Assembly: GCA_947258705.1 (NCBI GenBank)
Contig: CAMYJA010000008.1
Coordinates: 2,441 to 66,440, forward strand
Direction of reading: 5' to 3'
DNA length: 64,000 nucleotides
Source of the DNA: an uncultured Hyphomicrobiaceae bacterium
GTDB taxonomy: Bacteria > Pseudomonadota > Alphaproteobacteria > Rhizobiales > CAMYJA01
Shown: positions 1 through 64,000 of the stretch, in pieces
Numbering within the stretch: the stretch's first letter is position 1
Layout of the letters: the number at the start of each line of letters is the position of its first letter
Notes under the pieces: generated by a model
Seen by the model: the letters and a program-made list of their open reading frames with translations, nothing else
Told to the model about the DNA's origin: nothing
The model's database searches: none
Position numbers and translations under genes: made by a program

Positions 1-1052
1 CTGGGGTCGACCAGAATATCGTCATAATACCGGTCAAAATAAAATACCGTTGCCCGTGTTTTAGCGATCATGACATTGCCGAACCATCCACCCCAGTAGC
101 GGCAAAGCCAAAGGCCGAGTTTCGCAACCGATGCCACGGTGCTCCAGGGGGGCAGGCCCTGTGGATCGGTCGAGGGCGGGCGGTTATGATCTTCAAGTGG
201 CACCGGAAACAGATAGCAACGGGCTGAGCGCGCAAAAACGGGCTGCAAATCCTGCATTGCCCTGGTGATCACGGAGGTCTTACCGCTGCCGTCGGGTCCC
301 AGAAACACAACATGCAGGCCTGCTGGACGAGAAATTCTGTCCCAGATTCTTCTCCATTCTTCCATCCGCGTTTCTAAGGAAGTAGTCCGGGCTTTGGTGT
401 ACATGGTTTTCCGGAGCTGAGTGAGATTGCTTTGCACCCAGCTCCAATCATTCCTCGCCGCGCATGGCGCAATCTTATTTGCCATGTTAACTCCCAAATA
501 ATTTCGAAGCTTGGCCATTATCGCCCCGGGCGCCGTCGGCCACAACGAGGCGAGATGATTTCCCTTCCTATCCGGGAGCTTATCGACCTTGCCGAGCAGA
601 TATAAAACGAACTCCGTCTCGGCTGACGGAACGCTGAACTCTCTTTCGTTTCCGTCTTTGTCACGTGCCTTCCCTCGACCTGCGACAATTTCCCTGGCGG
701 ACATCAAATGAATTCCGTGGGGCCGATAGTCTCCACAAAGATCCAGCTTGATAAATTGTCCCGTTCCGGCCTCACCATCGAGCCACAGAACATAGGAATG
801 GGCCGCCGTTTCATGCCAGACATGTTGAACAATCCGCATACCGCCATTCGCGCAATAGGCCGCCACGATCTGATGAAAACCGGACTTTGAATGTTCTGAA
901 TCAAGGACGAGATCGACATCGCCGGTCACATTGTCAGGATAATTATCGTGTGGGCCTATGAAGCAATAAGCAATGCCACGCGCATCAAGAAATTCAGCAA
1001 ACCGACTATAGGCCTCGCCCGCCGTGAGTGCGTGCGGTTTTTCGGCTTCCAT
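1..1052 (-). CDS. Two-domain protein: an N-terminal nucleotidyltransferase-fold-like domain fused to a P-loop (Walker A) kinase/NTPase-like domain. The C-terminus lies beyond the left window edge.
   Basis: Absent from the supplied ORF track because it has no stop inside the window. My hand translation of the reverse strand is open from the ATG at 1050-1052 down to position 1 (alternative ATG at 1089-1091; in-frame stop at 1110-1112). It reads MEAEKPHALTAGEAYSRFAEFLDARGIAYCFIGPHDNYPDNVTGDVDLVLD...RPAGLHVVFLGPDGSGKTSVITRAMQDL... GDVDLV resembles a G-x-D-x-D NTase motif and GPDGSGKT is a Walker A motif. Confidence 0.6.
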   Translation of the reverse strand, partial: MEAEKPHALTAGEAYSRFAEFLDARGIAYCFIGPHDNYPDNVTGDVDLVLDSEHSKSGFHQIVAAYCANGGMRIVQHVWHETAAHSYVLWLDGEAGTGQFIKLDLCGDYRPHGIHLMSAREIVAGRGKARDKDGNEREFSVPSAETEFVLYLLGKVDKLPDRKGNHLASLWPTAPGAIMAKLRNYLGVNMANKIAPCAARNDWSWVQSNLTQLRKTMYTKARTTSLETRMEEWRRIWDRISRPAGLHVVFLGPDGSGKTSVITRAMQDLQPVFARSARCYLFPVPLEDHNRPPSTDPQGLPPWSTVASVAKLGLWLCRYWGGWFGNVMIAKTRATVFYFDRYYDDILVDP

Positions 1053-1256
1053 TTGAACGCTGCCCCGCAAAGATATGGAACGCGAGCACATCACTCGCCT
1101 ACCGATTGATCAAGGGTGCGAAGAACTGAATTGTGAACCCGGCGCCAATAAAGCGTCAAACCCGATTGGAAAATGTAACTTTTCAACTTGGATGTCATCC
1201 TTGTGCTCTGGCTTTGCCGCCGGCGCCTGCGGATCGGCGGATTGGGGCATTTCATG

Positions 1257-2573
1257 CTAGTATTTTGTTTCGAGCTTTCCGGCAGGCGTTTTACTGACGA
1301 AGCCAATTTTCCTCCTGATCAGGCTGCTGACGGCCTGATAGGGAAGCAGGAACAATTCAGTGAATGCCGGCAGCAAATCATCCCGCTGGAAAGTGTCAGA
1401 CTTTTCAATGCCGAACAGAATTGCCACGGGATGCTTAAACAGATCGAGTAATTCGATCCCTAATTTTTTCATTGAAAAGAGTTTGAATTCCGTATCCCGC
1501 AACAGGACATCATATGCGTTTATCGCCAGATTTCTGCAACGGACATGCGTCCGGTAACTGACTTGGCCGACTTCTTTTCCATAGACGAGAAGTTGAAAAA
1601 GGTAATATGGAAAATCCACCCCTAGTGCCACCGGCAGTGGTAACGATCCCCAGAAGCGCGCATTAACTTCGACCAGTATCCAGCGACCTGTAGGGCGGTG
1701 GACGCGGAACTCAAACATCGCCACACCGTTCAAATGACTTGCCTTTGCCATTTTTCGGCATGCACTCATAAGCCCCGTGTCGAGAAACTCACTCTGTCGG
1801 AGCGAGCTGCCGCCTCCAGATCTTGGCTCCTTCAGTCGACCGTGCTGAAAGCCGCAAAGTATGCGCCCCTCATGCGCAATAACCGAGATTCCAACGCCCG
1901 TTCCTTCGAAATATTCCTCCACCAAAAACCTTTGCCTGCGGCCTATGGTTCTGAGTAGAGATTGCAGTTGTGCTTCATCGCGCACAATCGTGACGGGCCG
2001 GCGATGATCAAGATCCTCAAGCAGATAGGATGATCGGGCTTTTATCAGCAAAGGCAAACCAAATTCTCGAATAAGGTCGTCGGACGTATCGTCTGACCTC
2101 AAAAGTCGACCGCTTGGCACGGAAACGCCTACTTTTTCGGCCAGCCGGCGCGTCTCGAGCTTGTCAAAAAGACTGGCCAGGATTTGCGGGCTGGGTAAAG
2201 CCATAGGAACGCCGTCCAATTGGCCTCGATGGGCGTCGAGACATAAGATTGATCGGTCGCAACAGGGAATAATGAGGTCGAAGGAATATTCTGACAGAAG
2301 CTGTTGCAAGGCCCGGAGCCATCTATCGCTTCCGTCATGTTTGGGCATCTGGTGGATTTCTGTTATGTAGCGCGACCAAAGGGCCGGCGCGTGCCGGTTG
2401 AAGGGAACGGTGTGAACCTCAATACCCTGCCGAGCAAGAGAACGGACAACAGCGAGAAAGCTTCGCGTGTCATCACCAAAAACAAGCACGCGCTTTTTCA
2501 TTGAACGTCGCCCTAAGGCATAGAAAACAATTCTCTGTTTGGCAGAAACATATTTTTCCATCGTGTCAGTCAT
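1257..2573 (-). CDS. ATP-grasp domain protein (carboxylate-amine ligase-like)
   Basis: 438-aa ORF. It contains MKKRVLVFGDDTRSFLAVVRSLARQGIEV (pre-ATP-grasp Rossmann-like start), LVEEYFEG and MFEFRV...WILVEVNARFWGSLPLPV, which are typical of predicted ATP-grasp enzymes in polysaccharide loci. The internal ATG at 2501 (MKKRVLVF) is an equally good start. Confidence 0.75.
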   Translation of the reverse strand: MTDTMEKYVSAKQRIVFYALGRRSMKKRVLVFGDDTRSFLAVVRSLARQGIEVHTVPFNRHAPALWSRYITEIHQMPKHDGSDRWLRALQQLLSEYSFDLIIPCCDRSILCLDAHRGQLDGVPMALPSPQILASLFDKLETRRLAEKVGVSVPSGRLLRSDDTSDDLIREFGLPLLIKARSSYLLEDLDHRRPVTIVRDEAQLQSLLRTIGRRQRFLVEEYFEGTGVGISVIAHEGRILCGFQHGRLKEPRSGGGSSLRQSEFLDTGLMSACRKMAKASHLNGVAMFEFRVHRPTGRWILVEVNARFWGSLPLPVALGVDFPYYLFQLLVYGKEVGQVSYRTHVRCRNLAINAYDVLLRDTEFKLFSMKKLGIELLDLFKHPVAILFGIEKSDTFQRDDLLPAFTELFLLPYQAVSSLIRRKIGFVSKTPAGKLETKY

Positions 2574-2606
2574 TCAGTCTCGCCTTTATGGATTCTGGGG
2601 TCATTT

Positions 2607-4010
2607 TTATGAGCCTCGCTTGTCAAGTATCGCGATGGCGTTGGTGTCGGAATCATTGATCTGGAAAAATCCCTTATTCGGTAAAACCGTCGTATTCACC
2701 CCCGCCCGCCTTGAGGCGGTGACGGCCAGTCCGATGGTCCACATCAGCGTTACGATGAACACTGCCAATGCCGCGCCGGTCGCGCCAAATGGCGGCACAA
2801 GAATGAGATTGGAAATAACAAGGAGCCCGAGACCGGCCGCAAATACGGGCAAACCGTGCCGCTCATGCCCCGAGAGCGCAAGGATCTGTACCGCAGGGCC
2901 TGCCGCCGAACGGGCCAGCTGCGCAGCCACAAGTATGATGAGACAGACATGCCCTTCGGTGAAGTCGCTCCCGAATATCCGCAACACATCTTGTCCCCAG
3001 AATACAACGAACCCCAGGGCGCCAAGGCTGAGTGCAATGCCCAGTAGATTGGCTCGGCCGATAATTTCGCCCAATCGGTTGCGGTCACCGCCTTCAAGCG
3101 CCTCGGCCGCATCGCGCAAAATCAACTGGTGGATCGCTTGAATTGCGAAGGCCAGGAATAACGCGAATTTCAGGCTGGCCCCGAAGATCGCGAGCTCTCG
3201 CTCCGCTAGCAATGTACCGACAAGCACGATGTCGAGATCGGCGAACACACTTACAAAGAGGGTGGCTACGATCATCGGCAAGGCGTGTTTCCGCCATTGC
3301 CGCGGCGATTCATGTTTGGTTGCGTCCCCGCTTCTGTTTTCCGATTGAAGGCTGGTAAGCTTGACGCTCTTTGTCAGACCGCGCAATCGACTTGCCTGAT
3401 AGGCCATGAGAGCGATCACAATAACAAAATGCCCGGCCAGCATCGAATTTACAGTCAATCCCGTCGTAACGCCGTACAGCAACAGGATGAAACCCATTAG
3501 GAACAGTGGGCGGAGCAGCAGGTCCGGAAGATAGGCCAGCATGAATTTCTTTTGCGCATTGGCCAGTGCGCCATTTAGTTTCATGAGCGCGAAAAAAGGT
3601 GCCGTCGCGATCCCGATAAACAGACCAAGGCGTGTTTCCAGCGGCCATGACGTAATAAGGAAAATGACAATTCCTGCAAGCCCGACCAAGACAGCGCTGC
3701 TTAGCGCGATATCGCGATGGACATGAGCAAGGAATTCGTGAAAATTACTGGCCGTTCTTCCGGTCTCATGACGGGCCACGTAACGCGCAGCAATCCACGG
3801 ATATCCCATGCTGCAAAGGATCGACAAGACCATTGCCAGACTTAGAGCGAAAAAAAACTGTCCCAGTGCTTCGGGGCCCAATATCCTTGCAACAAAAACA
3901 TGCGATGCGAGTCCGACAACACCGCCCAAAACGCGTGCGCCGATCACAAGCACAGATGCTTTTAGCAGTGTCCTGACACCGTGAGCCAACTCGAGGATTA
4001 CGCGCACCAT
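2607..4010 (-). CDS. Polysaccharide/oligosaccharide flippase (Wzx/RfbX-like, MOP superfamily)
   Basis: 467-aa ORF that is hydrophobic throughout (about 12-14 predicted TM segments). The N-terminus LLKASVLVIGARVLGGVVGLASHVFVARILGPEALGQFFFALSL is typical of Polysacc_synt-type flippases. It is co-directional with the ATP-grasp gene. Confidence 0.75.
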   Translation of the reverse strand: MVRVILELAHGVRTLLKASVLVIGARVLGGVVGLASHVFVARILGPEALGQFFFALSLAMVLSILCSMGYPWIAARYVARHETGRTASNFHEFLAHVHRDIALSSAVLVGLAGIVIFLITSWPLETRLGLFIGIATAPFFALMKLNGALANAQKKFMLAYLPDLLLRPLFLMGFILLLYGVTTGLTVNSMLAGHFVIVIALMAYQASRLRGLTKSVKLTSLQSENRSGDATKHESPRQWRKHALPMIVATLFVSVFADLDIVLVGTLLAERELAIFGASLKFALFLAFAIQAIHQLILRDAAEALEGGDRNRLGEIIGRANLLGIALSLGALGFVVFWGQDVLRIFGSDFTEGHVCLIILVAAQLARSAAGPAVQILALSGHERHGLPVFAAGLGLLVISNLILVPPFGATGAALAVFIVTLMWTIGLAVTASRRAGVNTTVLPNKGFFQINDSDTNAIAILDKRGS

Positions 4011-4281
4011 AATTATAAATATCCATTGCTCGGGCGTTCCGGCTTAATTCAGGCATCGCAACCCTAAAGTCTCCTGTCTTTGAAATTGCCAGACCTTTGC
4101 ACCATTATGCAATTGAAGAGGCCGGAAATGGTAAATTTGCAGCCGCCGTCAGCCTCCGCACGTCGAAATCCGTATTTATGCACGGCCCTGGGCCATGTTG
4201 TCCGGACGGTCATCGGCATATTCTCCAGATAAAAAGTTCGCGGGCGGGGAGGCCGAAACCAGCTTTTAAAGCCCCTTCGCG

Positions 4282-4830
4282 ATGAAAAATAAAAATTTGA
4301 TTGTTGTCGGCCGCCATCATCTTCACAAAGCCACCGGGAGTTTCTATATTCAGACAATCATGACTTCATTATTGCAGACTCTGCTGAAGCCTGATCACAA
4401 TGAGCACCCTGAGAAGGAGCTCATCGCTCAAGCGGCAAACATACTGCAGGTCGGGGAGTTCCAGCTCCTTCAACTCGCCTATTACGAATGGCACGGGCGT
4501 GACATGCTGGAAATGGAAATGAACAACCTGTTCTCCGCCTATATGATTGACAATATCATACCGCACTGGGCACGGGACTTCGCTCGTAAAATACTCGCCC
4601 GCGATGCCGCTGGCGAAACGTCGCTGGACAGGGATCCGGCCTATCATCGCTATGACCCGAATTACGTTACTCATGTCACCGAGGGACGGCGGAAATTCAT
4701 AACGGCGGTTATTGCCATCTCGTCGATATTCGTGCTAGCAATTGCCGCCTCAGAGATGAAAACCAGAAGCGTAACTTCTGTTCTTCCACCATATTTCGAG
4801 ATAGAAGATCTGGATCGGAAGGGCGAATAA
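4282..4830 (+). CDS. Hypothetical protein with a cytoplasmic N-terminal domain, one C-terminal TM segment and a short tail
   Basis: 182-aa ORF with a likely start at the ATG at 4360 (MTSLLQTLL). It has a single hydrophobic stretch, FITAVIAISSIFVLAIAASEM. I recognise no family. Confidence 0.4.
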   Translation: MKNKNLIVVGRHHLHKATGSFYIQTIMTSLLQTLLKPDHNEHPEKELIAQAANILQVGEFQLLQLAYYEWHGRDMLEMEMNNLFSAYMIDNIIPHWARDFARKILARDAAGETSLDRDPAYHRYDPNYVTHVTEGRRKFITAVIAISSIFVLAIAASEMKTRSVTSVLPPYFEIEDLDRKGE

Positions 4831-4900
4831 TCGCCGCAATGGCCGAATTCGGTCAGGGACGGTCTACCTCTCCCCCGCGATCAGGAGCGACTAGAAGCCA

Positions 4901-5104
4901 GTGTTTGAATTTGCCGGTGAATGGGAACAGCCGTTCAATATAGTCTTTTTGGCCGTTACCGGCTTTATCGCATGGCACGGTATTCGTTTCCGCACCGAGC
5001 AGGGCGACAGCGAATTCGTACATCTCCTGTTCGGGTGCATCGCCGCGATGTTTTTTGCGTTGATCCTGTTCAGGGATGTTCTGGGTGTCGTCAGTTTTCA
5101 GTGA
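4901..5104 (+). CDS. Possible small two-TM membrane protein
   Basis: 67-aa ORF with a GTG start at 4901 preceded by AGGAG at 4883-4887. It has two hydrophobic helices (FNIVFLAVTGFIAWHG and LLFGCIAAMFFALILF). The overlapping minus-strand 90-aa ORF looks non-coding. Confidence 0.3.
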   Translation: MFEFAGEWEQPFNIVFLAVTGFIAWHGIRFRTEQGDSEFVHLLFGCIAAMFFALILFRDVLGVVSFQ

Positions 5105-5154
5105 TCGAGCCGTTCGGCCCGGCAATTCCCCGCAATCTCATAGACCGGTGAATC

Positions 5155-5766
5155 TCACGGCTTGTGCATGCGTTGCAGCTGGTCCAGTTCAGGGATGCGC
5201 ATGACCCGCTGGTCTTCGGGCTTTTTCAACTGCTCATAAATATATATGGCCCGTGAGCGCACATTCGATACCCGTTCCGAGCCATATAAAATTTTATGTA
5301 TGGTGCCAGGCCCCTCAACCGATGTCTCGTCTGTATTCAGCGATTTGACATAATCTTTCAACGCTTTTTCAAACTCGCCCATTCTGTCCCGGGCAATGCC
5401 GCGATTTGCATAGGCCGCCGCGAGAACGCCGCGCCCGGTCAGGTCGTCTTGCTCGAGGCTTTTTTCGAGAAACTCAATCAATTGGTCAAAGGCGGAAACA
5501 GCCTTTGACAATTGCTCGGTCTGCAGGAAGACGATCGCACGTCCCATGAGGGCGCCGCGGTGGTTTGGCTCTATTTTAAGCGCCTGGTCGTAAAGTGCGA
5601 GCGCCTGATCATAGAGCTTGTCTTCGAGCCGTTGAGAAGCCAGTTCCGTTTCAAGGTCGCCCGGCGGCCGCTCGCTCCAGCTTCGCCAAAAATCGGTGGT
5701 GAGAAACGCCACGACCGTCAGCACCGCCATCAGAATGATGAATCTCTTGAGGATACGTGGATTCAT
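5155..5766 (-). CDS. Membrane-anchored tetratricopeptide (TPR) repeat protein
   Basis: The ORF is 5155..5817. The preferred start is the ATG at 5764-5766 (MNPRILKRFIILMAVLTVVAFL, an N-terminal TM anchor). TPR-like repeats follow (YDQALALYDQALKIEPNHRGALMGRAIVF, AAYANRGIARDRMGEFEKALKDYVKSL). This ATG overlaps the stop of the upstream small ORF as ATGA. Confidence 0.7.
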   Translation of the reverse strand: MNPRILKRFIILMAVLTVVAFLTTDFWRSWSERPPGDLETELASQRLEDKLYDQALALYDQALKIEPNHRGALMGRAIVFLQTEQLSKAVSAFDQLIEFLEKSLEQDDLTGRGVLAAAYANRGIARDRMGEFEKALKDYVKSLNTDETSVEGPGTIHKILYGSERVSNVRSRAIYIYEQLKKPEDQRVMRIPELDQLQRMHKP

Positions 5767-6005
5767 AATGTTATCCGAAATAGTTTCATTGTGTAGAGGA
5801 CGGCAAACACGAAGCACAGCAATCCTGCCGTATAACCGCTCCGGGTTTTGATGTGATTTCTCTCGTTCTGGTCAATCTCGATGCCTTTGCGACCGGCTCG
5901 GCGCAGATAAAGAGCATAGATCAGTTGACGCACAGGGAAAAACAAGGCCAGCGCCAGAACGACCGCCCACAACATCCAGTAGTCTTGCGAAAACAGTGCT
6001 TCCAT
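5763..6005 (-). CDS. Small two-TM membrane protein, translationally coupled to the TPR protein
   Basis: 80-aa ORF with two hydrophobic helices (WMLWAVVLALALFFPV and GYTAGLLCFVFAVLYT). Its stop (TGA, 5763-5765) overlaps the TPR gene ATG (5764-5766). Confidence 0.5.
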   Translation of the reverse strand: MEALFSQDYWMLWAVVLALALFFPVRQLIYALYLRRAGRKGIEIDQNERNHIKTRSGYTAGLLCFVFAVLYTMKLFRITL

Positions 6006-6074
6006 CTTCTTCCCGATATCGCTAGCCCGGCAAAGCTCTGCTCATGTATGTAACTGCCATTGACCAGACCGCAA

Positions 6075-6113
6075 TATTAAAACAGGAACGGGGAAGGCCG
6101 AAGCCCTCCCCGT
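6075..6113 (-). terminator. Candidate rho-independent terminator after the symporter gene
   Basis: On the minus strand the sequence is ACGGGGAGGGC-TTCG-GCCTTCCCCGT (a 10/11 bp stem at 6088-6113) followed by TCCTGTTTTAA. It lies between the symporter stop (6141) and the next gene start (6005). Confidence 0.45.
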
Positions 6114-6140
6114 ATAACCCTTTTTAGCGTTGGATCTCAA

Positions 6141-8111
6141 TCAGCTCGTTGGTTGTTGCACCACGTCGCCGATATCTTCCACAAGTGCCTCGACCTCCTT
6201 ATCCGGAACAGTCGACATCTCCATCTTGTAGGCCAGGAACCACATCATGAAGACACCAAGGATCCAGAATATGATCTGCCATGCCCATATGGATGGAATG
6301 CCAAACGTCCAGCCTTCAGGTCCGGCATTAGGCTCGCCGAAGATCCAGTTGCCGATAACCGCGCCCGGCCCAATTCCGAAGAACAACCAGAACAGCGTGA
6401 TACCCCAGGCGACAGGTATGAGCCCGCGCTTGCTTTCAGACAGGGTGGCATGTTCACGCAGGAAGTTGTGATACTTCATCTTGTGCTCGGTCTGGCTCGC
6501 ACTCTGGGTGATCGCCGAAACGGGGATCGCCACACCCAGATTGAGCAGCATACCCCAACCAGCGGAATGGATGGTCCACGGCCAGCGGCCCCATGGCAAC
6601 TCATAGCCAAAGGCTCCGGCAATCGACGCACCAAACTTTTCGGTGAAGATGACGCCCAGAAGGCCTGCAAACAGGCCTAATGTCACGCCTGCCCGCGTCA
6701 GCCATGGGAACCAGCAAACGGATGCCAAAGCCGGCCACATCTGGAAACCAAACGCGACCGCAAGACCGCCCAGCAGAACTAGTGCATCACGCGAGAATGT
6801 CGCCACGAGCAAGGCTGAAAGCACGATAAACGCAACGCCCATGCGCCCGAAGAACTTCTGGGTTGCATGATCGGCTGTTGGGTTCAGGTAGCGCTTATAG
6901 AGATCGCGCGTCAGCATGGCGCCGGCGGTTGACATATAAGCGGCACCCGTGGACTGCATCGCAGCCAGAGCACACACCGCCAGCAATCCGACCAGCCACG
7001 GCATGGTGTCGGCAATCTGGTTGAAATAGTTGGGAACCAGACTGTCCGGTTTCTTCGCTATCCCGGCATCGAGCGCCTGACTGATTCCCAGACCGGCCTC
7101 GTTAACCAGCGGATTGGCGCCAAGAAGATGCGCGCCCATGCCCTGGAAGGCCGTGAAGAAGAACAGGATACCGCCAATGAATAGTGACGAGGCCCAAACC
7201 TGCTGCGGAGCAAAAGGTTTTGGACTGGCATTGCCGAACGCCCACATGGAGAATGCCGGAGCGGAATGAATGCCCATCAGCGCGAACATGTAGGTCAACA
7301 CCATAATGCCGGTCCAAAGACCGCCGACAGGAGTTTCACGACCAAGACCGGCAGTAAACTGGATCACGCCAGGAATGGCGAAATAGGCATTGTAGTCGCC
7401 GCCGCCATAACCTTTGGTTGTTCCCCATTTACCGACATCCGATGCGGCAAGTTTGCCAAATCCTGCATTCAGGGAGTCAAAACCACCGGCAAGATTAAGC
7501 GCTATAAATCCGGTGATAATGATACCGGCCGCCAATAGAATACACTGCAATGTATCCACATAGGCCACAGCGCGCAGTCCGCCCGAAGCGACGTAAATAA
7601 GCACGACGAGTGACAGGACCCACATGCCGGCGTTAACCGAAACCAGGCCGTCCGTGAGAACGTTGAACAAGAAGCCCGAAGCGCCAAGCTGTACGCCGAG
7701 ATAAGGAATCGAGAACAGGAGCGCGACAACCACGGTCAGGATGCGGATGGCGTCGCCCTGGAAATAATCCGAGAGCATTTCACCCGGTGTTACATAACCG
7801 TAGCGTTTGCCCAGCATCCATTGTCGTTTGAGGAACATCACCCCGGTAAATGGAATGGTGATCGCATAGAAGGATGCGTAGGCATATTGGAAACCATCGC
7901 GGTACACCAGTCCCGGATGGCCCATAAAAGTCCAGCCGGAAAACGAGGTTGCAGTCGCGGCGAGCACGAACACCCAAAGCGATAAACCTCGCCCTGCGAT
8001 GAAATAGTCGCTTGCCGTCTTGGCCGTCATCGCACCCTTTATTCCCCAAAAGATGCAATATGCCCAATACAGAGCGACGAAGCTGAAAAGCCAGATAATT
8101 TTAGGCGCCAT
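6141..8111 (-). CDS. Sodium:solute symporter (SSS) family transporter
   Basis: 656-aa polytopic ORF. The N-terminus DYFIAGRGLSLWVFVLAATATSFSGWTFMGHPGLVY is characteristic of SSS/SLC5-type symporters. A strong SD (GGGGAGGG) precedes the ATG at 8111. Confidence 0.85.
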   Translation of the reverse strand: MAPKIIWLFSFVALYWAYCIFWGIKGAMTAKTASDYFIAGRGLSLWVFVLAATATSFSGWTFMGHPGLVYRDGFQYAYASFYAITIPFTGVMFLKRQWMLGKRYGYVTPGEMLSDYFQGDAIRILTVVVALLFSIPYLGVQLGASGFLFNVLTDGLVSVNAGMWVLSLVVLIYVASGGLRAVAYVDTLQCILLAAGIIITGFIALNLAGGFDSLNAGFGKLAASDVGKWGTTKGYGGGDYNAYFAIPGVIQFTAGLGRETPVGGLWTGIMVLTYMFALMGIHSAPAFSMWAFGNASPKPFAPQQVWASSLFIGGILFFFTAFQGMGAHLLGANPLVNEAGLGISQALDAGIAKKPDSLVPNYFNQIADTMPWLVGLLAVCALAAMQSTGAAYMSTAGAMLTRDLYKRYLNPTADHATQKFFGRMGVAFIVLSALLVATFSRDALVLLGGLAVAFGFQMWPALASVCWFPWLTRAGVTLGLFAGLLGVIFTEKFGASIAGAFGYELPWGRWPWTIHSAGWGMLLNLGVAIPVSAITQSASQTEHKMKYHNFLREHATLSESKRGLIPVAWGITLFWLFFGIGPGAVIGNWIFGEPNAGPEGWTFGIPSIWAWQIIFWILGVFMMWFLAYKMEMSTVPDKEVEALVEDIGDVVQQPTS

Positions 8112-8541
8112 TGAAACCCTCCCCAGGTTGTTTGCCTATCTAAAGTTCACAGTCTAATGCCGTGAATTTCGATTTGACCGCCCTAACCAGGGAGAAAAAA
8201 CAATGTTCGAGACACCCGGACATCCCGGTTTCTCGTCGTATACTTTGTTCCTGTTTATGCCGCTAATTTGCTTTTGTTTTTCGGCAAAAACCCATGTTGC
8301 GAGGCCGCTAAATGAACCAAAGCAACAATCACTCCCAGTTATGACAACACATAACCGCCCAACTCTAATGTGGTTTTTTAGACAAGTCCAATGTTTTTCC
8401 CCCCAGGATTAACGCTATGAACCACAAAAAAACATTGCGCATACATCTAAAGAGAAGGTCTAATTTTCTGCAGCAGGCGACCGGCCGTCGCGGTAATTTC
8501 TCACAAAGACAATCGTGTAATTATTTCACCCAGTCCGGTGT

Positions 8542-9441
8542 TCAGCCGTTAAATCGAACCCGGCCTGCTCCGCTCACATCATAACCGATCATGCCTTTGG
8601 CCTTCTCCGAGAATTCCTCGGAGCAGCAGAATTCGAGCAGGGTCTGCAGTGGCGGTTCAAAATAGGCGCGCCGGTTGATGAGTAAGTCGAACCGTTCACG
8701 AATGATCGGTACGAATGCCAATCCGAATTGCTGCGCCTGCGCCTGCAGCCCGAAGGCCGCATCGGCTTTTCCTTCATTGACGGCGAGGGCGCTGTCTGTT
8801 TCCGTCCGGGCTGCGGTTATGAACTCGATTTCATCCAAATCGACGCCCGCTTGCGCCAGTAGAACCTCCAGCAGCATCTGACTGCCAGCAGCCTTTTGAC
8901 GCGGAACGACGCGGCGGCCTTTCAGGTCGGCAACGGAAGCTATTCGGCCTGCCGTCTCAGGTTTTGTCAAAAGGCCTCTCTGTCTCAGGGCCCACTCGAC
9001 AAGCACCACCCCCGCGCCTTTGAATTTGTCCTCAATATAGGCAACGTTCCAGCTCTTATCCTCCTGATTATAGATATGCAGCCCAGTCGCGATGCCCTGA
9101 TTGCGCTGGAACTGCTCGACACCGTCAAAGCTGCCGCCAAAATTTGTCGCGATATTGCAGCGTGCTTCGCGCAGCGCCCAATCGAGAAGCGGATCATGGC
9201 TGCCGAGAAAAATATTGGGCCGCTCACTGGTCAGATAGGGTGCAATTCCTGATGAATTTTCTGAAATCCAGGCATCGATCGCTCGGCGCGGAAAGAGCAG
9301 CTTGCCCATCGCCTTTGAGCACGTTTGTCGAGTGGTAAAGTTTGGCAAATGTTGTGCCAGGGTGCAAGCGGGAGCATGAATAACGCCCGCGTAAAAATTG
9401 CGCAGGCCAAATTTCGGAATCGATTCCTTATTCATCGCCAC
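8542..9441 (-). CDS. Excisionase-type HTH remnant plus periplasmic-binding-protein-like (PBP_like) domain regulator
   Basis: 299-aa ORF. GKLLFPRRAIDAWISENSSG is the tail of an excisionase/MerR-like HTH. GSHDPLLDWALREA..., VLVEWALRQRGLL, DLKGRRVVPRQKAAGSQMLLEVLL and ERFDLLINRRAYFEPPLQTLLEF match the PBP-like sensor domain of this regulator family. Confidence 0.6.
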   Translation of the reverse strand: MAMNKESIPKFGLRNFYAGVIHAPACTLAQHLPNFTTRQTCSKAMGKLLFPRRAIDAWISENSSGIAPYLTSERPNIFLGSHDPLLDWALREARCNIATNFGGSFDGVEQFQRNQGIATGLHIYNQEDKSWNVAYIEDKFKGAGVVLVEWALRQRGLLTKPETAGRIASVADLKGRRVVPRQKAAGSQMLLEVLLAQAGVDLDEIEFITAARTETDSALAVNEGKADAAFGLQAQAQQFGLAFVPIIRERFDLLINRRAYFEPPLQTLLEFCCSEEFSEKAKGMIGYDVSGAGRVRFNG

Positions 9442-9511
9442 ATCTGTATACTGACCGCATCGCGCTATGAATTAAGCGGTCCAGATTTGAAATTCATATA
9501 AGGGCTTCACC

Positions 9512-10246
9512 ATGTCGAAAATCATATTACGGCGGATCGTCTTTTTATCGATCCTGGGTCTGATGCCAATCCAGTTTGCAGACTCGGCATCTGCCTATTA
9601 CTCCGAGTCCATAGCCAACCATAATGGTTCCGAAATGCTCGTCATCAACAATGACGGCAATGTCACGATACAATATGAACGTCCCAGGAAATCCATACGC
9701 AAACATGGTGTGCGGCAAGGCACCGTTCTGTTCAGCGGAACCATATCGGGGAACACGTTGACCGGTTTCGCACGTGTATTCCGTCGCGGCTGCGCGCCGG
9801 CTCAATACAATGTATCGGGGCCATGGAACACCAATACGGGACAGATAATCCTGCGCGGCGCTTCACCCAAACGCGTTCGCGGAGGCTGCCGCGTGACCGG
9901 CTACACGAATTCGGGATCCAACGCCTATCTTGCCTTCAACATCATTCAGGCAGGAACCGTCGATCATGGCGGTGTTGCCGGCGCCGCGCGTCCTGCGACC
10001 TGTGGTTGGTATGTTATCCTCACCTGCCATAAAAATCGCGCGGGAGCCATTGCGAAGTTGAATAATCTCGGCGGTGAAGGCGTTGGCGGCCAGGCGGGCG
10101 CAAAGGTCATAAATACCAATAATTTTTCCGGTTTCAGAAACGGCTTTTATTGCGTTGCCGATGGTCCCTACAACTCACGCGGCGCCGCATCCTCGATTGC
10201 CTGGAAAGAGGCCGAGCCGAGCGCTTATGTGAAAAAAGGGTGCTGA
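9512..10246 (+). CDS. Secreted protein with a C-terminal SPOR-like domain
   Basis: 244-aa ORF with a signal peptide, MSKIILRRIVFLSILGLMPIQFADSASA. The C-terminal stretch GWYVILTCHKNRAGAIAKLNNLG...AKVINTNNFSGFRNGFYCVADGPYNSRGAASSIA follows the SPOR pattern. Confidence 0.55.
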   Translation: MSKIILRRIVFLSILGLMPIQFADSASAYYSESIANHNGSEMLVINNDGNVTIQYERPRKSIRKHGVRQGTVLFSGTISGNTLTGFARVFRRGCAPAQYNVSGPWNTNTGQIILRGASPKRVRGGCRVTGYTNSGSNAYLAFNIIQAGTVDHGGVAGAARPATCGWYVILTCHKNRAGAIAKLNNLGGEGVGGQAGAKVINTNNFSGFRNGFYCVADGPYNSRGAASSIAWKEAEPSAYVKKGC

Positions 10247-10365
10247 CCTGGCGCACTCATGGGGGCAGGACCGTGACTGGACGGCCGGCTTTCCCCGCAA
10301 GTCTGCCGTTATGACAGTAGTCGGAGCAATTTGAAACATCGCAGAAGGCCGGGTTCCCGAGAGCG

Positions 10366-11145
10366 CTAAGCGTCATTCGACAGTCCGGCCGTCGCGATGA
10401 CGAGACCGTCTTCGGTGCGTGAGACATGTGCCCGAATGCCGTAAACCCTGGCGAGATTGTCCCGGGTCATGACCATGTCGGGTGCCCCCTCCATCACGAT
10501 GCGGCCATTGTCGAGCAGAAGAATTCTGTCGCACCATCGCGCGGCCATCCCCAGATCGTGAAGGGAGACCAAAACCGACCCGCCCGTTTTTGCATGCTCG
10601 GCAAAGCAGCGCATCAAGGAAATCTGATGCGCCGGGTCAAGGCCCGCCGTGGGTTCGTCTGCGAGGATGAACTTTGCATCCTGTGCCAATGCACGCGCCA
10701 CGTGAACGCGGGCCTGCTCCCCGCCGGAGAGGTTTGAGACCGGCCGGTTGGCATGCGCTTTGAGGTCCATCAGCTCAATGGCCCGCTCTACCGCGCGATG
10801 ATCGTCAGGTAAAAGCCCGCCAAAGCGTCTCCGATATGGCAGCCGCCCCAATTCAATGAGTGACCGGACGCTAATGTCCCAGTGAAACCTTCTTTGTTGC
10901 GGGAGATAGGCCGTTTTCTGTGCAATGACGCGGGGACCGAGGTCTTCCGGCTTCATGTCATCGAGCACGATGTCGCCGCCTGATGGTTTGATAATCCCCG
11001 CCAGCATTTTCAGAATTGTCGATTTGCCCGCGCCATTCGGCCCGATCAGCCCGACGCATTCACCGGGCTGCAGGCAAAAGGATAAATCGTGAAGTGAAAA
11101 ACCTGCCCCATAGCTGAAACTGACATTGTTGAATTCCAGTGTCAT
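10366..11145 (-). CDS. ABC transporter ATP-binding protein, BtuD/FecE/HmuV type
   Basis: Walker A GPNGAGKST, signature LSGGEQ, Walker B ILADEPTAGLD. It is the last gene of the riboswitch-led operon, and its start overlaps the permease stop. Confidence 0.85.
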   Translation of the reverse strand: MTLEFNNVSFSYGAGFSLHDLSFCLQPGECVGLIGPNGAGKSTILKMLAGIIKPSGGDIVLDDMKPEDLGPRVIAQKTAYLPQQRRFHWDISVRSLIELGRLPYRRRFGGLLPDDHRAVERAIELMDLKAHANRPVSNLSGGEQARVHVARALAQDAKFILADEPTAGLDPAHQISLMRCFAEHAKTGGSVLVSLHDLGMAARWCDRILLLDNGRIVMEGAPDMVMTRDNLARVYGIRAHVSRTEDGLVIATAGLSNDA

Positions 11146-12179
11146 GAAATGAGTTCCCGCCGCGTTTTAAGAACAAGGTAAAAGAAAAAGGGCGCGCCGA
11201 TAAGTGCGGTCAAAACACCGAGCTTGATGTCGTATTCCGGTTGCAGCAGACGCACGACAATATCCGCCGCCAGAACCAGGGCCGCACCTCCGAACAAAGA
11301 AGCACCGAGAAGCCGCCCCGGTCTATGCGCAACCAGCGGGCGCAGAAGATGAGGCACGACCAGTCCGACAAATCCGATGGCACCGGTAATCGCAGTCGCC
11401 GATCCGACCGCAAGCGCGACCCCCGCAACAATCAGATATCGGAGCCGGTCCAGACCGATGCCGAGATTTTGCGCGCCATATTCGCCAAGTGTCAGCGCAT
11501 CCAGCCCACGGGAGGTAAAAAGAAGCAATCCAAGTCCGGCAAGGATGGGAGGTGCCGCCAAACCGACATGCTCCAGGCTGCGGTCCTGCAATGATCCGAG
11601 CATCCAGAAGACAATTTCAGTCAACGCGAATGGATTGTCCGAGAGACTGAGCACTAGCGATATGAGCGCGCTTGCAAGACTGGTTACGGCGACTCCGGCA
11701 AGTATCAGCGTCAGCGGGCTGCCGCGAAACCCGGCCAGCCCCAATATGATCAAGACAGTGATCAGCGATCCAAGCAAGCCGAGTAACGGCAGGGCGAAAA
11801 GAGAGGTCGCGGCCAGTCCTGTGTGAATAGCGACGACGCCGCCGAGGGCTGCGCCGGAGGTGACGCCGATTATCCCGGGTTCCGCCAGAGGATTTCTCAG
11901 ATAACCTTGCAGAACGGCGCCCGACAGGCCGAGAGCCGCGCCGGCGAGTGCTCCCATCAGCATTCGCGGCATGCGTATCTGCCATATGATAATCGAAGCC
12001 GGATCCCCGTCGCCCGACGTTCCGCTGAGCGCGGCAATGACCTGGGCCACGGTCAAGCCCGCCGGCCCGACAAAAATCGATAAAAGGCCTAATGACAAGG
12101 ACAGTATTATCAGTGCGGAGAGTACTGATGGATATCCCGGTGTGCTCACGGCCGGTCTCCTCGGGTGGTCTTTTCCCAT
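11142..12179 (-). CDS. FecCD-family ABC permease (BtuC/HmuU type)
   Basis: 345-aa polytopic ORF. RMPRMLMGALAGAALGLSGAVLQ and the C-terminal LTALIGAPFFFYLV are typical of the FecCD family. Confidence 0.85.
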   Translation of the reverse strand: MGKDHPRRPAVSTPGYPSVLSALIILSLSLGLLSIFVGPAGLTVAQVIAALSGTSGDGDPASIIIWQIRMPRMLMGALAGAALGLSGAVLQGYLRNPLAEPGIIGVTSGAALGGVVAIHTGLAATSLFALPLLGLLGSLITVLIILGLAGFRGSPLTLILAGVAVTSLASALISLVLSLSDNPFALTEIVFWMLGSLQDRSLEHVGLAAPPILAGLGLLLFTSRGLDALTLGEYGAQNLGIGLDRLRYLIVAGVALAVGSATAITGAIGFVGLVVPHLLRPLVAHRPGRLLGASLFGGAALVLAADIVVRLLQPEYDIKLGVLTALIGAPFFFYLVLKTRRELIS

Positions 12180-13045
12180 GCGTGGATAAGCTTTTCAGCG
12201 GCATCGAGAACGACGGGTGTTCCGCAAATCCACAAACGCTCCTCTATGGCAACCCATGCATGGTTTCGTAAATAATTACCAAGTGCGGGATGGCGGAGAT
12301 TATCCGCCAGCACCGTCTTGTAATCTTCCGGTCTGTGACCGAGCACGATCATATCCGGCACCACCTGTAAAAGACGTTCGAGCTCTAGTGTGCCGCGCGG
12401 TGAAAGCCGCAACTCCTCGGCAATGTTCCGGTAGCCTGAAAATTTGAGCACTTCGCTTTCAATCGACCCGGCGATCTGCGTAACGCTGTTTGTGTAATAG
12501 ACCGCGGCACGCGGCCGCTTGCCGGTGACGCGTCTTTTCAGCCCGAGCAAACGCCTGTCAAATGCGCGGATGAGCTCGGCCGCGCGGCCGGGTTCGCCCA
12601 AGGCCTCGCCGACTGATGCAATATTGGATCTCAATTGGGCGAAATTCGTGGCGATCGGCAAGATCAGAACCCTTTTGCCAAGCCGCTGCAGCATGGCGAC
12701 CGTCGTCTTGGTCGTATAGGGGCCGGCGATCACCAGATCCGGCTGTATAGCTACCAATTCTTCGGCGCTGCCCCTGACCGTTCTGAATTTCCGGGCGTCT
12801 TCGGCGATCACCGAATATTGCGGATCGGTTGAGAGATAGGAAAGGGCTGCTATCCGGGAGTCAAATCCGAAGGCGTGAAGTAGTTGGTCCGCACACAAAT
12901 TAAGTGACACAATGCGCTGGGGCCGGGGTGCCGTTTCCGAACGGCCGGGCTCGCCATGAGCCTGACCGGAGCCGGCGGTCAGGCTGGTGCAGAGCAGCGC
13001 CGCACTCACGGTCGTGCACCCAAATGAATAAATTTTCTTCATCAT
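12146..13045 (-). CDS. Periplasmic substrate-binding protein, BtuF/HmuT (Peripla_BP_2) type
   Basis: 299-aa ORF with a signal peptide, MMKKIYSFGCTTVSAALLCTSLTAGSGQA. RIVSLNLCADQLL and DLVIAG are typical of cobalamin/haem/siderophore binding proteins. Confidence 0.75.
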   Translation of the reverse strand: MMKKIYSFGCTTVSAALLCTSLTAGSGQAHGEPGRSETAPRPQRIVSLNLCADQLLHAFGFDSRIAALSYLSTDPQYSVIAEDARKFRTVRGSAEELVAIQPDLVIAGPYTTKTTVAMLQRLGKRVLILPIATNFAQLRSNIASVGEALGEPGRAAELIRAFDRRLLGLKRRVTGKRPRAAVYYTNSVTQIAGSIESEVLKFSGYRNIAEELRLSPRGTLELERLLQVVPDMIVLGHRPEDYKTVLADNLRHPALGNYLRNHAWVAIEERLWICGTPVVLDAAEKLIHAWEKTTRGDRP

Positions 13046-13130
13046 TTAAGACGGCCTCTCCACCCCGAAAAGCATCTGATAATAGAACCGAACCGGCGAA
13101 AATCTGCCGCTAAGGTAAATGTTGGCCGGG

Positions 13131-15164
13131 CTAATCGGCCACTTCATCGGCGGCAAAACGGACCTTGATGCCGCCGTAAACGGAGGCGCCCGCCGTATCA
13201 AATCCATAGACTTCCCTGTAATCTTCATCGAATGCGTTCTCGACGCGGCCAAAGAGCTCAATGCCTTGTTTAACTTCATAAGACGCGGCAAGGGACACCA
13301 GCCAGTATTCGTCCAAAGTCACCCTTTCCACCGAAAAAAACGGTAGGCGGAACGCAATATCCTGCGCTTCGCCATTATAGATGACGGCTGCGTGTATCTT
13401 GCCGCGCCCCTGATCGAACTGGCTGTCGAGATCGATCCGACCCGAATGTTCCGGCCTGCGAATTTCCCGCACGCCGGTCGGTTCCGTCGCTTTGAGCCAG
13501 GTATAGGCGCCGCTCAGAACCAGATCCGGCGTGACCTGCATCCTGGCAGCGATTTCGATACCCTTCCGGTCGCTGATACCCGGCAGATTTACGGCAGTTG
13601 ATGTAAAATTGGGAAGGAACCGGGTGGCAATCATATTTTCAAGGTCGGCCTCGAAATAGGTCACATCGAACACGATTTTGCCATCGAGCATTTTCAACTC
13701 GGCACCAAGATCCCAGGCGAAGGATTCTTCAGGCGTCAGAGCGGGATTGGGTGTGAAGAGCAACGGAATAAATCCGAACTGCTCTGACATCTTCGGGTTT
13801 TTTACCGCCGTTCCCGCGCTTCCGTGCAGTCGGATGCCGAGTGGGCCGGTCTCGATATCACTCAATTTGACCGCCCCTGTCGTCCGCCAGGTGGTTTGAT
13901 CGTCAAAAGTATCATTGTCGTCAAAGCGAATATTGGCGGTCATGAAGAGCCGGTCAAAGAATTCCCCGCGATACTCCGCCACATATCCGATATGCTCGCG
14001 TACCCTCTCAATACCGTCACCTGTAAAAAACTGGCCGGCAATCTTCTCAGGCGTAAAGAACTCCTCTTCGAATTCGACAAGTCCCGTAACAAAATGCCTC
14101 GACTGCAGGAGATCGGGCATATCGATCCGAAGCGTGTTCAGATAGGAATATTTATTCGCGGCCCCGTCATTCTCGGACAAGGACGTTCCAAAGGCCGATA
14201 CGGACGTGTCTTCGGTCCCAACCGAGTTATGATTAGCAATAAGCTTGTGCACCCATTTTCCGTCAAGCAGCTCAAGCCGCGCCTCGGCACCGGCAATCCA
14301 TTGATCCGAGGCAAAATGGGACGGATTGTCGACCTGAACGGCCAAAGTCCCGGCAGGACCGCCTTCGCTGTCGCGACCGCCGGACTTCCGCATGTTACGC
14401 AGAGCAACGCTAACCGATAGGCTGTCGGTAAGCACCATACCGCCCCGGAGCGCAAAGGTCTTCAGCGCGGAGCCATCCCGTTCCCCGCCAGAGGGAGCAA
14501 CATTGAAGCCCTCGGACCGTTGTACGTTATAGGAGATTTGACCGTGAAAGGATTTGCTGCCTCCTGACAGGGTGACGCCGCCGTCCCGGGTCGAAAAAGA
14601 GCCGGTCTCGGCTTTCAGTTGAAGGGCCAGGGGGCCTTCTCCCCGGCGCGTAATAATATTGATTACCCCGCCCAGAGCATTCGATCCCCAGACACCGCTC
14701 TGCGCGCCTCGTATGACTTCGATACGCTCGATTTGATCGGTCGAAAGAGACGAAAAATCAAACTCGCCCGTGGTTGTATCATTGACCTTGATGCCATCGA
14801 TGAGAACCAGCGTGTGATTGCCTTCGTTGCCGCGCAGACGTATCTGGGTCAGCCCGGAAAATGCCCCGGACCTTCCGACCGACACCCCAGGCATCGACCG
14901 AAGCGCATCGGCGACATGGCGAATTTGTTGAGCCTCGAGTTGCGCGCGTGTGACAACACTCACAGCGCTTCCCAGCTTGTCCCCGGACACGCCCTCATCC
15001 GCCAGGCTGACGCCCTCGATGACAATCTCCTGAAGCTCCGTTTCACCGACGTCCTGAGCCAGAGCGCCCGGCGTAAAACCGGCACAAAGCCCCGCAGCCA
15101 GCACCGCCGCGGGCATCATGTTCATTACTCGTGTAAAAATTCCACCGACCGTATGGTAACGCAT
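13131..15164 (-). CDS. btuB: TonB-dependent outer-membrane receptor, cobalamin (BtuB)-type by context
   Basis: 677-aa ORF with a signal peptide and a plug domain (VVTRAQLEAQQIRHVADALRSMPGVSV, NHTLVLIDGIKVND) followed by beta-barrel repeats. The symbol rests on the cobalamin riboswitch in its 5' leader. Confidence 0.7.
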   Translation of the reverse strand: MRYHTVGGIFTRVMNMMPAAVLAAGLCAGFTPGALAQDVGETELQEIVIEGVSLADEGVSGDKLGSAVSVVTRAQLEAQQIRHVADALRSMPGVSVGRSGAFSGLTQIRLRGNEGNHTLVLIDGIKVNDTTTGEFDFSSLSTDQIERIEVIRGAQSGVWGSNALGGVINIITRRGEGPLALQLKAETGSFSTRDGGVTLSGGSKSFHGQISYNVQRSEGFNVAPSGGERDGSALKTFALRGGMVLTDSLSVSVALRNMRKSGGRDSEGGPAGTLAVQVDNPSHFASDQWIAGAEARLELLDGKWVHKLIANHNSVGTEDTSVSAFGTSLSENDGAANKYSYLNTLRIDMPDLLQSRHFVTGLVEFEEEFFTPEKIAGQFFTGDGIERVREHIGYVAEYRGEFFDRLFMTANIRFDDNDTFDDQTTWRTTGAVKLSDIETGPLGIRLHGSAGTAVKNPKMSEQFGFIPLLFTPNPALTPEESFAWDLGAELKMLDGKIVFDVTYFEADLENMIATRFLPNFTSTAVNLPGISDRKGIEIAARMQVTPDLVLSGAYTWLKATEPTGVREIRRPEHSGRIDLDSQFDQGRGKIHAAVIYNGEAQDIAFRLPFFSVERVTLDEYWLVSLAASYEVKQGIELFGRVENAFDEDYREVYGFDTAGASVYGGIKVRFAADEVAD

Positions 15165-15394
15165 ACTCTATCTCCACCAATTAAAGGGTGGGACTTCGAT
15201 CCGGCATCATGAAAATTTAAGGGGATGAAATTTCTATAACGTCAGTCCGGCCCCCGAAGGGTGCAAGACCGATGATACACTGGGCGTAAACGCCACGCGC
15301 CCCTAAAGAACCGACAACCAAACTCCCGACCATTACAAATTGGTCGCCACAACGGCTCTCCGTACCAATACACGCCCCGTATATTGGATGGGCG

Positions 15395-15590
15395 ACACCT
15401 CGCCGGCAGGTCTCCTGGCTCGCGGTTCAGACATTTTCCTCTGCCTTCCCGGTCATGTTTCGATACATGGCCAGTGGCTTATTAGAGAAAAACTTGCCGC
15501 TTACAGTTGCGGGGGCAGCCACGGTATTATGGGAGTACCCATGCACCGTGTTCCCTTTAAATCCCGGCGAACCGGGATACCAACAAGTGG
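15395..15590 (-). promoter_or_regulatory. Cobalamin (B12) riboswitch aptamer
   Basis: The minus strand reads ...AAAGGGAACACGGUG...GGCUGCCCCCGCAACUGUAAGCGG...GCCACUGG...GGGAAGGC...AGCCAGGAGACCUGCC, with the B12 box at 15405-15420. These are all core conserved blocks of the Rfam Cobalamin family, in the correct order. About 235 nt of expression platform follows. It ends in a CCACC/GGUGG hairpin (15174-15191) that pairs the btuB SD (GGUGGAG). Confidence 0.85.
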
Positions 15591-15640
15591 CAGCAAGCAA
15601 TCATGGGCTCGGCATTTTGTCAACAAGCGAAATATTGAAC

Positions 15641-16336
15641 ATGCGATTGAAGCTGCCGCACGGACACGGCCGGGGTGGCGCTTTGGCGGTTGTGCATTTT
15701 GCAACGGCGGTGATAGGTTCGGCAGTCTTTCAGAAGCAAACCGAAGCGGGAAATCTATTGAACACGAACCAGGACCATAAGAATCGAGGAAATGGCGCCG
15801 GAAATGGTGGGGCCGGGGAGACAGAAAAGGGAGGCGCATCCGCATCCGCCCCCGGAAAACACCGGCCCGCGTCACCAAGCCTGGTCCTGCGCGTCCTCGT
15901 CGATGCCGATGCCTGTCCGGTGAAGGAAGAGATCTACAAGGTCGCCTGCCGTTACGAGGTGCCTGTTTGCATCGTAGCCAATTCATATATGCGCATTCCG
16001 CGTGACCCCCTCGTCGAACAAATTGTGGTCAGCGCGGCTTTTGACGCGGCGGACGATCATATCGCGGGCGAGGCCGATCATTTGTCAGTTGTCGTGACCG
16101 CCGATATCCTTCTCGCCGAACGGTGCCTCAAACTCGATGCAACGGTGATTGCTCCCAATGGAAAACCCTTTACCCAAGACTCGATCGGCAACGCGCTTGC
16201 GACCCGTGCCCTCATGGCCGATCTCAGGGCGGGCGGCGATGTCGTCGGCGGCCCGCCGCCTTTCACGAGAGCAGACCGCTCGCGTTTTCTGTCGTCACTG
16301 GACGAGGCGCTGGTTCGCCTGAAACGGAACAATTAG
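15641..16336 (+). CDS. yaiI: YaiI/YqxD family protein (DUF188, UPF0178)
   Basis: The C-terminal roughly 150 aa (RVLVDADACPVKEEIYKVACRYEVPVCIVANS...VVTADILLAERCL...) match the YaiI family from its very first conserved residues. The start is uncertain: ATG at 15641 or TTG at 15758, with no ATG/GTG/TTG closer to the domain. The track ORF start at 15455 overlaps the riboswitch and is rejected. Confidence 0.65.
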   Translation: MRLKLPHGHGRGGALAVVHFATAVIGSAVFQKQTEAGNLLNTNQDHKNRGNGAGNGGAGETEKGGASASAPGKHRPASPSLVLRVLVDADACPVKEEIYKVACRYEVPVCIVANSYMRIPRDPLVEQIVVSAAFDAADDHIAGEADHLSVVVTADILLAERCLKLDATVIAPNGKPFTQDSIGNALATRALMADLRAGGDVVGGPPPFTRADRSRFLSSLDEALVRLKRNN

Positions 16337-16500
16337 CCCCAGTTCTGTACCCGGGTGGAATTGGCGGATTATACGATTGATCAGGGCTCGCCAGAAAAAA
16401 ATCGATGCATCAATCCTCTAGCGCCGCGGAAGCCATTCCGGCGAATTCGGCAGTGGATCATAATATGAACCAGCGAAAATATGGCCTCCCCCGGGCCAGG

Positions 16501-16893
16501 TCATGCCTCCGGCAAGGGCGGTGGCGGTGCGGTATTCGATTTCATCAAATGGCCCGTAAGATAAGTCGCCGCGAAAATTAGCATTTGCGGGATCCATACA
16601 CCGATGACGCTGCTGAACATGGCAAAGCTCTTCTCGATCAGAAGTGCAACGACAAAGACGTCGAGCGCGAGCGATGCGGCAACGAAAATGGCTGCGGTCG
16701 CCAACGGCGTCGTGAAACCGAAATAACGATAGTAAATCCATGAGAAGAAAGCGGCCCCCAGAGGCGCGCCGATGGCGTGAACGATCAACGTCATATCCAT
16801 ATCCATGAATTGACGGCCGATACCGATCAGCGCGCCGCAGAAAGCCCAAACGGCAAAAGCGAAACCAAGGATGATTGCGGTTTTCTTCACCAT
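16501..16893 (-). CDS. Small integral membrane protein (4 TM), unknown function
   Basis: The ORF is 16501..16959, with a preferred start at MVKKTAIILGFAFAVWAFCG (ATG at 16893). It has four clear hydrophobic helices. The overlapping 200-aa Arg-rich frame is rejected. Confidence 0.5.
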   Translation of the reverse strand: MVKKTAIILGFAFAVWAFCGALIGIGRQFMDMDMTLIVHAIGAPLGAAFFSWIYYRYFGFTTPLATAAIFVAASLALDVFVVALLIEKSFAMFSSVIGVWIPQMLIFAATYLTGHLMKSNTAPPPPLPEA

Positions 16894-17233
16894 GGGATGT
16901 TCTTTCAAATTGTGCTCGATAGAGGGTTGGTATGACGGCTGCGTGTCGACCCTGGTCACCGGCGCGCCTCTGGGGGTGTTGACCTATATCAATACAGGTC
17001 TGGACTTCCGATCCTATCATGCTCCTATTTGCAGCAGGATTTCAAATGAAAAGCCCCATTCGCAGGACGGCCGGATGCACGCTCTTGAAGGGCTCTAAGA
17101 GAGCCGCCGTTGTAAAAATGGGCTGGGCTTTGATGCAGCCGCACACCATCGGGATCTGGTGCGACAGCTCCGAAACATCTGCGGTCCAAAGTCTTGCACA
17201 ATCTCTGGGCGGCGGAATTAGGGATGGTGAGCA

Positions 17234-18277
17234 ATGAAAGTCCTGTCATCCCTTGCACGACTTCAGAAGTCGCAGTGGCATCAGTCGTCTATTCGTAACG
17301 GAACTATGTTCGGCCTCATCGCCGCCATCATTGTCGCGGTCGCAATCATCGCCTATCTCTCGCTGCGACAGGGCGGTGCAATTCCTGAAGGGCTGGCAAA
17401 AGCTAATGGCCGTATCGAAGTCGTACGTATTGACGTCGCAGCAAAATATGCAGGGCGCGTAGTCAGGATCCATGTGAGAGAGGGAGATTATGTCGAGGCG
17501 GGAAGAATTATAGCCGAGCTCGACGTGACGGAGTTGAAGGCCCAGCTCGCAGCGGCCAGCGCGAATGTCCGGCGCGCCGACGAGGTGATCAAGAGGGCCA
17601 TGGCCGAGGTGGCCCTGAGACAGGCCGAGCATAAACTCTCTGAACTGGAATTAGCGCGTACGGTAAAACTGGAACGCCGCAAGATTGCATCATCAGCGGA
17701 ATTGGACAAGCGCAACGCCCAGCATGAAGTAGCAGAGGCGCAGCTTCTGGCAGCCAAAGCTGCGGTGGGCGATGGCAGGGCCGCCAAGAGAGCCGCACAG
17801 GCGCAGGTTGACCAACTCGAAGCGACCATTGCGGAAATGACGCTTAAGGCCCCGGTATCGGGCCGCATCGAATACAAGCTCGTACAAAAGGGCTCGGTCC
17901 TTGCTGCGGGTGGGCGGGTTGTGTCAATCCTCGACCTGTCTGATGCTTATATGACGATTTTCCTGCCTACAAGCGAGTCGGGCCGCGTCGCTCTTGGATC
18001 CGATGCCCGCATTATCCTCGATGCTTCGCCCACAACGATCATACCGGCGACCGTTTCGTTCGTGGCTTCCGAAGCTCAATTCACACCTAAACTGGTCGAA
18101 ACCGCAAACGAGCGCGAAAAACTGATGTACAGGGTCAAACTCAAAATCGATCCGAAGCTGCTTGAGAAATATCGCGATTATGTGAAGGCAGGGCTGACAG
18201 GTGATGCCTATGTAAAGATCAGCCGCGATGCGGTATGGCCGGAATCTCTTCACCCGAGACTTCCCGATGGTAACTGA
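17234..18277 (+). CDS. HlyD-family membrane fusion/periplasmic adaptor protein (YhiI-like)
   Basis: 347-aa ORF with an N-terminal TM (LIAAIIVAVAIIAYLSL), lipoyl-like hairpin motifs (VVRIHVREGDYVEAGRIIAELD; LKAPVSGRI) and long coiled coils. Confidence 0.85.
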   Translation: MKVLSSLARLQKSQWHQSSIRNGTMFGLIAAIIVAVAIIAYLSLRQGGAIPEGLAKANGRIEVVRIDVAAKYAGRVVRIHVREGDYVEAGRIIAELDVTELKAQLAAASANVRRADEVIKRAMAEVALRQAEHKLSELELARTVKLERRKIASSAELDKRNAQHEVAEAQLLAAKAAVGDGRAAKRAAQAQVDQLEATIAEMTLKAPVSGRIEYKLVQKGSVLAAGGRVVSILDLSDAYMTIFLPTSESGRVALGSDARIILDASPTTIIPATVSFVASEAQFTPKLVETANEREKLMYRVKLKIDPKLLEKYRDYVKAGLTGDAYVKISRDAVWPESLHPRLPDGN

Positions 18278-21032
18278 GAGTGACAAAGCTGTCGAATTGC
18301 GCAATGTGGTCCATCATTATCAGCGCGGACCGGCCCTTGATAATGTATCTTTGAGCTTTCAGAGGGGCTCCACAACGGCTGTTGTCGGACCGGATGGGGT
18401 TGGCAAATCGACGTTGCTTGGATTGATCTCCGGTATGCGTCGGTTACAGTTCGGCGAGGTTGCCGTGCTCGGGGGCGACATGCAATCCTCGGCCCACCGC
18501 AATCGCGTTTCCCACCGCATTGCCTTCATGCCTCAGGGGCTTGGCCGCAACCTCTATCCCTCCCTTTCGGTCTTCGAAAATCTCGATTTTTTCGGCCGTT
18601 TGTTCGGAGTTGGCGATAAGGAACGCCACACCCGCATTGAACGCCTCCTGAAGGCGACCGGTCTCGATCCGTTTCCCGGGCGTCCCGCAGGTAAGCTTTC
18701 GGGAGGCATGAAGCAAAAGCTTTCGCTTTGCTCGGCATTGATACATGATCCGGATCTTCTAATCCTGGATGAACCGACCACCGGTATCGATCCTCTTTCG
18801 CGTCGCCAGTTCTGGTCGCTGATCGACATGCTCAAGGCCGAACGGGCCGGCATGACTGTTATCGTATCGACTGCCTATATGGAGGAGGCGGAGCGTTTCG
18901 AGCGGATCGTGGCGCTGGATGCGGGGCGCATCCTGATTGAAGGACGGGCAGACGAAATACGTAACGCAGCCGGTGCGGAATCTCTGGAAGAGGCCTTCCT
19001 GGCATTGCGCGATCCGGGCAAAAGACCGCCTCCACGCCGCGAGGACAGACAGCTGAGCACGCGCGCAGATGGTCAACCGGTTATCGAGGCCGAAGGGCTG
19101 ACGCGCCGCTTTGGCGACTTCGTGGCCGTCGACCATGTAAGTTTCAGCATCCAAAGGGGCGAAATTTTCGGTTTTTTGGGCTCAAACGGTTGCGGCAAGA
19201 CGACGACCATGAAGATGTTGACCGGACTATTGCCAGCCAGCGAGGGGCGGGCTGAACTGCTCGGAAAACCGATCGAGGTGAGCGACATCGATACGCGCCT
19301 GAACATCGGTTACATGTCGCAATCCTTTTCGCTCTACGAGGAGCTTTCCGTTCGCGCCAATCTTGATTTGCACGCCCGCCTTTATCGAATCCCGCCCCAG
19401 GACTGCGACCGGCGCGTCGCAGAGGCATTGAATAAATTCGATATTGTCCAAATAGCGGACGAGAAGCCGCGGAATCTACCGCTCGGGATTCGCCAGCGGC
19501 TGCAACTCGCCGCCGCCTGCCTGCATCGGCCGAAAGTACTGATCCTCGATGAGCCGACATCCGGTGTCGATCCCGTCGCCCGCGACATGTTCTGGGATAT
19601 CCTGCTCGACCTGTCGCGCGAAGAGGGTGTAACGATTTTCCTGTCGACGCATTTCATGAACGAGGCCGAACGCTGTGACCGGGTTTCGCTCATGCACGCC
19701 GGTAAAGTCCTCGCCATTGGTACGCCGAGAGGACTTGCGGAAGAAATCGGAGTCGCGACGCTGGAAGAGGCCTTCATCACTCATCTTGAGGAGGCTGTGA
19801 ACGAACCGGCTCGAAAAGAGCCTTCATTGAGCACCGCGACGGCGGCGCTATCGTCACAAATAGCTGAGACGGGCGAAACAAGAGACGGCGATCTCAAAGG
19901 AATTGCCGGATCCCTGAATCGCATTTGGGCGTTTGCAAGACGCGAGACTTTTGAGATATCGCGCGACCGCGTCCGTGTCTCCTTCGCGCTACTCGGTCCG
20001 CTCACCCTGCTCATCACATTGGGCTATGGCATAACATTCGACGTCGACAAGCTCTCATTCACCGTTTTAGACCGGGACCGGACAGCTGCAAGCCGGCTGC
20101 TCATCGAAGAGTTCGCCAGCTCTCGTTATTTTCGGAAAAGAACACCAGTTGGCGATTCCCGCGCTATTGACCACAGTCTGCGATCCGGCCGTCTGCATTT
20201 GGCCTTGAGCATACCGCCCCGGTTCGGAAAGGATCTCATCCAGGGCCGGCGACCGGAGATTGCAATCTTACTTGACGGCTCGAATGCATTCCGGGCCGAA
20301 ACCGCGCGCGGATACGTCCACGGCACCATGTTGGCCTATTTAGGTTATCTCAAACGGCAGACCCCAGGTGGTGAACGGCAACCGCTCCCGTACCGGCTGG
20401 AGGAGCGGTTCCGCTACAATCAGGATTTTAAAAGCGCCTTCGCAATTGTACCCGGTAGCATCATGATGATCCTGGCCCTCATTCCATCCATGATGGCGGC
20501 GCTCGGCGTTGTCCGTGAACGGGAGATCGGCTCGATCATCAACCTGTATTGCTCTCCCGCAACGATTGGCGAGTTCATCATTGGCAAACAGCTCCCTTAC
20601 ATTGCGATAAGCTTCGTGAGCTTCCTGTCCCTCATTGTCATGGCGCTGGTTCAATTCGGCCTGAGCGTCAAGGGCTCAACCCCGGCGCTCTTGCTGGCCG
20701 GCCTGTTTTACGTGTTTGCGACGACAGGACTCGGGCTGTTCATATCGAGTTTCGTAACCACGCAGATCGCGGCGCTTATCGTTGCGGCAGTCATCTGTGT
20801 CGTGCCCAGCGTCCAGTTTTCCGGTTATTTATACCCGGCGGCAACTCTTGAAGGCTTTGCCTATTACGTGGGGCACGGTTTCCCGGCCCTCTGGTTTCAA
20901 AATGTCAGCATCGGCACCTTCGCCAAGGGACAGGGATTTTCAACATTCTATGCCGAGTTCGCAATCCTGATATCGTTTGGTATCGCCTTTCTGCTTGCAA
21001 CCCGGCTTATCCTGCGAAAACAGGAGCGATGA
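18267..21032 (+). CDS. Fused double ABC ATPase plus ABC-2 permease (RbbA/YhiH-like)
   Basis: Two Walker A motifs (GPDGVGKST and GSNGCGKTT), two signature motifs (LSGGMKQK and LPLGIRQR) and a C-terminal six-TM ABC-2 domain. The start ATGGTAACTGA overlaps the HlyD stop. The order adaptor, fused ATPase-permease, ABC-2 permease mirrors E. coli yhiI-rbbA-yhhJ. Confidence 0.8.
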   Translation: MVTESDKAVELRNVVHHYQRGPALDNVSLSFQRGSTTAVVGPDGVGKSTLLGLISGMRRLQFGEVAVLGGDMQSSAHRNRVSHRIAFMPQGLGRNLYPSLSVFENLDFFGRLFGVGDKERHTRIERLLKATGLDPFPGRPAGKLSGGMKQKLSLCSALIHDPDLLILDEPTTGIDPLSRRQFWSLIDMLKAERAGMTVIVSTAYMEEAERFERIVALDAGRILIEGRADEIRNAAGAESLEEAFLALRDPGKRPPPRREDRQLSTRADGQPVIEAEGLTRRFGDFVAVDHVSFSIQRGEIFGFLGSNGCGKTTTMKMLTGLLPASEGRAELLGKPIEVSDIDTRLNIGYMSQSFSLYEELSVRANLDLHARLYRIPPQDCDRRVAEALNKFDIVQIADEKPRNLPLGIRQRLQLAAACLHRPKVLILDEPTSGVDPVARDMFWDILLDLSREEGVTIFLSTHFMNEAERCDRVSLMHAGKVLAIGTPRGLAEEIGVATLEEAFITHLEEAVNEPARKEPSLSTATAALSSQIAETGETRDGDLKGIAGSLNRIWAFARRETFEISRDRVRVSFALLGPLTLLITLGYGITFDVDKLSFTVLDRDRTAASRLLIEEFASSRYFRKRTPVGDSRAIDHSLRSGRLHLALSIPPRFGKDLIQGRRPEIAILLDGSNAFRAETARGYVHGTMLAYLGYLKRQTPGGERQPLPYRLEERFRYNQDFKSAFAIVPGSIMMILALIPSMMAALGVVREREIGSIINLYCSPATIGEFIIGKQLPYIAISFVSFLSLIVMALVQFGLSVKGSTPALLLAGLFYVFATTGLGLFISSFVTTQIAALIVAAVICVVPSVQFSGYLYPAATLEGFAYYVGHGFPALWFQNVSIGTFAKGQGFSTFYAEFAILISFGIAFLLATRLILRKQER

Positions 21033-22162
21033 TCATGCGCCGCTGGTTCACCAATGTCTATCATCTGGGTTTGAAGGAACTCGCCAGCCTTTCGAGCGAT
21101 GTCATTCTCGTGGCCTTCTCCGTCTATTGGTTCTCTTTCATGGTCTACAGTGAAGCAACAGGCGTGGAAACGGAGGTCCGCAATGCGAATGTCGCTATTG
21201 TGGACAGCGACCGCTCAGTCCTTTCCCGGCGCTTGGTGGACGCTTTACGCCCACCGCAGTTCAAACCGGCGGTCATTATTGACCGGTCGGCAATCGATGC
21301 GGCGATGGATCGCGGCCGCTTCACTTTCGTTCTCGACGTTCCGCCACACTTCGAAGCAGACATCTTACGCGGTCATGATCCGCTCGTTCAATTGAACATC
21401 GATGCGACGGCGGTGGCCCAGGCGGCCGTGGGCGCCGGCTACATAAGAGCGATCATAGCGCGGGAGACGACCTCATATCTTCAGATGCGCGGTATCGACG
21501 CGGAAGCGCCGGTCAGCATCGTTACGCGTGCCTTCTTCAATCCGAACCTGCATAGTTACTGGTTTCAGTCCGTCGCATCCCTGATCGACAAAATCACGCT
21601 CATTTCAATTCTGCTGGTCGGTGCGGCCGTCATCCGCGAGCGTGAGCATGGCACCATCGAGCACCTTCTCGTCATGCCGTTGCGGGCCAACGAGATTGCG
21701 GCCGCCAAGATTTGGGCCAATGGACTGGCAGTGCTGGCGGCCGCCGCACTTTCGCTTGCCCTGGTGATAAGGCTGGCGCTCCAGGTGCCGATTGAAGGCT
21801 CGGTCGTGCTTTTCCTGTTCGGTACCGCCGCTTATTTGTTCGCTACAACGTCGCTGGGTGTATTGCTGGCGACAATTGCCAACACCATGCCGCAATTTGG
21901 ACTTTTGCTGACGGTCGTATTCATTAATTTGATCATGCTATCGGGCGCCATGTCCCCGATCGAGGCCATGCCTGAAGCCCTCCAGACCATTCTGCAGGTT
22001 TCCCCAACCGTCCATTATGTCAAACTCGTGCAAGGCGTGCTCTACCGCGCCGCGGGTATTGATATTATCTGGCCGCAACTGCTGATACTGTTCGGATTGG
22101 GCGGTGTTTTCATGTCTGGATCACTCATGCGCTTCCGATCAATGCTCGCCCGCCAGATGTGA
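21029..22162 (+). CDS. ABC-2 type permease (YhhJ-like)
   Basis: 377-aa ORF with one N-terminal TM, a large periplasmic loop and a C-terminal five-TM ABC-2 membrane domain. It has an ATGA start/stop overlap with the upstream gene. Confidence 0.8.
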   Translation: MIMRRWFTNVYHLGLKELASLSSDVILVAFSVYWFSFMVYSEATGVETEVRNANVAIVDSDRSVLSRRLVDALRPPQFKPAVIIDRSAIDAAMDRGRFTFVLDVPPHFEADILRGHDPLVQLNIDATAVAQAAVGAGYIRAIIARETTSYLQMRGIDAEAPVSIVTRAFFNPNLHSYWFQSVASLIDKITLISILLVGAAVIREREHGTIEHLLVMPLRANEIAAAKIWANGLAVLAAAALSLALVIRLALQVPIEGSVVLFLFGTAAYLFATTSLGVLLATIANTMPQFGLLLTVVFINLIMLSGAMSPIEAMPEALQTILQVSPTVHYVKLVQGVLYRAAGIDIIWPQLLILFGLGGVFMSGSLMRFRSMLARQM

Positions 22163-22594
22163 TGCTTCCAGGCAGGTTTTGCGGCGCAAAGAACAGACTT
22201 CTATAGCCACCCGCACAAATCCTTTCCCTGGGCCTCGTTTCTTGTGATCCCGTTCCCGGGTCCAGATTCAGGCCCTGAAAAGTGGATCGGTGTAAAAATG
22301 ATTGTTTATGGTTAAGGCCGTAAGCGCTTGATTTGAGGCGTGTTCCGGCGTCTGAATAACCGGCCGGGCTCTTCGACGGCGTGTCGACCGGTCTTGAACC
22401 CGTTCCGGCAATTGTTATCCAACTTCGGGAGTGCTAAATTTGACTTTACGCGACTGAGACAAGCGACACGGCCCACGAATCCGGACCATAATTGGAGTAT
22501 GTACTCTGACTGTCGACACTTTGCTCCATGCCATGACGACAAGGGCGGGGTCCCGGAAAGGCGATGTTCAATAAATCAGTTGAGCAGGTAAAGC

Positions 22595-23758
22595 GTGACA
22601 CAAAACTGGCAAGTGGAGGAACCGAGGACGCAGATTTCTACAAAATTCTTCTTTGTCTTTGTGCTCGCAGCGGCACTTTTGGTGTCCGGCTGCGAGGAAG
22701 AACAACCTGACGTCGTTCCGCAAATCCGGGCAATAAAGTCCTATACGGTCACCGAAGTAGGGTCGGGTCAGGCGCGCAAATTTTCCGGACAAGTCTATGC
22801 AACGGACTCGGCGACCCTAAGCTTCCATGTCGGCGGCAAAGTAATTGAAATGCGCGCAAAACAGGGCGACCGGGTCGAGAAGGACCAGGTGCTCGCGGTC
22901 GTCGATAAGCAGCCTTATGATCTGGACGTCCAATCGGCGGAAGCTGAACTTCAGAAGGCGCGGGCGAATTTGACCCGTGCGCGTCAGGATTTTGAACGCC
23001 AGGAGACGCTGTACAAAAAGGGCTGGGTCGCCAAAAAGAGACTTGAGGGCGTGCTGACGCAACTCGAATCTGCAAAAAGCCAGTTAGACTTTATGACCTC
23101 AAAACTCAACCTGGCCAAACGCGATCTGCGTCTAACGGAACTCAGGGCGCCCTATCTCGGCTCCATCTCGCGAAAGCATATTGATGCATTTACCGAGGTT
23201 AGGACAGGGCAGCCGATCTACGACATCGAAGCGTCCGGAGCGCTTGAAGTGCGCTTCGATATCCCCGAGACGATAATCTCGCGCATATCTCTCGGCATGC
23301 TTACGACGATCAAGTTTCCAACATCCAAAGGCACCATTCTGCGGGCACGCATTACCGAAATCGGTTCGACAGCCGGTACGGCGAACGCCTATCCTGTCAA
23401 GGCCAGTCTTAATGATCCGCCAAACACGATAAGGTCCGGCATGACGGCGGAAGCCACCATCCTGTTGAAGGAAGAAGGCGTGGAATCCGGTTTGTTGGTG
23501 CCGCTGGCGGCAATCGCACCGGCTGACCTTCCGGGACAGGGTTATGCTTTCATCTATGACCCGGCAACCCAGACCGTTAAAAAGAGACTTGTGAAGGGCA
23601 AAGGAGCCATCGACAACTTCGTCAATGTCTATGAAGGGATAAAGGCTGGCGACGTCGTGGCAGTGGCCGGCGTAACATTCCTGACCGATGGACAGAAGGT
23701 CAGGCTGATGAAAAAGCGCACGTCAAATGCCCTCGGCGCGCCGGTAGCCGGCCAATGA
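22595..23758 (+). CDS. RND efflux periplasmic adaptor (MFP) lipoprotein
   Basis: 387-aa ORF with lipobox LLVSGC, a coiled-coil hairpin and LRAPYLGSI-type lipoyl motifs. It lies immediately upstream of the RND pump. Confidence 0.85.
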   Translation: MTQNWQVEEPRTQISTKFFFVFVLAAALLVSGCEEEQPDVVPQIRAIKSYTVTEVGSGQARKFSGQVYATDSATLSFHVGGKVIEMRAKQGDRVEKDQVLAVVDKQPYDLDVQSAEAELQKARANLTRARQDFERQETLYKKGWVAKKRLEGVLTQLESAKSQLDFMTSKLNLAKRDLRLTELRAPYLGSISRKHIDAFTEVRTGQPIYDIEASGALEVRFDIPETIISRISLGMLTTIKFPTSKGTILRARITEIGSTAGTANAYPVKASLNDPPNTIRSGMTAEATILLKEEGVESGLLVPLAAIAPADLPGQGYAFIYDPATQTVKKRLVKGKGAIDNFVNVYEGIKAGDVVAVAGVTFLTDGQKVRLMKKRTSNALGAPVAGQ

Positions 23759-23777
23759 CCGGGCGTGGGAGTGTCTC

Positions 23778-26700
23778 ATGAAGGGCATCACCTCCTTTGC
23801 GCTCGAAAAAGACCGTTTGACGCTCCTCTTTATCCTGCTTATGGCGGTCGCAGGCTTTTTCTCCTACCTGACCTATCCCAAGCAGGAAGATCCTTCGATC
23901 CAAATTCGCGAGGCGATTGTTTGGGCGTATTTTCCGGGAATGGCGCCGCAGCGCGTTGAGGATCTGATAACGCGCAAACTTGAAGAGCAGATCAGACTGC
24001 TTGGCGATATCGACTACATCAAATCCGATTCGAAGCGCGGCATGTCTTTCATGCACGTTATCGCCCGTGATGAGGTGCCTGAACTTAAAACCGTGTGGCG
24101 CGACTTACGGGACAAACTTAACGACGTTGCGCCAAGCCTTCCCAAGGGCACGATCGGACCTTTCATCAATGATGAGTTCGGCCTAACCGCGGTCGCTACC
24201 ATTGCATTGTGGGCCGAAGGTTTCTCACTTGCCGATACCCGCATCGTTGCGCGTGACCTTCGCGACCAGCTTTACGCACTCAAGGGCATCCGGCGGGTCG
24301 AGCTGTTTGGTGCTCAGGATCAGCGGGTGTTCCTTGAATTGTCGAACGCCAAGCTTGCGGAATTCGGTATCAATCCCCGCGTTGTGGTTCAGACCCTGCA
24401 ACAACAGAATATTATCCTGCCGGGCGGTCTAATCGACGTAAGTGGCCAGAACATTGTTATCGAACCATCAGGCGATTTCGACAGTGTCTCCGAAATCGAG
24501 GATGTGATCGTCACCATTCCCGGCACTGAGCGTGTCACCCCCTTGCGCGATCTCGCCAAGGTCACACGCGGCTATGTTGATCCGCCGAACCAGCCGGTCT
24601 ACTTCAACGGTCGTCCGGCAATTGTCTTGAGCGTTTCCATCCTCGAGGGCGAAGGCGTTAATGCAGTGGAGTTCGGCAAGCGTCTGACGCGGAAGGTCAG
24701 GCAGGTCGAGCAAACGCTTCCGATCGGCTATGCTCTGGATTACGCAACCTACCAACCGCCTTTGATCCAGGCAGCCGTTCAGGGTGCAGTGACCAATCTG
24801 CTGCAGACATTGGTGATCGTCCTCGTTGTTGTGGTGCTTTTCCTCGGCCTTCGTACCGGCCTCATCGTCGGCGCGTTCGTCCCCATGACCATGCTCATGA
24901 GCATGGCGGTCATGCGCATGATGGAGATCGAACTGCAGCGGATGTCCATCGCCGCCTTGATCATCTCGCTTGGCATGTTGGTCGATAACGGTATCGTCAT
25001 TGCCCAGGACATCCGCACCCGCCTGCAGAACGGAGAAGAGCGACGGCAGGCGGCCCTGACCTCTGGGCGCACGCTGGCCATACCTCTGCTGATTTCGACA
25101 TTGACCACAATTCTAGCCTTCGCACCGATACCGCTCGCCGTCGGCGGGGCTGGCGAATACACCAGGTCGCTTGGCCTGGTGCTTATCATCACACTGCTCT
25201 CATCCTGGTTCCTGTCGATGCTTATGACCCCGCTGATGTGCGTGTGGTTTATGAAGATCAAACCACGGGAGACGCAACCTGATGGCCGCGCTGGCGATCC
25301 CTATGCCGGTACCTTCTACCGCATCTATAGGACAATGCTGAAAGCAATGCTGCGCAGGCGGGTTTTGGTCTTGTCCTCTACGGTTGCTGCATTCGTCGCT
25401 GCCATCCTTGCATCACAGCTGATCGTCAAGGAATTTTTCCCGGCGGGCGATCGCAATCAGTATCTGGTCTATCTCGATCTGCCCGCCGGCAGCCGGAGCG
25501 AAAAGACAGCAGGAGTTGCTCTGAGACTGAGCAGCTGGCTGCAGGACAAGAGCGTCAATCCCGAGGTCACTGGAACGGTTGCCTATGTCGGGGGCGGTGG
25601 TCCGCGTTTTTTCCTGTCGCTCGCACCGATCGATGCGGATCCCCACCTGGCGTTCCTGATCGTCAATACCCAGAACTCTGACCAGGTGCCTGCAATGGTC
25701 GAACGCACGCGTAAGTTTGCCGGAAACAACCTGCCTGAGGCCTTGACGCGCGTAAAGGCGATGTGGCTGGGCTCGACCGAAACCGGTCTGTTCGAGATTA
25801 GGTTAAGCGGGCCGGCATTTGATGTTTTACGTCAGAAAGGCGAGGTGCTGATGCGAAGCCTGAGGGCGGTTCCGGGAATCGTCGACGTCATGCAGGACTG
25901 GGAGAACCGGGTCGTCAGGATAAGTGTGAAGGTGGATCAGGCCAGAGCGCGCCGCGCCGGGGTAACATCGCGGGATGTTGCGAACTCGCTCAAGACATTC
26001 ATCAGTGGCGCGGAGGTTACTCAGTACCGCGAAGGCGATGAAGCCATTCCCGTTATTTTACGCGGCAGTGAAGCCGAGCGGACCAATGTGGCAGCCATCC
26101 GGAGTCTCAATATCTATTCCAGCAACCGTGGCATCAGCGTTCCGTTGGAGCAGATTGCCGACATTGAGGGAGGCTGGGATTTCTACCGCATCAAGCGACG
26201 CGGTCAGGAGCGAACGGTGACCATCAGCGCCAAGCATCCCGTGCTGAAGGCCGATCAGATATACGCGGCTCTGAGGCCGGCGATTGACGCGCTGAATCTG
26301 CCGCCCGGCTATCAATGGCAGCTGGGCGGGGAACTTGAACAGTCGGCAAAGGCGCAAGGTTATCTGTTCGCCAATATGCCCTACGCACTTGCGGGAATTG
26401 TCCTATTGCTCGTCTGGCAATTTAATTCTTTCCGCCGAGCCGGAATCATTTTGCTCACCATTCCGCTCACCTTCATCGGTGCCACGATTGGCTTGATCGT
26501 AATGAATTCGGTGTTCGGGTTTATGGTGATTTTGGGTTTGCTCTCTCTCGCCGGTATCATCATCAATAATGGCATTGTGTTGATCGATAGGATCGACATT
26601 GAACTTGCCGGCGGACGCGAACCCTACGATGCCGTCGTTGCCGCATGTCTAGCGCGTCTGCAGCCCATAATCATGACGACGGTGACGACGATACTCGGAC

Positions 26701-26897
26701 TGATGACCTTGATCTTGTCTGTCGATCCGCTGTTCTACGGCATGGCCGTTGCCATCGCCTTCGGACTGGGTGTTGCTACGATCTTCACACTTGGTGTCGT
26801 GCCGGTGCTTTATGCGATGATGTTTCGTGTGAAAAACCCGCCCGAACCCGAAGTCAGTGCCACAGATGCCGCTGCTGAAAATGAATTGGCAAGTTGA
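23778..26897 (+). CDS. RND efflux permease (AcrB/AcrD/AcrF family)
   Basis: 1039-aa ORF with a 12-TM architecture and two large periplasmic loops. LISLGMLVDNGIVIAQDI and LLSLAGIIINNGIVLIDRI are the conserved TM4/TM10 motifs. Confidence 0.9.
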   Translation: MKGITSFALEKDRLTLLFILLMAVAGFFSYLTYPKQEDPSIQIREAIVWAYFPGMAPQRVEDLITRKLEEQIRLLGDIDYIKSDSKRGMSFMHVIARDEVPELKTVWRDLRDKLNDVAPSLPKGTIGPFINDEFGLTAVATIALWAEGFSLADTRIVARDLRDQLYALKGIRRVELFGAQDQRVFLELSNAKLAEFGINPRVVVQTLQQQNIILPGGLIDVSGQNIVIEPSGDFDSVSEIEDVIVTIPGTERVTPLRDLAKVTRGYVDPPNQPVYFNGRPAIVLSVSILEGEGVNAVEFGKRLTRKVRQVEQTLPIGYALDYATYQPPLIQAAVQGAVTNLLQTLVIVLVVVVLFLGLRTGLIVGAFVPMTMLMSMAVMRMMEIELQRMSIAALIISLGMLVDNGIVIAQDIRTRLQNGEERRQAALTSGRTLAIPLLISTLTTILAFAPIPLAVGGAGEYTRSLGLVLIITLLSSWFLSMLMTPLMCVWFMKIKPRETQPDGRAGDPYAGTFYRIYRTMLKAMLRRRVLVLSSTVAAFVAAILASQLIVKEFFPAGDRNQYLVYLDLPAGSRSEKTAGVALRLSSWLQDKSVNPEVTGTVAYVGGGGPRFFLSLAPIDADPHLAFLIVNTQNSDQVPAMVERTRKFAGNNLPEALTRVKAMWLGSTETGLFEIRLSGPAFDVLRQKGEVLMRSLRAVPGIVDVMQDWENRVVRISVKVDQARARRAGVTSRDVANSLKTFISGAEVTQYREGDEAIPVILRGSEAERTNVAAIRSLNIYSSNRGISVPLEQIADIEGGWDFYRIKRRGQERTVTISAKHPVLKADQIYAALRPAIDALNLPPGYQWQLGGELEQSAKAQGYLFANMPYALAGIVLLLVWQFNSFRRAGIILLTIPLTFIGATIGLIVMNSVFGFMVILGLLSLAGIIINNGIVLIDRIDIELAGGREPYDAVVAACLARLQPIIMTTVTTILGLMTLILSVDPLFYGMAVAIAFGLGVATIFTLGVVPVLYAMMFRVKNPPEPEVSATDAAAENELAS

Positions 26898-26945
26898 ATT
26901 GGGCGTCCGGCTCGGCCGTTCCACGCTCTACAACAGCCCCCCCCT

Positions 26946-26969
26946 CCCCGCAACAAGGCTCGGGGTTTT
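26946..26969 (+). terminator. Weak candidate terminator after the RND gene
   Basis: CCCCG-N10-CGGGG followed by TTTT, between convergent genes. The stem is short, so support is low. Confidence 0.25.
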
Positions 26970-27002
26970 GCAGGGCGTCAAGCTCTTATTGCAGGGTAAG
27001 CA

Positions 27003-27848
27003 CTAATGCGACAGCAAGAGCGGCACGTTCATGTGCTGGATCATGTGGCGTGTGAGGCTTCCGAAAAACATACCGCCAAAGCGTCCACGGCCATAGGCAC
27101 CCATGACGAGGACGTCCGGATCGGTTTCCTCGCAATGCTTCAGGATCACGTCACCATGACCATGACCCCAAGAACGCGCTGACAACCCAACTCTGCTGGC
27201 GTTGATGCCATGCAGCTTCAGGTGTTCAATGATGTCGTGCTCCGAGCTGATGGCCTGGCACGCATCTTCCGCGTCCTCGCCGACACAGAGAACGTCAAGC
27301 TGCTTCTTGGTTTCGAGGATCTGCATAGCGTCCCGCATTGCCCGGGCCGCCGACCGGCTGCCATCCCATGCAACCGCTGCGGTTTCCTTGAGGTCGCGTA
27401 CCTGATATTTGATCGGAACAATGATCAGTGGTGATCCCGAGCGCCTCAATACTTCTTCAGGCTGGAGGGAGCCGCGTTCATGTTCGAAGGCGTTGGTGAA
27501 TTGCCCGGTTATCAGAATGTCAAAATAGCGCGACAGCCTCGGCAGCATAACATTTGCCCGGCCTTGCGCCGAGATCCATTTAGCCTTGCCGGAAAAACCG
27601 CTAGCGGCGATCTCACGCCGATATGAGGCTTCGATTTCCTTTTCCGCATCAACTTCCGATTCCCTCATCCGTTCGAGCACATCCGTCGGGGTCCAACGCT
27701 CAATGTGGCTTTCATAGGTCTGTAGACGGAAAACATGAGCGCCGGTAATGGCAGCGTCATATTTTTTGGCCATTCTCACAGTAAAGCGCAGGGCATTTTT
27801 GGAGGGTTCATTGCCGTCATATGCTAGAAGCAAGTCTTTGATAGCCAT
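27003..27848 (-). CDS. Universal stress protein, tandem Usp domains
   Basis: 281-aa ORF with two Usp-like halves. The C-terminal VLVMGAYGRGRFGGMFFGSLTRHMIQHMNVPLLLSH is the classical UspA ATP-binding tail. Confidence 0.8.
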   Translation of the reverse strand: MAIKDLLLAYDGNEPSKNALRFTVRMAKKYDAAITGAHVFRLQTYESHIERWTPTDVLERMRESEVDAEKEIEASYRREIAASGFSGKAKWISAQGRANVMLPRLSRYFDILITGQFTNAFEHERGSLQPEEVLRRSGSPLIIVPIKYQVRDLKETAAVAWDGSRSAARAMRDAMQILETKKQLDVLCVGEDAEDACQAISSEHDIIEHLKLHGINASRVGLSARSWGHGHGDVILKHCEETDPDVLVMGAYGRGRFGGMFFGSLTRHMIQHMNVPLLLSH

Positions 27849-28506
27849 TTTCTTATCCTCTTACGATACCTGCGCCGGGCCTCTCCGCAGTGTCTGTTAT
27901 ATTTGGTTGTTGAGTCCTCTTCTCGGAACAATTTCGCCTGGCTTGATTCATTCTATAGCTGGTTTACTCTGCCGCTTCTTCAACGTTCTCGACCGGTTAA
28001 ACCTTCGCCGCATAATATTTGATCTTCGGGATGTTGCCGAAGAGATCCGGTTGGGGTTGGTCAGCGCATTGGCAGGCCCCTTGGCAAAGCAGAACGGAAT
28101 GAACTCATCTCCGGATTTAGGGATGCATGGTCCGAGTCCCGTTCTATCAAGGCCAGCATATTCGTAGGGCGCAACAGATCCCATCTGGTATTCCATATGC
28201 CATATATCAGTTATAATCCACCTGTCCAGTTTAGTTTGTGTTTGCCATTCCCCACCCTTGAAGAATGGCTCTTTGAAATAAATTTTTATAACTTTAAAAC
28301 AATAGGTTATAAAATATTGCAAACTATGGAGTTCCCCCAAGGCTTTCAAAATGATAACATTAAGCATCGGCGAAATGCGACCTTACAATGGGGCTGTACT
28401 TGCAACGCGTTAATATCTGTGGGATACTGCCGACCATATACCAGATGGAAGAGCAATTATAAAATCGGCCTTCACCGCTGCGCGTGAATTTTCACGGGCT
28501 GCGCAA

Positions 28507-28587
28507 TAAATGGGTGCAGTCAAGCACCCTGAGTAAATGGGTGCAGTCAAGCACCCTGAATAAATAGGTGCAGTCAAGCGCACTGGA
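28507..28587. repeat. Three head-to-tail 27-bp direct repeats, each carrying a GGGTGC-N6-GCACCC palindrome
   Basis: Unit A (28507-28533) is taaatgggtgcagtcaagcaccctgag. Unit B (28534-28560) is identical at 26/27 positions. Unit C (28561-28587) is taaataggtgcagtcaagcgcactgga, 23/27 identical to B. The array ends 4 nt before the tctC SD (AGGGAG at 28592-28597). Confidence 0.9.
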
Positions 28588-28603
28588 TAATAGGGAGAAA
28601 ACA

Positions 28604-29602
28604 ATGACGAAGCACAAAGCTATATCTTTGGGCATGGCAATGGCCGGCGCCGCTGCCCTGTCCATGACAACTGGCCTGGGATCGGCACTCGCAGCCGATT
28701 GGAAACCGGCAAAGCCGGTTGAGTTTGTCGTGATGGCTGGCAAGGGTGGCGGTGCCGACAAGGCAGTGCGTTACATGCAGGGCGTTATTGCCGAAGAAAA
28801 GCTCGGGCCGACGATAACCCCGGTTAATAAGGCTGGCGGTTCGGGTGCCGTAGCGCTCAACTATTTAAAAGGCAAGAAGGGTGACAATCACACCATCATG
28901 TTCACCTTGAACAGCTTCTACACTACGCCACTTCGCCAGCCGAAGCTTGGGGTCAACATCGAAAACTTCACACCGATCATGCGGATGGCTGAGGACACCT
29001 TCTGTCTCTGGGTTAACACTGCACGCAAGGACGGCAACAACATCAAGAGCGTCGATGATTTTGTCAAAGCCGCAAAAGCGGCCGGCGATAAATGGATTAT
29101 GGCCGGTACGGGCAAGAATTCAGAAGACAATCTGCTCACGGATTTCCTTAATTCCGCTTATGGCCTGAAGATGAAGTATGTGCCGTATAAGGGCGGCGGT
29201 AAGGTGGCCAAGCAACTGGCCGGTAATAATGCCGACTCCACGGTCAACAACCCTTCGGAGCAAGAAGGTTTTTACAAGGCCGGAAATACGCGTCCCTTGG
29301 CATGTTTCACGGATAAGCGTATTCCGCTGTTCCCGGATGCTCCAACATTCAAGGAAATTGGCAAGGACTTTGTCTATTACATGCAACGGACCGTTGTCGG
29401 TACGCCCGGCATGAGTGCTGACGCCCAAAAATATTATAACGATCTCTTCACGAAGGTCTTCAATTCCAAGAAATGGCAGGCTTATCGTAAGAAGAAAGCA
29501 CTGCAGGGCGACCCGCTTGCCGGCGACGACCTGATGAAATATTGGAAGCGAGAACGCGACGTTCACAAGGCAATGCTTAAGAAAATGGGTGCAATCAAGT
29601 AG
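28604..29602 (+). CDS. tctC: Tripartite tricarboxylate transporter (TTT) substrate-binding protein, TctC/Bug family
   Basis: Start at the ATG at 28604, after AGGGAG. It has a signal peptide, MTKHKAISLGMAMAGAAALSMTTGLGSALA. YVPYKGGGKVAKQLAGNNADSTVNNPSE is the Bug-family core motif. Confidence 0.85.
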   Translation: MTKHKAISLGMAMAGAAALSMTTGLGSALAADWKPAKPVEFVVMAGKGGGADKAVRYMQGVIAEEKLGPTITPVNKAGGSGAVALNYLKGKKGDNHTIMFTLNSFYTTPLRQPKLGVNIENFTPIMRMAEDTFCLWVNTARKDGNNIKSVDDFVKAAKAAGDKWIMAGTGKNSEDNLLTDFLNSAYGLKMKYVPYKGGGKVAKQLAGNNADSTVNNPSEQEGFYKAGNTRPLACFTDKRIPLFPDAPTFKEIGKDFVYYMQRTVVGTPGMSADAQKYYNDLFTKVFNSKKWQAYRKKKALQGDPLAGDDLMKYWKRERDVHKAMLKKMGAIK

Positions 29603-29625
29603 CGCTGAAGATAGCACCAGAACTG

Positions 29626-29653
29626 GTCCCGGGGCGGAACGCCGCCCCGGGAC
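29626..29653 (+). promoter_or_regulatory. Perfect 12-bp stem-loop between tctC and tctB
   Basis: GTCCCGGGGCGG-AACG-CCGCCCCGGGAC, starting 24 nt after the tctC stop. No U-tract follows, so it is more likely an mRNA-stabilising or attenuating hairpin than a full terminator. Confidence 0.6.
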
Positions 29654-29741
29654 AAAGCTGTTCGGGGGGGCGTCGAAGCAAGCCATTCACGGCTGACAGC
29701 CGGATTTAATCGAAGACAAGTGCGATTCGGGGATATCTAAC

Positions 29742-30290
29742 GTGACTGTTCGAACGGCAGAATTGGTGATGGCGATCGTTATGGGCCTGTTCTCCGCATA
29801 TCTGATGATGAAAAGCGCGGAGCTACCTTATGGATGGATCCCGGGCGAGGGTCCCGGTGGCGGTGCCTGGCCATTCTGGTTATCGGCCATCATGCTGGTC
29901 TGCTGTATTGTCATGGTCGTTAACTGGATCCGCCGAACCAACCCTCCATCACAGGATATGGAGGCGTTCTTTCCGGCGGGTGTTCTCAAGAATTCAGGCT
30001 CCGTGGCCCTGGTTCTGACCCTCGTTGTCGGTCTGTTCAACGGTGTCGAGCTCGGCGGAGTCACATTGCTGCCGGCAATCGGGGCCTATCTGGCGATTTT
30101 CATTTTCATGGTCTTCTACGTTGGTGTGCTCGGACGGCACGACTTTGTCAAAACCGCAATATTTTCGATCAGCGTACCGGTGCTCACATTCCTCTTTTTT
30201 GAGCTGGCACTGAAGATAATACTGCCGAAAGGTGTAACAGAACCGTTGTTCCTGCCAATTTTCAAGTATTTCGGTCTGGGGGGGCTGTAG
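29742..30290 (+). CDS. tctB: TTT small membrane subunit, TctB family
   Basis: 182-aa, four-TM ORF lying between tctC and tctA in the canonical order. Confidence 0.7.
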   Translation: MTVRTAELVMAIVMGLFSAYLMMKSAELPYGWIPGEGPGGGAWPFWLSAIMLVCCIVMVVNWIRRTNPPSQDMEAFFPAGVLKNSGSVALVLTLVVGLFNGVELGGVTLLPAIGAYLAIFIFMVFYVGVLGRHDFVKTAIFSISVPVLTFLFFELALKIILPKGVTEPLFLPIFKYFGLGGL

Positions 30291-30403
30291 TCACAATCGC
30301 AGCAGGACAATAAATGGCGACGCTGATAAGAGATGGACTGCCCTGCCCGGCACACAACCTCAGCGCGGGCAGGAAAACAAACAAAGGTTGTCAGGGTTAA
30401 TAC

Positions 30404-31951
30404 ATGACTGAGATTGTCTATCTTCTTCTCGATGGTTTTTATGTCGCGTTTCAGCCGCTTAACCTCGCACTCATCGTTCTGGGATGCGCCGCCGGTCTCT
30501 TCATTGGCGCGATGCCTGGGCTTGGCTCGGTGAATGGCGTCGCGATTCTGCTGCCGCTCACTTACCTCGTGCCCCCCACGGGTGCGATCATCTTTCTGGC
30601 GGCACTTTATTATGGCGCGATGTATGGGGGTGCGATTTCATCGGTCATGCTGGGTATTCCCGGTGCGTCGACCGCGGTGGCGACGACCTTTGATGGTCGA
30701 CCATTGGCAAAGATGGGAATGGCGGACAAGGCGCTGACCGCTGCTGCGGTGGCCTCGTTTGCAGGCGGAACTATTTCCGTCATATTGTTCACGATGGCGG
30801 CGCCGCCACTGGCGCATATTGCGCTCGTTTTTGGCGACCCTGAAGAATTTGCTCTCATGATGCTGGCCTTCGCAACCTTTATCGGGCTCGGCGGCGACGA
30901 TATAGCAAAAACCATTTTCTCGATATGTATCGGTCTTGTTTTGGCAGCTGTCGGTTTTGACACGGTGTCGGGCGAACCGAGGCTGGTCTTTTTTGACATC
31001 ACCAATTTCATGGATGGCGTCAAGTTCCTCGTCCTTGCCATCGGCATCTATGGCATTGGCGAAATGCTATGGACCATTGAGGAAAATACGCGCGCCGGTG
31101 GCGCGTCTCAGCTGTCGAAGGCGACCGTCAGCCTGAAGCGGACGATTGCCAATCTGCGTGAGCTGGTACGCTCTTGGAAGACCATGGTAATGGGCTCGGT
31201 GCTCGGCTATGTTGTCGGCATTCTGCCGGCCGCTGGCGCCACACCTGGTTCGCTGATGGCTTATGGCATCGGCAAGCAGATCTCGAAAGATCCGGACTCG
31301 TTCGGCAAGGGTAATGTGGAAGGAGTCATCGCCCCGGAGGCCGCTAATAATGCGGCATCGACAGGTTCCATGCTGCCGATGCTTACGCTTGGCATTCCAG
31401 GATCGCCAACAACAGCGATTCTTCTGGGCGGCATGGTCCTGTGGGGACTGGAGCCCGGACCGCGGCTCTTCTCGGACGAGCCAAGCTTTGTCTGGGGCCT
31501 GATAGCTTCCCTTTACGTGGCCAACTTCTTTGCAGTGGTCCTGAATATTGCCTTCATCCCGGCGTTCATCTGGGTCCTCAAACTGCCCTTCACGCTGCTT
31601 GCGCCAATCATCTTCGTGCTTTGCCTTGTCGGCGGATATGCACCTACTCAATCCATGTATGATGTTTGGCTAATGCTTCTGTTTGGAATTGTGGGTTATT
31701 TGATGCGCAAGCTGGACTATCCGCTTGCCCCCGCTGTTCTTGCCATTGTTCTCGGTCCGCTGGCTGAGCGCGCGTTGCGTCAGTCCTTGTTGATCAGCGG
31801 TGGCGAATTGTCCATTTTTGTCGATCCGGTAAACCGGCCCTATGCCGCTTTCATTATGTATGCCGCACTGGTTTTGTTGTTCCTGCCGCTATTTATGATG
31901 ATCAGAAGGCGATTGACGAGCGGGAAGGCAGCCAGTACGGAGCCGAGTTAA
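30404..31951 (+). CDS. tctA: TTT large permease subunit, TctA family
   Basis: 515-aa polytopic ORF. GAMPGLGSVNGVAILLPLTY and GYVVGILPAAGATPGSLMAYG are typical TctA motifs. Confidence 0.85.
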   Translation: MTEIVYLLLDGFYVAFQPLNLALIVLGCAAGLFIGAMPGLGSVNGVAILLPLTYLVPPTGAIIFLAALYYGAMYGGAISSVMLGIPGASTAVATTFDGRPLAKMGMADKALTAAAVASFAGGTISVILFTMAAPPLAHIALVFGDPEEFALMMLAFATFIGLGGDDIAKTIFSICIGLVLAAVGFDTVSGEPRLVFFDITNFMDGVKFLVLAIGIYGIGEMLWTIEENTRAGGASQLSKATVSLKRTIANLRELVRSWKTMVMGSVLGYVVGILPAAGATPGSLMAYGIGKQISKDPDSFGKGNVEGVIAPEAANNAASTGSMLPMLTLGIPGSPTTAILLGGMVLWGLEPGPRLFSDEPSFVWGLIASLYVANFFAVVLNIAFIPAFIWVLKLPFTLLAPIIFVLCLVGGYAPTQSMYDVWLMLLFGIVGYLMRKLDYPLAPAVLAIVLGPLAERALRQSLLISGGELSIFVDPVNRPYAAFIMYAALVLLFLPLFMMIRRRLTSGKAASTEPS

Positions 31952-32125
31952 GCAGATTGACGCGATGATGCCCGCCTTGGGTTGAATGGACAGCTTGAGC
32001 AGTTTAATGTTGTATTCCTTCATGGCCCTGGTGTATGGTATACCACAGTACTAAGAGCTGAAGTCTGGGGAAATGCAGTAAACTGCACCGTTGGTGCGGG
32101 ACGGAACAAGTGAGCTTAGGAAGCC

Positions 32126-32812
32126 ATGACCAAGTTAAAAGTTGCAGTCAAACCTATAGGCCCGGATCTCAGCCTCAAAGAGAGAAGCTATCAGGCGTTG
32201 CGTGAAGCAATCACCAACATGAATATTTACGACGATAACGCTGAGCTCAAGCTCGATGAGCGTACCCTGTCGCAACAGTTCGGGATAAGCCGCACGCCAC
32301 TTCGCGAAGGTCTTGCCCGGCTGGAGCAGGAAGGGCTGATCAAGATCGTTCCGCGCCGAGGCGTCTATGTCGTGCGCAAGACCAAAGCAGAAATTCTCGA
32401 CATGATCTGCGTCTGGGCGGCGCTGGAAAGCATGGCGGCCCGGCGGGCAACCAAACTGGCGAGTGAAGAGGGTCTGAGCGCATTGCACGACCTCGTCGAC
32501 CTGTTCGATTATGACGATGTAACCGGGCACATGGGCGAATATTCTGAGGCCAATATAAAATTCCATCAGGCAATCATCGCCCTTGGCGCTTGCGATCTGA
32601 TCAAGGAGATCACCGACGGGCTATTCATGCATGTGCGCGCCATTCGTCAGCGGACCATTTTTGAAAACGACCGCGCACGCCGGTCCATCGTCGACCATAA
32701 GGAGATCGTTATTGCGTTGGAGGCGCGCGATACGGAACGCGCCGAACGTCTCGTGCGCGAACATACGCTCAAGCTGCAAGCCCATGTCGAACGATATGTA
32801 GATATTGATTAG
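32126..32812 (+). CDS. GntR-family transcriptional regulator with FCD effector domain (FadR subfamily)
   Basis: 228-aa ORF with a winged HTH (LSQQFGISRTPLREGLARLEQEGLIKIVPRRGVYV) followed by an all-helical FCD-type domain with H/D metal ligands. Confidence 0.85.
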   Translation: MTKLKVAVKPIGPDLSLKERSYQALREAITNMNIYDDNAELKLDERTLSQQFGISRTPLREGLARLEQEGLIKIVPRRGVYVVRKTKAEILDMICVWAALESMAARRATKLASEEGLSALHDLVDLFDYDDVTGHMGEYSEANIKFHQAIIALGACDLIKEITDGLFMHVRAIRQRTIFENDRARRSIVDHKEIVIALEARDTERAERLVREHTLKLQAHVERYVDID

Positions 32813-32998
32813 AAAACGGAAACAGTTAGGAATTTGCGTCGATTATGGACCATTGCGGTTATGACCACAATTAGAAGCCCGGGGATCGAAAATGGACAAC
32901 CGCCTATTTTATAACCCAAACGTCTTTGCGAGGGTTTCTAACGCAAATCTGCTTATGCTTGGATAAACGCAATTATGAAGTGACGGGGGAATTCAAAA

Positions 32999-34510
32999 GT
33001 GATTCAGGATTTGATTGCCGGACATCCCGATGACGGTCCGGCGATTGGTGCGCCAGACAGGCCATCGCTAACATTTGGCCGCTTGCGCTCGTTGATTGAT
33101 AAAACCGGTGCGGCGCTAACCGGTCTCGGAGTTAGCCGAAGCGACCGCGTGGCTATCGTTCTGCCCAACGGACCGGAGATGGCAACCGTATTCCTGGGTG
33201 TTGCCAACGCTGCGGTGGCCGCTCCTCTCAATCCGTCTTACAAACAGGATGAGTTTGAATTCTATATTTCAGATCTGAATGCAAAGCTCCTCATTGTCGA
33301 AAAAGGCAGCACATCACCTGCGGTCGAGGCGGCGGGCAAGCTAGGCGTTACTGTTGCAACAATTGAATGGCCTGACGACGCGCCTGCTGGTGATTTCGCC
33401 ATATCCGGCGCCGCTGGCACCGATGCCCCGACACCTGGGACGAAAGATGATGCCTGCCTCGTGCTTCACACGTCGGGGACCACATCGCGGCCCAAGATCG
33501 TACCGTTAAGTCATGGCAATCTGGAAGCGTCCGCGCACAATATCGGGGCGTCTTTGAAACTCACGGACAAAGACCGTTGCCTCAATGTCATGCCTCTGTT
33601 TCACATTCACGGGTTGATCGCCGCCGTCCTGTCGGGGATAGCGGCAGGTGGCGAAGTCGTATGCACACCGGGCTTCAATGCACTGCGTTTTCGCCGCTGG
33701 CTCGACGATATCAAGCCAACCTGGTACACGGCAGTGCCAACCATGCATCAAGCGATCCTATCACGGATAAAATCCTCTGATGGCATCGAGAGCAGCTTGC
33801 GGCTTATCCGTTCAAGTTCGGCTTCGCTACCACCCCAGACGATGAAAACGCTCGAAGACACCTTTGGCTGCCCAGTGGTCGAAGCCTATGGCATGACCGA
33901 AGCCGCACACCAGATGGCCTGCAATCCGTTGCCGCCCGCGCCGCGCAAGGCGGGAACCGTCGGCATTGCGGCCGGGCCGGAAGTCGCCATCGCCGATGCC
34001 AGCGGTCAGATACTGAATCAAGGCGCACTCGGAGAGATCGTTATCTCAGGCGCCAACGTGACGGCTGGCTATGAGAACAATCCAACCGCCAATGCAGAAA
34101 ACTTCTTTGACCGGACCGATGGCAAAGGCCGCTGGTTCCGCACTGGCGATCAAGGCACTCTGGATGAAGAAGGCTATTTGTCCATCACCGGTCGCATCAA
34201 GGAAATCATCAACCGCGGGGGCGAGAAGATTTCCCCACGCGAGGTCGATGAAGTATTGTTGGACCACGAGGCGGTAGGGCAGGTTGTGACATTTGCCCTG
34301 CCCCATGACACGCTTGGAGAGGACGTTGCGGCTATCATTGTCCTAAATGAAGGCGCGGAGGCAAATGAACGTGAAATTCGCGATTTTGCAGCCACCCGGC
34401 TCGCAGCGTTCAAGGTACCGCGCAACATATTTTTCATGGATGAAATTCCAAAAGGTGCCACCGGCAAGCTGCAACGCATAGGTCTGGCTGAGAAACTGGG
34501 GCTAGTTTAA
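32999..34510 (+). CDS. AMP-forming acyl-CoA synthetase of the AAE3/Pcs60 type; candidate oxalate-CoA ligase (oxalyl-CoA synthetase)
   Basis: 503-aa ORF with a GTG start. It carries the AMP-binding motif LHTSGTTSRPK. Long stretches agree with my recollection of plant AAE3: DEFEFYISDLNAKLL, PLFHIHGL, TWYTAVPTMHQAIL, LRLIRSSSASL, EAYGMTEAAHQMACNPLP, GRIKEIINRGGEKISPREVDEVLL and LAAFKVPRNIFFMDEIPKGATGKLQR. Confidence 0.7.
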   Translation: MIQDLIAGHPDDGPAIGAPDRPSLTFGRLRSLIDKTGAALTGLGVSRSDRVAIVLPNGPEMATVFLGVANAAVAAPLNPSYKQDEFEFYISDLNAKLLIVEKGSTSPAVEAAGKLGVTVATIEWPDDAPAGDFAISGAAGTDAPTPGTKDDACLVLHTSGTTSRPKIVPLSHGNLEASAHNIGASLKLTDKDRCLNVMPLFHIHGLIAAVLSGIAAGGEVVCTPGFNALRFRRWLDDIKPTWYTAVPTMHQAILSRIKSSDGIESSLRLIRSSSASLPPQTMKTLEDTFGCPVVEAYGMTEAAHQMACNPLPPAPRKAGTVGIAAGPEVAIADASGQILNQGALGEIVISGANVTAGYENNPTANAENFFDRTDGKGRWFRTGDQGTLDEEGYLSITGRIKEIINRGGEKISPREVDEVLLDHEAVGQVVTFALPHDTLGEDVAAIIVLNEGAEANEREIRDFAATRLAAFKVPRNIFFMDEIPKGATGKLQRIGLAEKLGLV

Positions 34511-35484
34511 TGCGTGTTTGTATTTATGGTGCTGGAGCTATTGGCGGCTACGTCGCAGTACAACTTCATCTGGCGGGCGTCGAAACCAGCCTCGTTGCCC
34601 GTGGCCCACATCTCGAGGCCATCAGGAAAGACGGCCTGCGACTGCGTATTGGCGGCGAAGAACGGGTCGCAAATCTGCCTGCAAGTGCCGACCCGCAGGA
34701 ACTTGGTCTTCAGGATGTCGTGATCATCACGCTCAAGGCGCATTCGGTGCCAAACGTCGTCGATGGCGTCGCCTCGCTACTCGATAAAGACGGCTCGGTT
34801 GTCAGCGCCGTTAATGGTGTGCCGTGGTGGTATTTTTACAAAAACCCTGGAAAGTGGGAAGACCGACGTTTGGAGACAGTCGATCCGGGTGGGCGTCAAT
34901 GGGACGTGTTGAAACCTGAACGCGTCATTGGCTGCGTTGTCTACCCGGCCTGTGAAATCGTTGAACCCGGCGTCATCGCCCATGTCGAAGGCGACCGGTT
35001 TTCCCTTGGTGAACCGGATGGCGAAAAGACACCGCGCATCCAGGCCATTTCGGACGCTTTCCGCAGCGCAGGATTTAAGGCGCCGGTCCGCCCCCGTATT
35101 CGCGATGAAATCTGGGTCAAGCTGTGGGGCAATCTCACATTCAACCCGTTGAGCGCACTCACCGGAGCCACACTGGAACAGCTATGCAGTGATGACGATA
35201 TGCTCGAAATCGTCCGCGCCATGATGACAGAGGCGCAAACCATCGGCGAGACCCTTGACGTGCGTTTTCCTGTATCCCTTGAAAAGCGCATCGCCGGTGC
35301 AAAAGCGGTCGGAGCACACAAACCTTCCATGCTGCAGGATCTGGAACTGGGTCGTCCCATGGAAATTGACGCGCTGGTAAGCGCAGTTCAGGAATTGGGT
35401 CGGCTGACCGAAGTTCCCACACCGGTGATCGACATGGTGCTCACACTCGTTCGTCAGCGCGCCCGGCTAGCCGGTTGTTATTGA
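34510..35484 (+). CDS. ApbA/PanE-family 2-dehydropantoate 2-reductase-like oxidoreductase; candidate oxalyl-CoA reductase (PanE2 type)
   Basis: 324-aa ORF with an N-terminal Rossmann motif, MRVCIYGAGAIGGYVAVQL, and a C-terminal KPSMLQDLELGRPMEIDAL motif typical of ketopantoate-reductase-fold enzymes. Its ATG overlaps the ligase stop (TAATG at 34508-34512). Confidence 0.6.
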   Translation: MRVCIYGAGAIGGYVAVQLHLAGVETSLVARGPHLEAIRKDGLRLRIGGEERVANLPASADPQELGLQDVVIITLKAHSVPNVVDGVASLLDKDGSVVSAVNGVPWWYFYKNPGKWEDRRLETVDPGGRQWDVLKPERVIGCVVYPACEIVEPGVIAHVEGDRFSLGEPDGEKTPRIQAISDAFRSAGFKAPVRPRIRDEIWVKLWGNLTFNPLSALTGATLEQLCSDDDMLEIVRAMMTEAQTIGETLDVRFPVSLEKRIAGAKAVGAHKPSMLQDLELGRPMEIDALVSAVQELGRLTEVPTPVIDMVLTLVRQRARLAGCY

Positions 35485-35710
35485 GGGCAGGTATTGTTAT
35501 TTCACCGGCAAAAACCCTGCCACCGCCAACAGCAATCCCCGTCGCCAGCGCAGCAGCCTCCACTGCTTTCCCCATAGCTTCACCGCAAACATCAATCCCA
35601 AAGCCCGCGGGTTCCATCCACTAAGGATTGTCGGATGCCTGCCGCGCTCAAATTCGTGTGCTATCTAGTGACGGTTCATTACGTAGTTAAGACTCATTAA
35701 ACGGTGGAGG

Positions 35711-36535
35711 TTAATGTTTTCTGCCACCAATGGCTTCGGTGATTCTGGCTGCCGTACGTTTTACCAAGGGGCCAAATTCGCCGAGAACCTCATTTGTCAT
35801 GCGTACGCTTGGTCCTGAGATGGAAATACCGGCGATGGCTTCATTGTGCTCATTATAGATGGGAGCAGCCAGGCATCGCATGCCGATATTGCGCTCCTCA
35901 TTGTCGATCGCCCAGCCGCGCGCGCGCGTTTGTTCGAGATCCGCAAAAAGCACTTCCGTGGACGTGATCGTATTCGGGGTGAATGAGGGCAGCCCTCTTT
36001 TCTGCATGATTTGCTGAACGGCATCGCGCGCGAGTTCGGATAAAAGCGCCTTGCCAATTCCCGACGAATGCATGTTCCCGCGTGTTCCAGGCGGGAAGAA
36101 GGCGCGTATTGCTTCATGTGTTTCCACCTGAGATATGAAGACAACTTCGCCATCAATTGCGATGGCCAGATTAGCCGTCTCACCTGTCGCCTCCATCAAT
36201 TCGCGCATCAGCGGGCGACTGGCCTGAACGACATTTGTCTGGCGAATGAACGAGCTACCGATGCGGAAGGCTTCTACTCCGATCATCCAGTTCTGGGTAC
36301 CCTCTTCGAATGCTACCATTCCGTGCCTTTGCATCGTCATCAGCAACCGATGTGCGGTTGACGGCGCCATACCGGTCCTGTGCGCCAATTCGGTCAAAGT
36401 GCCCTCATCGAGTTCGGTCAGACTATTGAGCAGCCCGAGCGCCCGATCCAGAGCCTGAACAGTCCCTCCCGCCTTTTCGGGACTGCCGGAACGGGGCCGG
36501 CCACGCGTCTTCTTATATTTGGCCTCTGTCGGCAT
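35711..36535 (-). CDS. bhcR: IclR-family transcriptional regulator (BhcR-like)
   Basis: 274-aa ORF with an HTH (LTELAHRTGMAPSTAHRLLMTMQRHGMV) plus an IclR effector domain. It is divergent from a four-gene operon with the bhcABCD fold order. Confidence 0.65.
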   Translation of the reverse strand: MPTEAKYKKTRGRPRSGSPEKAGGTVQALDRALGLLNSLTELDEGTLTELAHRTGMAPSTAHRLLMTMQRHGMVAFEEGTQNWMIGVEAFRIGSSFIRQTNVVQASRPLMRELMEATGETANLAIAIDGEVVFISQVETHEAIRAFFPPGTRGNMHSSGIGKALLSELARDAVQQIMQKRGLPSFTPNTITSTEVLFADLEQTRARGWAIDNEERNIGMRCLAAPIYNEHNEAIAGISISGPSVRMTNEVLGEFGPLVKRTAARITEAIGGRKH

Positions 36536-36761
36536 TTTCCCCTCTCTATTTTGTACGCGTCTCTCACACGCCTAACCATGAACGATTTCAGGATATTATT
36601 CCATCATAAGTCAATTTTCATATGTGAAATATATATTATTCATATTTATCAACGGGTTGTCTTATTTTTCCATATAATGATAAATATTTTCAGAAAAATT
36701 GCGGCCCTGTCCGGTGCATAATATATAATTCCCTTAAACAATCTTTCCTGGAGCGTACGCC

Positions 36762-37952
36762 ATGAACGGCCAAAACCCCGTTTTCATACCGGGCCCTACC
36801 AATATTCCGGATCGCCTGCGGGTGGCCATGAGTGCCCAGACCAAGGACCACAGGGCATCGGATGTTACGAAAATTCTTGGTCCTCTGCCGGAGGGTCTTA
36901 AAAAGGTCTTCAAAACCGAGTCAGGACGGGCACTGATCTTTCCTGCTAGCGGAACCGGCGGATGGGAGGCGGCGGTGACGAATACCCTGTCGCCGGGCGA
37001 CAGGGTGCTTGCGGCACGACACGGTCTGTTTTCTCAAAAGTGGATCGATCTGTGCCAGCGCCACGGTCTCGATGTGGACGTCATTGATCGCCCCTGGGGT
37101 TCGGGAGCGCCCGTGGATCTGTTTGAGGAGCGGCTGAGCGCCGACACATCTCATGAGATCAAGGCAGTGCTTGTTACGCACAATGAGACCGCGACCGGGG
37201 TCAAGAGCGACGTGGGCGCCGTGCGCGGTGCGATCGATGCGGCGGGACACCCGGCGATGCTTTTTGTGGATGCTGTCAGCTCACTCGGATCGATGGATTT
37301 CCGCATGGATGAGTGGGGCGTCGATATCGCTGTTTCTGGCTCTCAGAAGGGGTTTATGTTGCCGACGGGCATCGCAATCCTCGCAGTGAGCGAAAAAGCG
37401 CATGCCGCGATTGAGACCGCGAAATGCCCGCGCTGTTTCTTCGACTTCCGCGATATGGACGACGCGCTTTCCACAGGCGGCTTTCCATATACGCCGCCGA
37501 TGCAGCTTCTGTTAGGCCTGCGCGAGTCGCTTGACATGCTTTTCGAGGAAGGGTTGGACAATGTCTATGCGCGACACTTCCGGCTTGCCGAAGGCGTGCG
37601 TCGCGCGGTTGCAGCCTGGGGGCTGCGTATGTGCGCCGAGAGCCCGGAACTCTACTCGGATTCGGTAACGGCAATCTACGTTCCGGAGGGGTTTGATGCC
37701 CATGCGCTGACCAACTACGCATACGACACCTACGGCGTGTCGTTTGGTGCCGGGCTTGGTGAATTTGCGGGCAAGGTCTTTCGCATCGGGCATCTGGGTG
37801 CCCTCACGGACGTCATGGTTCTGTCCGGCCTTGCGACCGCTGAAATGGCTATGAAAGATCTCGACTACCCGATTGAGCTTGGCTCCGGCGTTGCCGTGGC
37901 TCAACAATATTACCGCGAGACGGCAAATGCCGCCCGCTTCAAAGCCGCATGA
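36762..37952 (+). CDS. bhcA: Class V aminotransferase (serine/alanine/aspartate-glyoxylate type); BhcA-like aspartate-glyoxylate aminotransferase
   Basis: 396-aa ORF with the PLP-lysine motif SGSQKGFMLPTG. It shows AGXT-like organisation and is the first gene after the IclR regulator. Confidence 0.65.
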   Translation: MNGQNPVFIPGPTNIPDRLRVAMSAQTKDHRASDVTKILGPLPEGLKKVFKTESGRALIFPASGTGGWEAAVTNTLSPGDRVLAARHGLFSQKWIDLCQRHGLDVDVIDRPWGSGAPVDLFEERLSADTSHEIKAVLVTHNETATGVKSDVGAVRGAIDAAGHPAMLFVDAVSSLGSMDFRMDEWGVDIAVSGSQKGFMLPTGIAILAVSEKAHAAIETAKCPRCFFDFRDMDDALSTGGFPYTPPMQLLLGLRESLDMLFEEGLDNVYARHFRLAEGVRRAVAAWGLRMCAESPELYSDSVTAIYVPEGFDAHALTNYAYDTYGVSFGAGLGEFAGKVFRIGHLGALTDVMVLSGLATAEMAMKDLDYPIELGSGVAVAQQYYRETANAARFKAA

Positions 37953-37959
37953 GGATGTC

Positions 37960-38928
37960 ATGACAGATAACAGCGATCTCTATATTCCCACATTCTGCGA
38001 CATGCTTGAGGCCCATGAACGGATCAGGCCCTATGTCCATAAAACGCCTGTCCTGACATCGAGCTACTTAAACAGCCTGATCGGCGCGGAGATTTTTTTC
38101 AAATGCGAGAATTTTCAGAAGGCTGGCGTTTTCAAGGCGCGCGGCGCATCAAATGCCGTATTCGGACTTGATGAAGAAAAAGCCAAGAAGGGGGTCGCCA
38201 CGCATTCTTCCGGCAATCACGGCCTGTCGCTATCCTATGCTGCCGGCAGGCGCGGCATCACGGCGACGGTGGTCATGCCGCACACAGCGCCCGATGCCAA
38301 GAAGGACGCCGTGCGCGGCTATGGTGGAACGATTGTGGAATGCGAACCCTCGACCTCTTCGCGCGAGGCCGTTTTCGCTGAAGTGGTCGAAAAAACTGGC
38401 GCTGATTTCATCCACCCCTATAATGATCCAAGGGTAGTCGCGGGTCAGGGCACCTGTTCGCGCGAAATGCTGGAACAGGTTGACGATCTCGATGCCATTA
38501 TCGCCCCCATCGGCGGCGGCGGCATGGTGTCTGGAACCTGTCTGACTCTATCCAACATGGCGCCAAATATTAAGATCTATGCAGCCGAGCCGAAGAACGC
38601 CGATGACGCCTATCGTTCATTCAAGGCCGGTCACATCATCGCTGACGATGCGCCGCAAACCGTAGCAGATGGCCTCAAGGTGCCACTGAAGGACCTCACC
38701 TGGCATTTTGTCTCCAACTATGTAGAAGACATCTTGCTGGCAACGGAAGAAGAGATTATCGACGCGATGAAGCTCACATGGGAGCGCATGAAGATCGTCA
38801 TGGAGCCGTCAAGTGCCGTGCCGCTCGCTACTATGATTAAGAACAAACCCGTTTTTGCAGGAAAGCGCGTCGGTGTTATCATTACCGGCGGCAATGTCGA
38901 CCTCGACAAGCTGCCATGGAACAAATGA
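37960..38928 (+). CDS. bhcB: PLP-dependent Ser/Thr dehydratase-fold enzyme (3-hydroxyaspartate ammonia-lyase type); BhcB-like beta-hydroxyaspartate dehydratase
   Basis: Start at the ATG at 37960 (MTDNSDLY), 8 nt after the bhcA stop. It has the PLP-lysine motif CENFQKAGVFKARGA, the SSGNHG loop and GGGGMVSG. Confidence 0.65.
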   Translation: MTDNSDLYIPTFCDMLEAHERIRPYVHKTPVLTSSYLNSLIGAEIFFKCENFQKAGVFKARGASNAVFGLDEEKAKKGVATHSSGNHGLSLSYAAGRRGITATVVMPHTAPDAKKDAVRGYGGTIVECEPSTSSREAVFAEVVEKTGADFIHPYNDPRVVAGQGTCSREMLEQVDDLDAIIAPIGGGGMVSGTCLTLSNMAPNIKIYAAEPKNADDAYRSFKAGHIIADDAPQTVADGLKVPLKDLTWHFVSNYVEDILLATEEEIIDAMKLTWERMKIVMEPSSAVPLATMIKNKPVFAGKRVGVIITGGNVDLDKLPWNK

Positions 38929-38945
38929 TTAGGGAGGAATTAGAG

Positions 38946-40109
38946 ATGACCGCACATTTTAAGCCCGAGGAATACGAAGTCGGATATAACATCCCCGCAG
39001 CCGTCGGCATGGATGAAGCTGATATCCAGACCCCTTGCCTGGTCCTCGATCTCGATGCGCTTGAGCGCAATATCAAGAAGATGGGGCAATTCGCCAAGGA
39101 CATGGGCGTACGCCACCGGGTGCATGGCAAGATGCATAAATCGGTGGACGTAGCGCTTCTGCAGGAAAAGCTGGGCGATTCATGTGGTGTTTGCTGCCAG
39201 AAGGTCAGCGAGGCCGAAGCATTTGCCCGCGGTGGCATCAAGGACGTTCTGGTTTCCAATCAGGTGACCGATCCGGCCAAGATTGACCGCCTTGCGCGCA
39301 TGCCGAAACTTGGAGCTCGCACCATTGTTTGCGTGGATAATGTCGATAATGTTGCCGACCTTTCGGCAGGGGCGCAAAAGCACGGTACCACCATTGAGTG
39401 TCTCGTCGAGATTGATTGCGGTGCCGGACGCTGCGGCGTAACCACGACACCGGAGGTTTTGGAAATCGCCAGGGCGATTGCGGCAGCCCCTGGACTCAAA
39501 TTTTCAGGAATCCAGGCCTATCAGGGCGCCATGCAACACATGGACAAATATGAAGACAGGAAGGAAAAGATCGATATTGCGGTCGCCATGGTAAAGGATG
39601 CGGTCGAGGCATTGAAAGCCGAGGGAATGGAATGCGATATCGTTGGCGGCGGCGGCACAGGTTCTTACTATTTCGAAGGAACCTCCGGCGTTTACAATGA
39701 ATTACAATGCGGTTCCTACGCCTTTATGGATGCCGATTATGGCCGCATCCTCGATAAGGACGGTAACCGTATAGATCAGGGTGAATGGGAAAACGCCTTG
39801 TTTATCCTCACAACCGTGATGAGCCATGTGAAGGCCAATCTAGCCGTTTGCGATGCCGGCCTTAAGGCACAGTCAGTGGACTCCGGCCTTCCGGTGGTCT
39901 TTGGCCGCGATGATGTGAAATATTTCAAATGCTCCGACGAGCACGGTGTTATCGAAGATCCCGATGGCGCATTGAAGATCAATGACAAACTAAAGCTCGT
40001 TCCCGGTCATTGTGACCCGACCTGCAACGTTCACGACTGGTATGTCGGCGTGCGCAACGGCAAGGTTGAATGCCTGTGGCCGGTAACGGCCCGCGGCCTG
40101 GCCTATTGA
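38946..40109 (+). CDS. bhcC: DSD1/alanine-racemase-fold PLP enzyme (D-threonine-aldolase / D-3-hydroxyaspartate type); BhcC-like beta-hydroxyaspartate aldolase
   Basis: The preferred start is the ATG at 38946, 8 nt after AGGGAGG (38931-38937). TPCLVLDLDALERNIKKM and HGKMHKS form the fold-type III N-terminal barrel with its PLP lysine. The C-terminal LVPGHCDPT is a D-serine-dehydratase-like motif. Confidence 0.65.
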   Translation: MTAHFKPEEYEVGYNIPAAVGMDEADIQTPCLVLDLDALERNIKKMGQFAKDMGVRHRVHGKMHKSVDVALLQEKLGDSCGVCCQKVSEAEAFARGGIKDVLVSNQVTDPAKIDRLARMPKLGARTIVCVDNVDNVADLSAGAQKHGTTIECLVEIDCGAGRCGVTTTPEVLEIARAIAAAPGLKFSGIQAYQGAMQHMDKYEDRKEKIDIAVAMVKDAVEALKAEGMECDIVGGGGTGSYYFEGTSGVYNELQCGSYAFMDADYGRILDKDGNRIDQGEWENALFILTTVMSHVKANLAVCDAGLKAQSVDSGLPVVFGRDDVKYFKCSDEHGVIEDPDGALKINDKLKLVPGHCDPTCNVHDWYVGVRNGKVECLWPVTARGLAY

Positions 40110-40121
40110 CGGGAGTTTGCT

Positions 40122-41087
40122 TTGCTTATCATATCCGAAGAGACCTGCCAGCAAGTCATAGATCGCTCCGATGCTTTCACTGCGGTGGAAAATGTTTTCG
40201 CCGCTATGGCGCGGGGCGATGCCTATAATTTCCCCGTCATCCGGGAAGACATTGGCCACGCAGATGCGCTTTATGGCTTCAAATCCGGTTTTGACCGGGC
40301 GGGTTTGGTACTCGGCGTGAAGTCGGGCGGCTACTGGCCGGGCAATGCAGAAAAAGGACTGACCAACCACCAGTCGACAGTATTCCTGTTCGATCCTGAT
40401 ACCGGTCAACTCAAAGCCCTGGTGGGAGGTAACTACCTCACGGCCATGCGTACGGCCGCTTCCAGCGCAGTTTCGATCTCCCATCTCTCTCGCGAAGATT
40501 CAAAGGTGCTCGGTATGGTCGGTGCGGGGCACCAAGCCGCCTTCCAATTGCGTGCGGCAGCTGAGCAGCGAAAATTCGAACGAGTTGTCGCCTGGAATTT
40601 TCATCCCGAGATGTTGCCGGGGCTTGCCGAGGTCGCCGGCGAGATCGGGTTGCCATTTGAGGCCGTCGAGAGAGAACAGCTGGGTGCCGAAGCGGATGTC
40701 ATCATCACGATAACGTCTTCCCATGAACCGCTGATGATGAAGGAATGGATCAAGCCGGGTACCCATCTCGCGTGTATGGGTACGGACACCAAGGGCAAGC
40801 AGGAGGTCGATCCGGCTCTTGTCGCACGCGCAATGCTTTTTGCAGACGAAGTGTCTCAATCAGCCACGATTGGTGAAACGCAACATGCCGTTTCTGCTGG
40901 ATTGATTGACGAGGGCGCGATTACACCCGTTGGCAAGGTCATCAATGGTGCTCATCCGGGCCGGCAATCCGAAAATGACATTACTTTATTTGACGGCACG
41001 GGCGTGGGGTTGCAGGATTTAGCGGTAGCAAATGTTGCTGCAAATCTCGCGCAGGAGCGGGGATTGGCAGGACTGGCGGAGTTGTAG
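40122..41087 (+). CDS. bhcD: Ornithine cyclodeaminase/mu-crystallin family protein; BhcD-like iminosuccinate reductase
   Basis: 321-aa ORF with a TTG start after GGGAG. NYLTAMRTAASSAVS and the Rossmann motif GMVGAGHQAAFQL are typical of the OCD/mu-crystallin family. It is the fourth gene of the cluster. Confidence 0.65.
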   Translation: MLIISEETCQQVIDRSDAFTAVENVFAAMARGDAYNFPVIREDIGHADALYGFKSGFDRAGLVLGVKSGGYWPGNAEKGLTNHQSTVFLFDPDTGQLKALVGGNYLTAMRTAASSAVSISHLSREDSKVLGMVGAGHQAAFQLRAAAEQRKFERVVAWNFHPEMLPGLAEVAGEIGLPFEAVEREQLGAEADVIITITSSHEPLMMKEWIKPGTHLACMGTDTKGKQEVDPALVARAMLFADEVSQSATIGETQHAVSAGLIDEGAITPVGKVINGAHPGRQSENDITLFDGTGVGLQDLAVANVAANLAQERGLAGLAEL

Positions 41088-41253
41088 CACCTTCTCGCCT
41101 TTTCGGATGGTGAACGAAATAACGAAAGCTGACACCAAAGACCGCATCCGCTTCACCAAGAGTTCAGGAATCGGGATAAATCATAGTGGTACCCATATGG
41201 TACCCGCAACGGTTTTTTGAAGAATAGAAAATTATATAACCCTTTGAAATCAT

Positions 41254-41330
41254 TGGTGACCCCGAGAGGATTCGAACCTCTGACCCTCAGATTAGGAATC
41301 TGATGCTCTATCCAACTGAGCTACGGGGCC
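41254..41330 (-). tRNA. tRNA-Arg (anticodon CCT), with encoded CCA end
   Basis: The reverse complement is GGCCCCGTAGCTCAGTTGGATAGAGCATCAGATTCCTAATCTGAGGGTCAGAGGTTCGAATCCTCTCGGGGTCACCA. It folds as a cloverleaf with a 7-bp acceptor stem, GCTC/GAGC D stem, TCAGA/TCTGA anticodon stem with loop TTCCTAA, and AGAGG/CCTCT T stem with TTCGAAT loop. Confidence 0.95.
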
Positions 41331-41608
41331 TTGAAAAAAATCAATGACTAGCTGTTCCCTCTTGCGCATTGGTTCCTTTTGCGGCCCCGGTCAGATATCG
41401 GCACCTTCAGCCGCCATGGGTGTAATGCACGCCTTCAGACGGCCTTGAACGCGATATCGCCTGAAGTTCGAGCGGGCAAAGTACCAATTCCGCGCGGTCC
41501 CTGTCCAGTGAGTTGCGTGAAATCCGCCACATATTCCCATGCCTCCTCATTCAAGGCACCGCGTATATCTCTTCTCGAAAAAATGCGGACGATTTCAATG
41601 CTTCATGA

Positions 41609-42172
41609 TCAAAGCTTCAGGCGCAAATAATCGGCAATGAAATCGGCAATCGCCGGTACATCGTCAATGTTGAAAAGGGGGAGCCCGTCCGTGTCGCCTT
41701 TCCGATCGGAGGCGACCGGCACGATATTATATTTGTCACGCGGCAGCTTTTCCTGCGTCAGGCTGCGCGTGCTCCTGATTTCGATCTTCGGGAAACGCTC
41801 CGCCTTATAGCCTTCGACAAGGATCATGTCTGACCGAGCAAGCTGGGACAGGATATCGTTGAGGAACATGTGCCCGGCGATTTTGTCGACCGCATTGTGA
41901 CCCCCGACATCCTTAATATATATAAGCGGCTTGTCCTCCTTGCACAGAACGCAGCCATGGAAGGCGCCTGTTTTGAGGTATAGCGAAGGCGATGAATTGA
42001 CTTTCTTCTGTAGCGCATGAAGCCAGGAGGTTTTTACCCGTAACTGCCGGTTGAGCTCGACATCGCGAAATTCATCCATAATGTCGCCGAACACGGTCCC
42101 TTGAGCGCATCCCGAGGTCTGGGCCTTTATCTTGAGCTTCTCCTCATAGTCGGTATCGCGCCTTGTTTGCAC
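41609..42172 (-). pseudogene. Chimeric remnant: central part of FdhD (formate dehydrogenase sulfurtransferase) fused in frame to the C-terminal third of MobB
   Basis: 187-aa ORF with a GTG start. TSGCAQG...LYLKTGAFHGCVLCKEDKPLIYIKDVGGHNAVDKIAGHMFL matches the FdhD core (EDVGRHNAxDKxxG), but the CxxC-type cysteine motif is degraded. MILVEGYKAERFPKIEI...NIVPVASD...LPLFNIDDVPAIADFIADYL aligns with my recollection of the E. coli MobB tail (LILVEGFKHEEIAKIVL...VIAVASD...LDINDVEGLADFVVEW). Both parent genes are truncated. Confidence 0.6.
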
Positions 42173-42409
42173 GGATTTCAGTTTCTTTTCATAATGAATG
42201 GCCGTGATTTCGTCCGTCCGTTAAACGGAGGCGGGGCAAGTTTCAAAACCGCCCTGTAAACACTTAAATTGCAATATTTTGTTTTATTTAATTACTTTTT
42301 TGATGTGTGTTGGTGTCGGCATTTCTGGCTTGAGCATCGAGCAGTTGTTGTGCAAACGTTTTAGATACGCAAGTAACGCGATCGAGTTGACGCATCCGAA
42401 AGTTGTTGA

Positions 42410-42838
42410 ATGACCGGATTGCAGTCGAGAATATCAAGTGCCGCGGTGTCCACCCCGGAGGAACAGTTCAGGGCTCAGGTTTACCGATTGCTTGTGCGCT
42501 TTTTGACGCGCCCCCCCGATAACTCGGATCCGATCCTTGCCGATCTTGATGGCCTAAACGAATACGATGAGGGTTTCACCGATGCCGCATTGGCGGTCAA
42601 GGCATTGAAGAGGGCCTATAAAGTCGGTGGCGGATTTTTGACCGATGAGGAACGGAAAAATAACGAACGAGACGCCAGTGAGAAAACCGGGGAGCGGGAA
42701 GAAGAGAACGGCCCGGCTGGCATTTCCGGTGATGGAAATGCGCCCGATAGCGATGATACCATCGGGTTTTCACATGATGAACGATCAACTGAAGCCGGAC
42801 CGGAACAACAGGACACTGACGGACCGGTGAAATCCTAG
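42410..42838 (+). CDS. Hypothetical acidic protein (structured N-terminal about 75 aa, disordered D/E-rich tail)
   Basis: 142-aa ORF that ends 11 nt before the nuclease gene. The N-terminus EEQFRAQVYRLLVRFLTRPPDNSDPILADL is reminiscent of TorD/DmsD-type chaperone N-termini. The rest is low-complexity acidic sequence. Confidence 0.4.
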   Translation: MTGLQSRISSAAVSTPEEQFRAQVYRLLVRFLTRPPDNSDPILADLDGLNEYDEGFTDAALAVKALKRAYKVGGGFLTDEERKNNERDASEKTGEREEENGPAGISGDGNAPDSDDTIGFSHDERSTEAGPEQQDTDGPVKS

Positions 42839-42849
42839 AGAAAACAACC

Positions 42850-43746
42850 ATGTCACCTAAATGGATTTTCACCGTTGGGATACTCACTGGGCTGGTGACA
42901 TTGCCGGGTGGTGCCGTGGCGCAGAATTCGAGCCCGTCCCCAAACTTGATGGTGGCGAGTGAAAATTTACCGACTCAGTCGCAGCAGAAAACAGCACCCG
43001 CCGATTGCCATCGGACCTCAGGTTCAACACATCATGTGATCGGGATCCTGGACGGGAAGACTGTCAGGCTTGAAGACGGAAGCATTTTGAGTCTGAAGGG
43101 CATTCAAACAGCGGAGATGAGTGATACCGGTACCGAACCGGGAGCATCCAGCCGCCCCGATCACAAGGCGCATCTCTCACTGAAGCAGCTGGTTCTGGGC
43201 CGCGCAATCACGCTCCGATCAGGCAAACCCCGCCGTGATCGGCACAATCGAATTCTCGCGCATGTCTTCACGACCAAAGACGGTACGAGGCTATGGATCC
43301 AGGGCGAATTGGTTCGTAGCGGGCTGGCCATGGCGAATCCCGGGCCCCATCGGCACAACTGCAGTCAAATGCTCCTGACGCTTGAGCAAAACGCCCGGGA
43401 AAATGACCGGGGCCATTGGGCCGATAGGAGTTTTCGAATATACCGGGCCTGGCAAACGCGCGCTATCGCAAGTCGTGAGCAGACATTTCAACTCGTGGAA
43501 GGCCGCATCAGGCGCGTGTCCCGGTTGCGGAACAAGTTTTACCTCAATTTCGGACGTGACTGGAAAACGGATTTCACGATAGTTGTCGGACGCAGGGTTG
43601 CGCGGCAGTTGCACTGGCGGGGCTCGGAATTCAAAAAACTGAAAGGAAAAAAGGTCCGCGTACGCGGATGGATAGAATTCAATAGAGGACCATTGATCAG
43701 ACTGGCCCATCCCCATGACCTTGAAATTCTGCCCAGGAGGAAATAA
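42850..43746 (+). CDS. Secreted thermonuclease (SNase)-family protein
   Basis: 298-aa ORF with a signal peptide, MSPKWIFTVGILTGLVTLPGGAVAQ. GILDGKTVRLEDGSILSLKGIQTAE, DRHNRILAHVFT.DGTRLWIQGELVRSGLA and LEQNARENDRGHWA follow the staphylococcal-nuclease OB-fold pattern. Confidence 0.7.
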   Translation: MSPKWIFTVGILTGLVTLPGGAVAQNSSPSPNLMVASENLPTQSQQKTAPADCHRTSGSTHHVIGILDGKTVRLEDGSILSLKGIQTAEMSDTGTEPGASSRPDHKAHLSLKQLVLGRAITLRSGKPRRDRHNRILAHVFTTKDGTRLWIQGELVRSGLAMANPGPHRHNCSQMLLTLEQNARENDRGHWADRSFRIYRAWQTRAIASREQTFQLVEGRIRRVSRLRNKFYLNFGRDWKTDFTIVVGRRVARQLHWRGSEFKKLKGKKVRVRGWIEFNRGPLIRLAHPHDLEILPRRK

Positions 43747-43814
43747 ACCCAAAAAAATACCCGGCGCTGGCTGCAGCACCGGGTATAAAACTATTCAGTG
43801 GTCCAGATTATCAA

Positions 43815-44717
43815 TCAGGCCGCTTCGTCCTGAGCCTCGTCATCGCTGGCTTCGAATTCTTTCTTTCTCAGCTTCTCAACGCTCTTGGACAGGATCCGGG
43901 TGATTTTCTGAACAGCGCCCTGATCATCGAGCTTTTCGACAGACGCGATTTCCCGCGCCATTCTTTCCAGAGCGGCTTCATAAAGCTGTCGCTCTGAATA
44001 TGATTGTTCAGGTTGCGACTCCGACCTGTAAAGGTCGCGGACGACCTCTGCCACCGCGACAAGGCTGCCGGAATTGATCTTGGCTTCATATTCCTGCGCC
44101 CGACGGGACCACATTGTGCGTTTAACGCGCGCCTTGCCCCTCAATGTTGCCAAAGCTTTTCTGGCAACCGAGGTATCGGACAATTTCCGCATCCCTACGC
44201 TTTCCCATTTGATGGTCGGTACGCGCAATGTCATTTTTTCATTCTCGAAATTGATGACATAAAGCTCGAGGCTCATTCCAGCCACGACCTGAGTTTCAAT
44301 ATCGACAATCTGGCCGACGCCGTGGGCCGGATAGACGATGAATTCCTTAACCCGGAAACCGTGACGCTGTTGCGGATTCTTGGCCGACTCGTCTTTAGCT
44401 TTCGCCACTTTTTTTGCAGCGGCTGGTTTCTTTGCTGCAGCCGGCTTCCGTGATGCCGCCGCTTTCGCCGGAGCAGTCCGCTTGCCGTCGGTCTTGGCTC
44501 GGGTGGTGGTTTTGCCCCTGCTCTTGGCGCGCGTCGATGCGGCGGCTCCTTTTGCGGGCGCCTTGGCAGTTGTGCGCGGCGCCGTCTTGGTCCGCGCGGT
44601 TGTCTTGCGTGCAGCCGTTTTCACTTTTGTCGCGGTTTTCGTTTTTGTGGTTGTCTTCGAACGCGTTGCACTTTTTGTCGTTGCACTTTTTGTCTTTGTT
44701 GACGTCTTTGCAGCCAT
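43815..44717 (-). CDS. carD: CarD/CdnL-family RNA-polymerase-binding regulator with a roughly 115-aa Lys/Ala/Thr-rich N-terminal extension
   Basis: The CarD core is FRVKEFIVYPAHGVGQIVDIETQVVAGMSLELYVINF...TMWSRRAQEYEAKINSG...AEVVRDLYR. The ORF stays open upstream to the ATG at 44717 (MAAKTSTKTKSATTKSA...). An alternative GTG at 44408 would give a conventional-length protein but has no SD. Confidence 0.8.
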   Translation of the reverse strand: MAAKTSTKTKSATTKSATRSKTTTKTKTATKVKTAARKTTARTKTAPRTTAKAPAKGAAASTRAKSRGKTTTRAKTDGKRTAPAKAAASRKPAAAKKPAAAKKVAKAKDESAKNPQQRHGFRVKEFIVYPAHGVGQIVDIETQVVAGMSLELYVINFENEKMTLRVPTIKWESVGMRKLSDTSVARKALATLRGKARVKRTMWSRRAQEYEAKINSGSLVAVAEVVRDLYRSESQPEQSYSERQLYEAALERMAREIASVEKLDDQGAVQKITRILSKSVEKLRKKEFEASDDEAQDEAA

Positions 44718-45242
44718 ATTGTTGTAAACTCTCACTTCCAAACACATTTATCGCTCGATTGCTCACCGCATACCGAGCGTACTCCGCCTGCAACAGGATT
44801 GCCTATGTCGTTTCATATGTGGGTAGAAGTTTACTTCCACCGCCCTGTACAGTCATTGATGAGCTTTGACTAAACACCTGACGCAGAACAGCTGCATCCG
44901 GTAAAGCCGTTACTCTTCTTCATTTATGCGTACAGAATGTTGGAATCATTCAGCCTTGGCGTGCTCCAGAGACTGGCTCCCGCCTGTGCAAGAGCCGCCG
45001 TCAAAGGTTAACAAGCCTTGATTAGGAATACATCCCAAACGAGGAACGTACCAAAATTTTCCGAAATCCTATGCCACACTGGAAAAGACTATAACACAAA
45101 ATTAGTGAAAATAAAAGTCTGGCAAATATCTCGGTCCATTTTGGACCAAAAATTAGGTTTAGACAGTTAAATTATAGATTTTGTTAAGGTTAAAACTTTT
45201 TACATATTAATTAATCTAAATAAGTTCAGGCGTAAAATTGAG

Positions 45243-45581
45243 TCAATCTCCCTCACCTGGCTCAGGCGAGAAGTACTTCTCCAGTTTACCTTCTTCCTGC
45301 TCATACTTTTCAGCGTCGGCAGGCGCATCCTTCTTCACGGTTATATTAGGCCATTTCTCGGAATATTCGAGATTGAACTTGACCCATTGCTCTAGCCCCG
45401 GTTCCGTGTCGGGTTTGATCGCATCAACCGGACATTCAGGCTCGCACACCCCGCAATCGATGCATTCGTCAGGGTGAATCACCAGCATGTTTTCACCTTC
45501 ATAAAAGCAATCGACCGGACAGACTTCGACGCAATCGGTATATTTGCAGCGGATGCAGGAGTCATTAACGATATAGGTCAT
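45243..45581 (-). CDS. fdxA: 7Fe ferredoxin ([3Fe-4S][4Fe-4S])
   Basis: [55 protein letters not shown] is the canonical FdxA sequence pattern. The start is at the internal ATG at 45581 of the 142-aa track ORF. Confidence 0.9.
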
Positions 45582-45762
45582 GGAATTCGGATCATCCGGA
45601 ACTTTTTGGAATTCGTGTTTACAGGGGCTTTCCGTCAGACAGACATCCGTAAGAATGTCTGTAACTTTCAAGCGTCAGCGGGGTCTTCTATACCAAGTGG
45701 CGCACAAAGGGCAAGTCAACAAAACAGCTGGGGCATGGTATCTGCTACCGGACATATTGTCG

Positions 45763-46218
45763 CTAGCTGTCATTTTCCCTCAACCTGTCGAGCTGCCGGC
45801 GCTCGCGCTTGGTCGGCCGGCCGCTGCCCTGCGCGCGTTCCGCGACCTTACCGGCCGTAACATCGCCAATCCTCTGCCTTTTTTGTCGCGGGCCAATCGC
45901 CTTTTTGAGAGCCGGTTCAGGCGGCGTCAGATCTTCATAGAGCATGAGCGCTTCCGCCGACGGCCCCCGCCGCGTGCCGGTATCCAAAACCTTGAGCACC
46001 AGAATTCTCCGCCCGATGCGCGCCGTTATGATATCTTCGGCTTTTACATGCTGCGACGGTTTATCGACCTTTTCCCGATTGATCCTGATTTTACCTGTTG
46101 AAACCAGACGCGTTCCCAATGTGCGGGTTTTGACCAGTCGCGCAAACCACAGCCATTTATCGATGCGCTGCCCAGATCCACCTTGGGCATGAGTTTGAGA
46201 AGAGCGATGGGTGGTCAT
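45763..46218 (-). CDS. RNA-binding S4 domain protein (Hsp15/HslR-like)
   Basis: QRIDKWLWFARLVKTRTLGTRLVSTGKIRINREKV is an S4 alpha-L motif. The gene starts 6 nt after the helicase stop. Confidence 0.75.
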   Translation of the reverse strand: MTTHRSSQTHAQGGSGQRIDKWLWFARLVKTRTLGTRLVSTGKIRINREKVDKPSQHVKAEDIITARIGRRILVLKVLDTGTRRGPSAEALMLYEDLTPPEPALKKAIGPRQKRQRIGDVTAGKVAERAQGSGRPTKRERRQLDRLRENDS

Positions 46219-46224
46219 GTCGGA

Positions 46225-49221
46225 CTAGGTTTTTTCTTCGAGTTTGTCTTTCAGCTTGGCCAGCGAGGCGAATGGGGAATCCGGATCGATGTGCTTCTGA
46301 GCTTTTCGGGGTCCGGAGGTCCGGCCCTTGCTCTTTTTTTGACTGCCATTCCCATGCTTGCTACTGAAGCTTTTCCCGTCGCCAGGGCCTTTGCCTCTGC
46401 CTTTTTGCCGCTGCCTGTTTCCGGCTGTCCTTTTGTCGCTACCATGCGCCGGGCGACGGCGTTTGCCCGGCCGCCAGACGAAAACAAAATCCGGCTCTGA
46501 GGCAGCTTCTTGAGCGCACTCCTCTTTCGAAACAGCATCCGGCGTCTCGCCTGGTTCTTGCGCATCTTTTGTAGCGCCCGCGGCCTGAACCGGATCGTCG
46601 GATTTTCTCTCCGAGCGAAATCCAAGGGATTTCAGAACCTGGGCCAACTCATCCGGGGAGCACCCAAGGATCGACATCATCGACGTCGTGGCGATAAATC
46701 CGCCGTCTCCGGTGGCGCCTTCGGGCCCCGTAGCATTGATTGCGTCTTTTTGCGCATCATTTTCCGCATCATTGCCCTTTTCGGTGCCGGCATTGGCAAC
46801 GGCCTCAGTACCGGACGAATTTTCACCAGCCTTCTCCGGTTTTCCCCGCCAGGCGATCAAGGGCCGTATCATATCGGCCAGACGTTCGAGAATGTCGATG
46901 CGAACGGAGCGCGGGCCGCAGACATGAAATCCTGCCACTTTATAGAAAGCCTGGGGGAGCGAAGGGTCGGTTGCCACCGAGGTAAGACCGCTCCTTGGGG
47001 GGGATGGCATGGTTTCTAAATCGATACCGTGCGCGCCGCCTTCTTTAAGCCCCCACAGAATGATGAGAAGATCTGATGCGGCCGGTTTCAAAAGAACCGG
47101 AATAAAAATATTGAACGCTCCGAAACGCACCCCGTACCGCCGCAATTGCGCACGGGCCTCCTGGTCGAGCGAGGCAATGTCCTGGGCCACTTCTTCACGC
47201 CTTAGAATGCCGAAATTCTGCACAAGCTGATAGCCTACGCCCTTTGCCAATCCAGCAATTTCATTTGATTCCGCAAGAGAAACGAGTGGGCCGAGACGTT
47301 CGGCGATCTCCTCGGCAATCCACTTGTCGAGCCTTGCTGTAATTTTCTCTCGTTCAGGAGCCGCCAAATGCTCGTCGGCAAAAAGCTGAACGCTTGGCTT
47401 CAGGGGATCGTCTCCGGCCTGCAACCTTGCGATTTTCGCATCCTTCCAGGCAATATCGCCATTCTGAGTGAGTGAAAAAGCGTCATGTTTGGCCGCGATG
47501 ACACGCCGGGCGCGCATCGCCAGCTCATCGCCGAGAATGCGCGAAGCGGCATGACGCGCCGCCTTTCCGTTGATCCCGTCGCCACGGTCCTCAGGGGTGA
47601 ACAAAAATCCGTCAAGCCGTCCGACCAAATGCTTTTCAACATGAACAGAACCGTCATCCATGATCTCAGCGAACAGATCGTCCTGATCGCGCAACCGGCG
47701 CATCAGGACGCTTGTCCGCTTATCGACAAAGCGCTGGGTAAGCTTTTCGTGAAGGGCATCTGAAAGACTGTCCTCGATTTCGCGCGTCCGGCCCTGCCAA
47801 TGTTCAGGATCGTTGAGCCAATCGATTTTATTCGACACAAAGGTCCACGTCCGAATATGTGCGATACGATTGGCCAGCGTATCGATATCTCCATCGGTGC
47901 GGTCCGAAAACGCAACTTGTGAGCGGAACCAGTCCTCCGGAATGACCGGATCGTCCTTCATCAGGTACGAATAGAGCCTGCCAACCAGTTCAGCATGATC
48001 GGTCGCCGATATCTTGCGGTAATCGGGCACCTGGCATACCTCCCAGAGGCGTTTTACGGAGGCAGGTCCGGCGGCTTTCTGACGGACCTCGTCAATACGG
48101 ATTGCATTTTCCAACGCAATACAGTCATCCGCCATACGCCCGCGCGTGAGCGCCGCATGAGTTGAAGGTTGTTTCAGGCTTTCACTAAGACGGTCGATAC
48201 TGGAAAAATCCAGAGACCGATTGCGCCAGACCAGGGATTTCAGAGGTTCGAAATCATGATTTTCCAGGCGGTCTATCACGCTCTGCTCAAAGGGTTCCAC
48301 ATTGGCTGTCACACCAAAGGTTCCATCATTCATGTGGCGCCCGGCGCGCCCGGCGATTTGTGCCAACTCGCCGGGGTGAAGATCTCGACTGTGATGACCG
48401 TCGAATTTTCGGCATCCGGCAAAGGCGACATGGTCAATATCGAGATTTAGCCCCATGCCGATGGCATCCGTCGCGATCAGAAAATCGACATCGCCAGATT
48501 GGTAAAGAGCCACCTGGGCATTTCGCGTTCTTGGACTGAGCGCACCCATGACTATCGCAGCACCGCCACGCTGCCGGCGAATAAGCTCGCCGATTGCATA
48601 AACCTCTCCTGTCGAAAACGCGACAATGGCGCTTCGTCTTGGCAAACGGGAAAGTTTTTTCTGCCCGCCATAGCTAAGTTTGGAGAGACGTGGACGGGAG
48701 ACGAAATTGGCATCGGGAAGGAGTTTCTCGATCACCTTTCGAGTGGTTTCGGCGCCCAGCAGCAGGGTCTCGGAATTGCCGCGCGCGTGTAAAAGGCGAT
48801 CGGTGAATACATGGCCGCGTTCCGGATCGCCGGCGAGTTGAACTTCGTCAATGGCCAGAAAATCGACATCGACATCCTGTGGCATGGCCTCCACGGTGCA
48901 GACGTAATAGCTTGGATTGGATGGCTTGATCCGCTCCTCGCCTGTTATCAGCGCCACCCGGGACGCACCCACTCGCTCGACGATCCTGTCATAGACCTCG
49001 CGCGCCAGAAGCCGGAGCGGCAAACCGATCAGTCCGCTGTCATGACCGAGCATTCGCTCAATAGCGAGATGGGTTTTGCCGGTATTGGTAGGCCCGATCA
49101 CAGCCGTTACATTTGCCGCGCGTCCTCCTGGGAACGTACCAATCATTTCACTATTGCTCATAGAGCTCATTCCCCGAACTCGATTTCGATTACACCCGGA
49201 CAATCGTCGGTTCTGTTCCAA
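46225..49221 (-). CDS. Superfamily-2 helicase, Suv3-like, with a basic C-terminal tail
   Basis: 998-aa ORF with Walker A VIGPTNTGKTH, a DExx box FLAIDEVQ, and QIAGRAGR (motif VI). A likely start is the internal ATG at 49170 (MSSMSNSE). Confidence 0.8.
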   Translation of the reverse strand: MEQNRRLSGCNRNRVRGMSSMSNSEMIGTFPGGRAANVTAVIGPTNTGKTHLAIERMLGHDSGLIGLPLRLLAREVYDRIVERVGASRVALITGEERIKPSNPSYYVCTVEAMPQDVDVDFLAIDEVQLAGDPERGHVFTDRLLHARGNSETLLLGAETTRKVIEKLLPDANFVSRPRLSKLSYGGQKKLSRLPRRSAIVAFSTGEVYAIGELIRRQRGGAAIVMGALSPRTRNAQVALYQSGDVDFLIATDAIGMGLNLDIDHVAFAGCRKFDGHHSRDLHPGELAQIAGRAGRHMNDGTFGVTANVEPFEQSVIDRLENHDFEPLKSLVWRNRSLDFSSIDRLSESLKQPSTHAALTRGRMADDCIALENAIRIDEVRQKAAGPASVKRLWEVCQVPDYRKISATDHAELVGRLYSYLMKDDPVIPEDWFRSQVAFSDRTDGDIDTLANRIAHIRTWTFVSNKIDWLNDPEHWQGRTREIEDSLSDALHEKLTQRFVDKRTSVLMRRLRDQDDLFAEIMDDGSVHVEKHLVGRLDGFLFTPEDRGDGINGKAARHAASRILGDELAMRARRVIAAKHDAFSLTQNGDIAWKDAKIARLQAGDDPLKPSVQLFADEHLAAPEREKITARLDKWIAEEIAERLGPLVSLAESNEIAGLAKGVGYQLVQNFGILRREEVAQDIASLDQEARAQLRRYGVRFGAFNIFIPVLLKPAASDLLIILWGLKEGGAHGIDLETMPSPPRSGLTSVATDPSLPQAFYKVAGFHVCGPRSVRIDILERLADMIRPLIAWRGKPEKAGENSSGTEAVANAGTEKGNDAENDAQKDAINATGPEGATGDGGFIATTSMMSILGCSPDELAQVLKSLGFRSERKSDDPVQAAGATKDAQEPGETPDAVSKEECAQEAASEPDFVFVWRPGKRRRPAHGSDKRTAGNRQRQKGRGKGPGDGKSFSSKHGNGSQKKSKGRTSGPRKAQKHIDPDSPFASLAKLKDKLEEKT

Positions 49222-49350
49222 AAAATCCGCCCATTTCTAACGGGCGTGGTGGACAGAAGACCGCTCCGGTCGGGCAAGATATGCCAATACTCACAAGGAA
49301 TTGCAATGACTGGAGGGAAGATCAATAGCGTTCGCGCGAGTTAGCCACGA

Positions 49351-50247
49351 TTAATTGACAAGCGCGATCCGCCCGAGCCCGGGCATGTCGATATTCACAC
49401 GATTTGAAGTGAGCGAAGCCGTGCCGAACATTGTCGGGATGGCCACATAATAGGGAATAAACATTTTTGCGCGTGGCACAGGCCTCAACCAGACTTCAAT
49501 GTCATTCGTGCCTGACATGAATTTTGTTTCATCGTTCATCTTGTGGCCGGAAATCGGTACATATTTGATACGGCACACATATGCGATATTTGGCTGATTG
49601 TTGTTGGAACGGTTCGACAGAGGTTCGATCCGCTTGAACGAAAGTTTAAGGTTGAACCGCTGTTTTCCGTCAAACACCCGGAGAGGCTTGTTGGCGCATG
49701 GATTAACACCGGAAATGGTGCCGTTTTTCGAATTGGTCAGTGCCAGGATCGCACTCATCGGATCCAGGACGCCCTTTAGGTGCCTCTGCTTCAAGGGCAC
49801 GCGCCGGCGTGACTTTTTGATTGGTGGCCGGGAAAGAACCTGGCTAACGCTGTTTCCGTTAAAGCGCATATTGACGCCGCCACGCTTTTTATTGCTCTTG
49901 AAGTTAAAGGCGTAATGGTCCGGTTTGAAACCGACGCGCGTGATCTGTCCTGTGCTTCGGGTCGTGCTGCGCCAACTGAAGGCGCCAAGCAGCGCGCTGA
50001 TCCGCGCATTTCCGCTCAGGACATATTTCTTTTTATGGCTGCTGGATTGAAAAACGAACTGTCCAAGGTCAAGCCCGTTGAAACTTATCCGGTAAACCGC
50101 ATTGACCCGTTCACCGCCTGCCGATGCGACTGTGGGCGATAGAAGAAGCGCGGCCGCGAACGTTAGCGCAAGCACCTTCGACCCGTGTGCCGGATTGTGC
50201 CGATGAAATACTGCAAATAAGCTCATAAGTCCTAACCTGCTGCTCAA
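49351..50247 (-). CDS. DUF3108-like secreted/outer-membrane protein
   Basis: 298-aa ORF with a signal peptide ending TVASAGG. YRISFNGLDLGQFVF...YVLSGNARISALLGAF follows the DUF3108 beta-rich pattern as I recall it. Confidence 0.55.
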   Translation of the reverse strand: MSSRLGLMSLFAVFHRHNPAHGSKVLALTFAAALLLSPTVASAGGERVNAVYRISFNGLDLGQFVFQSSSHKKKYVLSGNARISALLGAFSWRSTTRSTGQITRVGFKPDHYAFNFKSNKKRGGVNMRFNGNSVSQVLSRPPIKKSRRRVPLKQRHLKGVLDPMSAILALTNSKNGTISGVNPCANKPLRVFDGKQRFNLKLSFKRIEPLSNRSNNNQPNIAYVCRIKYVPISGHKMNDETKFMSGTNDIEVWLRPVPRAKMFIPYYVAIPTMFGTASLTSNRVNIDMPGLGRIALVN

Positions 50248-50442
50248 CTTCGGAAACTAACCTCAGAACGTAAACCCCACTCTACGCACTACAAATCCAT
50301 TCGGACATTTTGATGACGCTTGAAGCATGAGCACAAAACGTAAATAATTAGATCATAAAAGTCAGATATTGGCACACAAAATATCGCTTTGGACCAATTC
50401 ATCCACGTCTGAACGAAGTTTTACGATTTCGACCGTGACATC

Positions 50443-50471
50443 TTGACTGAAACAGTGCCAATTGATACTAA
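50443..50471 (+). promoter_or_regulatory. Candidate sigma-70 promoter for rpmB
   Basis: TTGACT (50443-50448), a 17-nt spacer, then TACTAA (50466-50471), about 105 nt upstream of the rpmB ATG. This is a pattern match only. Confidence 0.3.
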
Positions 50472-50577
50472 ACGCGTCTTGACCGCCACGCATTTTCTGG
50501 GCGGCAGTGGAATTTCTTTGATCAATCCATATATTGGCAAACCCGCGGCGCGGGTTTGATTGCAGGAGCTTAAGCCC

Positions 50578-50883
50578 ATGGCCAGGCGTTGTGAGCTGAC
50601 AGGAAAAGACGTTCAAACCGGCAACAATGTGAGCCACGCGCATAACAAGACGCGTCGCCGATTTCTGCCCAATCTTTGCGATGTAAGCCTTATGAGTGAA
50701 GCGCTGAACCGCAAGGTGCGCCTGAGAATTAGCGCCCACGCGCTGCGCACGGTTGAACATCGAGGCGGACTTGATGCTTTCCTGCTGAAGGCGCGCAATG
50801 GGGAGCTTTCCACGAAAGCCCGCCGATTGAAGCGCGAAATAACAAAACGGCAAACGGCCGAGGCTGCCCCGGCAGAGGCATAA
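50578..50883 (+). CDS. rpmB: 50S ribosomal protein L28
   Basis: [33 protein letters not shown] is the canonical L28 N-terminus. AGGAG lies 10 nt upstream of the ATG at 50578. Confidence 0.95.
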
Positions 50884-50931
50884 TTCCGCCATTGGCCGGC
50901 AGCCCGTCCCACCTTTGATTATTTCGCCCTA

Positions 50932-52032
50932 TCAAGGCTGCCGCAACGCAGACCGTTTTTCGACATATTCAAATTGAAGCAGCAGCGTCCGCTGCAGCAC
51001 TGAAAAATTATCGTCCGAAACAAGAGTGATGATCGTTTTGCCGTCGGAATCCTTATGGACGGCGACACCTTCCATGTTATCGATCGAAAACCTCCCATCC
51101 GCCTCCAGAAGCGTCTGCCCCAGGATTGCATTTTGTGACATCAATTCCGCATGCGTGATCAGCCTGAGGCGCATTCTGACCCCCTCCGACCAGCGAAAAC
51201 GACGCTCCAGCACGATCACATCGCCCGAGGGCAATGAAGCGAGATCCGTAACGTCAAAACCGCCGATGCGCTTTAGACGCAAGGGCTTCGACCGCCGCCC
51301 CGCCAAAATCCAACCCTCGAGGTGCCCGTCTTTATTGGCCTTGCGCTCTGCAAATGTGAGCACCCGCCCCTCATACCGGCCCGCCCTCAGAACAGTGAGC
51401 GCTTCGAGCCCCTTGTTTCTGGTGACACCGGCCAGGCCCTTGGGAAGTTTGAGATAGTATTTTGGTTTGCCGATCCCATCGGCATCGATCGGAAAGCGTC
51501 CGATCCTGTGATTCCGCTCGAACGAAATTAAAACTTCGCCTTTGCGCGGCGTACCCTTAACCAGTGTGACGCCTTCGGCATCCTGATGACGCTTATGTTT
51601 CAGAGGCCGTCCGTTTCGAGCGCGCAAAGGCCCGATTTTGACATCGCGCAAACCGGCCAGGGCATCGCCTTTGTAAATCAGCCTGGCGCGGATCCAGTTG
51701 CCTTGATCCGTAACGGCGATGAAATTTTTTCCTTGTGCCCCCATGATAAGCCCCGATAATCCACCAAACAGGGGGGACGTCGAGCTCAGAGAAAGGCCAC
51801 CGCGCCATCTCAGGCGTCCGAAGCGGCGTTTGGTGTGATCGTCACCCTGGAAATAGGAGATGGTTCGCGCCGATACGGCGATTGAACCGTATTTCTCAGG
51901 CGGTCTTTCTTCCTTCGCGAGTGCTTCGCAAAATGAGCTTGAAAGGGCGAGCGCGCATAGAATGGTACAGGTAATAAAACGAGCGTTGATGATCGCGGAT
52001 ATAACAGGCAGGACGTCTTTGGCCGGGCTCAA
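50932..52032 (-). CDS. Esterase-like activity of phytase family protein (secreted)
   Basis: 366-aa ORF with a TTG start overlapping the cobT stop (TTGA). It has a signal/anchor sequence. [25 protein letters not shown] and DAEGVTL are typical of the phytase-like esterase family. Confidence 0.6.
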
Positions 52033-53939
52033 GTTTCACGCCCTCCGAATTTCGGCCTGCCCGAACCCTGGACAAGGTTTTGAACCATCTCGCCCCTTGT
52101 TCGGGCGCCGCCCTCTTCAAAAAGCTCGACAAGCTTATCCGTCATGGCGCCAGCCAGTTCGCTGGGGTCTGATATGGTTACGGCACGGCGATAATAGCGC
52201 GTGACATCGTGCCCGATTCCGATAGCGAGCAATTCAACATCCGAGCGCAATTCAATTTCCTGAATGACCTGACGCAAATGCTGCTCCAGATAGGATGCCG
52301 TATTGACCGACAAGGTTGAATCATCCACCGGCGCACCATCTGAAATCATCATTATGATGCGTCGTTGTTCGGGTCTCGTGAGAAGGCGCCGATGTGCCCA
52401 GGCCAGTGCCTCGCCGTCGATATTTTCTTTTAAAAGCCCCTCCCGCATCATCAAGGCCAGATTGACCCGCGTCCGCCGCCAGGGATTGTCGGCGGACTTG
52501 TAAATGATATGGCGCAAATCGTTGAGACGGCCGGGATCGCCGGCCTTGCCAGATTTCAACCAGGTTTCGCGCGATTTGCCACCCTTCCAGGCTTTGGTGG
52601 TGAAGCCGAGAATTTCCACCTTGACGCCGCAACGCTCGAGCGTGCGGGCGAGAATGTCTGCGCAGCATGCCGCGACCATAATGGGGCGCCCGCGCATGGA
52701 GCCTGAATTGTCGAGCAGCAGAGTGACAACCGTATCGCGGAATTCGGTATCCTGTTCCTGCATAAACGAAAGAGGCTGCATGGGATCGGTGATGACGCGC
52801 GACAGCCGGGCCGCATCGAGCGTGCCCTCATCGAGGTCGAATTCCCAGGCCCTGTTCTGCTGCGCAAGCAACCGGCGTTGCAGGCGATTGGCGAGGCGGG
52901 AGACCACTGCGTTGAGCGATTTCAGCTCTTTGTCGAGAAAAGCGCGAAGCCGTTCGAGCTCATCGGGTGAGCAAAGGTCTTCAGCGTGTATCTCCTCATC
53001 GAACCTTTTGTCATATACCTTGTAGCCAAAAGCTTCCGGGCGGTCGAGCACCGACATATTCGGTTGCCATGTCGCATGGGTCTGTGCGTTCTGGCCGCCA
53101 TCTTCATTTTCATGATCGAAGAGATCGCTATCGCCGAGATCGGATGTTTCCGTGTTTTCGCCATCGGCATCATCGCTGGCGTCGCTCTGCTGGTCCTGCT
53201 GTTCGCTGCCGCTCTCGCCATCCTCATCGCTGGCCTGGGGAAGACCGTCCTCGGGATTGGGTTCAATCTCGCCTTCTGCGGTTTCTTCCTGTCCGTCAAC
53301 CTGATCGTCGAGAAGATCAAGCGCTTGTAGGATTTTTTCGACGATATGGCTGAATTCCTTCTGCTCCGAAACGCAACCCTCAAGTCCCGAAATAAGAGAA
53401 CCGGCACGCTCTTCTATCCAGGGGCGCCAGAGATCGACGACAGCAGCCGCGTTTTCGGGCGGCTTGGCGCCTGTCAGTTTTTCCCGCACCAGAAGTGAAA
53501 GTGCAAGATCGAGCGGCGCATGCTCCCTTTCGGAAATATTTTCAAACTTCTCATTGTCGAAAAATTTTTCGACCTTGGCCGAAATATTCTCGGCGACACC
53601 TTTCATCTTGAGGGAGCCGATGGACTCGACACGCGTCAATTCGATCGCATCGAAGACGATACGTGCCTGTCCCGATGACGGTGTCACGCCAGCGTGAATC
53701 TTGTCGTCATGACAGGCGGCATAAAGCGCAAGAGAATCGCCATGCCCCCGGATGACCGAGAGTTCCCTGCCGTCCGGCGCTTGCGAGGGCTCCGGAACAT
53801 ATACGATCTTGTCTTCAAGCCCGGGAGCAGCGGAGGAATAAACAATCTCCAGCTCGGAATTGCCTGCAATCGACCTGATCGTCGTCGAGACGGCCCGTTT
53901 AAAGTTTTCCAGAGGCGCATCTTTGATCTTTGTGGACAT
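52029..53939 (-). CDS. cobT: Cobaltochelatase subunit CobT
   Basis: 636-aa ORF with N-terminus [23 protein letters not shown], a central highly acidic stretch and a C-terminal vWA domain ([17 protein letters not shown]). It lies immediately downstream of cobS. Confidence 0.9.
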
Positions 53940-53965
53940 GGGGCTCGGGACCGGAACGTTTCTCG

Positions 53966-54955
53966 CTAGTTAAGAATGATGTTGGCGGACGACTCGGGTA
54001 GTTCTTCACCGAAACAGCGTTGATAGAATTCCGCCACCAGCGGCCGCTCCAGCTCGTCGCATTTGTTGAGAAACGAGACCTGGAATGCAAAAGACACATC
54101 GTCGAATATATCGGCGTTTTCGGCCCATGTTATGACCGTTCGCGGGCTCATGACGGTTGAAAGGTCGCCATTGATGAAGGCGCTCCGCGTCATGTCCGCG
54201 AGACGAACCATGTTACTGACGATTTCGCGTTTTTTGCCTTTGGCAAAAGATTTTACCTTCGAGAGCACGATGCTCACCTCGTCGTCATGCGGTAGATAAT
54301 TCAATGTCGCGACTATCGACCAGCGGTCCATCTGCCCCTGGTTGATCTGCTGCGTGCCGTGGTAAAGCCCCGAGGTATCGCCGAGCCCGATTGTATTCGT
54401 GGTCGAGAACAGGCGAAACGCCGGATGCGGATGAATGACTTTCGACTGATCGAGCAGGGTCAGACGTCCCGACACCTCGAGAACGCGCTGAATTACGAAC
54501 ATGACGTCGGGCCGGCCGGCATCATATTCGTCAAACACCAGGGCCGTGTTCGATTGCAGCGCATAAGGAAGGATACCCTCCTTGAAGGCCGTGATCTGCT
54601 GTCCGTCCTTGATAATGATCGCGTCCTTGCCAACCAGATCGATCCGGCTGACATGACTGTCGAGATTGACCCTTATGCATGGCCAGTTGAGACGGGCGGC
54701 GACCTGTTCGATATGGGTGGATTTTCCGGTGCCATGATATCCCTGAATCATCACGCGGCGGTTATATGCAAAGCCTGCCAAAATGGCGCGGGTCGTTTCG
54801 GGATTAAATAAATAATCTTCATCAACCACCGGAACATGATCATCGGTCGCCGAAAACGCCGGTACATCCATATCGACATCGATACCGAAGACCTGCCTGG
54901 CCGAGACCTTCATATCGGGCAGACGATCGGCGGCAGCCCCGTTCTCAATTGACAT
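53966..54955 (-). CDS. cobS: Cobaltochelatase subunit CobS (AAA+ MoxR-like ATPase)
   Basis: 329-aa ORF with Walker [27 protein letters not shown] and Walker B LVFDEYD, in the canonical cobS-cobT pairing. Confidence 0.9.
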
Positions 54956-55070
54956 ATTACATCTCTTTCTGATTTTTCACTCTAAGTGCGCGTTGCAATC
55001 TACGCATGCACTCTGTCCGATCAAGCGCTGTGGGTGCAACACGCCTGAAATCCGTTGCCGGGATCCGAGT

Positions 55071-55700
55071 TTAGACAAGCCCTGCGGTTCTCAGATAATT
55101 ATAGGCCTGAATAACTTCACGCAACTTATCTTCCGAGCCCTTGTCCCCGCCATTGATGTCGGGATGGTGCCGTTTCACAAGCTCCTTGAAGCGCGCGCTG
55201 ATATCGGCCTTTGAGGCATTGATATCGAGATTTAGAACCGTCAGGCTCTTGCGTTCCATATTCCTGATGGGCCGGGCGTTCTTTTTTACACGCTCTTGTG
55301 GTTTCGCATGATCCTCGTCATCGAAGATATTGTGGGGGTCGGAGGCCCGGCCGGCGAAACTGAAACCTTTGCCACGAACATGGTCTGCTTTTTTCGAACC
55401 CGATTGCGCGTTCTTCCCCATATCCCATGTCGGCCGGTGTCCGGTGGATGACGATTTCTGGAAGTCGACAACTTCCTCGTCGCTCATGCCGGAGAAATAA
55501 TTATACTGCTTGTTGTATTGCCGCACGTGATCGACGCAAAAATGCAGATATTCGCCTTCGTGCCCGCGCCCGCGCGGGGCTTTATGGCGACCGGACCGAT
55601 CGCAACCGCGCCAGTTGCATTGTGGAAAGCGATCTTCCTTCAGACGGCTCTCCTCCGGTTTGACACGGATACTGTCGAAATATTTTGAACCAAGTTTCAT
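55071..55700 (-). CDS. J-domain (DnaJ-like) protein
   Basis: The C-terminal J domain is ADISARFKELVKRHHPDINGGDKGSEDKLREVIQAYNYL (HPD motif). The N-terminus has a Cys/His-rich segment. Confidence 0.8.
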   Translation of the reverse strand: MKLGSKYFDSIRVKPEESRLKEDRFPQCNWRGCDRSGRHKAPRGRGHEGEYLHFCVDHVRQYNKQYNYFSGMSDEEVVDFQKSSSTGHRPTWDMGKNAQSGSKKADHVRGKGFSFAGRASDPHNIFDDEDHAKPQERVKKNARPIRNMERKSLTVLNLDINASKADISARFKELVKRHHPDINGGDKGSEDKLREVIQAYNYLRTAGLV

Positions 55701-55827
55701 ATAAGTCCAATATGCTAGCGGTGCAATATTTCTTCAAGATGGCGAAATGACACGTTTCAATCAGGCACGCAAGATGCCATATTGGGCAACTTTGCATTAT
55801 GCACCATTTAGGGTTAGGAAAACATCA

Positions 55828-56109
55828 ATGACTATCGAAAACATAATGCGCGGCAAGCTTGAAACGATCCTCTCTCCGGCCCGTCTGGAGGTGATAAACG
55901 AAAGCCATCTTCACGCCGGTCACGCCGGGTCGCCCGGCACCGGTGAGAGTCATTTTCGGCTAAACATCATCTCGGAGGCATTCGCCGGAAAAACCCGCCT
56001 GGAGCGGCATCGCCTCATCAATGAAATTCTCAAGGAAGAACTGGCAGGCAGGATACACGCTCTCGCGATCAGCGCGAACACGCCGGAAGAGGCAGGCCCG
56101 CAAAGCTAA
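55828..56109 (+). CDS. BolA family protein
   Basis: MTIENIMRGKLETILSPARLEVINESHLHAGHAG...FRLNIISEAFAGKTRLERHRLINEIL is the BolA fold signature. The start is at the internal ATG at 55828. Confidence 0.85.
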   Translation: MTIENIMRGKLETILSPARLEVINESHLHAGHAGSPGTGESHFRLNIISEAFAGKTRLERHRLINEILKEELAGRIHALAISANTPEEAGPQS

Positions 56110-57380
56110 TGCGCAGCACGCAATGGAACAATCCGAAGCGCCGTGATTTTATTCTTTTGCTTGCGTAGAATTTCAAACCGGAAGCCGTGAAAACTAAACA
56201 CCTGACCGGGTTCCGGAATCGTCTGTGCTTCATGGATAACGAAGCCGGCGATCGTGGTCGCCTCTTCATCGGGCAGTTGCCACTCCATATGGCGGTTGAT
56301 ATCGCGAATGGGAACGGATCCGTCCACATTGATCGTGCCGTCCGGTTGAGGACGGATACCGACATATGGAATATCGTGTTCATCCACGATCTGGCCGACT
56401 ATTTCCTCGATGATGTCCTCCAGGGTGACCAGCCCCTGAACCTCGCCATACTCATCGACAACAAGCGCGAAATGGGCCTTTCGTTTTAAAAAAGCATTGA
56501 GTTGTTCCTGCAGGCTGGTCGTATCGGGCACGTACCATGGTTCCGCCGCCAGTCCCATGATATCGAGATCGGAAATATTCCATTTGACCTTTCCGAGCGC
56601 GCGCAAAAGATCCTTGGCATGTAAAATACCGACAATATTTTCCGGCTCGTCCCGCCATGCGGGCAAACGCGTGAATGGACTGCTCAAAACCTCATCGACA
56701 ATTTTTTCAGGCGTATCGTCGAAATTGACAGTTGTCATGCTCGTTCGGTGAACCATGACGTCGACAACTTCAAGATCCGGCAGATCGAGCACACCGCCAA
56801 GCATGTCCCTGTCATGTTTGATAACAGCACCTTCCCGGTGATGCAGGTCGATCGCCCCCTTGAGTTCACGATGTGCCGATACGGCCCCCTCTCCCTCCAG
56901 GGGCAGATCCGGGGTGCGTTCCAGAATCCGGGTAACAATATACCGCACTGCGTCCGTAAAGGGCGCGAGAACCGTGAAGATCGGCTTGATGAATGGAGCG
57001 ACAATCAGCGATACCCGGTCCGAATTTCTAAGCGCATAGGTCTTGGGCAGGACCTCGGCGAATATGACCACCAGCATTGTCATGGCAATGGTGGCGTAAG
57101 CCACGCCTGCCTGGCCGAAAACCGAAAGAAACAGGCTTGTCGCCAAAGCCGATGCGAGAATATTGACCAGATTGTTGCCGAGAAGAATGGCGCCGATAAG
57201 CCGTTCCGGTGATTTTGAAAGCCGCCCGACAAGTTTTGCCTGTCCGCTGCCCTCACGTTCCAGCGCATGCATCCTGGCGCGCGAATAGGCCGTGAGCGCT
57301 GTCTCGGAACCTGAGAAAAAGGCTGAAAGAACGAGTAATACGAAAATGAAAAAAACAGTGAATGCGAATGCAAATGACAT
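56106..57380 (-). CDS. Hemolysin-family / CNNM (DUF21)-CBS-CorC_HlyC membrane protein (TlyC-like)
   Basis: 424-aa ORF with an N-terminal DUF21 (LLVLSAFFSGSETALTA), a tandem CBS region and a C-terminal CorC/HlyC transporter-associated domain. Confidence 0.85.
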   Translation of the reverse strand: MSFAFAFTVFFIFVLLVLSAFFSGSETALTAYSRARMHALEREGSGQAKLVGRLSKSPERLIGAILLGNNLVNILASALATSLFLSVFGQAGVAYATIAMTMLVVIFAEVLPKTYALRNSDRVSLIVAPFIKPIFTVLAPFTDAVRYIVTRILERTPDLPLEGEGAVSAHRELKGAIDLHHREGAVIKHDRDMLGGVLDLPDLEVVDVMVHRTSMTTVNFDDTPEKIVDEVLSSPFTRLPAWRDEPENIVGILHAKDLLRALGKVKWNISDLDIMGLAAEPWYVPDTTSLQEQLNAFLKRKAHFALVVDEYGEVQGLVTLEDIIEEIVGQIVDEHDIPYVGIRPQPDGTINVDGSVPIRDINRHMEWQLPDEEATTIAGFVIHEAQTIPEPGQVFSFHGFRFEILRKQKNKITALRIVPLRAAH

Positions 57381-57389
57381 GGAGTGAAT

Positions 57390-58556
57390 TCAGCCCTTTA
57401 ACGCAGTTTCGATCTGACCACGGATGAATGAAGCCAGAGCGTCCTGAGAAATATCACGGGTGAGAAATGCGTCCCCAAGTCCGTGAGCCAGGACCAGGGT
57501 GATCTGTCCGCGTTGCACCTTCTTGTCTTGCGCGATGTGCCGAAGAAGCGTCTCCAGATCCGGCAGCTCGTCCCCTGGAATGCCGGCGAGCCGTGTCGGC
57601 AGGCCTGCCGACTTAAGATGCTTTTCAATCCTCCTGGCCGCACCCTCGGGGCAAAGACCCAGCTCTTCCGAAAAAAAATAGGCCATGACCATTCCTATCG
57701 AAACACCCTCGCCGTGCAAAAGCCGATCACTATAACCCGCCCAGGCTTCAAGCGCATGCCCGAAAGTGTGGCCGAGATTCAGCAAGGCGCGTTTTCCCGC
57801 TTCGCGCTCGTCGGCTGCGACGATGCGGGCCTTTGCCTTACAGCTTGTCGCAATCGCATGCATCCGTGCGGAGAGGTCGCCATCCATGATTGCCGACCGG
57901 TTGTCTTCCAGCCAGCCGTAAAAATCCGGTGCGTCGATCAGGCCGTATTTCACAACTTCGGCATAGCCTGCACTGAATTGTCTTTGCGGCAATGTGCGCA
58001 GAACATCTAGATCGGCCAGCACCAGGGACGGCTGGGAAAATGTGCCTATGAGATTTTTCCCATGCACCGTATTGATCCCGGTTTTTCCGCCAACGGACGA
58101 GTCGACCTGAGCAAGCAGTGTCGTCGGTATCTGAACCATCCTCACGCCGCGCCTTAAAATGCTCGCGGCAAATCCCGCCAGGTCGCCGATAACGCCGCCA
58201 CCCAGGGCAATGACGATATCGCCCCGCTCAATACCCAGAGCGAGAAGGTCGTTGCAAACCTCTTCGAGCACGGGAAAGGATTTGGAACTTTCGCCGGCCG
58301 GCACCGTGACGGAACCGGCAAACATGCCGGCTTCTTTGAGAGTGCTCTCCACTTTGGACAGATAGAGCGGGCCGACATTCTCGTCCGTGACGATTGCGCA
58401 TTGAGCGAAGCCGACCCTGTCTTTGATAAGTTCAGCGCATTTGCCCAAAAGGCCGCACCCGATCATAATATCGTAGCTGCGATCGCCAAGTTCGACAGAA
58501 ACTGTTTTCGGAGCGATTTCGATTTGCCCGATTTCATTCATGAAAGAAATATCCAA
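57390..58556 (-). CDS. aroB: 3-dehydroquinate synthase
   Basis: ALGGGVIGDLAGFAASILRRGVRMVQIPTTLLAQVDSSVGGKTGIN and LNLGHTFGHALE are AroB hallmarks. It lies downstream of aroK. Confidence 0.9.
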   Translation of the reverse strand: MDISFMNEIGQIEIAPKTVSVELGDRSYDIMIGCGLLGKCAELIKDRVGFAQCAIVTDENVGPLYLSKVESTLKEAGMFAGSVTVPAGESSKSFPVLEEVCNDLLALGIERGDIVIALGGGVIGDLAGFAASILRRGVRMVQIPTTLLAQVDSSVGGKTGINTVHGKNLIGTFSQPSLVLADLDVLRTLPQRQFSAGYAEVVKYGLIDAPDFYGWLEDNRSAIMDGDLSARMHAIATSCKAKARIVAADEREAGKRALLNLGHTFGHALEAWAGYSDRLLHGEGVSIGMVMAYFFSEELGLCPEGAARRIEKHLKSAGLPTRLAGIPGDELPDLETLLRHIAQDKKVQRGQITLVLAHGLGDAFLTRDISQDALASFIRGQIETALKG

Positions 58557-58568
58557 AGATAATTTTAC

Positions 58569-59189
58569 CTAAGACCCCGCCGCCGACTGGATCGGTTCGG
58601 ACCTTTCGCCAAGTGCCTTTATGATCTCATCAACGATGACCTGATGGGGAACGTCTCTGCTTTGAACCGTGATATCAGCTTCGCTGTAGACCGGATAGCG
58701 CTCGTCGAGCAGAGATTTCATCACAGCCTCCGGATCGTCGGTCTGCAGAAGAGGGCGTGTGTTCCGCCGCATGACCCGTCGCATCAATACATCCAAATCC
58801 GCCTTCAGCCATACCGAAATACCGGTCTCCTTGATCAGCTTTCTTGTTTTTTCGTCCATAAAAGCTCCGCCGCCGGTCGCCAATATTTGCGCCCCTTTCC
58901 CCAAAAGTCGTCTGATAACCCGACGTTCACCCTTGCGGAAATATTCCTGACCATGCTTGTCGAAAATTTCCGTTACGCTCATTCCTGCGGCTTTTTCAAT
59001 TTCGTTATCGGCATCGGCAAATTCCAGACCGAGGTCATGCGCCAGAACACGACCTACCGATGTCTTTCCAGCACCCATCAAGCCAATGAGTACGACCGGG
59101 CGGCCTGCGATCCTGGCCAGTGCGGTCTTCGCTTTCTGATCGAGGTCACCCGCTTTTTTTTGCCGCCGAAAACCAAATGACAATGCCAT
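58569..59189 (-). CDS. aroK: Shikimate kinase
   Basis: Walker A LIGLMGAGKTSVGR, plus DADNEIEK and ATGGGAF motifs, in the canonical aroK-aroB order. Confidence 0.9.
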   Translation of the reverse strand: MALSFGFRRQKKAGDLDQKAKTALARIAGRPVVLIGLMGAGKTSVGRVLAHDLGLEFADADNEIEKAAGMSVTEIFDKHGQEYFRKGERRVIRRLLGKGAQILATGGGAFMDEKTRKLIKETGISVWLKADLDVLMRRVMRRNTRPLLQTDDPEAVMKSLLDERYPVYSEADITVQSRDVPHQVIVDEIIKALGERSEPIQSAAGS

Positions 59190-59507
59190 GAACTTGGTAG
59201 GTCCTGTTTCCCGCTCGTTCCCGCACCTGGATACCGGCTTTCAGAATCCCTCATTTTCAGCAGGGACAATGAATGCAGGCAAACGCAATGATATTATGAG
59301 ATCTGCATCCTGCACAATAGGTCGTTTCTGATCATACGGGGCTTGATCGAATTACAATATGTTTTATGAAGGCTTGCGTCCAAGAAAATTATCTGCGGTC
59401 CGGGGGCAATAATGGATCTGCAAACGTTTTCCGGGTGACATTGGGTGTTCGAGGGTCATAATAACACCAATTTCGAATCAGAAAAGTAAGTTCAAACAGG
59501 TAAAAAG

Positions 59508-59654
59508 ATGCCGAGCCTCGTTCGTTTCCTTGTGATTGCTGGAGTACTCATCGGCATTGTTTATGCAACCTTCTATACGCTAGCCGTCTTTTTTGAGCCG
59601 GAACCAAAAGAAGTCACTAAACAGATCTATGGCATCGAACTCCAACAGCCGTGA
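59508..59654 (+). CDS. Small (48-aa) single-TM membrane protein
   Basis: Below the size cutoff of the ORF track. ATG at 59508 to TGA at 59652-59654 reads MPSLVRFLVIAGVLIGIVYATFYTLAVFFEPEPKEVTKQIYGIELQQP. It ends 10 nt before the next gene's ATG. Confidence 0.5.
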   Translation: MPSLVRFLVIAGVLIGIVYATFYTLAVFFEPEPKEVTKQIYGIELQQP

Positions 59655-59664
59655 AAATAGCATC

Positions 59665-61530
59665 ATGCCGGCCGGCGCCGCGCATTTTGTCATCTGTCTT
59701 GGTTTCATAATCATGCTCTCTCCTGTTTTACCGAGTTCAACCGTTGCCGCGCAGACCGCAAGACCCGCAGACCAGGCCAGACCGGTCCTCGATCTTGATC
59801 CCGAAAGACCGCTCCTGACCCTTGAAAGGCGGTCATCGGATCGCGCAAGGAAGAAAGCCGACACCGGCGCTGTCCAAAAACCAATCCCCCCATCAAACCC
59901 TCGAAGCGATCCCGGTCCGCGCCGTTACAGCACAAATCCCACGGATGTCGAACAGACGGACCTCGCCCCCGTAACGGATCAGGAGGGGACGGGTCTGCCC
60001 GTCGGCGTCTGGCAGGGTATGGATGCCGGATCGCTCGAAAACCTGTTTGCAAAAATTGATCTGCCGCCGCGCTCCCCGGTATTGAACGATTTATGGACGC
60101 GCTTCCTTCTGTCGAGAGACAGCTTCGGGCAAAACCCCCAGGATCCCAGATTTGAAGTGCTGAAACTGGAAGCGCTCTTCAGAAGTGGACGCTTTGAAGA
60201 AATCGTGAAAGTCGCTGATGTTAGGCGCGCAGCTGCTCCGCTCTCCCCGATGCTTGTCGTCATTCATGCCAAGGCCCTGCTTGGACTGGTACGCATCGAC
60301 GAAGCCTGTAATCTCCTCAAGAGCACCGCAGCAGCCAATAAGGAAATGCCAAAAAGTCTCAAGCTGCAGTCCGTGAAAATGAGTATATTTTGCCGCGCGG
60401 CTAAGGGGGACTATGCAGCGGCTAATCTTTTTATGGATCTCGCTCGCGATCAGGGGCTGGACACGCCTTTTGCATTCGACGCCGTGGTTGCGCTCGAAGC
60501 GGGGCGGCGCGCACCGAGGCCGCCATCAACAAAACTGGATTTAATCGACTACAGGTTTTTAATGCTGTTCAAAAGGCCGCTTGACGGCAAATTGATCCGG
60601 CATGCATCGGCACCCGTATTGAGCGCAATCCTGTTTGATAAAAACCTCACCCTGGAAAATCGGTTAGCGGTCGCCGAACGTGCGTTCAAACTCAATATCA
60701 TAAGCGCCCGGCGCCTTGCCGCGGTTTACGGTGCGGTTCGGTTTGCACCGGGCGATCTCAACAATCCCCTGGCTGCCGTCTCAAAATACCGAAATCGCCC
60801 CGAGAGCAGAGCGTTGCTCTATCGTGCCCTTGAAAACACCCGTGATCCGGTGCGCGCTGCGAAACTCGCTCGCGCCCTTATGGCCAGCTCGAAAAGCGCA
60901 GGCCTATATCTCCACATGCCGTTCCTGCTTGGCTCCTATATCGACCAAATGCCGCAAACCGCTGCCTTGGCCTGGTTCGCGGAAACTGCCGTCGAAATTT
61001 CCCTGGCATCGGGCAATTACGAAAAATCCCTGAGTTGGGCCGTATTCGGGAGTGCCGATAATGCCGGACAGCCGCGCAAACTTCTCAACTGGCTGACTTT
61101 GATCGATATTGGCGCCCCCGCCAACACGGTGCCGCGTGGCGCCGGCTTATCGACCACCGAAGAGTCAGCGCTCGCCGGTCAATTCAGCCCCGATACACTG
61201 CACCGCCTGGTCACGATACTCGATGCATTGAAATATGACGTGCCGGTAAGGCTCTGGAACAGGGCGTCGAATTCGCCTCAGCCCAGCTCCGGCCATCTGC
61301 CGGAAACCGGATTGCTTTCGAAACTTCAAATCGCCGCGGATCAGCAGAAATACGGCCAGGTTATCCTCTATTCGATAATCGCGCTGGGCAAGGATGGCCC
61401 GCCCGATGCACACATTATCGCGTTGGGCGATACACTGCGGGCCATGACGGCGAGCGGTTTGAAGAGTGAAGCGCGTCGCGTGGCTCTCGAAGCCCTCTAT
61501 TCGGTCTGGCCGCGCCACGCGAGTTACTAG
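59665..61530 (+). CDS. Conserved-looking secreted hypothetical protein (helical-repeat-like)
   Basis: The track ORF is 59593..61530. The preferred start is the ATG at 59665 (MPAGAAHFVICLGFIIMLSPVLPSSTVAAQ, a signal peptide). It sits between aroK and xerD. I recognise no family. Confidence 0.6.
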   Translation: MPAGAAHFVICLGFIIMLSPVLPSSTVAAQTARPADQARPVLDLDPERPLLTLERRSSDRARKKADTGAVQKPIPPSNPRSDPGPRRYSTNPTDVEQTDLAPVTDQEGTGLPVGVWQGMDAGSLENLFAKIDLPPRSPVLNDLWTRFLLSRDSFGQNPQDPRFEVLKLEALFRSGRFEEIVKVADVRRAAAPLSPMLVVIHAKALLGLVRIDEACNLLKSTAAANKEMPKSLKLQSVKMSIFCRAAKGDYAAANLFMDLARDQGLDTPFAFDAVVALEAGRRAPRPPSTKLDLIDYRFLMLFKRPLDGKLIRHASAPVLSAILFDKNLTLENRLAVAERAFKLNIISARRLAAVYGAVRFAPGDLNNPLAAVSKYRNRPESRALLYRALENTRDPVRAAKLARALMASSKSAGLYLHMPFLLGSYIDQMPQTAALAWFAETAVEISLASGNYEKSLSWAVFGSADNAGQPRKLLNWLTLIDIGAPANTVPRGAGLSTTEESALAGQFSPDTLHRLVTILDALKYDVPVRLWNRASNSPQPSSGHLPETGLLSKLQIAADQQKYGQVILYSIIALGKDGPPDAHIIALGDTLRAMTASGLKSEARRVALEALYSVWPRHASY

Positions 61531-61597
61531 CCGGTTCTGTATCCGGGCGTTTGTCATTCGTATCAAAATTTCAACGAGCACAACATCGGTCGAGGCG

Positions 61598-62563
61598 ATG
61601 AACGAGAAGCATTTAAAATACTTGATCCTTTTTCTGGAGATGCTGAGCGCCGAACGCGGTGCGGCACAAAACACGCTCGATTCCTATCAGCGCGATCTCA
61701 ATGGATTTATCTCTTATTGCGAGAAAAACGGGATCGGGCTGACGGATGTGACGAAGGAGGACCTGGGAAATTATATTCAGGAGCTTTCAAGGCAGGGTTT
61801 GGCGAAGTCCACGCGCTCAAGATGCATCTCGGCGCTTCGTCAATTTTATCGGTTTCTTCATGCGGAAGGCATCATTGATGAGGATCCGGCACGGTCCTTG
61901 CGCGGTCCGCAAAAAGATCGCGCACTCCCGAAAACCCTGTCCATTGCCGAAGTTGAGAAATTGCTCGAGACCGCACGGGGCCGCCTTGACGCAAGTATGA
62001 ATGGCGGAGGAGATGTTGTCAGGTTGAAAGCCGCAAGGTTGAACTGCCTGCTCGAACTTCTTTATGCCACGGGCCTGCGTGTTACGGAACTTGTTGCCAT
62101 GCCGCGCGACACGTTGAAGGGCGATGGTCATACATTGATGATTACCGGCAAGGGAGGGCGCCAGCGTCTGGTCCCACTGAACGCACCGGCCCGCCAGGCC
62201 ATCGACCTTTATCTTGAGGCGGAATCAGCCTGCTTCGCAACGGTGTCGTACCGATCTCCCTGGCTCTTTCCCTCGCCCAGTCGCAACGGACACCTGACCC
62301 GGCAACGCCTGGCCCAGGAGTTGAAGCAACTCGCTGAAGAAGCCAATATCAATCCGGGGAAGGTTTCACCCCATGTCCTGCGCCATGCATTTGCGAGCCA
62401 TCTCCTCGATCGCGGCGCCGATTTGCGGTCCGTACAGCAACTGCTCGGCCACGCGGACATCACCACGACGCAGATTTACACACACGTTCTTGAGGAGCGT
62501 TTGAAACGGCTGGTCAATGACCATCATCCACTGGCTGACGGTTCAAATGATACGTCCGGTTAA
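61598..62563 (+). CDS. xerD: Tyrosine site-specific recombinase XerD
   Basis: Start at the ATG at 61598 (MNEKHLKYLILFLEMLSAERGAAQNTLDSYQRDL). The catalytic region includes ATGLRVTELV, HVLRHAFASHLL and LLGHADITTTQIYTHV. The XerD assignment (rather than XerC) rests on context next to accA and aroKB. Confidence 0.8.
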   Translation: MNEKHLKYLILFLEMLSAERGAAQNTLDSYQRDLNGFISYCEKNGIGLTDVTKEDLGNYIQELSRQGLAKSTRSRCISALRQFYRFLHAEGIIDEDPARSLRGPQKDRALPKTLSIAEVEKLLETARGRLDASMNGGGDVVRLKAARLNCLLELLYATGLRVTELVAMPRDTLKGDGHTLMITGKGGRQRLVPLNAPARQAIDLYLEAESACFATVSYRSPWLFPSPSRNGHLTRQRLAQELKQLAEEANINPGKVSPHVLRHAFASHLLDRGADLRSVQQLLGHADITTTQIYTHVLEERLKRLVNDHHPLADGSNDTSG

Positions 62564-62696
62564 ATCTGGAGACAATTGTTTGCAGGCCGGCCAAACCGCC
62601 GCACGGGCGATAAACTTAACCGCCTTGACACATTTCACCATCCACGCGAATGTGCCGCAAATCCCCCATGCCAACGAGAGTTAGCCTGTCATACAC

Positions 62697-63650
62697 ATGC
62701 GTACATATCTAGATTTTGAAAAACCGGTCGCCGAGCTGGAGAGCAAGGTCGCCGAGCTTCGATACATTCAGGACAGCGATGACGAAGTATCGGTTCTGGA
62801 AGAGATTGAGCGGCTTGAGGAAAAGGCGCTTAAAACTCTTCAGGAAACCTATGAAAGTCTTGAGCCCTGGCAGAAAACCCAGGTTGCGCGACACCCCGAC
62901 CGGCCGCATTTCTCCGATTTTGTCGATGGTCTGATTACCGAATTCACAATCCTTTCCGGCGACCGCATGTTCTCGGAAGACCATGCTCTGATCGGTGGGA
63001 TTGGCCGCTTTCGTGGACGTCCGGTCATGCTTCTCGGTCATGAAAAAGGGCGCACGACCGAAAAACGAATAAAACACAATTTCGGTATGCCGCGGCCGGA
63101 GGGATATAGAAAAGCCGTACGCCTCATGGAAATGGCTGATAAATTTTCCCTGCCCGTAATCACTTTTGTAGATACGGCCGGCGCCTATCCGGGTGTTGGG
63201 GCGGAGGAACGCGGTCAGGCCGAGGCCATAGCCAGATCGACCGACTGCTGTCTGAGCCTGGGGGTTCCCATGATCACTGTGATTACCGGAGAAGGAGGAT
63301 CAGGCGGCGCCATAGCCATCGCGGCCGCCAACAGGGTGCTGATGCTTGAGCATGCGATTTACACCGTGGCCTCTCCGGAAGCTGCCGCATCCATATTGTG
63401 GCACGATTCAGCGCGGGCCATAGATGCCGCGACGAATATGAAAATTACCGCGCCTGACCTTAAGCAATTCGGCATTATCGATGGCATTATTCCCGAACCG
63501 ATCGGTGGTGCCCATCGTGATCCGGACAAAGTGATCGGCCGGACCGGCCGAACGATTGGTGCCGCACTCGCAGATTTCCAAGGTATGGAAGCGGATAAAA
63601 TTCGCGCGCTCCGGCACTCCAAATTCCTTTCAATGGGAAAAGCGCTCTAA
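62697..63650 (+). CDS. accA: Acetyl-CoA carboxylase carboxyltransferase alpha subunit
   Basis: MRTYLDFEKPVAELESKVAELR, FVDTAGAYPGVGAEERGQAEAIA and GEGGSGGALAI-type motifs are canonical for AccA. Confidence 0.95.
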   Translation: MRTYLDFEKPVAELESKVAELRYIQDSDDEVSVLEEIERLEEKALKTLQETYESLEPWQKTQVARHPDRPHFSDFVDGLITEFTILSGDRMFSEDHALIGGIGRFRGRPVMLLGHEKGRTTEKRIKHNFGMPRPEGYRKAVRLMEMADKFSLPVITFVDTAGAYPGVGAEERGQAEAIARSTDCCLSLGVPMITVITGEGGSGGAIAIAAANRVLMLEHAIYTVASPEAAASILWHDSARAIDAATNMKITAPDLKQFGIIDGIIPEPIGGAHRDPDKVIGRTGRTIGAALADFQGMEADKIRALRHSKFLSMGKAL

Positions 63651-63889
63651 GTCCGGGAAGCCGGTTAATCAATTGATTTTGAGTGACTTTTGTCAAATTT
63701 CCGCCTCGATATGCAGTTAGTTTTCCACTATTGGGCCATATGAATGCGATCAGTGGTCCGGGTTATTTCTGACGAACGGACTCTATGCCTATAATTTGGA
63801 ATTGATTCGTGATCGGTTTCTGAATTAACCTGATTTTAACTAGGGGTATTGGATCTTGGGTGCAGTGCGCCAAGGGGCACTTCAAGCGT

Positions 63890-64000
63890 ATGTATCAAAT
63901 ATTATCCAATAGGATGAGCTGGCAATTGTATCGCGTAAGCCTGATAGCCGTAATCACGGCCTTTCTCTCCGCATGCGGGGGTGAAATACCTCCTCACATG
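63890..64000 (+). CDS. Putative lipoprotein, 5' fragment (continues past the right edge)
   Basis: ATG at 63890 (or in-frame ATG at 63914) reads ...MSWQLYRVSLIAVITAFLSACGGEIPPH, with lipobox LSAC. It is open to the end of the window. Confidence 0.4.
   Translation, partial: MYQILSNRMSWQLYRVSLIAVITAFLSACGGEIPPHM

What the first reader, a model, noticed from the sequence alone, without database searches (positions are those of the whole stretch)
28507..41087. Candidate undescribed route: oxalate uptake, activation and reduction wired directly into the beta-hydroxyaspartate cycle
Seen in sequence: six co-directional genes (tctC, tctB, tctA, a GntR-FCD regulator, the oxalyl-CoA-synthetase-like ligase and the PanE2-like reductase) end 226 bp from an IclR regulator, which is divergent from genes with the fold order of bhcABCD. 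Established knowledge: BhcABCD converts two glyoxylate into oxaloacetate without CO2 loss. It was described in Paracoccus denitrificans for glycolate and glyoxylate. Oxs plus PanE2 yields glyoxylate from oxalate. Inference: together this 12.6-kb block encodes a complete, carbon-conserving oxalate -> oxalyl-CoA -> glyoxylate -> beta-hydroxyaspartate -> oxaloacetate pathway. It has its own high-affinity TTT uptake system and two regulators. To my knowledge, oxalate assimilation has been tied to the glycerate or serine pathways and not to the BHAC. No TTT/Bug protein is an established oxalate binder either.
Basis: partly seen in the sequence, partly recalled or inferred. Interest (0 to 1): 0.8.

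Follow-up and report, generated by a model that had tools for sequence, protein, structure and literature searches.

The report
Oxalate-to-glyoxylate genes beside beta-hydroxyaspartate cycle
A marine-type alphaproteobacterial genome places a transporter, a regulator and two enzymes that should turn oxalate into glyoxylate right next to the four-enzyme beta-hydroxyaspartate cycle that turns glyoxylate into oxaloacetate; the same pairing recurs in cultured Mameliella and Sagittula, so an undescribed but plausible oxalate assimilation route can now be tested.

Summary
tctC, tctB, tctA, a GntR/FCD regulator, an AMP-forming ligase and a PanE-like reductase run co-directionally. They end 226 bp, tail to tail, from bhcR, which is divergent from bhcABCD.

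- **bhc genes:** all five pass NCBIfam equivalog cut-offs.
- **Ligase:** it keeps the three oxalate-contacting residues of Arabidopsis AAE3, and its best solved relatives are oxalate-CoA ligases.
- **Reductase:** it is 49% identical to the characterised M. extorquens oxalyl-CoA reductase PanE2. Its family sits beside frc, oxc, oxlT or gcl in other genomes.
- **TTT+GntR cassette:** in a relative it lies between formate dehydrogenase genes and oxc.

Adjacency to bhc is rare. It occurs in 1 of 80 reductase loci and in 0 of 41 informative bhc loci, and it is absent from the nearest relatives. It does recur as bhcRABCD-oxs-panE2 in Mameliella sediminis, M. alba and Sagittula stellata. A BhcR-box-like site lies upstream of tctC (3 of 3000 shuffles reach its score).

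Best reading: an oxalate feeder module joined to the BHAC through glyoxylate. This is a new combination of known modules, inferred only from sequence. The route needs outside reductant and ATP. I found no paper describing it.

The parts
27003..27848 (-). Tandem universal-stress-protein (Usp) gene, divergent from tctC. It probably travels with the TTT cassette.
   Evidence: PF00582, two Usp stretches. A 79% identical Usp sits in the same divergent position next to tctCBA-gntR in the closest relative, L176. Usp genes lie near TTT-oxs-panE2 in 7 other loci but are only about 26% identical.
28273..28289 (-). Candidate BhcR-box-like site (ATAAAAATTTATTTCAA) about 315 bp upstream of the tctC ATG
   Evidence: It scores 19.4 with a weight matrix built from the boxes of the other bhc loci, without the window. 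That is the best hit in the 64-kb window with that matrix; the genuine bhcA box region scores 17.8 (19.6 when the window's own box is included). 3 of 3000 dinucleotide shuffles of the intergenic region reach this score. Only one other site of 19 or more lies outside bhc genes and promoters in about 2.4 Mb of fetched loci. It lacks the AAAAATTG extension and is not conserved in L176.
28505..28590 (+). 3.2 tandem copies of a 27-bp unit (AATAAATGGGTGCAGTCAAGCACCCTG), each holding the palindrome GGGTGC-N6-GCACCC, immediately before the tctC start. Candidate operator array.
   Evidence: TRF score 137. 4 matches to the core against 0.47 expected by chance. A single copy lies at the same place in L176. 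The motif is absent from all other fetched loci. Which protein binds it is unknown.
28604..29602 (+). tctC: periplasmic solute-binding protein of a tripartite tricarboxylate transporter, proposed oxalate binder
   Evidence: PF03401. It belongs to a large orthogroup with 70-93% identity. An 83% homologue lies between formate dehydrogenase genes and gntR-oxc in L178.
29742..30290 (+). tctB: small membrane subunit
   Evidence: PF07331
30404..31951 (+). tctA: large membrane subunit
   Evidence: PF01970, 493 bits. 61-68% identical to TctA next to oxs-panE2 in 11 genomes.
32126..32812 (+). GntR/FCD-family regulator of the oxalate module
   Evidence: PF00392 + PF07729. 49-56% identical regulators occur in the GTDB loci, most of them with frc/oxc, gcl or oxlT nearby (Xanthobacter, Azorhizobium, Ancylobacter, R. 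palustris, Azospirillum). 69% identical in the fds-tctCBA-gntR-oxc locus L178 and 88% in L176.
32999..34510 (+). oxs: AAE3-type oxalyl-CoA synthetase (oxalate + ATP + CoA -> oxalyl-CoA + AMP + PPi)
   Evidence: Best PDB matches are 5IE0 (411 bits), 6QJZ (394) and 8AFF (374), all oxalate-CoA ligases. The next, non-oxalate enzyme scores 209. The AAE3 residues S289, H319, K500, H216 and M314 are conserved; V215I, C288S and A313G differ.
34510..35484 (+). panE2-like oxalyl-CoA reductase (oxalyl-CoA + NADPH -> glyoxylate + CoA)
   Evidence: 49% identity over 322 aa, E 7e-103, to M. extorquens PanE2. NF005089 scores 493 bits. The ligase lies directly upstream in about 55 of 80 genomes. The family neighbours frc (12 loci), oxc (6), oxlT (6) and gcl (5).
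35711..36535 (-). bhcR: IclR-type, glyoxylate-responsive regulator of the bhc cluster
   Evidence: NF045644 equivalog, 379 bits against a cut-off of 350
36677..36702 (+). BhcR box plus putative -35 element (ATGATAAATATTTTCAG-AAAAATTG) upstream of bhcA
   Evidence: The element TGGAAA-N4-TTTTCAG-AAAAATTG is conserved in 61 bhcR-bhcA spacers. It fits the palindrome upstream of the -35 region reported for P. denitrificans (PMC11323563).
36762..37952 (+). bhcA: aspartate-glyoxylate aminotransferase
   Evidence: NF045640, 706 bits against a cut-off of 650
37984..38928 (+). bhcB: beta-hydroxyaspartate dehydratase
   Evidence: NF045641, 599 bits against 550; the profile starts at residue 38 of the long ORF
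38916..40109 (+). bhcC: beta-hydroxyaspartate aldolase
   Evidence: NF045642, 750 bits against 690
40122..41087 (+). bhcD: iminosuccinate reductase
   Evidence: NF045643, 580 bits against 500
41254..41330 (-). tRNA-Arg(CCT), which marks the right-hand boundary of the block
   Evidence: ARAGORN and Rfam, 71.5 bits

Best explanation
The block is two known metabolic modules placed side by side, connected through one diffusible metabolite, glyoxylate.

**Module 1 (27.0-35.5 kb).** TctCBA takes up oxalate. The AAE3-type ligase makes oxalyl-CoA at the cost of ATP going to AMP. The PanE2-like reductase reduces oxalyl-CoA to glyoxylate with NAD(P)H. The GntR/FCD protein controls this module.

**Module 2 (35.7-41.1 kb).** This is a bona fide bhcR/bhcABCD cluster. 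By analogy with Paracoccus denitrificans, rising glyoxylate acts on BhcR and switches on bhcABCD. Those enzymes condense two glyoxylate into oxaloacetate without losing CO2.

**Net reaction (inferred from the known reactions).** 2 oxalate + 2 ATP (to AMP) + 2 NADPH + 1 NADH give 1 oxaloacetate. The route therefore conserves carbon but consumes reductant and ATP. It should serve assimilation or co-assimilation, with energy coming from elsewhere, for example an oxc/frc/formate dehydrogenase branch or other substrates outside this window.

**What is shown.** Gene identities, signature residues, gene order, recurrence of the pairing in other genera, and association of each part with oxalate genes elsewhere.

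**What is inferred.** Substrates of TctC, the ligase and the reductase; direction of flux; induction through glyoxylate; and any direct control of tctC by BhcR.
For: **Ligase.**
- The best solved relatives are the oxalate-CoA ligases AtAAE3, LsOCS and yeast Pcs60, at 411, 394 and 374 bits. The best non-oxalate enzyme scores 209.
- The three residues that contact oxalate in AtAAE3 (S289, H319, K500) are conserved. S289 and H319 are reported as conserved only among oxalyl-CoA synthetases (PMC8905533; alignment).

**Reductase.**
- It is 49% identical over its full length to M. extorquens PanE2. That enzyme's activity was characterised in PMC8411744.
- For comparison, C. necator ApbA2 is 51% identical to PanE2 and was chosen as the candidate enzyme and tested by deletion for growth on oxalate (PMC7486775).

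**The oxs-panE2 cassette.**
- The ligase lies next to the reductase in about 55 of 80 species genomes.
- Where the ligase is missing, the reductase sits with frc, oxc, oxlT and gcl and, in Azospirillum, with oxlT and gcl.

**TTT and GntR.**
- tctCBA lies beside the reductase in 18 of 80 loci, 7 of them with frc (4 also with oxc).
- In L178, TctC (83% identical) and GntR (69%) lie between formate dehydrogenase subunits and oxc.

**bhc cluster.**
- All five NCBIfam equivalogs score above their cut-offs.
- The conserved BhcR box is present.

**Recurrence of the pairing.**
- The arrangement bhcR(-)-bhcABCD-oxs-panE2-(2-hydroxyacid dehydrogenase) occurs in M. sediminis L050, M. alba L170 and S. stellata L172.
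- bhc clusters also sit next to other glyoxylate-producing modules: glcDEF in Rhizobium, in the same convergent position next to bhcR, and allantoin/ureidoglycolate genes in Marinovum.

**Regulation.**
- A BhcR-box-like site lies upstream of tctC, reached by 3 of 3000 shuffles.
- BhcR is a glyoxylate-responsive activator. Oxalate stabilised its DNA binding in vitro (PMC11323563).
Against: - The two modules are convergent and have separate regulators, so there is no shared transcript in this genome.
- The adjacency is rare: 1 of 80 reductase loci. None of the 80 bhc loci most similar to this one has it, and 41 of them had at least 2 kb of informative flank. Only 18 plasmid records carry a PanE2-like gene, against 220 records that matched a query spanning oxs, panE2, bhcR and bhcA, most of them through bhcR-bhcA; I did not cross-check the two sets directly.
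- The closest relatives lack the adjacency. The 83% reductase relatives have oxs-panE2 without TTT or bhc. The 93% TctC relative has Usp/tctCBA/gntR without oxs-panE2. The arrangement is therefore recent or unstable.
- The candidate BhcR box upstream of tctC lacks the extended motif, lies about 315 bp from the start codon in AT-rich DNA, and is not conserved in L176.
- There is no oxc, frc or formate dehydrogenase in the 64-kb window. Only a decayed fdhD/mobB remnant is present.
- P. denitrificans, the BHAC model organism, does not grow on oxalate.
- No biochemical data exist for any protein of this window.
Confidence: 0.65

Rival explanations
1. The adjacency is coincidental. The oxalate module and the bhc cluster are independent units that landed next to each other near a tRNA gene. 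Oxalate-derived glyoxylate may go mainly to another sink elsewhere in the genome, such as the glycerate pathway, malate synthase or the glycine/serine route.
For: - The junction is convergent and each module has its own regulator.
- The nearest relatives lack the adjacency.
- None of 41 informative bhc loci has it.
- A tRNA-Arg and decayed genes lie at the right border.
- In other genomes the same reductase family sits with gcl.
Against: - The same pairing occurs in a different and tighter arrangement in Mameliella (two species) and Sagittula. Direct adjacency of two specific cassettes in genomes of 4-5 Mb is unlikely to arise by chance repeatedly; that is my own rough estimate and was not formally tested.
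- bhc clusters are repeatedly flanked by other glyoxylate-producing modules.
- There is a candidate BhcR box upstream of tctC.
Confidence: 0.2
2. The cassette works mainly in the other direction or for detoxification. PanE2 would act as a CoA-acylating glyoxylate dehydrogenase that drains excess glyoxylate to oxalyl-CoA, as proposed for C. necator. Alternatively, the pair only scavenges or detoxifies intracellular oxalate and does not support assimilation.
For: - The PanE2 reaction is reversible, and a glyoxylate to oxalyl-CoA to formyl-CoA route contributes to glycolate metabolism in C. necator (PMC7486775).
- The oxalate to oxaloacetate route costs ATP and reductant (inference).
- There is no energy-yielding branch in the window.
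Against: - An AMP-forming oxalyl-CoA synthetase, translationally coupled to the reductase (its stop overlaps the reductase start), and a dedicated binding-protein-dependent importer make sense only for using external oxalate.
- No oxc or frc lies in or near the block to remove oxalyl-CoA.
- Loss of oxs plus panE2 impairs oxalate assimilation in M. extorquens. This is my recollection of Schneider et al. 2012, J Bacteriol 194:3144; the paper is not in the held library.
Confidence: 0.08
3. The TTT system and the GntR regulator handle a different small acid, such as glyoxylate, glycolate or another dicarboxylate. Oxalate would enter by another carrier or arise inside the cell.
For: - No TTT binding protein is known to bind oxalate.
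- The 93% identical cassette in L176 has no oxs-panE2 after it, and the 79% homologue in L177 has unrelated neighbours.
- Other genomes pair oxs-panE2 with ABC or TRAP systems instead.
Against: - tctCBA is next to the reductase in 18 of 80 loci, including loci with frc (4 also with oxc) that lack the ligase.
- L178 has FDH-tctCBA-gntR-oxc.
- The GntR orthologues track oxalate loci.
Confidence: 0.07

Closest known systems
Oxs-PanE2 oxalate assimilation of Methylobacterium (Methylorubrum) extorquens AM1 (Schneider et al. 2012, J Bacteriol 194:3144). PanE2 activity was characterised in PMC8411744.
   Same: The two chemical steps are the same: oxalate to oxalyl-CoA to glyoxylate. The genes form an adjacent ligase-reductase pair. 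The reductase is 49% identical to PanE2.
   Different: In M. extorquens the glyoxylate enters a serine-cycle variant, and energy comes from oxc, frc and formate dehydrogenase. Here the neighbour is the BHAC, a TTT importer and a GntR regulator are attached, and no oxc or frc is in the window. I could not compare the M. extorquens Oxs sequence because it was not available.
Beta-hydroxyaspartate cycle, bhcR/bhcABCD, of Paracoccus denitrificans (Schada von Borzyskowski et al. 2019, Nature 575:500; regulation in PMC11323563)
   Same: All four enzymes and the divergent IclR-type regulator pass the equivalog models. The gene order is the same. A conserved operator-like box lies upstream of bhcA.
   Different: The cycle was described for glycolate and glyoxylate, fed by glycolate oxidase, and P. 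denitrificans does not grow on oxalate. Here the adjacent feeder is an oxalate module, and there is no glcDEF in the window.
Cupriavidus necator ApbA2 with frc-oxc and the glycerate pathway (PMC7486775), and the Azospirillum-type oxlT-panE2...gcl loci
   Same: The reductase family is the same: ApbA2 is 51% identical to PanE2, and the Azospirillum proteins are about 61% identical to the window's. The logic is also the same: oxalyl-CoA reduction supplies glyoxylate to a glyoxylate-assimilation module.
   Different: There, CoA activation is by Frc transfer and assimilation is by glyoxylate carboligase, with loss of CO2. Here activation is by an ATP-dependent ligase, and assimilation would be through the BHAC without loss of CO2.
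AAE3/Pcs60 oxalyl-CoA synthetases of plants and yeast (PDB 5IE0-5IE3, 6QJZ, 8AFF)
   Same: ANL fold, oxalate-contact residues S289, H319 and K500, and a score gap of about 200 bits over other acyl-CoA ligases.
   Different: The eukaryotic enzymes feed oxalyl-CoA decarboxylation (degradation). The bacterial one is coupled to a reductase. Three pocket residues differ conservatively (V215I, C288S, A313G).
Tripartite tricarboxylate transporters (TctCBA for citrate; Bug, AdpC and TphC-type binding proteins)
   Same: Three-component architecture with TctC, TctB and TctA domains.
   Different: The proposed ligand, oxalate, a C2 dicarboxylate, has not been reported for the family in the held literature. 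The regulator is a GntR/FCD protein, not the TctDE two-component system.

Membership tests
AAE3-type oxalyl-CoA synthetase (oxalate-CoA ligase, EC 6.2.1.8) | ANL-superfamily architecture (AMP-binding N-terminal domain plus C-terminal domain) | tested here: met
   PF00501 at 252 bits and PF13193 at 56 bits
AAE3-type oxalyl-CoA synthetase (oxalate-CoA ligase, EC 6.2.1.8) | Oxalate-contacting residues Ser289, His319 and Lys500 (AtAAE3 numbering). [quoted passage not shown] | tested here: met
   All three are conserved in the HMMER alignment to 5IE0. Pocket residues H216 and M314 are also kept; V215I, C288S and A313G differ.
AAE3-type oxalyl-CoA synthetase (oxalate-CoA ligase, EC 6.2.1.8) | Closer to characterised oxalate-CoA ligases than to any other characterised acyl-CoA ligase | tested here: met
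   411, 394 and 374 bits to AAE3, LsOCS and Pcs60, against 209 bits for FadD13 and 200 for malonyl-CoA synthetase. No NCBIfam equivalog reached its cut-off.
AAE3-type oxalyl-CoA synthetase (oxalate-CoA ligase, EC 6.2.1.8) | Oxalate-dependent formation of oxalyl-CoA | not testable with these tools
   Needs an enzyme assay
PanE2-type oxalyl-CoA reductase / CoA-acylating glyoxylate dehydrogenase (EC 1.2.1.17) | Full-length homology to the characterised M. extorquens PanE2, well above that to true ketopantoate reductases | tested here: met
   49% identity over 322 aa, 293 bits. Solved ketopantoate reductases score 86 bits or less, apart from the uncharacterised 3GHY at 268 bits.
PanE2-type oxalyl-CoA reductase / CoA-acylating glyoxylate dehydrogenase (EC 1.2.1.17) | Genomic association with oxalyl-CoA-forming or oxalate genes | tested here: met
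   The ligase is adjacent in about 55 of 80 loci. Frc is nearby in 12, oxc in 6, oxlT in 6 and gcl in 5.
PanE2-type oxalyl-CoA reductase / CoA-acylating glyoxylate dehydrogenase (EC 1.2.1.17) | NAD(P)H-dependent reduction of oxalyl-CoA to glyoxylate | not testable with these tools
   Needs an enzyme assay
Beta-hydroxyaspartate cycle gene cluster (bhcR/bhcABCD) | All four enzymes (BhcA, BhcB, BhcC, BhcD) and BhcR recognised by equivalog-level models above the curated cut-off | tested here: met
   706/650, 599/550, 750/690, 580/500 and 379/350 bits
Beta-hydroxyaspartate cycle gene cluster (bhcR/bhcABCD) | Gene order bhcA-B-C-D with divergent bhcR, and a conserved operator upstream of bhcA | tested here: met
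   Coordinates. The box at 36677-36702 matches the element conserved in 61 loci.
Beta-hydroxyaspartate cycle gene cluster (bhcR/bhcABCD) | Glyoxylate-dependent induction and conversion of glyoxylate to oxaloacetate | not testable with these tools
   Known for P. denitrificans only (PMC11323563)
Tripartite tricarboxylate transporter (TTT) | Three components: TctC binding protein, TctB small membrane protein and TctA large membrane protein | tested here: met
   PF03401, PF07331 and PF01970 in three consecutive genes
Tripartite tricarboxylate transporter (TTT) | Identity of the ligand (oxalate proposed) | not testable with these tools
   Only association evidence is available. Two of the three close homologues I looked up lack an oxalate context.
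GntR family, FadR/FCD subfamily regulator | N-terminal GntR winged helix plus C-terminal FCD domain | tested here: met
   PF00392 at 49 bits and PF07729 at 80 bits. No NCBIfam equivalog reached its cut-off.

The most novel reading that the evidence does not exclude
The oxalate module is part of the BhcR regulon. BhcR would bind the box at 28273-28289 and so couple expression of a TTT importer, the first of that family specific for oxalate, to intracellular glyoxylate. In Mameliella and Sagittula, oxs-panE2 would be co-transcribed with bhcABCD. Together these would define a natural, CO2-neutral 'oxalate-BHAC' route that marine Alphaproteobacteria use to co-assimilate oxalate.
Probability: 0.3. 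Interest if true: 0.65.

Novelty: new variant of a known kind. Interest (0 to 1): 0.55.

Why it matters
Oxalate is among the most oxidised organic carbon sources. The known bacterial assimilation routes are the glycerate pathway and the serine-cycle variant, and the glycerate route loses CO2 at glyoxylate carboligase. Feeding oxalate-derived glyoxylate into the BHAC would be a carbon-conserving alternative.

It would also widen the known role of the BHAC from glycolate and glyoxylate to oxalate. This fits a picture in which bhc clusters pick up interchangeable glyoxylate-producing feeder modules: glycolate oxidase, purine/allantoin genes and now oxalate genes.

It would give the TTT family a new class of ligand. 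It may also interest pathway engineers, who already combine Oxs/PanE2 and the BHAC separately.

The idea is cheap to test, because the same pairing occurs in cultured strains (Sagittula stellata, Mameliella alba).

Tried and rejected
- **Schneider et al. 2012.** I tried to read the paper (by DOI and as PMC3370878). It is not held. The M. extorquens Oxs sequence and locus tags could not be checked. I recovered the PanE2 sequence from a codon-optimised cassette in the supplement of PMC12686821.
- **First neighbour census.** Choosing the longest ORFs picked spurious antisense ORFs in GC-rich loci. I redid it with a GC3-weighted choice.
- **Origin of the window.** The window's own reductase is not on record for a contig look-up, and cluster names for its closest relatives were uninformative. 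The organism is therefore only inferred to be an uncultured alphaproteobacterium. The best species-level relative of the reductase is a Rhodospirillaceae MAG at 68%.
- **27-bp repeat.** I searched for its core in all fetched loci to test whether it is a conserved GntR operator. It occurs only in the window and as one copy in L176. No binding protein can be assigned.
- **Other intergenic regions of the oxalate module.** I looked for BhcR-like boxes in four of them (tctC-tctB, tctB-tctA, tctA-gntR, gntR-oxs) and in the panE2-bhcR junction. There are none; all scores are below 0. There are also none in the bhcD-oxs gaps of Mameliella and Sagittula.
- **Rfam scan of 27.0-42.6 kb.** It found only a tRNA and no riboswitch.
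- **Promoter and terminator scan.** The counts do not exceed the shuffled expectation, so the scan gave no information on operon structure.
- **Usp gene.** I tested whether it is an orthologous part of the cassette across genomes. That holds only for L176 (79%); elsewhere identity is about 26%.
- **Considered and rejected.** The ligase as a fatty-acid or malonyl-CoA ligase: the NCBIfam FadD7 and malonyl-CoA models score below their cut-offs, and the oxalate-CoA ligases score about 200 bits higher. The reductase as a pantothenate-pathway ketopantoate reductase: its genomic context and the PanE2 match argue against it.

Full report
**1. The observation**

| Gene | Coordinates | Strand | Evidence |
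|---|---|---|---|
| tctC | 28568 or 28604-29602 | + | PF03401 |
| tctB | 29742-30290 | + | PF07331 |
| tctA | 30404-31951 | + | PF01970, 493 bits |
| GntR/FCD regulator | 32126-32812 | + | PF00392 + PF07729 |
| AMP-binding ligase | 32999-34510 | + | PF00501 + PF13193 |
| ApbA/PanE-type reductase | 34510-35484 | + | start overlaps the ligase stop |
| bhcR | 35711-36535 | - | equivalog, 379 bits (cut-off 350) |
| bhcA | 36762-37952 | + | 706 bits (cut-off 650) |
| bhcB | about 37984-38928 | + | 599 bits (cut-off 550) |
| bhcC | 38916-40109 | + | 750 bits (cut-off 690) |
| bhcD | 40122-41087 | + | 580 bits (cut-off 500) |

The bhc genes are therefore members of the family, not only look-alike folds.

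The two modules are separate transcription units in this genome.

The rest of the window is ordinary chromosomal context: a TonB-dependent receptor, efflux systems, CarD, a helicase, CobS/CobT and AroB. There is no oxc, frc, formate dehydrogenase, gcl or glcDEF.

**2. What the ligase and reductase are**

*Ligase.* Against all solved structures, its three best matches are oxalate-CoA ligases: Arabidopsis AAE3 (411 bits), Lathyrus OCS (394) and yeast Pcs60 (374). The next enzyme, FadD13, scores 209.

The Lathyrus paper lists the AAE3 oxalate pocket as V215-H216, C288-S289, A313-M314, H319 and K500. S289, H319 and K500 contact oxalate, and S289 and H319 are conserved only among oxalyl-CoA synthetases (PMC8905533). 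In the alignment to 5IE0, the window protein keeps S289, H319, K500, H216 and M314. It has I, S and G at positions 215, 288 and 313.

*Reductase.* I recovered the M. extorquens PanE2 sequence (WP_015822665) from a yeast expression cassette in the supplement of PMC12686821. The window protein is 49% identical to it over 322 residues, E 7e-103.

PanE2 was characterised as an oxalyl-CoA reductase in PMC8411744. C. necator ApbA2, which was picked as the candidate enzyme and tested by deletion for growth on oxalate, is 51% identical to PanE2 (PMC7486775). True ketopantoate reductases of known structure score 86 bits or less.

**3. The cassette and its company in other genomes**

I scanned one genome per GTDB species with a reductase alignment and kept the 80 most similar loci, at 59-69% identity. 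I analysed them by tblastn and by clustering the neighbouring ORFs.

| Neighbour of the reductase | Loci (of 80) |
|---|---|
| Oxs-like ligase directly upstream | about 55 |
| tctCBA | 18 |
| formyl-CoA transferase (frc) | 12 |
| oxalyl-CoA decarboxylase (oxc) | 6 |
| OxlT antiporter | 6 |
| glyoxylate carboligase (gcl) | 5 |

- Where the ligase is absent, the reductase sits with frc, oxc, oxlT or gcl. An annotated Azospirillum replicon shows oxlT, the reductase and gcl within 9 kb. This context independently supports the oxalyl-CoA reductase assignment.
- Of the 18 tctCBA loci, 11 also have the ligase (Marivita, Maliponia, Roseovarius, Rhodobacter, Aestuariivita, Rubrimonas and MAGs). The other 7 have frc, 4 of them also oxc, but no ligase (Xanthobacter, Azorhizobium, Afipia, R. 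palustris BisB18).
- Regulators 49-56% identical to the window's GntR occur in the GTDB loci, most of them with frc/oxc, gcl or oxlT nearby.
- Other genomes attach ABC or TRAP systems instead. The importer is an exchangeable part.

**4. The TTT+GntR cassette itself**

TctC belongs to a populous orthogroup with 70-93% identity. I could look up three members.

| Locus | TctC identity | Context |
|---|---|---|
| L178 | 83% (TctA 82%, GntR 69%) | The cassette lies between two formate dehydrogenase subunits and an oxc that is 85% identical to Xanthobacter Oxc. This is a canonical oxalate locus. |
| L176 | 93% | Usp, tctCBA and gntR are all present (79-94% identity), but no oxs-panE2 follows. |
| L177 | 79% | Unrelated neighbours. 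|

The oxalate assignment of the transporter is therefore well motivated by association but not proven. I found no paper reporting a TTT protein that binds oxalate.

**5. How often the oxalate cassette and bhc are neighbours**

*From the reductase side.*
- Only 1 of the 80 GTDB loci carries bhc: Mameliella sediminis. The order there is bhcR(-), bhcABCD, oxs, panE2 and a D-2-hydroxyacid dehydrogenase, all co-directional after bhcR.
- The closest relatives of the window's reductase (83%) have oxs-panE2 without bhc or TTT.

*From the bhc side.*
- I fetched the 80 metagenomic loci most similar to the window's BhcA, at 68-76% identity.
- None has an Oxs-like or PanE2-like gene. Of these loci, 34 extend at least 2 kb beyond bhcR and 26 extend at least 2 kb beyond bhcD.
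- Among plasmids, 220 records matched a query spanning oxs, panE2, bhcR and bhcA, most of them through bhcR-bhcA. Only 18 carry a PanE2-like gene.

*A targeted look at Roseobacter-group homologues of the Mameliella reductase.*
- The same bhcRABCD-oxs-panE2-dehydrogenase arrangement is present in Mameliella alba (L170) and in Sagittula stellata (L172). The Sagittula Bhc enzymes (BhcA-D) are 69-78% identical to the window's, and its downstream flank differs.
- It is absent in Antarctobacter jejuensis and in Marinibacterium.
- Citreimonas has an ScfR/RamB-like regulator followed by tctCBA-oxs-panE2.

The pairing is thus uncommon but not unique. It occurs in at least two different architectures: convergent in the window and co-directional in Mameliella and Sagittula. 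Within the Mameliella/Maliponia/Antarctobacter group, the slot upstream of oxs-panE2 holds either tctCBA or bhcRABCD.

bhc clusters also neighbour other glyoxylate producers.
- glcDEF lies convergent with bhcR in Rhizobium sophoriradicis, positionally equivalent to oxs-panE2 in the window.
- Allantoin and ureidoglycolate genes flank bhc in Marinovum algicola.
- Both kinds of neighbour occur in a few metagenomic loci.

This supports a general picture of the BHAC as a glyoxylate sink with exchangeable feeder modules.

**6. Regulation**

Aligning 61 bhcR-bhcA spacers reveals a strongly conserved element, TGGAAA-N4-TTTTCAG-AAAAATTG. In the window it lies at 36677-36702. This agrees with the palindrome upstream of the bhcA -35 region reported for P. 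denitrificans, where BhcR is a glyoxylate-responsive activator (PMC11323563).

I built a weight matrix for the 17-nt core without the window's own box.
- Its best hit in the 64-kb window is at 28273-28289, in the AT-rich spacer upstream of tctC. It scores 19.4. The genuine bhcA box region scores 17.8 with this matrix and 19.6 when the window's own box is included.
- Only 3 of 3000 dinucleotide shuffles of that spacer reach 19.4, and only 2 of 3000 shuffles of its 181-bp AT-rich core do.
- In about 2.4 Mb of fetched loci, only one other site outside bhc genes and promoters scores 19 or more.

Against this, the site lacks the AAAAATTG extension, lies about 315 bp from the start codon, and is not conserved in L176, whose contig carries no bhc. 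I treat it as a candidate for direct wiring, not a finding.

Two further observations bear on regulation.
- In Mameliella and Sagittula, the GC-rich gaps of 135-212 bp between bhcD and oxs contain no box. This is compatible with read-through from the bhc promoter, but that is an inference.
- Just before tctC there are 3.2 tandem copies of a 27-bp unit with the palindrome GGGTGC-N6-GCACCC. L176 has one copy. Its binding protein is unknown.

The P. denitrificans work also showed that oxalate stabilises BhcR-DNA binding in vitro, and that this strain does not grow on oxalate.

**7. Mechanism and its limits**

The most likely sequence of events is:

1. TctCBA imports oxalate.
2. Oxs activates it to oxalyl-CoA.
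3. PanE2 reduces oxalyl-CoA to glyoxylate.
4. Glyoxylate, through BhcR, induces bhcABCD.
5. BhcA, BhcC, BhcB and BhcD convert two glyoxylate to oxaloacetate.

From the known stoichiometries, two oxalate need two ATP (to AMP), two NADPH and one NADH per oxaloacetate. This is my inference. Oxalate carries only two electrons per molecule, so the route cannot by itself yield much energy.

An oxalate-oxidising branch (oxc, frc and formate dehydrogenase) or another energy source must exist elsewhere, or the route serves co-assimilation. The window shows only a decayed chimeric fdhD/mobB ORF at 41609-42172. It lies beyond a tRNA-Arg(CCT) gene that sits 166 bp after bhcD.

**8. Comparison with what is known, and novelty**

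Each module is known:
- Oxs/PanE2 in M. extorquens, which feeds the serine cycle;
- PanE2-like reductases with frc/oxc and the glycerate pathway in Cupriavidus and Azospirillum-type loci;
- the BHAC for glycolate and glyoxylate in Paracoccus.

What is new is the combination and the proposed ligand of the TTT system. Full-text searches found nothing on oxalate plus the BHAC, oxalate plus bhcA, oxalyl-CoA plus Roseobacter, TTT plus oxalate, or oxalate plus Sagittula or Mameliella. The library lacks most subscription journals, including the 2019 Nature paper and the 2012 J Bacteriol paper.

I rate it a new variant of a known kind, with moderate interest. A specialist would find it plausible and not astonishing. 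It is directly testable in cultured strains and relevant to carbon-conserving C2 metabolism.

**9. Verdict**

'Directly wired' should be read as 'adjacent and metabolically connected, possibly co-regulated'.
- The adjacency is rare and recent in this lineage.
- The block covers assimilation only.
- Confidence in the proposed function is about 0.65.

Noticed in passing
window 41254-41330 (-) and 41609-42172 (-): A tRNA-Arg(CCT) gene lies 166 bp after bhcD. Beyond it is a 187-aa chimeric ORF. Its N-terminal part matches the middle of FdhD (profile positions 65-169 of 237) and its C-terminal part matches the end of MobB. It looks like a deletion-fused remnant of formate dehydrogenase maturation genes. 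About 500 bp around it has no convincing ORF. This may be the edge of a rearranged or acquired segment.
   Followed up: partly
window 28505-28590: A 27-bp unit is repeated 3.2 times immediately upstream of the tctC start codon. Each copy carries the palindrome GGGTGC-AGTCAA-GCACCC. The closest relative (L176) has a single copy, so the array expanded recently. The long GTG-initiated tctC ORF (28568) starts inside the repeat. The real start is probably the ATG at 28604.
   Followed up: partly
L123:10133, L125:10136, L132:10136, L150:3342, L091:10136 (about +133 nt inside bhcA): A strong BhcR-box-like palindrome (for example TTGAAAAAGATTTTCAA, score up to 22) recurs at the same position inside the bhcA coding sequence in several metagenomic bhc loci. 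It may be an internal operator or only a conserved codon pattern. The window has no strong hit at that position.
   Followed up: no
L088 (Marinovum algicola pMaD4) and L089 (Rhizobium sophoriradicis pCC511_1); also L108, L110, L117, L148: bhc clusters sit directly beside other glyoxylate-producing modules. glcDEF lies convergent with bhcR in Rhizobium. Allantoin, ureidoglycolate, uricase and purine-permease genes flank bhc in Marinovum. This suggests the BHAC also serves purine-derived glyoxylate.
   Followed up: partly
L050:10971-11954, L170:9986-10954, L172:10051-11025, L042:10974-11954: A D-isomer-specific 2-hydroxyacid dehydrogenase, similar to glyoxylate/hydroxypyruvate reductases, directly follows panE2 in Mameliella, Sagittula and Maliponia. 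The window has no such gene. It could reduce glyoxylate to glycolate or act on hydroxypyruvate. Its role beside oxs-panE2 is unexplained.
   Followed up: no
13 of the loci L001-L087 (for example L071:2056-3030); also L001:6504-7187: A fumarylacetoacetate-hydrolase-family protein recurs near PanE2-like reductases, often together with frc or oxlT. Its function in oxalate loci is unknown.
   Followed up: no
L002:4978-6198 (-) (Rhodospirillaceae MAG, closest GTDB relative of the reductase): A class-V aminotransferase 47% identical to BhcA lies about 2 kb upstream of oxs-panE2, without bhcBCD. It may be a glyoxylate aminotransferase that links the cassette to glycine/serine metabolism instead.
   Followed up: no
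L178:4752-9372 and 13465-14995: In a Pseudomonadota MAG, NAD-linked formate dehydrogenase subunits, tctCBA, gntR and oxc form one compact locus. This is the clearest association of the TTT orthogroup with oxalate catabolism. The contig ends inside oxc.
   Followed up: partly
window 28184-28205 and 28425-28447: Segments conserved between the window and L176 upstream of tctC contain CTGGTAT...ATACCAG-type half-sites that resemble GntR/FadR-type operators. A palindrome CGTGAA-N-TTTCACG at about 28482-28497 is also conserved.
   Followed up: no
window 17234-26897: Upstream of the block lie two export systems: a HlyD-type adaptor with a fused ABC/ABC-2 exporter, and a second adaptor with an RND permease of 1039 aa. 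They appear unrelated to the finding.
   Followed up: no

Follow-up and report, generated by a model that had tools for sequence, protein, structure and literature searches.

[quoted passage not shown]

The window analyzed here is a stretch of 64,000 nucleotides from contig CAMYJA010000008.1 of an uncultured Hyphomicrobiaceae bacterium, in which two adjacent forward-strand genes encode a predicted AAE3/Pcs60-type oxalate-CoA ligase (oxs; positions 32999–34510, 503 amino acids, GTG start) and a PanE2/ApbA2-type reductase (panE2; 34510–35484, 324 amino acids, ATG start), the latter a predicted oxalyl-CoA reductase, that is, a CoA-acylating glyoxylate dehydrogenase. A G-rich, Shine-Dalgarno-like run is located 8–9 nt upstream of the GTG start of oxs. 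The junction of the two genes reads GTT TAA TG, with the stop codon TAA at 34508–34510 and the start codon ATG at 34510–34512; read directly in the sequence, the A of this TAATG (34508–34512, forward strand) is common to both open reading frames (ORFs), a 1-nt overlap that had been claimed in the initial annotation. Stop/start overlaps are frequent in operons and have little meaning when taken singly. Here, comparable overlaps recur in members of other families within the order (TGATG, n = 4; GTGA, n = 1), about 23–26 of the 59 directly adjacent ligase-reductase pairs from other species overlap by 1 or 4 nt, and the arrangement in the window favours coupled translation of both enzymes. Promoter and terminator consensus scans of the region yielded sites not above those in shuffled sequence, with nothing convincing 5′ of oxs or 3′ of panE2.

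Upstream of oxs-panE2 and on the same strand, the three components of a tripartite tricarboxylate (TTT) transporter are encoded together, namely, the periplasmic binding protein TctC, the proposed oxalate receptor (28568–29602; Pfam TctC, PF03401, E = 6e-25; the true start is possibly downstream of the listed GTG), the small membrane subunit TctB (29742–30290; TctB, PF07331, E = 5e-13) and the large membrane subunit TctA (30404–31951; TctA, PF01970, E = 6e-148). Between this transporter and oxs lies a forward-strand gene for a GntR/FCD-family protein (32126–32812; Pfam GntR and FCD), the probable regulator of the module. On the other side, bhcR (35711–36535, reverse strand), encoding the IclR-type regulator of the β-hydroxyaspartate cycle (BHAC; NCBIfam NF045644, 379 bits, cut-off 350), is convergent with panE2 across a gap of 226 bp and is followed on the forward strand by bhcABCD (36762–41087), which comprises bhcA (36762–37952; 706 bits, cut-off 650), bhcB (about 37984–38928; 599 bits, cut-off 550), bhcC (38916–40109; 750 bits, cut-off 690) and bhcD (40122–41087; 580 bits, cut-off 500). 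The bhcB ORF is listed from a TTG at 37873, and its NCBIfam match begins only at residue 38. The cluster is complete and in the canonical order, and all five proteins score above the NCBIfam equivalog cut-offs.

The oxs product has the ANL adenylate-forming fold with both domains (AMP-binding, PF00501, E = 1e-74; AMP-binding_C, PF13193, E = 1e-14). Among solved structures, the best match is Arabidopsis thaliana AAE3 (5ie0; E = 6e-122, residues 12–497), so the motif-level agreement with AAE3 described in the initial annotation is real; the next matches are 6qjz (E = 8e-117) and 8aff (E = 1e-110), the structures of Lathyrus OCS and yeast Pcs60. All three top solved relatives are oxalate-CoA ligases and are ahead by about 60 orders of magnitude of the next match of other specificity, FadD13 (E = 1e-60), with malonyl-CoA synthetase (MatB) at E = 5e-58. 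The published list of AAE3 oxalate-pocket residues comprises eight positions (PMC8905533), of which five are identical in the ligase when aligned with 5ie0, including the oxalate-contacting Ser289, His319 and Lys500 (AtAAE3 numbering); the three remaining, pocket-lining positions carry conservative changes (V215I, C288S and A313G). Ser289 and His319 have been described as kept in oxalyl-CoA synthetases only, and the characterized ligases of the AAE3 clade show a drop in efficiency of about 10^4-fold on malonate and succinate (PMC8905533). No NCBIfam equivalog cut-off is reached by the ligase: its best model, “FadD7 family fatty acid-CoA ligase,” remains under its cut-off, and the malonyl-CoA synthase model gives 291 bits, compared with a cut-off of 558. 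By family placement and pocket residues, the protein is most likely an oxalyl-CoA synthetase (Oxs).

The reductase has the two-domain PanE/ApbA fold (ApbA, PF02558; ApbA_C, PF08546), and its best PDB match is 3ghy (E = 1e-78). It belongs to the subfamily captured by NCBIfam NF005089 (493 bits), which is also the best model for the proteins of Methylobacterium bullatum (436 bits), Cupriavidus metallidurans (534 bits) and Azospirillum (528 bits) whose genes adjoin oxs, frc or oxlT; in this comparison, same-genus proteins served as proxies for PanE2 of M. extorquens AM1 and ApbA2 of C. necator H16. E. coli PanE, taken as the bona fide ketopantoate reductase, has no match to NF005089 at E = 1e-30 or better and is best described by the equivalog model NF005087, which the reductase does not pass (45 bits, cut-off 351). 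Only broad subfamily models are passed by the reductase, NF005089 and TIGR00745 (apbA_panE; 181 bits, cut-off 141). Along with the fold, the alignment shows that the reductase keeps the ketopantoate-reductase catalytic residues Lys176, Glu256, Asn98 and Ser244, which we take to have these roles in E. coli PanE. The two proteins differ, however, in an insertion of 16–17 residues after Asn98-Gly99 (NG[VI]P[WY]WYF...) and in the replacements Asn194Leu and Asn241His, all of which are common to the window reductase and the Methylobacterium, Cupriavidus and Azospirillum proteins, whereas E. coli PanE lacks the insertion and has Asn at both positions. The equivalent of Arg31 is kept as well, and we infer from this that NADPH is the likely hydride donor. 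In a quick PanE2 tree, from which E. coli PanE and the most remote paralogues were excluded because of their long branches, the reductase groups with sequences linked to oxs, frc or oxc, although the backbone of the tree is weakly supported (66–86). Within this group of enzymes, M. extorquens PanE2 and C. necator ApbA2 share 51% identity, and C. necator grows less well on oxalate when ApbA2 is deleted (PMC7486775).

The genomic association of the two genes extends over many phyla. Ligase orthologues were found in 80 species-level loci, and 73 of these also encode a PanE2-type reductase, directly downstream (n = 59), directly upstream (n = 6) or separated by transporter genes only (n = 8), a pairing far beyond chance. 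Orthologues with 61–66% identity are found in Alpha-, Beta- and Gammaproteobacteria, Myxococcota, Planctomycetota, Latescibacterota, Poribacteria and Bryobacterales metagenome-assembled genomes; within the same order, five of the six relatives with the ligase also hold the reductase, and in M. bullatum the gene order is oxlT-panE2-oxs. Reductase genes that occur without the ligase adjoin oxc, frc or oxlT in four genomes (G040, G060, G036 and G029), frc alone in G002 and C. metallidurans, and oxlT, near gcl, in Azospirillum.

The transporter and regulator genes show a similar pattern. Orthologues of tctC with 50–79% identity adjoin oxc or panE2 in relatives, and tctA orthologues with at least 64% identity are present in 16 relatives; oxc is no more than 10 kb away in nine of them, and panE2 and gntR are beside the gene in one more. 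GntR orthologues (59–66% identity) are encoded between tctA and oxc in G036, G029 and G060, a homologue with 51% identity follows panE2 in C. metallidurans, and the window-type tctCBA-gntR cassette adjoins oxs-panE2 in 13 of the 80 ligase loci. The arrangement tctCBA-(gntR)-oxs-panE2 is also present in a cultivable bacterium, Rhodovulum iodosum. This repeated linkage of TctCBA-GntR with oxc or oxs suggests an oxalate-specific TTT receptor, and oxalate is, judged by synteny, the probable ligand of TctCBA.

As for the remainder of the genome, none of oxc, frc, gcl and malate synthase was detected above curated cut-offs. Two CoA-transferase genes considered as a second, Frc- or YfdE-type source of oxalyl-CoA were rejected, as both scored under the Frc and YfdE cut-offs, and the ligase is thus the only evident oxalyl-CoA source. 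BhcABCD is the likely sink for glyoxylate made by the pair, and the adjacency of its genes suggests oxalate as an input of the BHAC. This adjacency is a feature of the window itself: conservation of the arrangement was considered and rejected because BhcC is absent from every pair-bearing relative, and the 80 ligase loci are all without bhc genes within 6 kb. The sequence that follows panE2 in G053, the closest relative, shows synteny to a different contig of the window's genome.

Considered together, these observations make it quite probable that oxs and panE2 specify an oxalyl-CoA synthetase and a PanE2/ApbA2-type oxalyl-CoA reductase, which together convert oxalate to glyoxylate; this conversion, assigned to the pair in the initial annotation, is supported at the sequence level by the ligase pocket, by membership of the reductase in NF005089 and by the co-location in 73 of 80 loci. 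In the proposed route, oxalate would probably enter through TctCBA and would be adenylated by Oxs and transferred to CoA, with ATP converted to AMP and PPi; the PanE-fold enzyme would then transfer a hydride, likely from NADPH, to the oxalyl-CoA thioester and release glyoxylate and CoA, and the glyoxylate would most likely be taken up by the adjacent BhcABCD enzymes and leave the cycle as oxaloacetate. By our own estimate, the net energy of such a route without Oxc and Frc is almost none, so oxalate is unlikely to be the sole energy source of this bacterium. More tentatively, we propose that the whole chain, from oxalate through TctCBA (under GntR/FCD control), Oxs with ATP and PanE2 into the BHAC only, might operate here in the absence of Oxc/Frc, glyoxylate carboligase and malate synthase, a route undescribed in the literature searched; in that case, oxalate would be a BHAC input that had so far gone unrecognized, and TctC a TTT-family receptor that binds oxalate.

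The same two enzyme families, with the same predicted chemistry, are known from M. extorquens AM1, in which, in the 2012 work of Schneider, Skovran and Vorholt, Oxs and PanE2 reportedly convert oxalate to glyoxylate, which is said to be assimilated via a variant of the serine cycle. The glyoxylate sink in the window's genome is, by contrast, probably BhcABCD. The M. bullatum genes are also adjacent, and their products are 61% (ligase) and 49% (reductase) identical to the window proteins; the Methylobacterium order, however, is panE2-oxs, compared with oxs-panE2 with a stop/start overlap in the window, OxlT takes the place of TctCBA, and, unlike the Methylobacterium system, the window's genome has no oxc/frc energy branch. 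The CoA-acylating glyoxylate dehydrogenase of C. necator, ApbA2 (PMC7486775), is of the PanE2 type like the window reductase, to which the C. metallidurans homologue, encoded beside gntR and frc and assigned to the same NCBIfam subfamily, is 58% identical. In Cupriavidus, unlike in the window, oxalyl-CoA comes from Frc, with no adjacent AAE3-type ligase, and assimilation proceeds through the glycerate pathway (PMC7486775). Plant AAE3 and yeast Pcs60/Fat2 have substrate-contacting pocket residues in common with the window ligase, but the oxalyl-CoA they form is decarboxylated, whereas reduction is predicted here.

Other readings of the pair have to be weighed against this one. The reductase could be the organism's real ketopantoate reductase, acting in pantothenate synthesis, with a ligase next to it whose adjacency has nothing to do with oxalate. 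Its gene is the sole PanE-family (ApbA_C) gene in a genome that is 100% complete and carries panB, so the enzyme may reduce ketopantoate, either exclusively or as a second activity; furthermore, the E. coli PanE catalytic residues are kept, TIGR00745 is passed, and the homologues are uniformly named 2-dehydropantoate 2-reductase. We nevertheless consider this reading very improbable, given the low score with the E. coli PanE equivalog model, the replacement of the pantoate-side Asn194 and Asn241, and the clade-specific insertion, and because it leaves unexplained why, across phyla, such genes adjoin oxs, oxc, frc or oxlT. Moreover, the PanE2 subfamily is represented in two genomes in which panB was not found (G045 and G047), whereas panB is retained in 19 of the 25 relatives without any ApbA_C gene, so another enzyme would supply the ketopantoate step in this order. 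IlvC, which is present in the window's genome together with panB, substitutes for ketopantoate reductase in other bacteria.

It is likewise very unlikely that the pair acts on a different small acid, for example, converting malonate to malonate semialdehyde or using another short dicarboxylate. Both ANL ligases and PanE-family reductases are promiscuous, TTT transporters carry varied carboxylates, and no equivalog model claims the ligase; yet the ligase retains the two residues reported from oxalyl-CoA synthetases only, belongs to a clade whose characterized members discriminate strongly against malonate and succinate (PMC8905533) and falls well under the malonyl-CoA synthase cut-off, and the partners encoded in other genomes (oxc, frc and oxlT) are oxalate-specific. 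Extremely unlikely, in our judgment, is a pair running in reverse, in which glyoxylate would be oxidized to oxalyl-CoA and the ligase would free oxalate while forming ATP from AMP and PPi. The PanE2/ApbA2 reaction has been described as reversible, and oxidative use has been proposed for C. necator (PMC7486775), but a complete glyoxylate-consuming pathway is encoded next to the pair. The adjoining transporter is binding-protein-dependent, which also argues against the reverse direction. A TTT system with a binding protein implies uptake rather than export, and AMP-forming ligases normally work in the activating direction.

Read as an oxalate-to-glyoxylate module, the pair is a new, routinely mis-annotated case of an already known two-enzyme route, and its less ordinary aspects are only the link to a TTT transporter and the adjacency to the BHAC genes. 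Routine labelling is as the initial annotation anticipated, in that the homologues of the reductase carry the name “2-dehydropantoate 2-reductase” and the model nearest to the ligase is “FadD7 family fatty acid-CoA ligase.” The use of oxalate can thus hide behind the names of a fatty-acid-CoA ligase and a vitamin-B5 enzyme. Surveys that rely on frc and oxc as the only markers, a weakness already raised in a review of oxalotrophy (PMC13409138), miss organisms such as the one analyzed here. Correction of NCBIfam NF005089, together with the addition of a model for the ligase, would change many annotations.

The predicted oxalyl-CoA synthetase gene, oxs (32999..34510, plus strand), encodes a 503-aa ligase from a GTG start, with a G-rich run 8-9 nt 5' of the start codon, and is followed by the predicted PanE2-type reductase gene, panE2 (34510..35484, plus strand; 324 aa, ATG start). 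Direct reading of the junction (...GTT TAA TGC GTG...) places the ligase stop TAA at 34508-34510 and the reductase start ATG at 34510-34512, so that one base is common to both, exactly as described in the initial annotation, which considered the two genes a translationally coupled pair converting oxalate to glyoxylate. That function is supported by the family placement of both enzymes, the conservation of their pairing, and their linkage to oxalate genes, and we consider it quite likely.

The ligase contains the Pfam domains AMP-binding (E 1e-74) and AMP-binding_C, and no NCBIfam model reaches its own cut-off on this protein; the top model, "FadD7 family fatty acid-CoA ligase," scores 415 bits vs a cut-off of 650, and the malonyl-CoA synthase model 291 vs 558. 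Among solved structures, the top three distinct proteins are all oxalate-CoA ligases, namely, A. thaliana AAE3 (5ie0; E 6e-122, residues 12-497), Lathyrus OCS (6qjz; E 8e-117), and yeast Pcs60 (8aff; E 1e-110), and the first match of other specificity is FadD13 (E 1e-60). The motif-level likeness to plant AAE3 noticed in the initial annotation is thus borne out, AAE3 being the best solved match. The oxalate pocket of AAE3 comprises Val215-His216, Cys288-Ser289, Ala313-Met314, His319, and Lys500, and characterised members of this clade are ~10^4-fold less efficient on malonate and succinate (grass-pea paper, PMC8905533). The aligned residues of the window ligase are Ile-His, Ser-Ser, Gly-Met, His, and Lys; all three contact residues (Ser289, His319, and Lys500) are thus retained, and the three changes are conservative.

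The reductase, with Pfam domains ApbA and ApbA_C, best matches NCBIfam model NF005089 (PRK06522.1-4; 493 bits, cut-off 223), as do homologues from Methylobacterium bullatum (436 bits), Cupriavidus metallidurans (534), and Azospirillum ramasamyi (528). On the E. coli-type equivalog NF005087, it scores 45 bits vs a cut-off of 351; E. coli PanE itself (from NC_000913.3) scores 525 bits on that model and yields no match to NF005089 at E 1e-30 or better. The closest solved relative is a Ralstonia "ketopantoate reductase" solved by structural genomics, 3ghy (E 1e-78), and E. coli PanE is absent from the 13 PDB sequences that match the reductase at E 1e-5 or better. Alignment shows that Lys176, Glu256, Asn98, Ser244, and Arg31 of E. 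coli PanE, which we take to be its catalytic set, with Arg31 binding the NADPH phosphate, are all retained. The window protein also carries three clade-specific features, a 16-17-residue insertion after Asn98-Gly99 (NG[VI]P[WY]WYF...), Asn194Leu, and Asn241His (AHK[PT]SMLQD), which recur in all oxalate-linked relatives and in the proteins of Methylobacterium, Cupriavidus, and Azospirillum. In a quick maximum-likelihood tree with a weak backbone, the window reductase groups with those of two oxs-linked relatives from the same order, G053 and G035. The sister of this group (support 80) is a clade that includes the C. metallidurans, Azospirillum, and oxc/frc-linked relatives' proteins, and the Methylobacterium clade is separate. 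Sequence identity between the window protein and its homologues is 58% for C. metallidurans and 49% for M. bullatum. C. necator ApbA2 shares 51% identity with M. extorquens PanE2 and is encoded near frc-oxc, and deletion of apbA2 slows growth on oxalate (PMC7486775).

A ketopantoate reductase role is conceivable for the window gene, given that it is the sole PanE/ApbA_C family member in a genome scored as 100% complete that also encodes panB and ilvC. However, an ApbA_C gene is wholly absent from 25 of the 61 genomes of the order, 19 of which still possess panB, and therefore another enzyme commonly supplies the ketopantoate reductase step in this order. Furthermore, the PanE2-type subfamily is present where ketopantoate would not be made, as panB was not found in G045 (one contig, 98% completeness) or in G047 (100% completeness), both of which carry such a gene.

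The oxalate-to-glyoxylate function is further supported by conservation of the pair. Ligase orthologues of at least 61% identity were detected in 6 of the 60 relatives searched, each from another family of the same order, and in five of the six (G053, G035, G045, G027, and G017) the ligase gene is directly upstream of the best reductase homologue (58-83% identity). Four of these junctions read TGATG and the fifth GTGA. When one genome per species was scanned, 80 loci with ligase orthologues (61-66% identity) were recovered, spanning Alpha-, Beta-, and Gammaproteobacteria, Myxococcota, Planctomycetota, Latescibacterota, Poribacteria, and Bryobacterales. A PanE2-type reductase is encoded in 73 of these, directly downstream of the ligase in 59, directly upstream in 6, and with only tct or oxlT genes between in 8; two of the seven reductase-less loci end within ~1.3 kb of the ligase. 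The M. bullatum gene order is oxlT-panE2-oxs. The pair adjoins an integrase and an IS91-type transposase in G045 and unrelated genes in the other pair-bearing relatives, and therefore acts as a self-contained cassette of two genes. At the G045 locus (L024:11621-13785), a tyrosine recombinase and the IS91-family transposase directly follow oxs-panE2, which suggests that the cassette is mobile.

The panE2 genes that lack a ligase partner likewise adjoin oxalate genes, both in relatives and in other genomes. The gene panE2 is followed by two oxlT genes, tctA, tctC, and then frc and oxc in G040, by tctCBA-gntR-oxc-frc in G036, and by tctCBA-gntR-oxc in G029; it lies ~7 kb beyond frc-oxc-tctABC-gntR in G060, after gntR-tctABC in G013, and in G002 in divergent orientation to a gene resembling frc (57% identity to C. 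metallidurans Frc). In C. metallidurans, panE2-gntR precedes frc (623 bits, passing the cut-off of 504), and in Azospirillum, oxlT precedes panE2, with gcl 6 kb away. No oxc was found in the pair-bearing relatives and many ligase-less relatives carry it, so the reductase is linked to either oxalyl-CoA-making route. In the position expected for oxc, directly upstream of frc on the second replicon of C. metallidurans CH34 (L005:13405-15327), there is a thiamine-diphosphate enzyme that scores 225 bits vs a cut-off of 739 on the oxc model and better fits the "acetolactate synthase PRK05858" and 2-hydroxyacyl-CoA lyase models, falling below both cut-offs. On G029 contig C1 (L043:8342-10527), the gene of a class-V aminotransferase resembling BhcA (58% identity to window BhcA) precedes by ~110 nt that of a second PanE2-type reductase (57%), and the two may form a pair that takes oxalyl-CoA via glyoxylate to glycine.

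Upstream of oxs and in the same orientation lie tctC, tctB, and tctA, encoding a tripartite tricarboxylate transporter (TTT), and a GntR/FCD regulator. Orthologues of the window TctA (at least 64% identity) are present in 16 of 60 relatives; in nine (G003, G036, G008, G060, G029, G023, G001, G028, and G050) the gene is within 10 kb of oxc, and in one more, G013, it adjoins gntR and panE2. Because tctA also occurs in 13 of the 80 ligase loci, some with the window order tctCBA-oxs-panE2 (Rubrimonas, Rhodovulum iodosum), one cassette accompanies oxc in some genomes and oxs in others, which makes a good circumstantial case for TctCBA as an oxalate-specific TTT system; no title or abstract in the literature searched ties TTT transporters to oxalate uptake. 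Just upstream of the listed tctC start and extending into the gene (28505-28595) are three head-to-tail 27-bp units, each holding the inverted repeat GGTGC-N6-GCACC, which could serve as an operator array or form REP-like hairpins. The 186-bp gntR-oxs spacer contains repeated ACGCAAT / ATTGCGT half-sites, direct and inverted (32832-32839, 32852-32862, 32941-32951, and 32963-32977), which are candidate binding sites of the GntR/FCD regulator.

Downstream of the pair, a convergent IclR regulator and then, divergently, four genes constitute bhcR/bhcABCD of the beta-hydroxyaspartate cycle (BHAC), all five passing NCBIfam equivalog cut-offs. In the window genome, oxc, frc, and gcl have no match above the curated cut-offs, a malate synthase domain is absent, and both family-III CoA-transferases miss the Frc and YfdE cut-offs. 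This leaves the ligase as the only evident oxalyl-CoA source, and the BHAC is the only recognised dedicated glyoxylate-assimilation route found. Its adjacency to the pair is not conserved: BhcC is above cut-off in 9 of 61 genomes and in none of the five pair-bearing relatives, no bhc genes occur within 6 kb of the ligase in any of the 80 loci, and the G053 sequence that follows panE2 matches another contig of the window genome. Thus, the connection between the pair and the BHAC is inferred from gene content, not synteny.

In the proposed pathway, oxalate would enter through TctCBA, the ligase would convert oxalate, ATP, and CoA to oxalyl-CoA, AMP, and PPi, the reductase would convert oxalyl-CoA and NADPH to glyoxylate and CoA, and BhcABCD would convert two glyoxylate and one NADH to oxaloacetate. 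By estimate, forming oxaloacetate from two oxalates would consume about four ATP equivalents and six electrons, and therefore the route would serve carbon assimilation or detoxification beside another energy source, not energy generation. The predicted chemistry and the gene pair are the same as those of Oxs and PanE2, reportedly described in M. extorquens AM1 by Schneider in 2012. The route is thus already known; less ordinary are the TTT-GntR cassette common to oxc loci, the lack of an Oxc/Frc branch, and the adjoining BHAC cluster. The Fat2/Pcs60 and PanE2 combination is already in use by metabolic engineers (PMC12686821).

No report connecting oxalate assimilation with the BHAC was found in the literature searched; P. 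denitrificans does not grow on oxalate, yet its BhcR shows an in vitro response to this compound (PMC11323563). A glcD-like gene of the window genome (contig C6:29004-30890; 468 bits vs the TIGR00387 cut-off of 568), adjoined by a second FAD-binding-type gene, probably encodes a glycolate oxidase feeding the BHAC, so that the cycle probably serves glycolate too. The longest bhcB ORF starts with TTG at 37873 and overlaps bhcA by 80 nt; because the BhcB model aligns only from residue 38 onward, the true start is probably near 37984.
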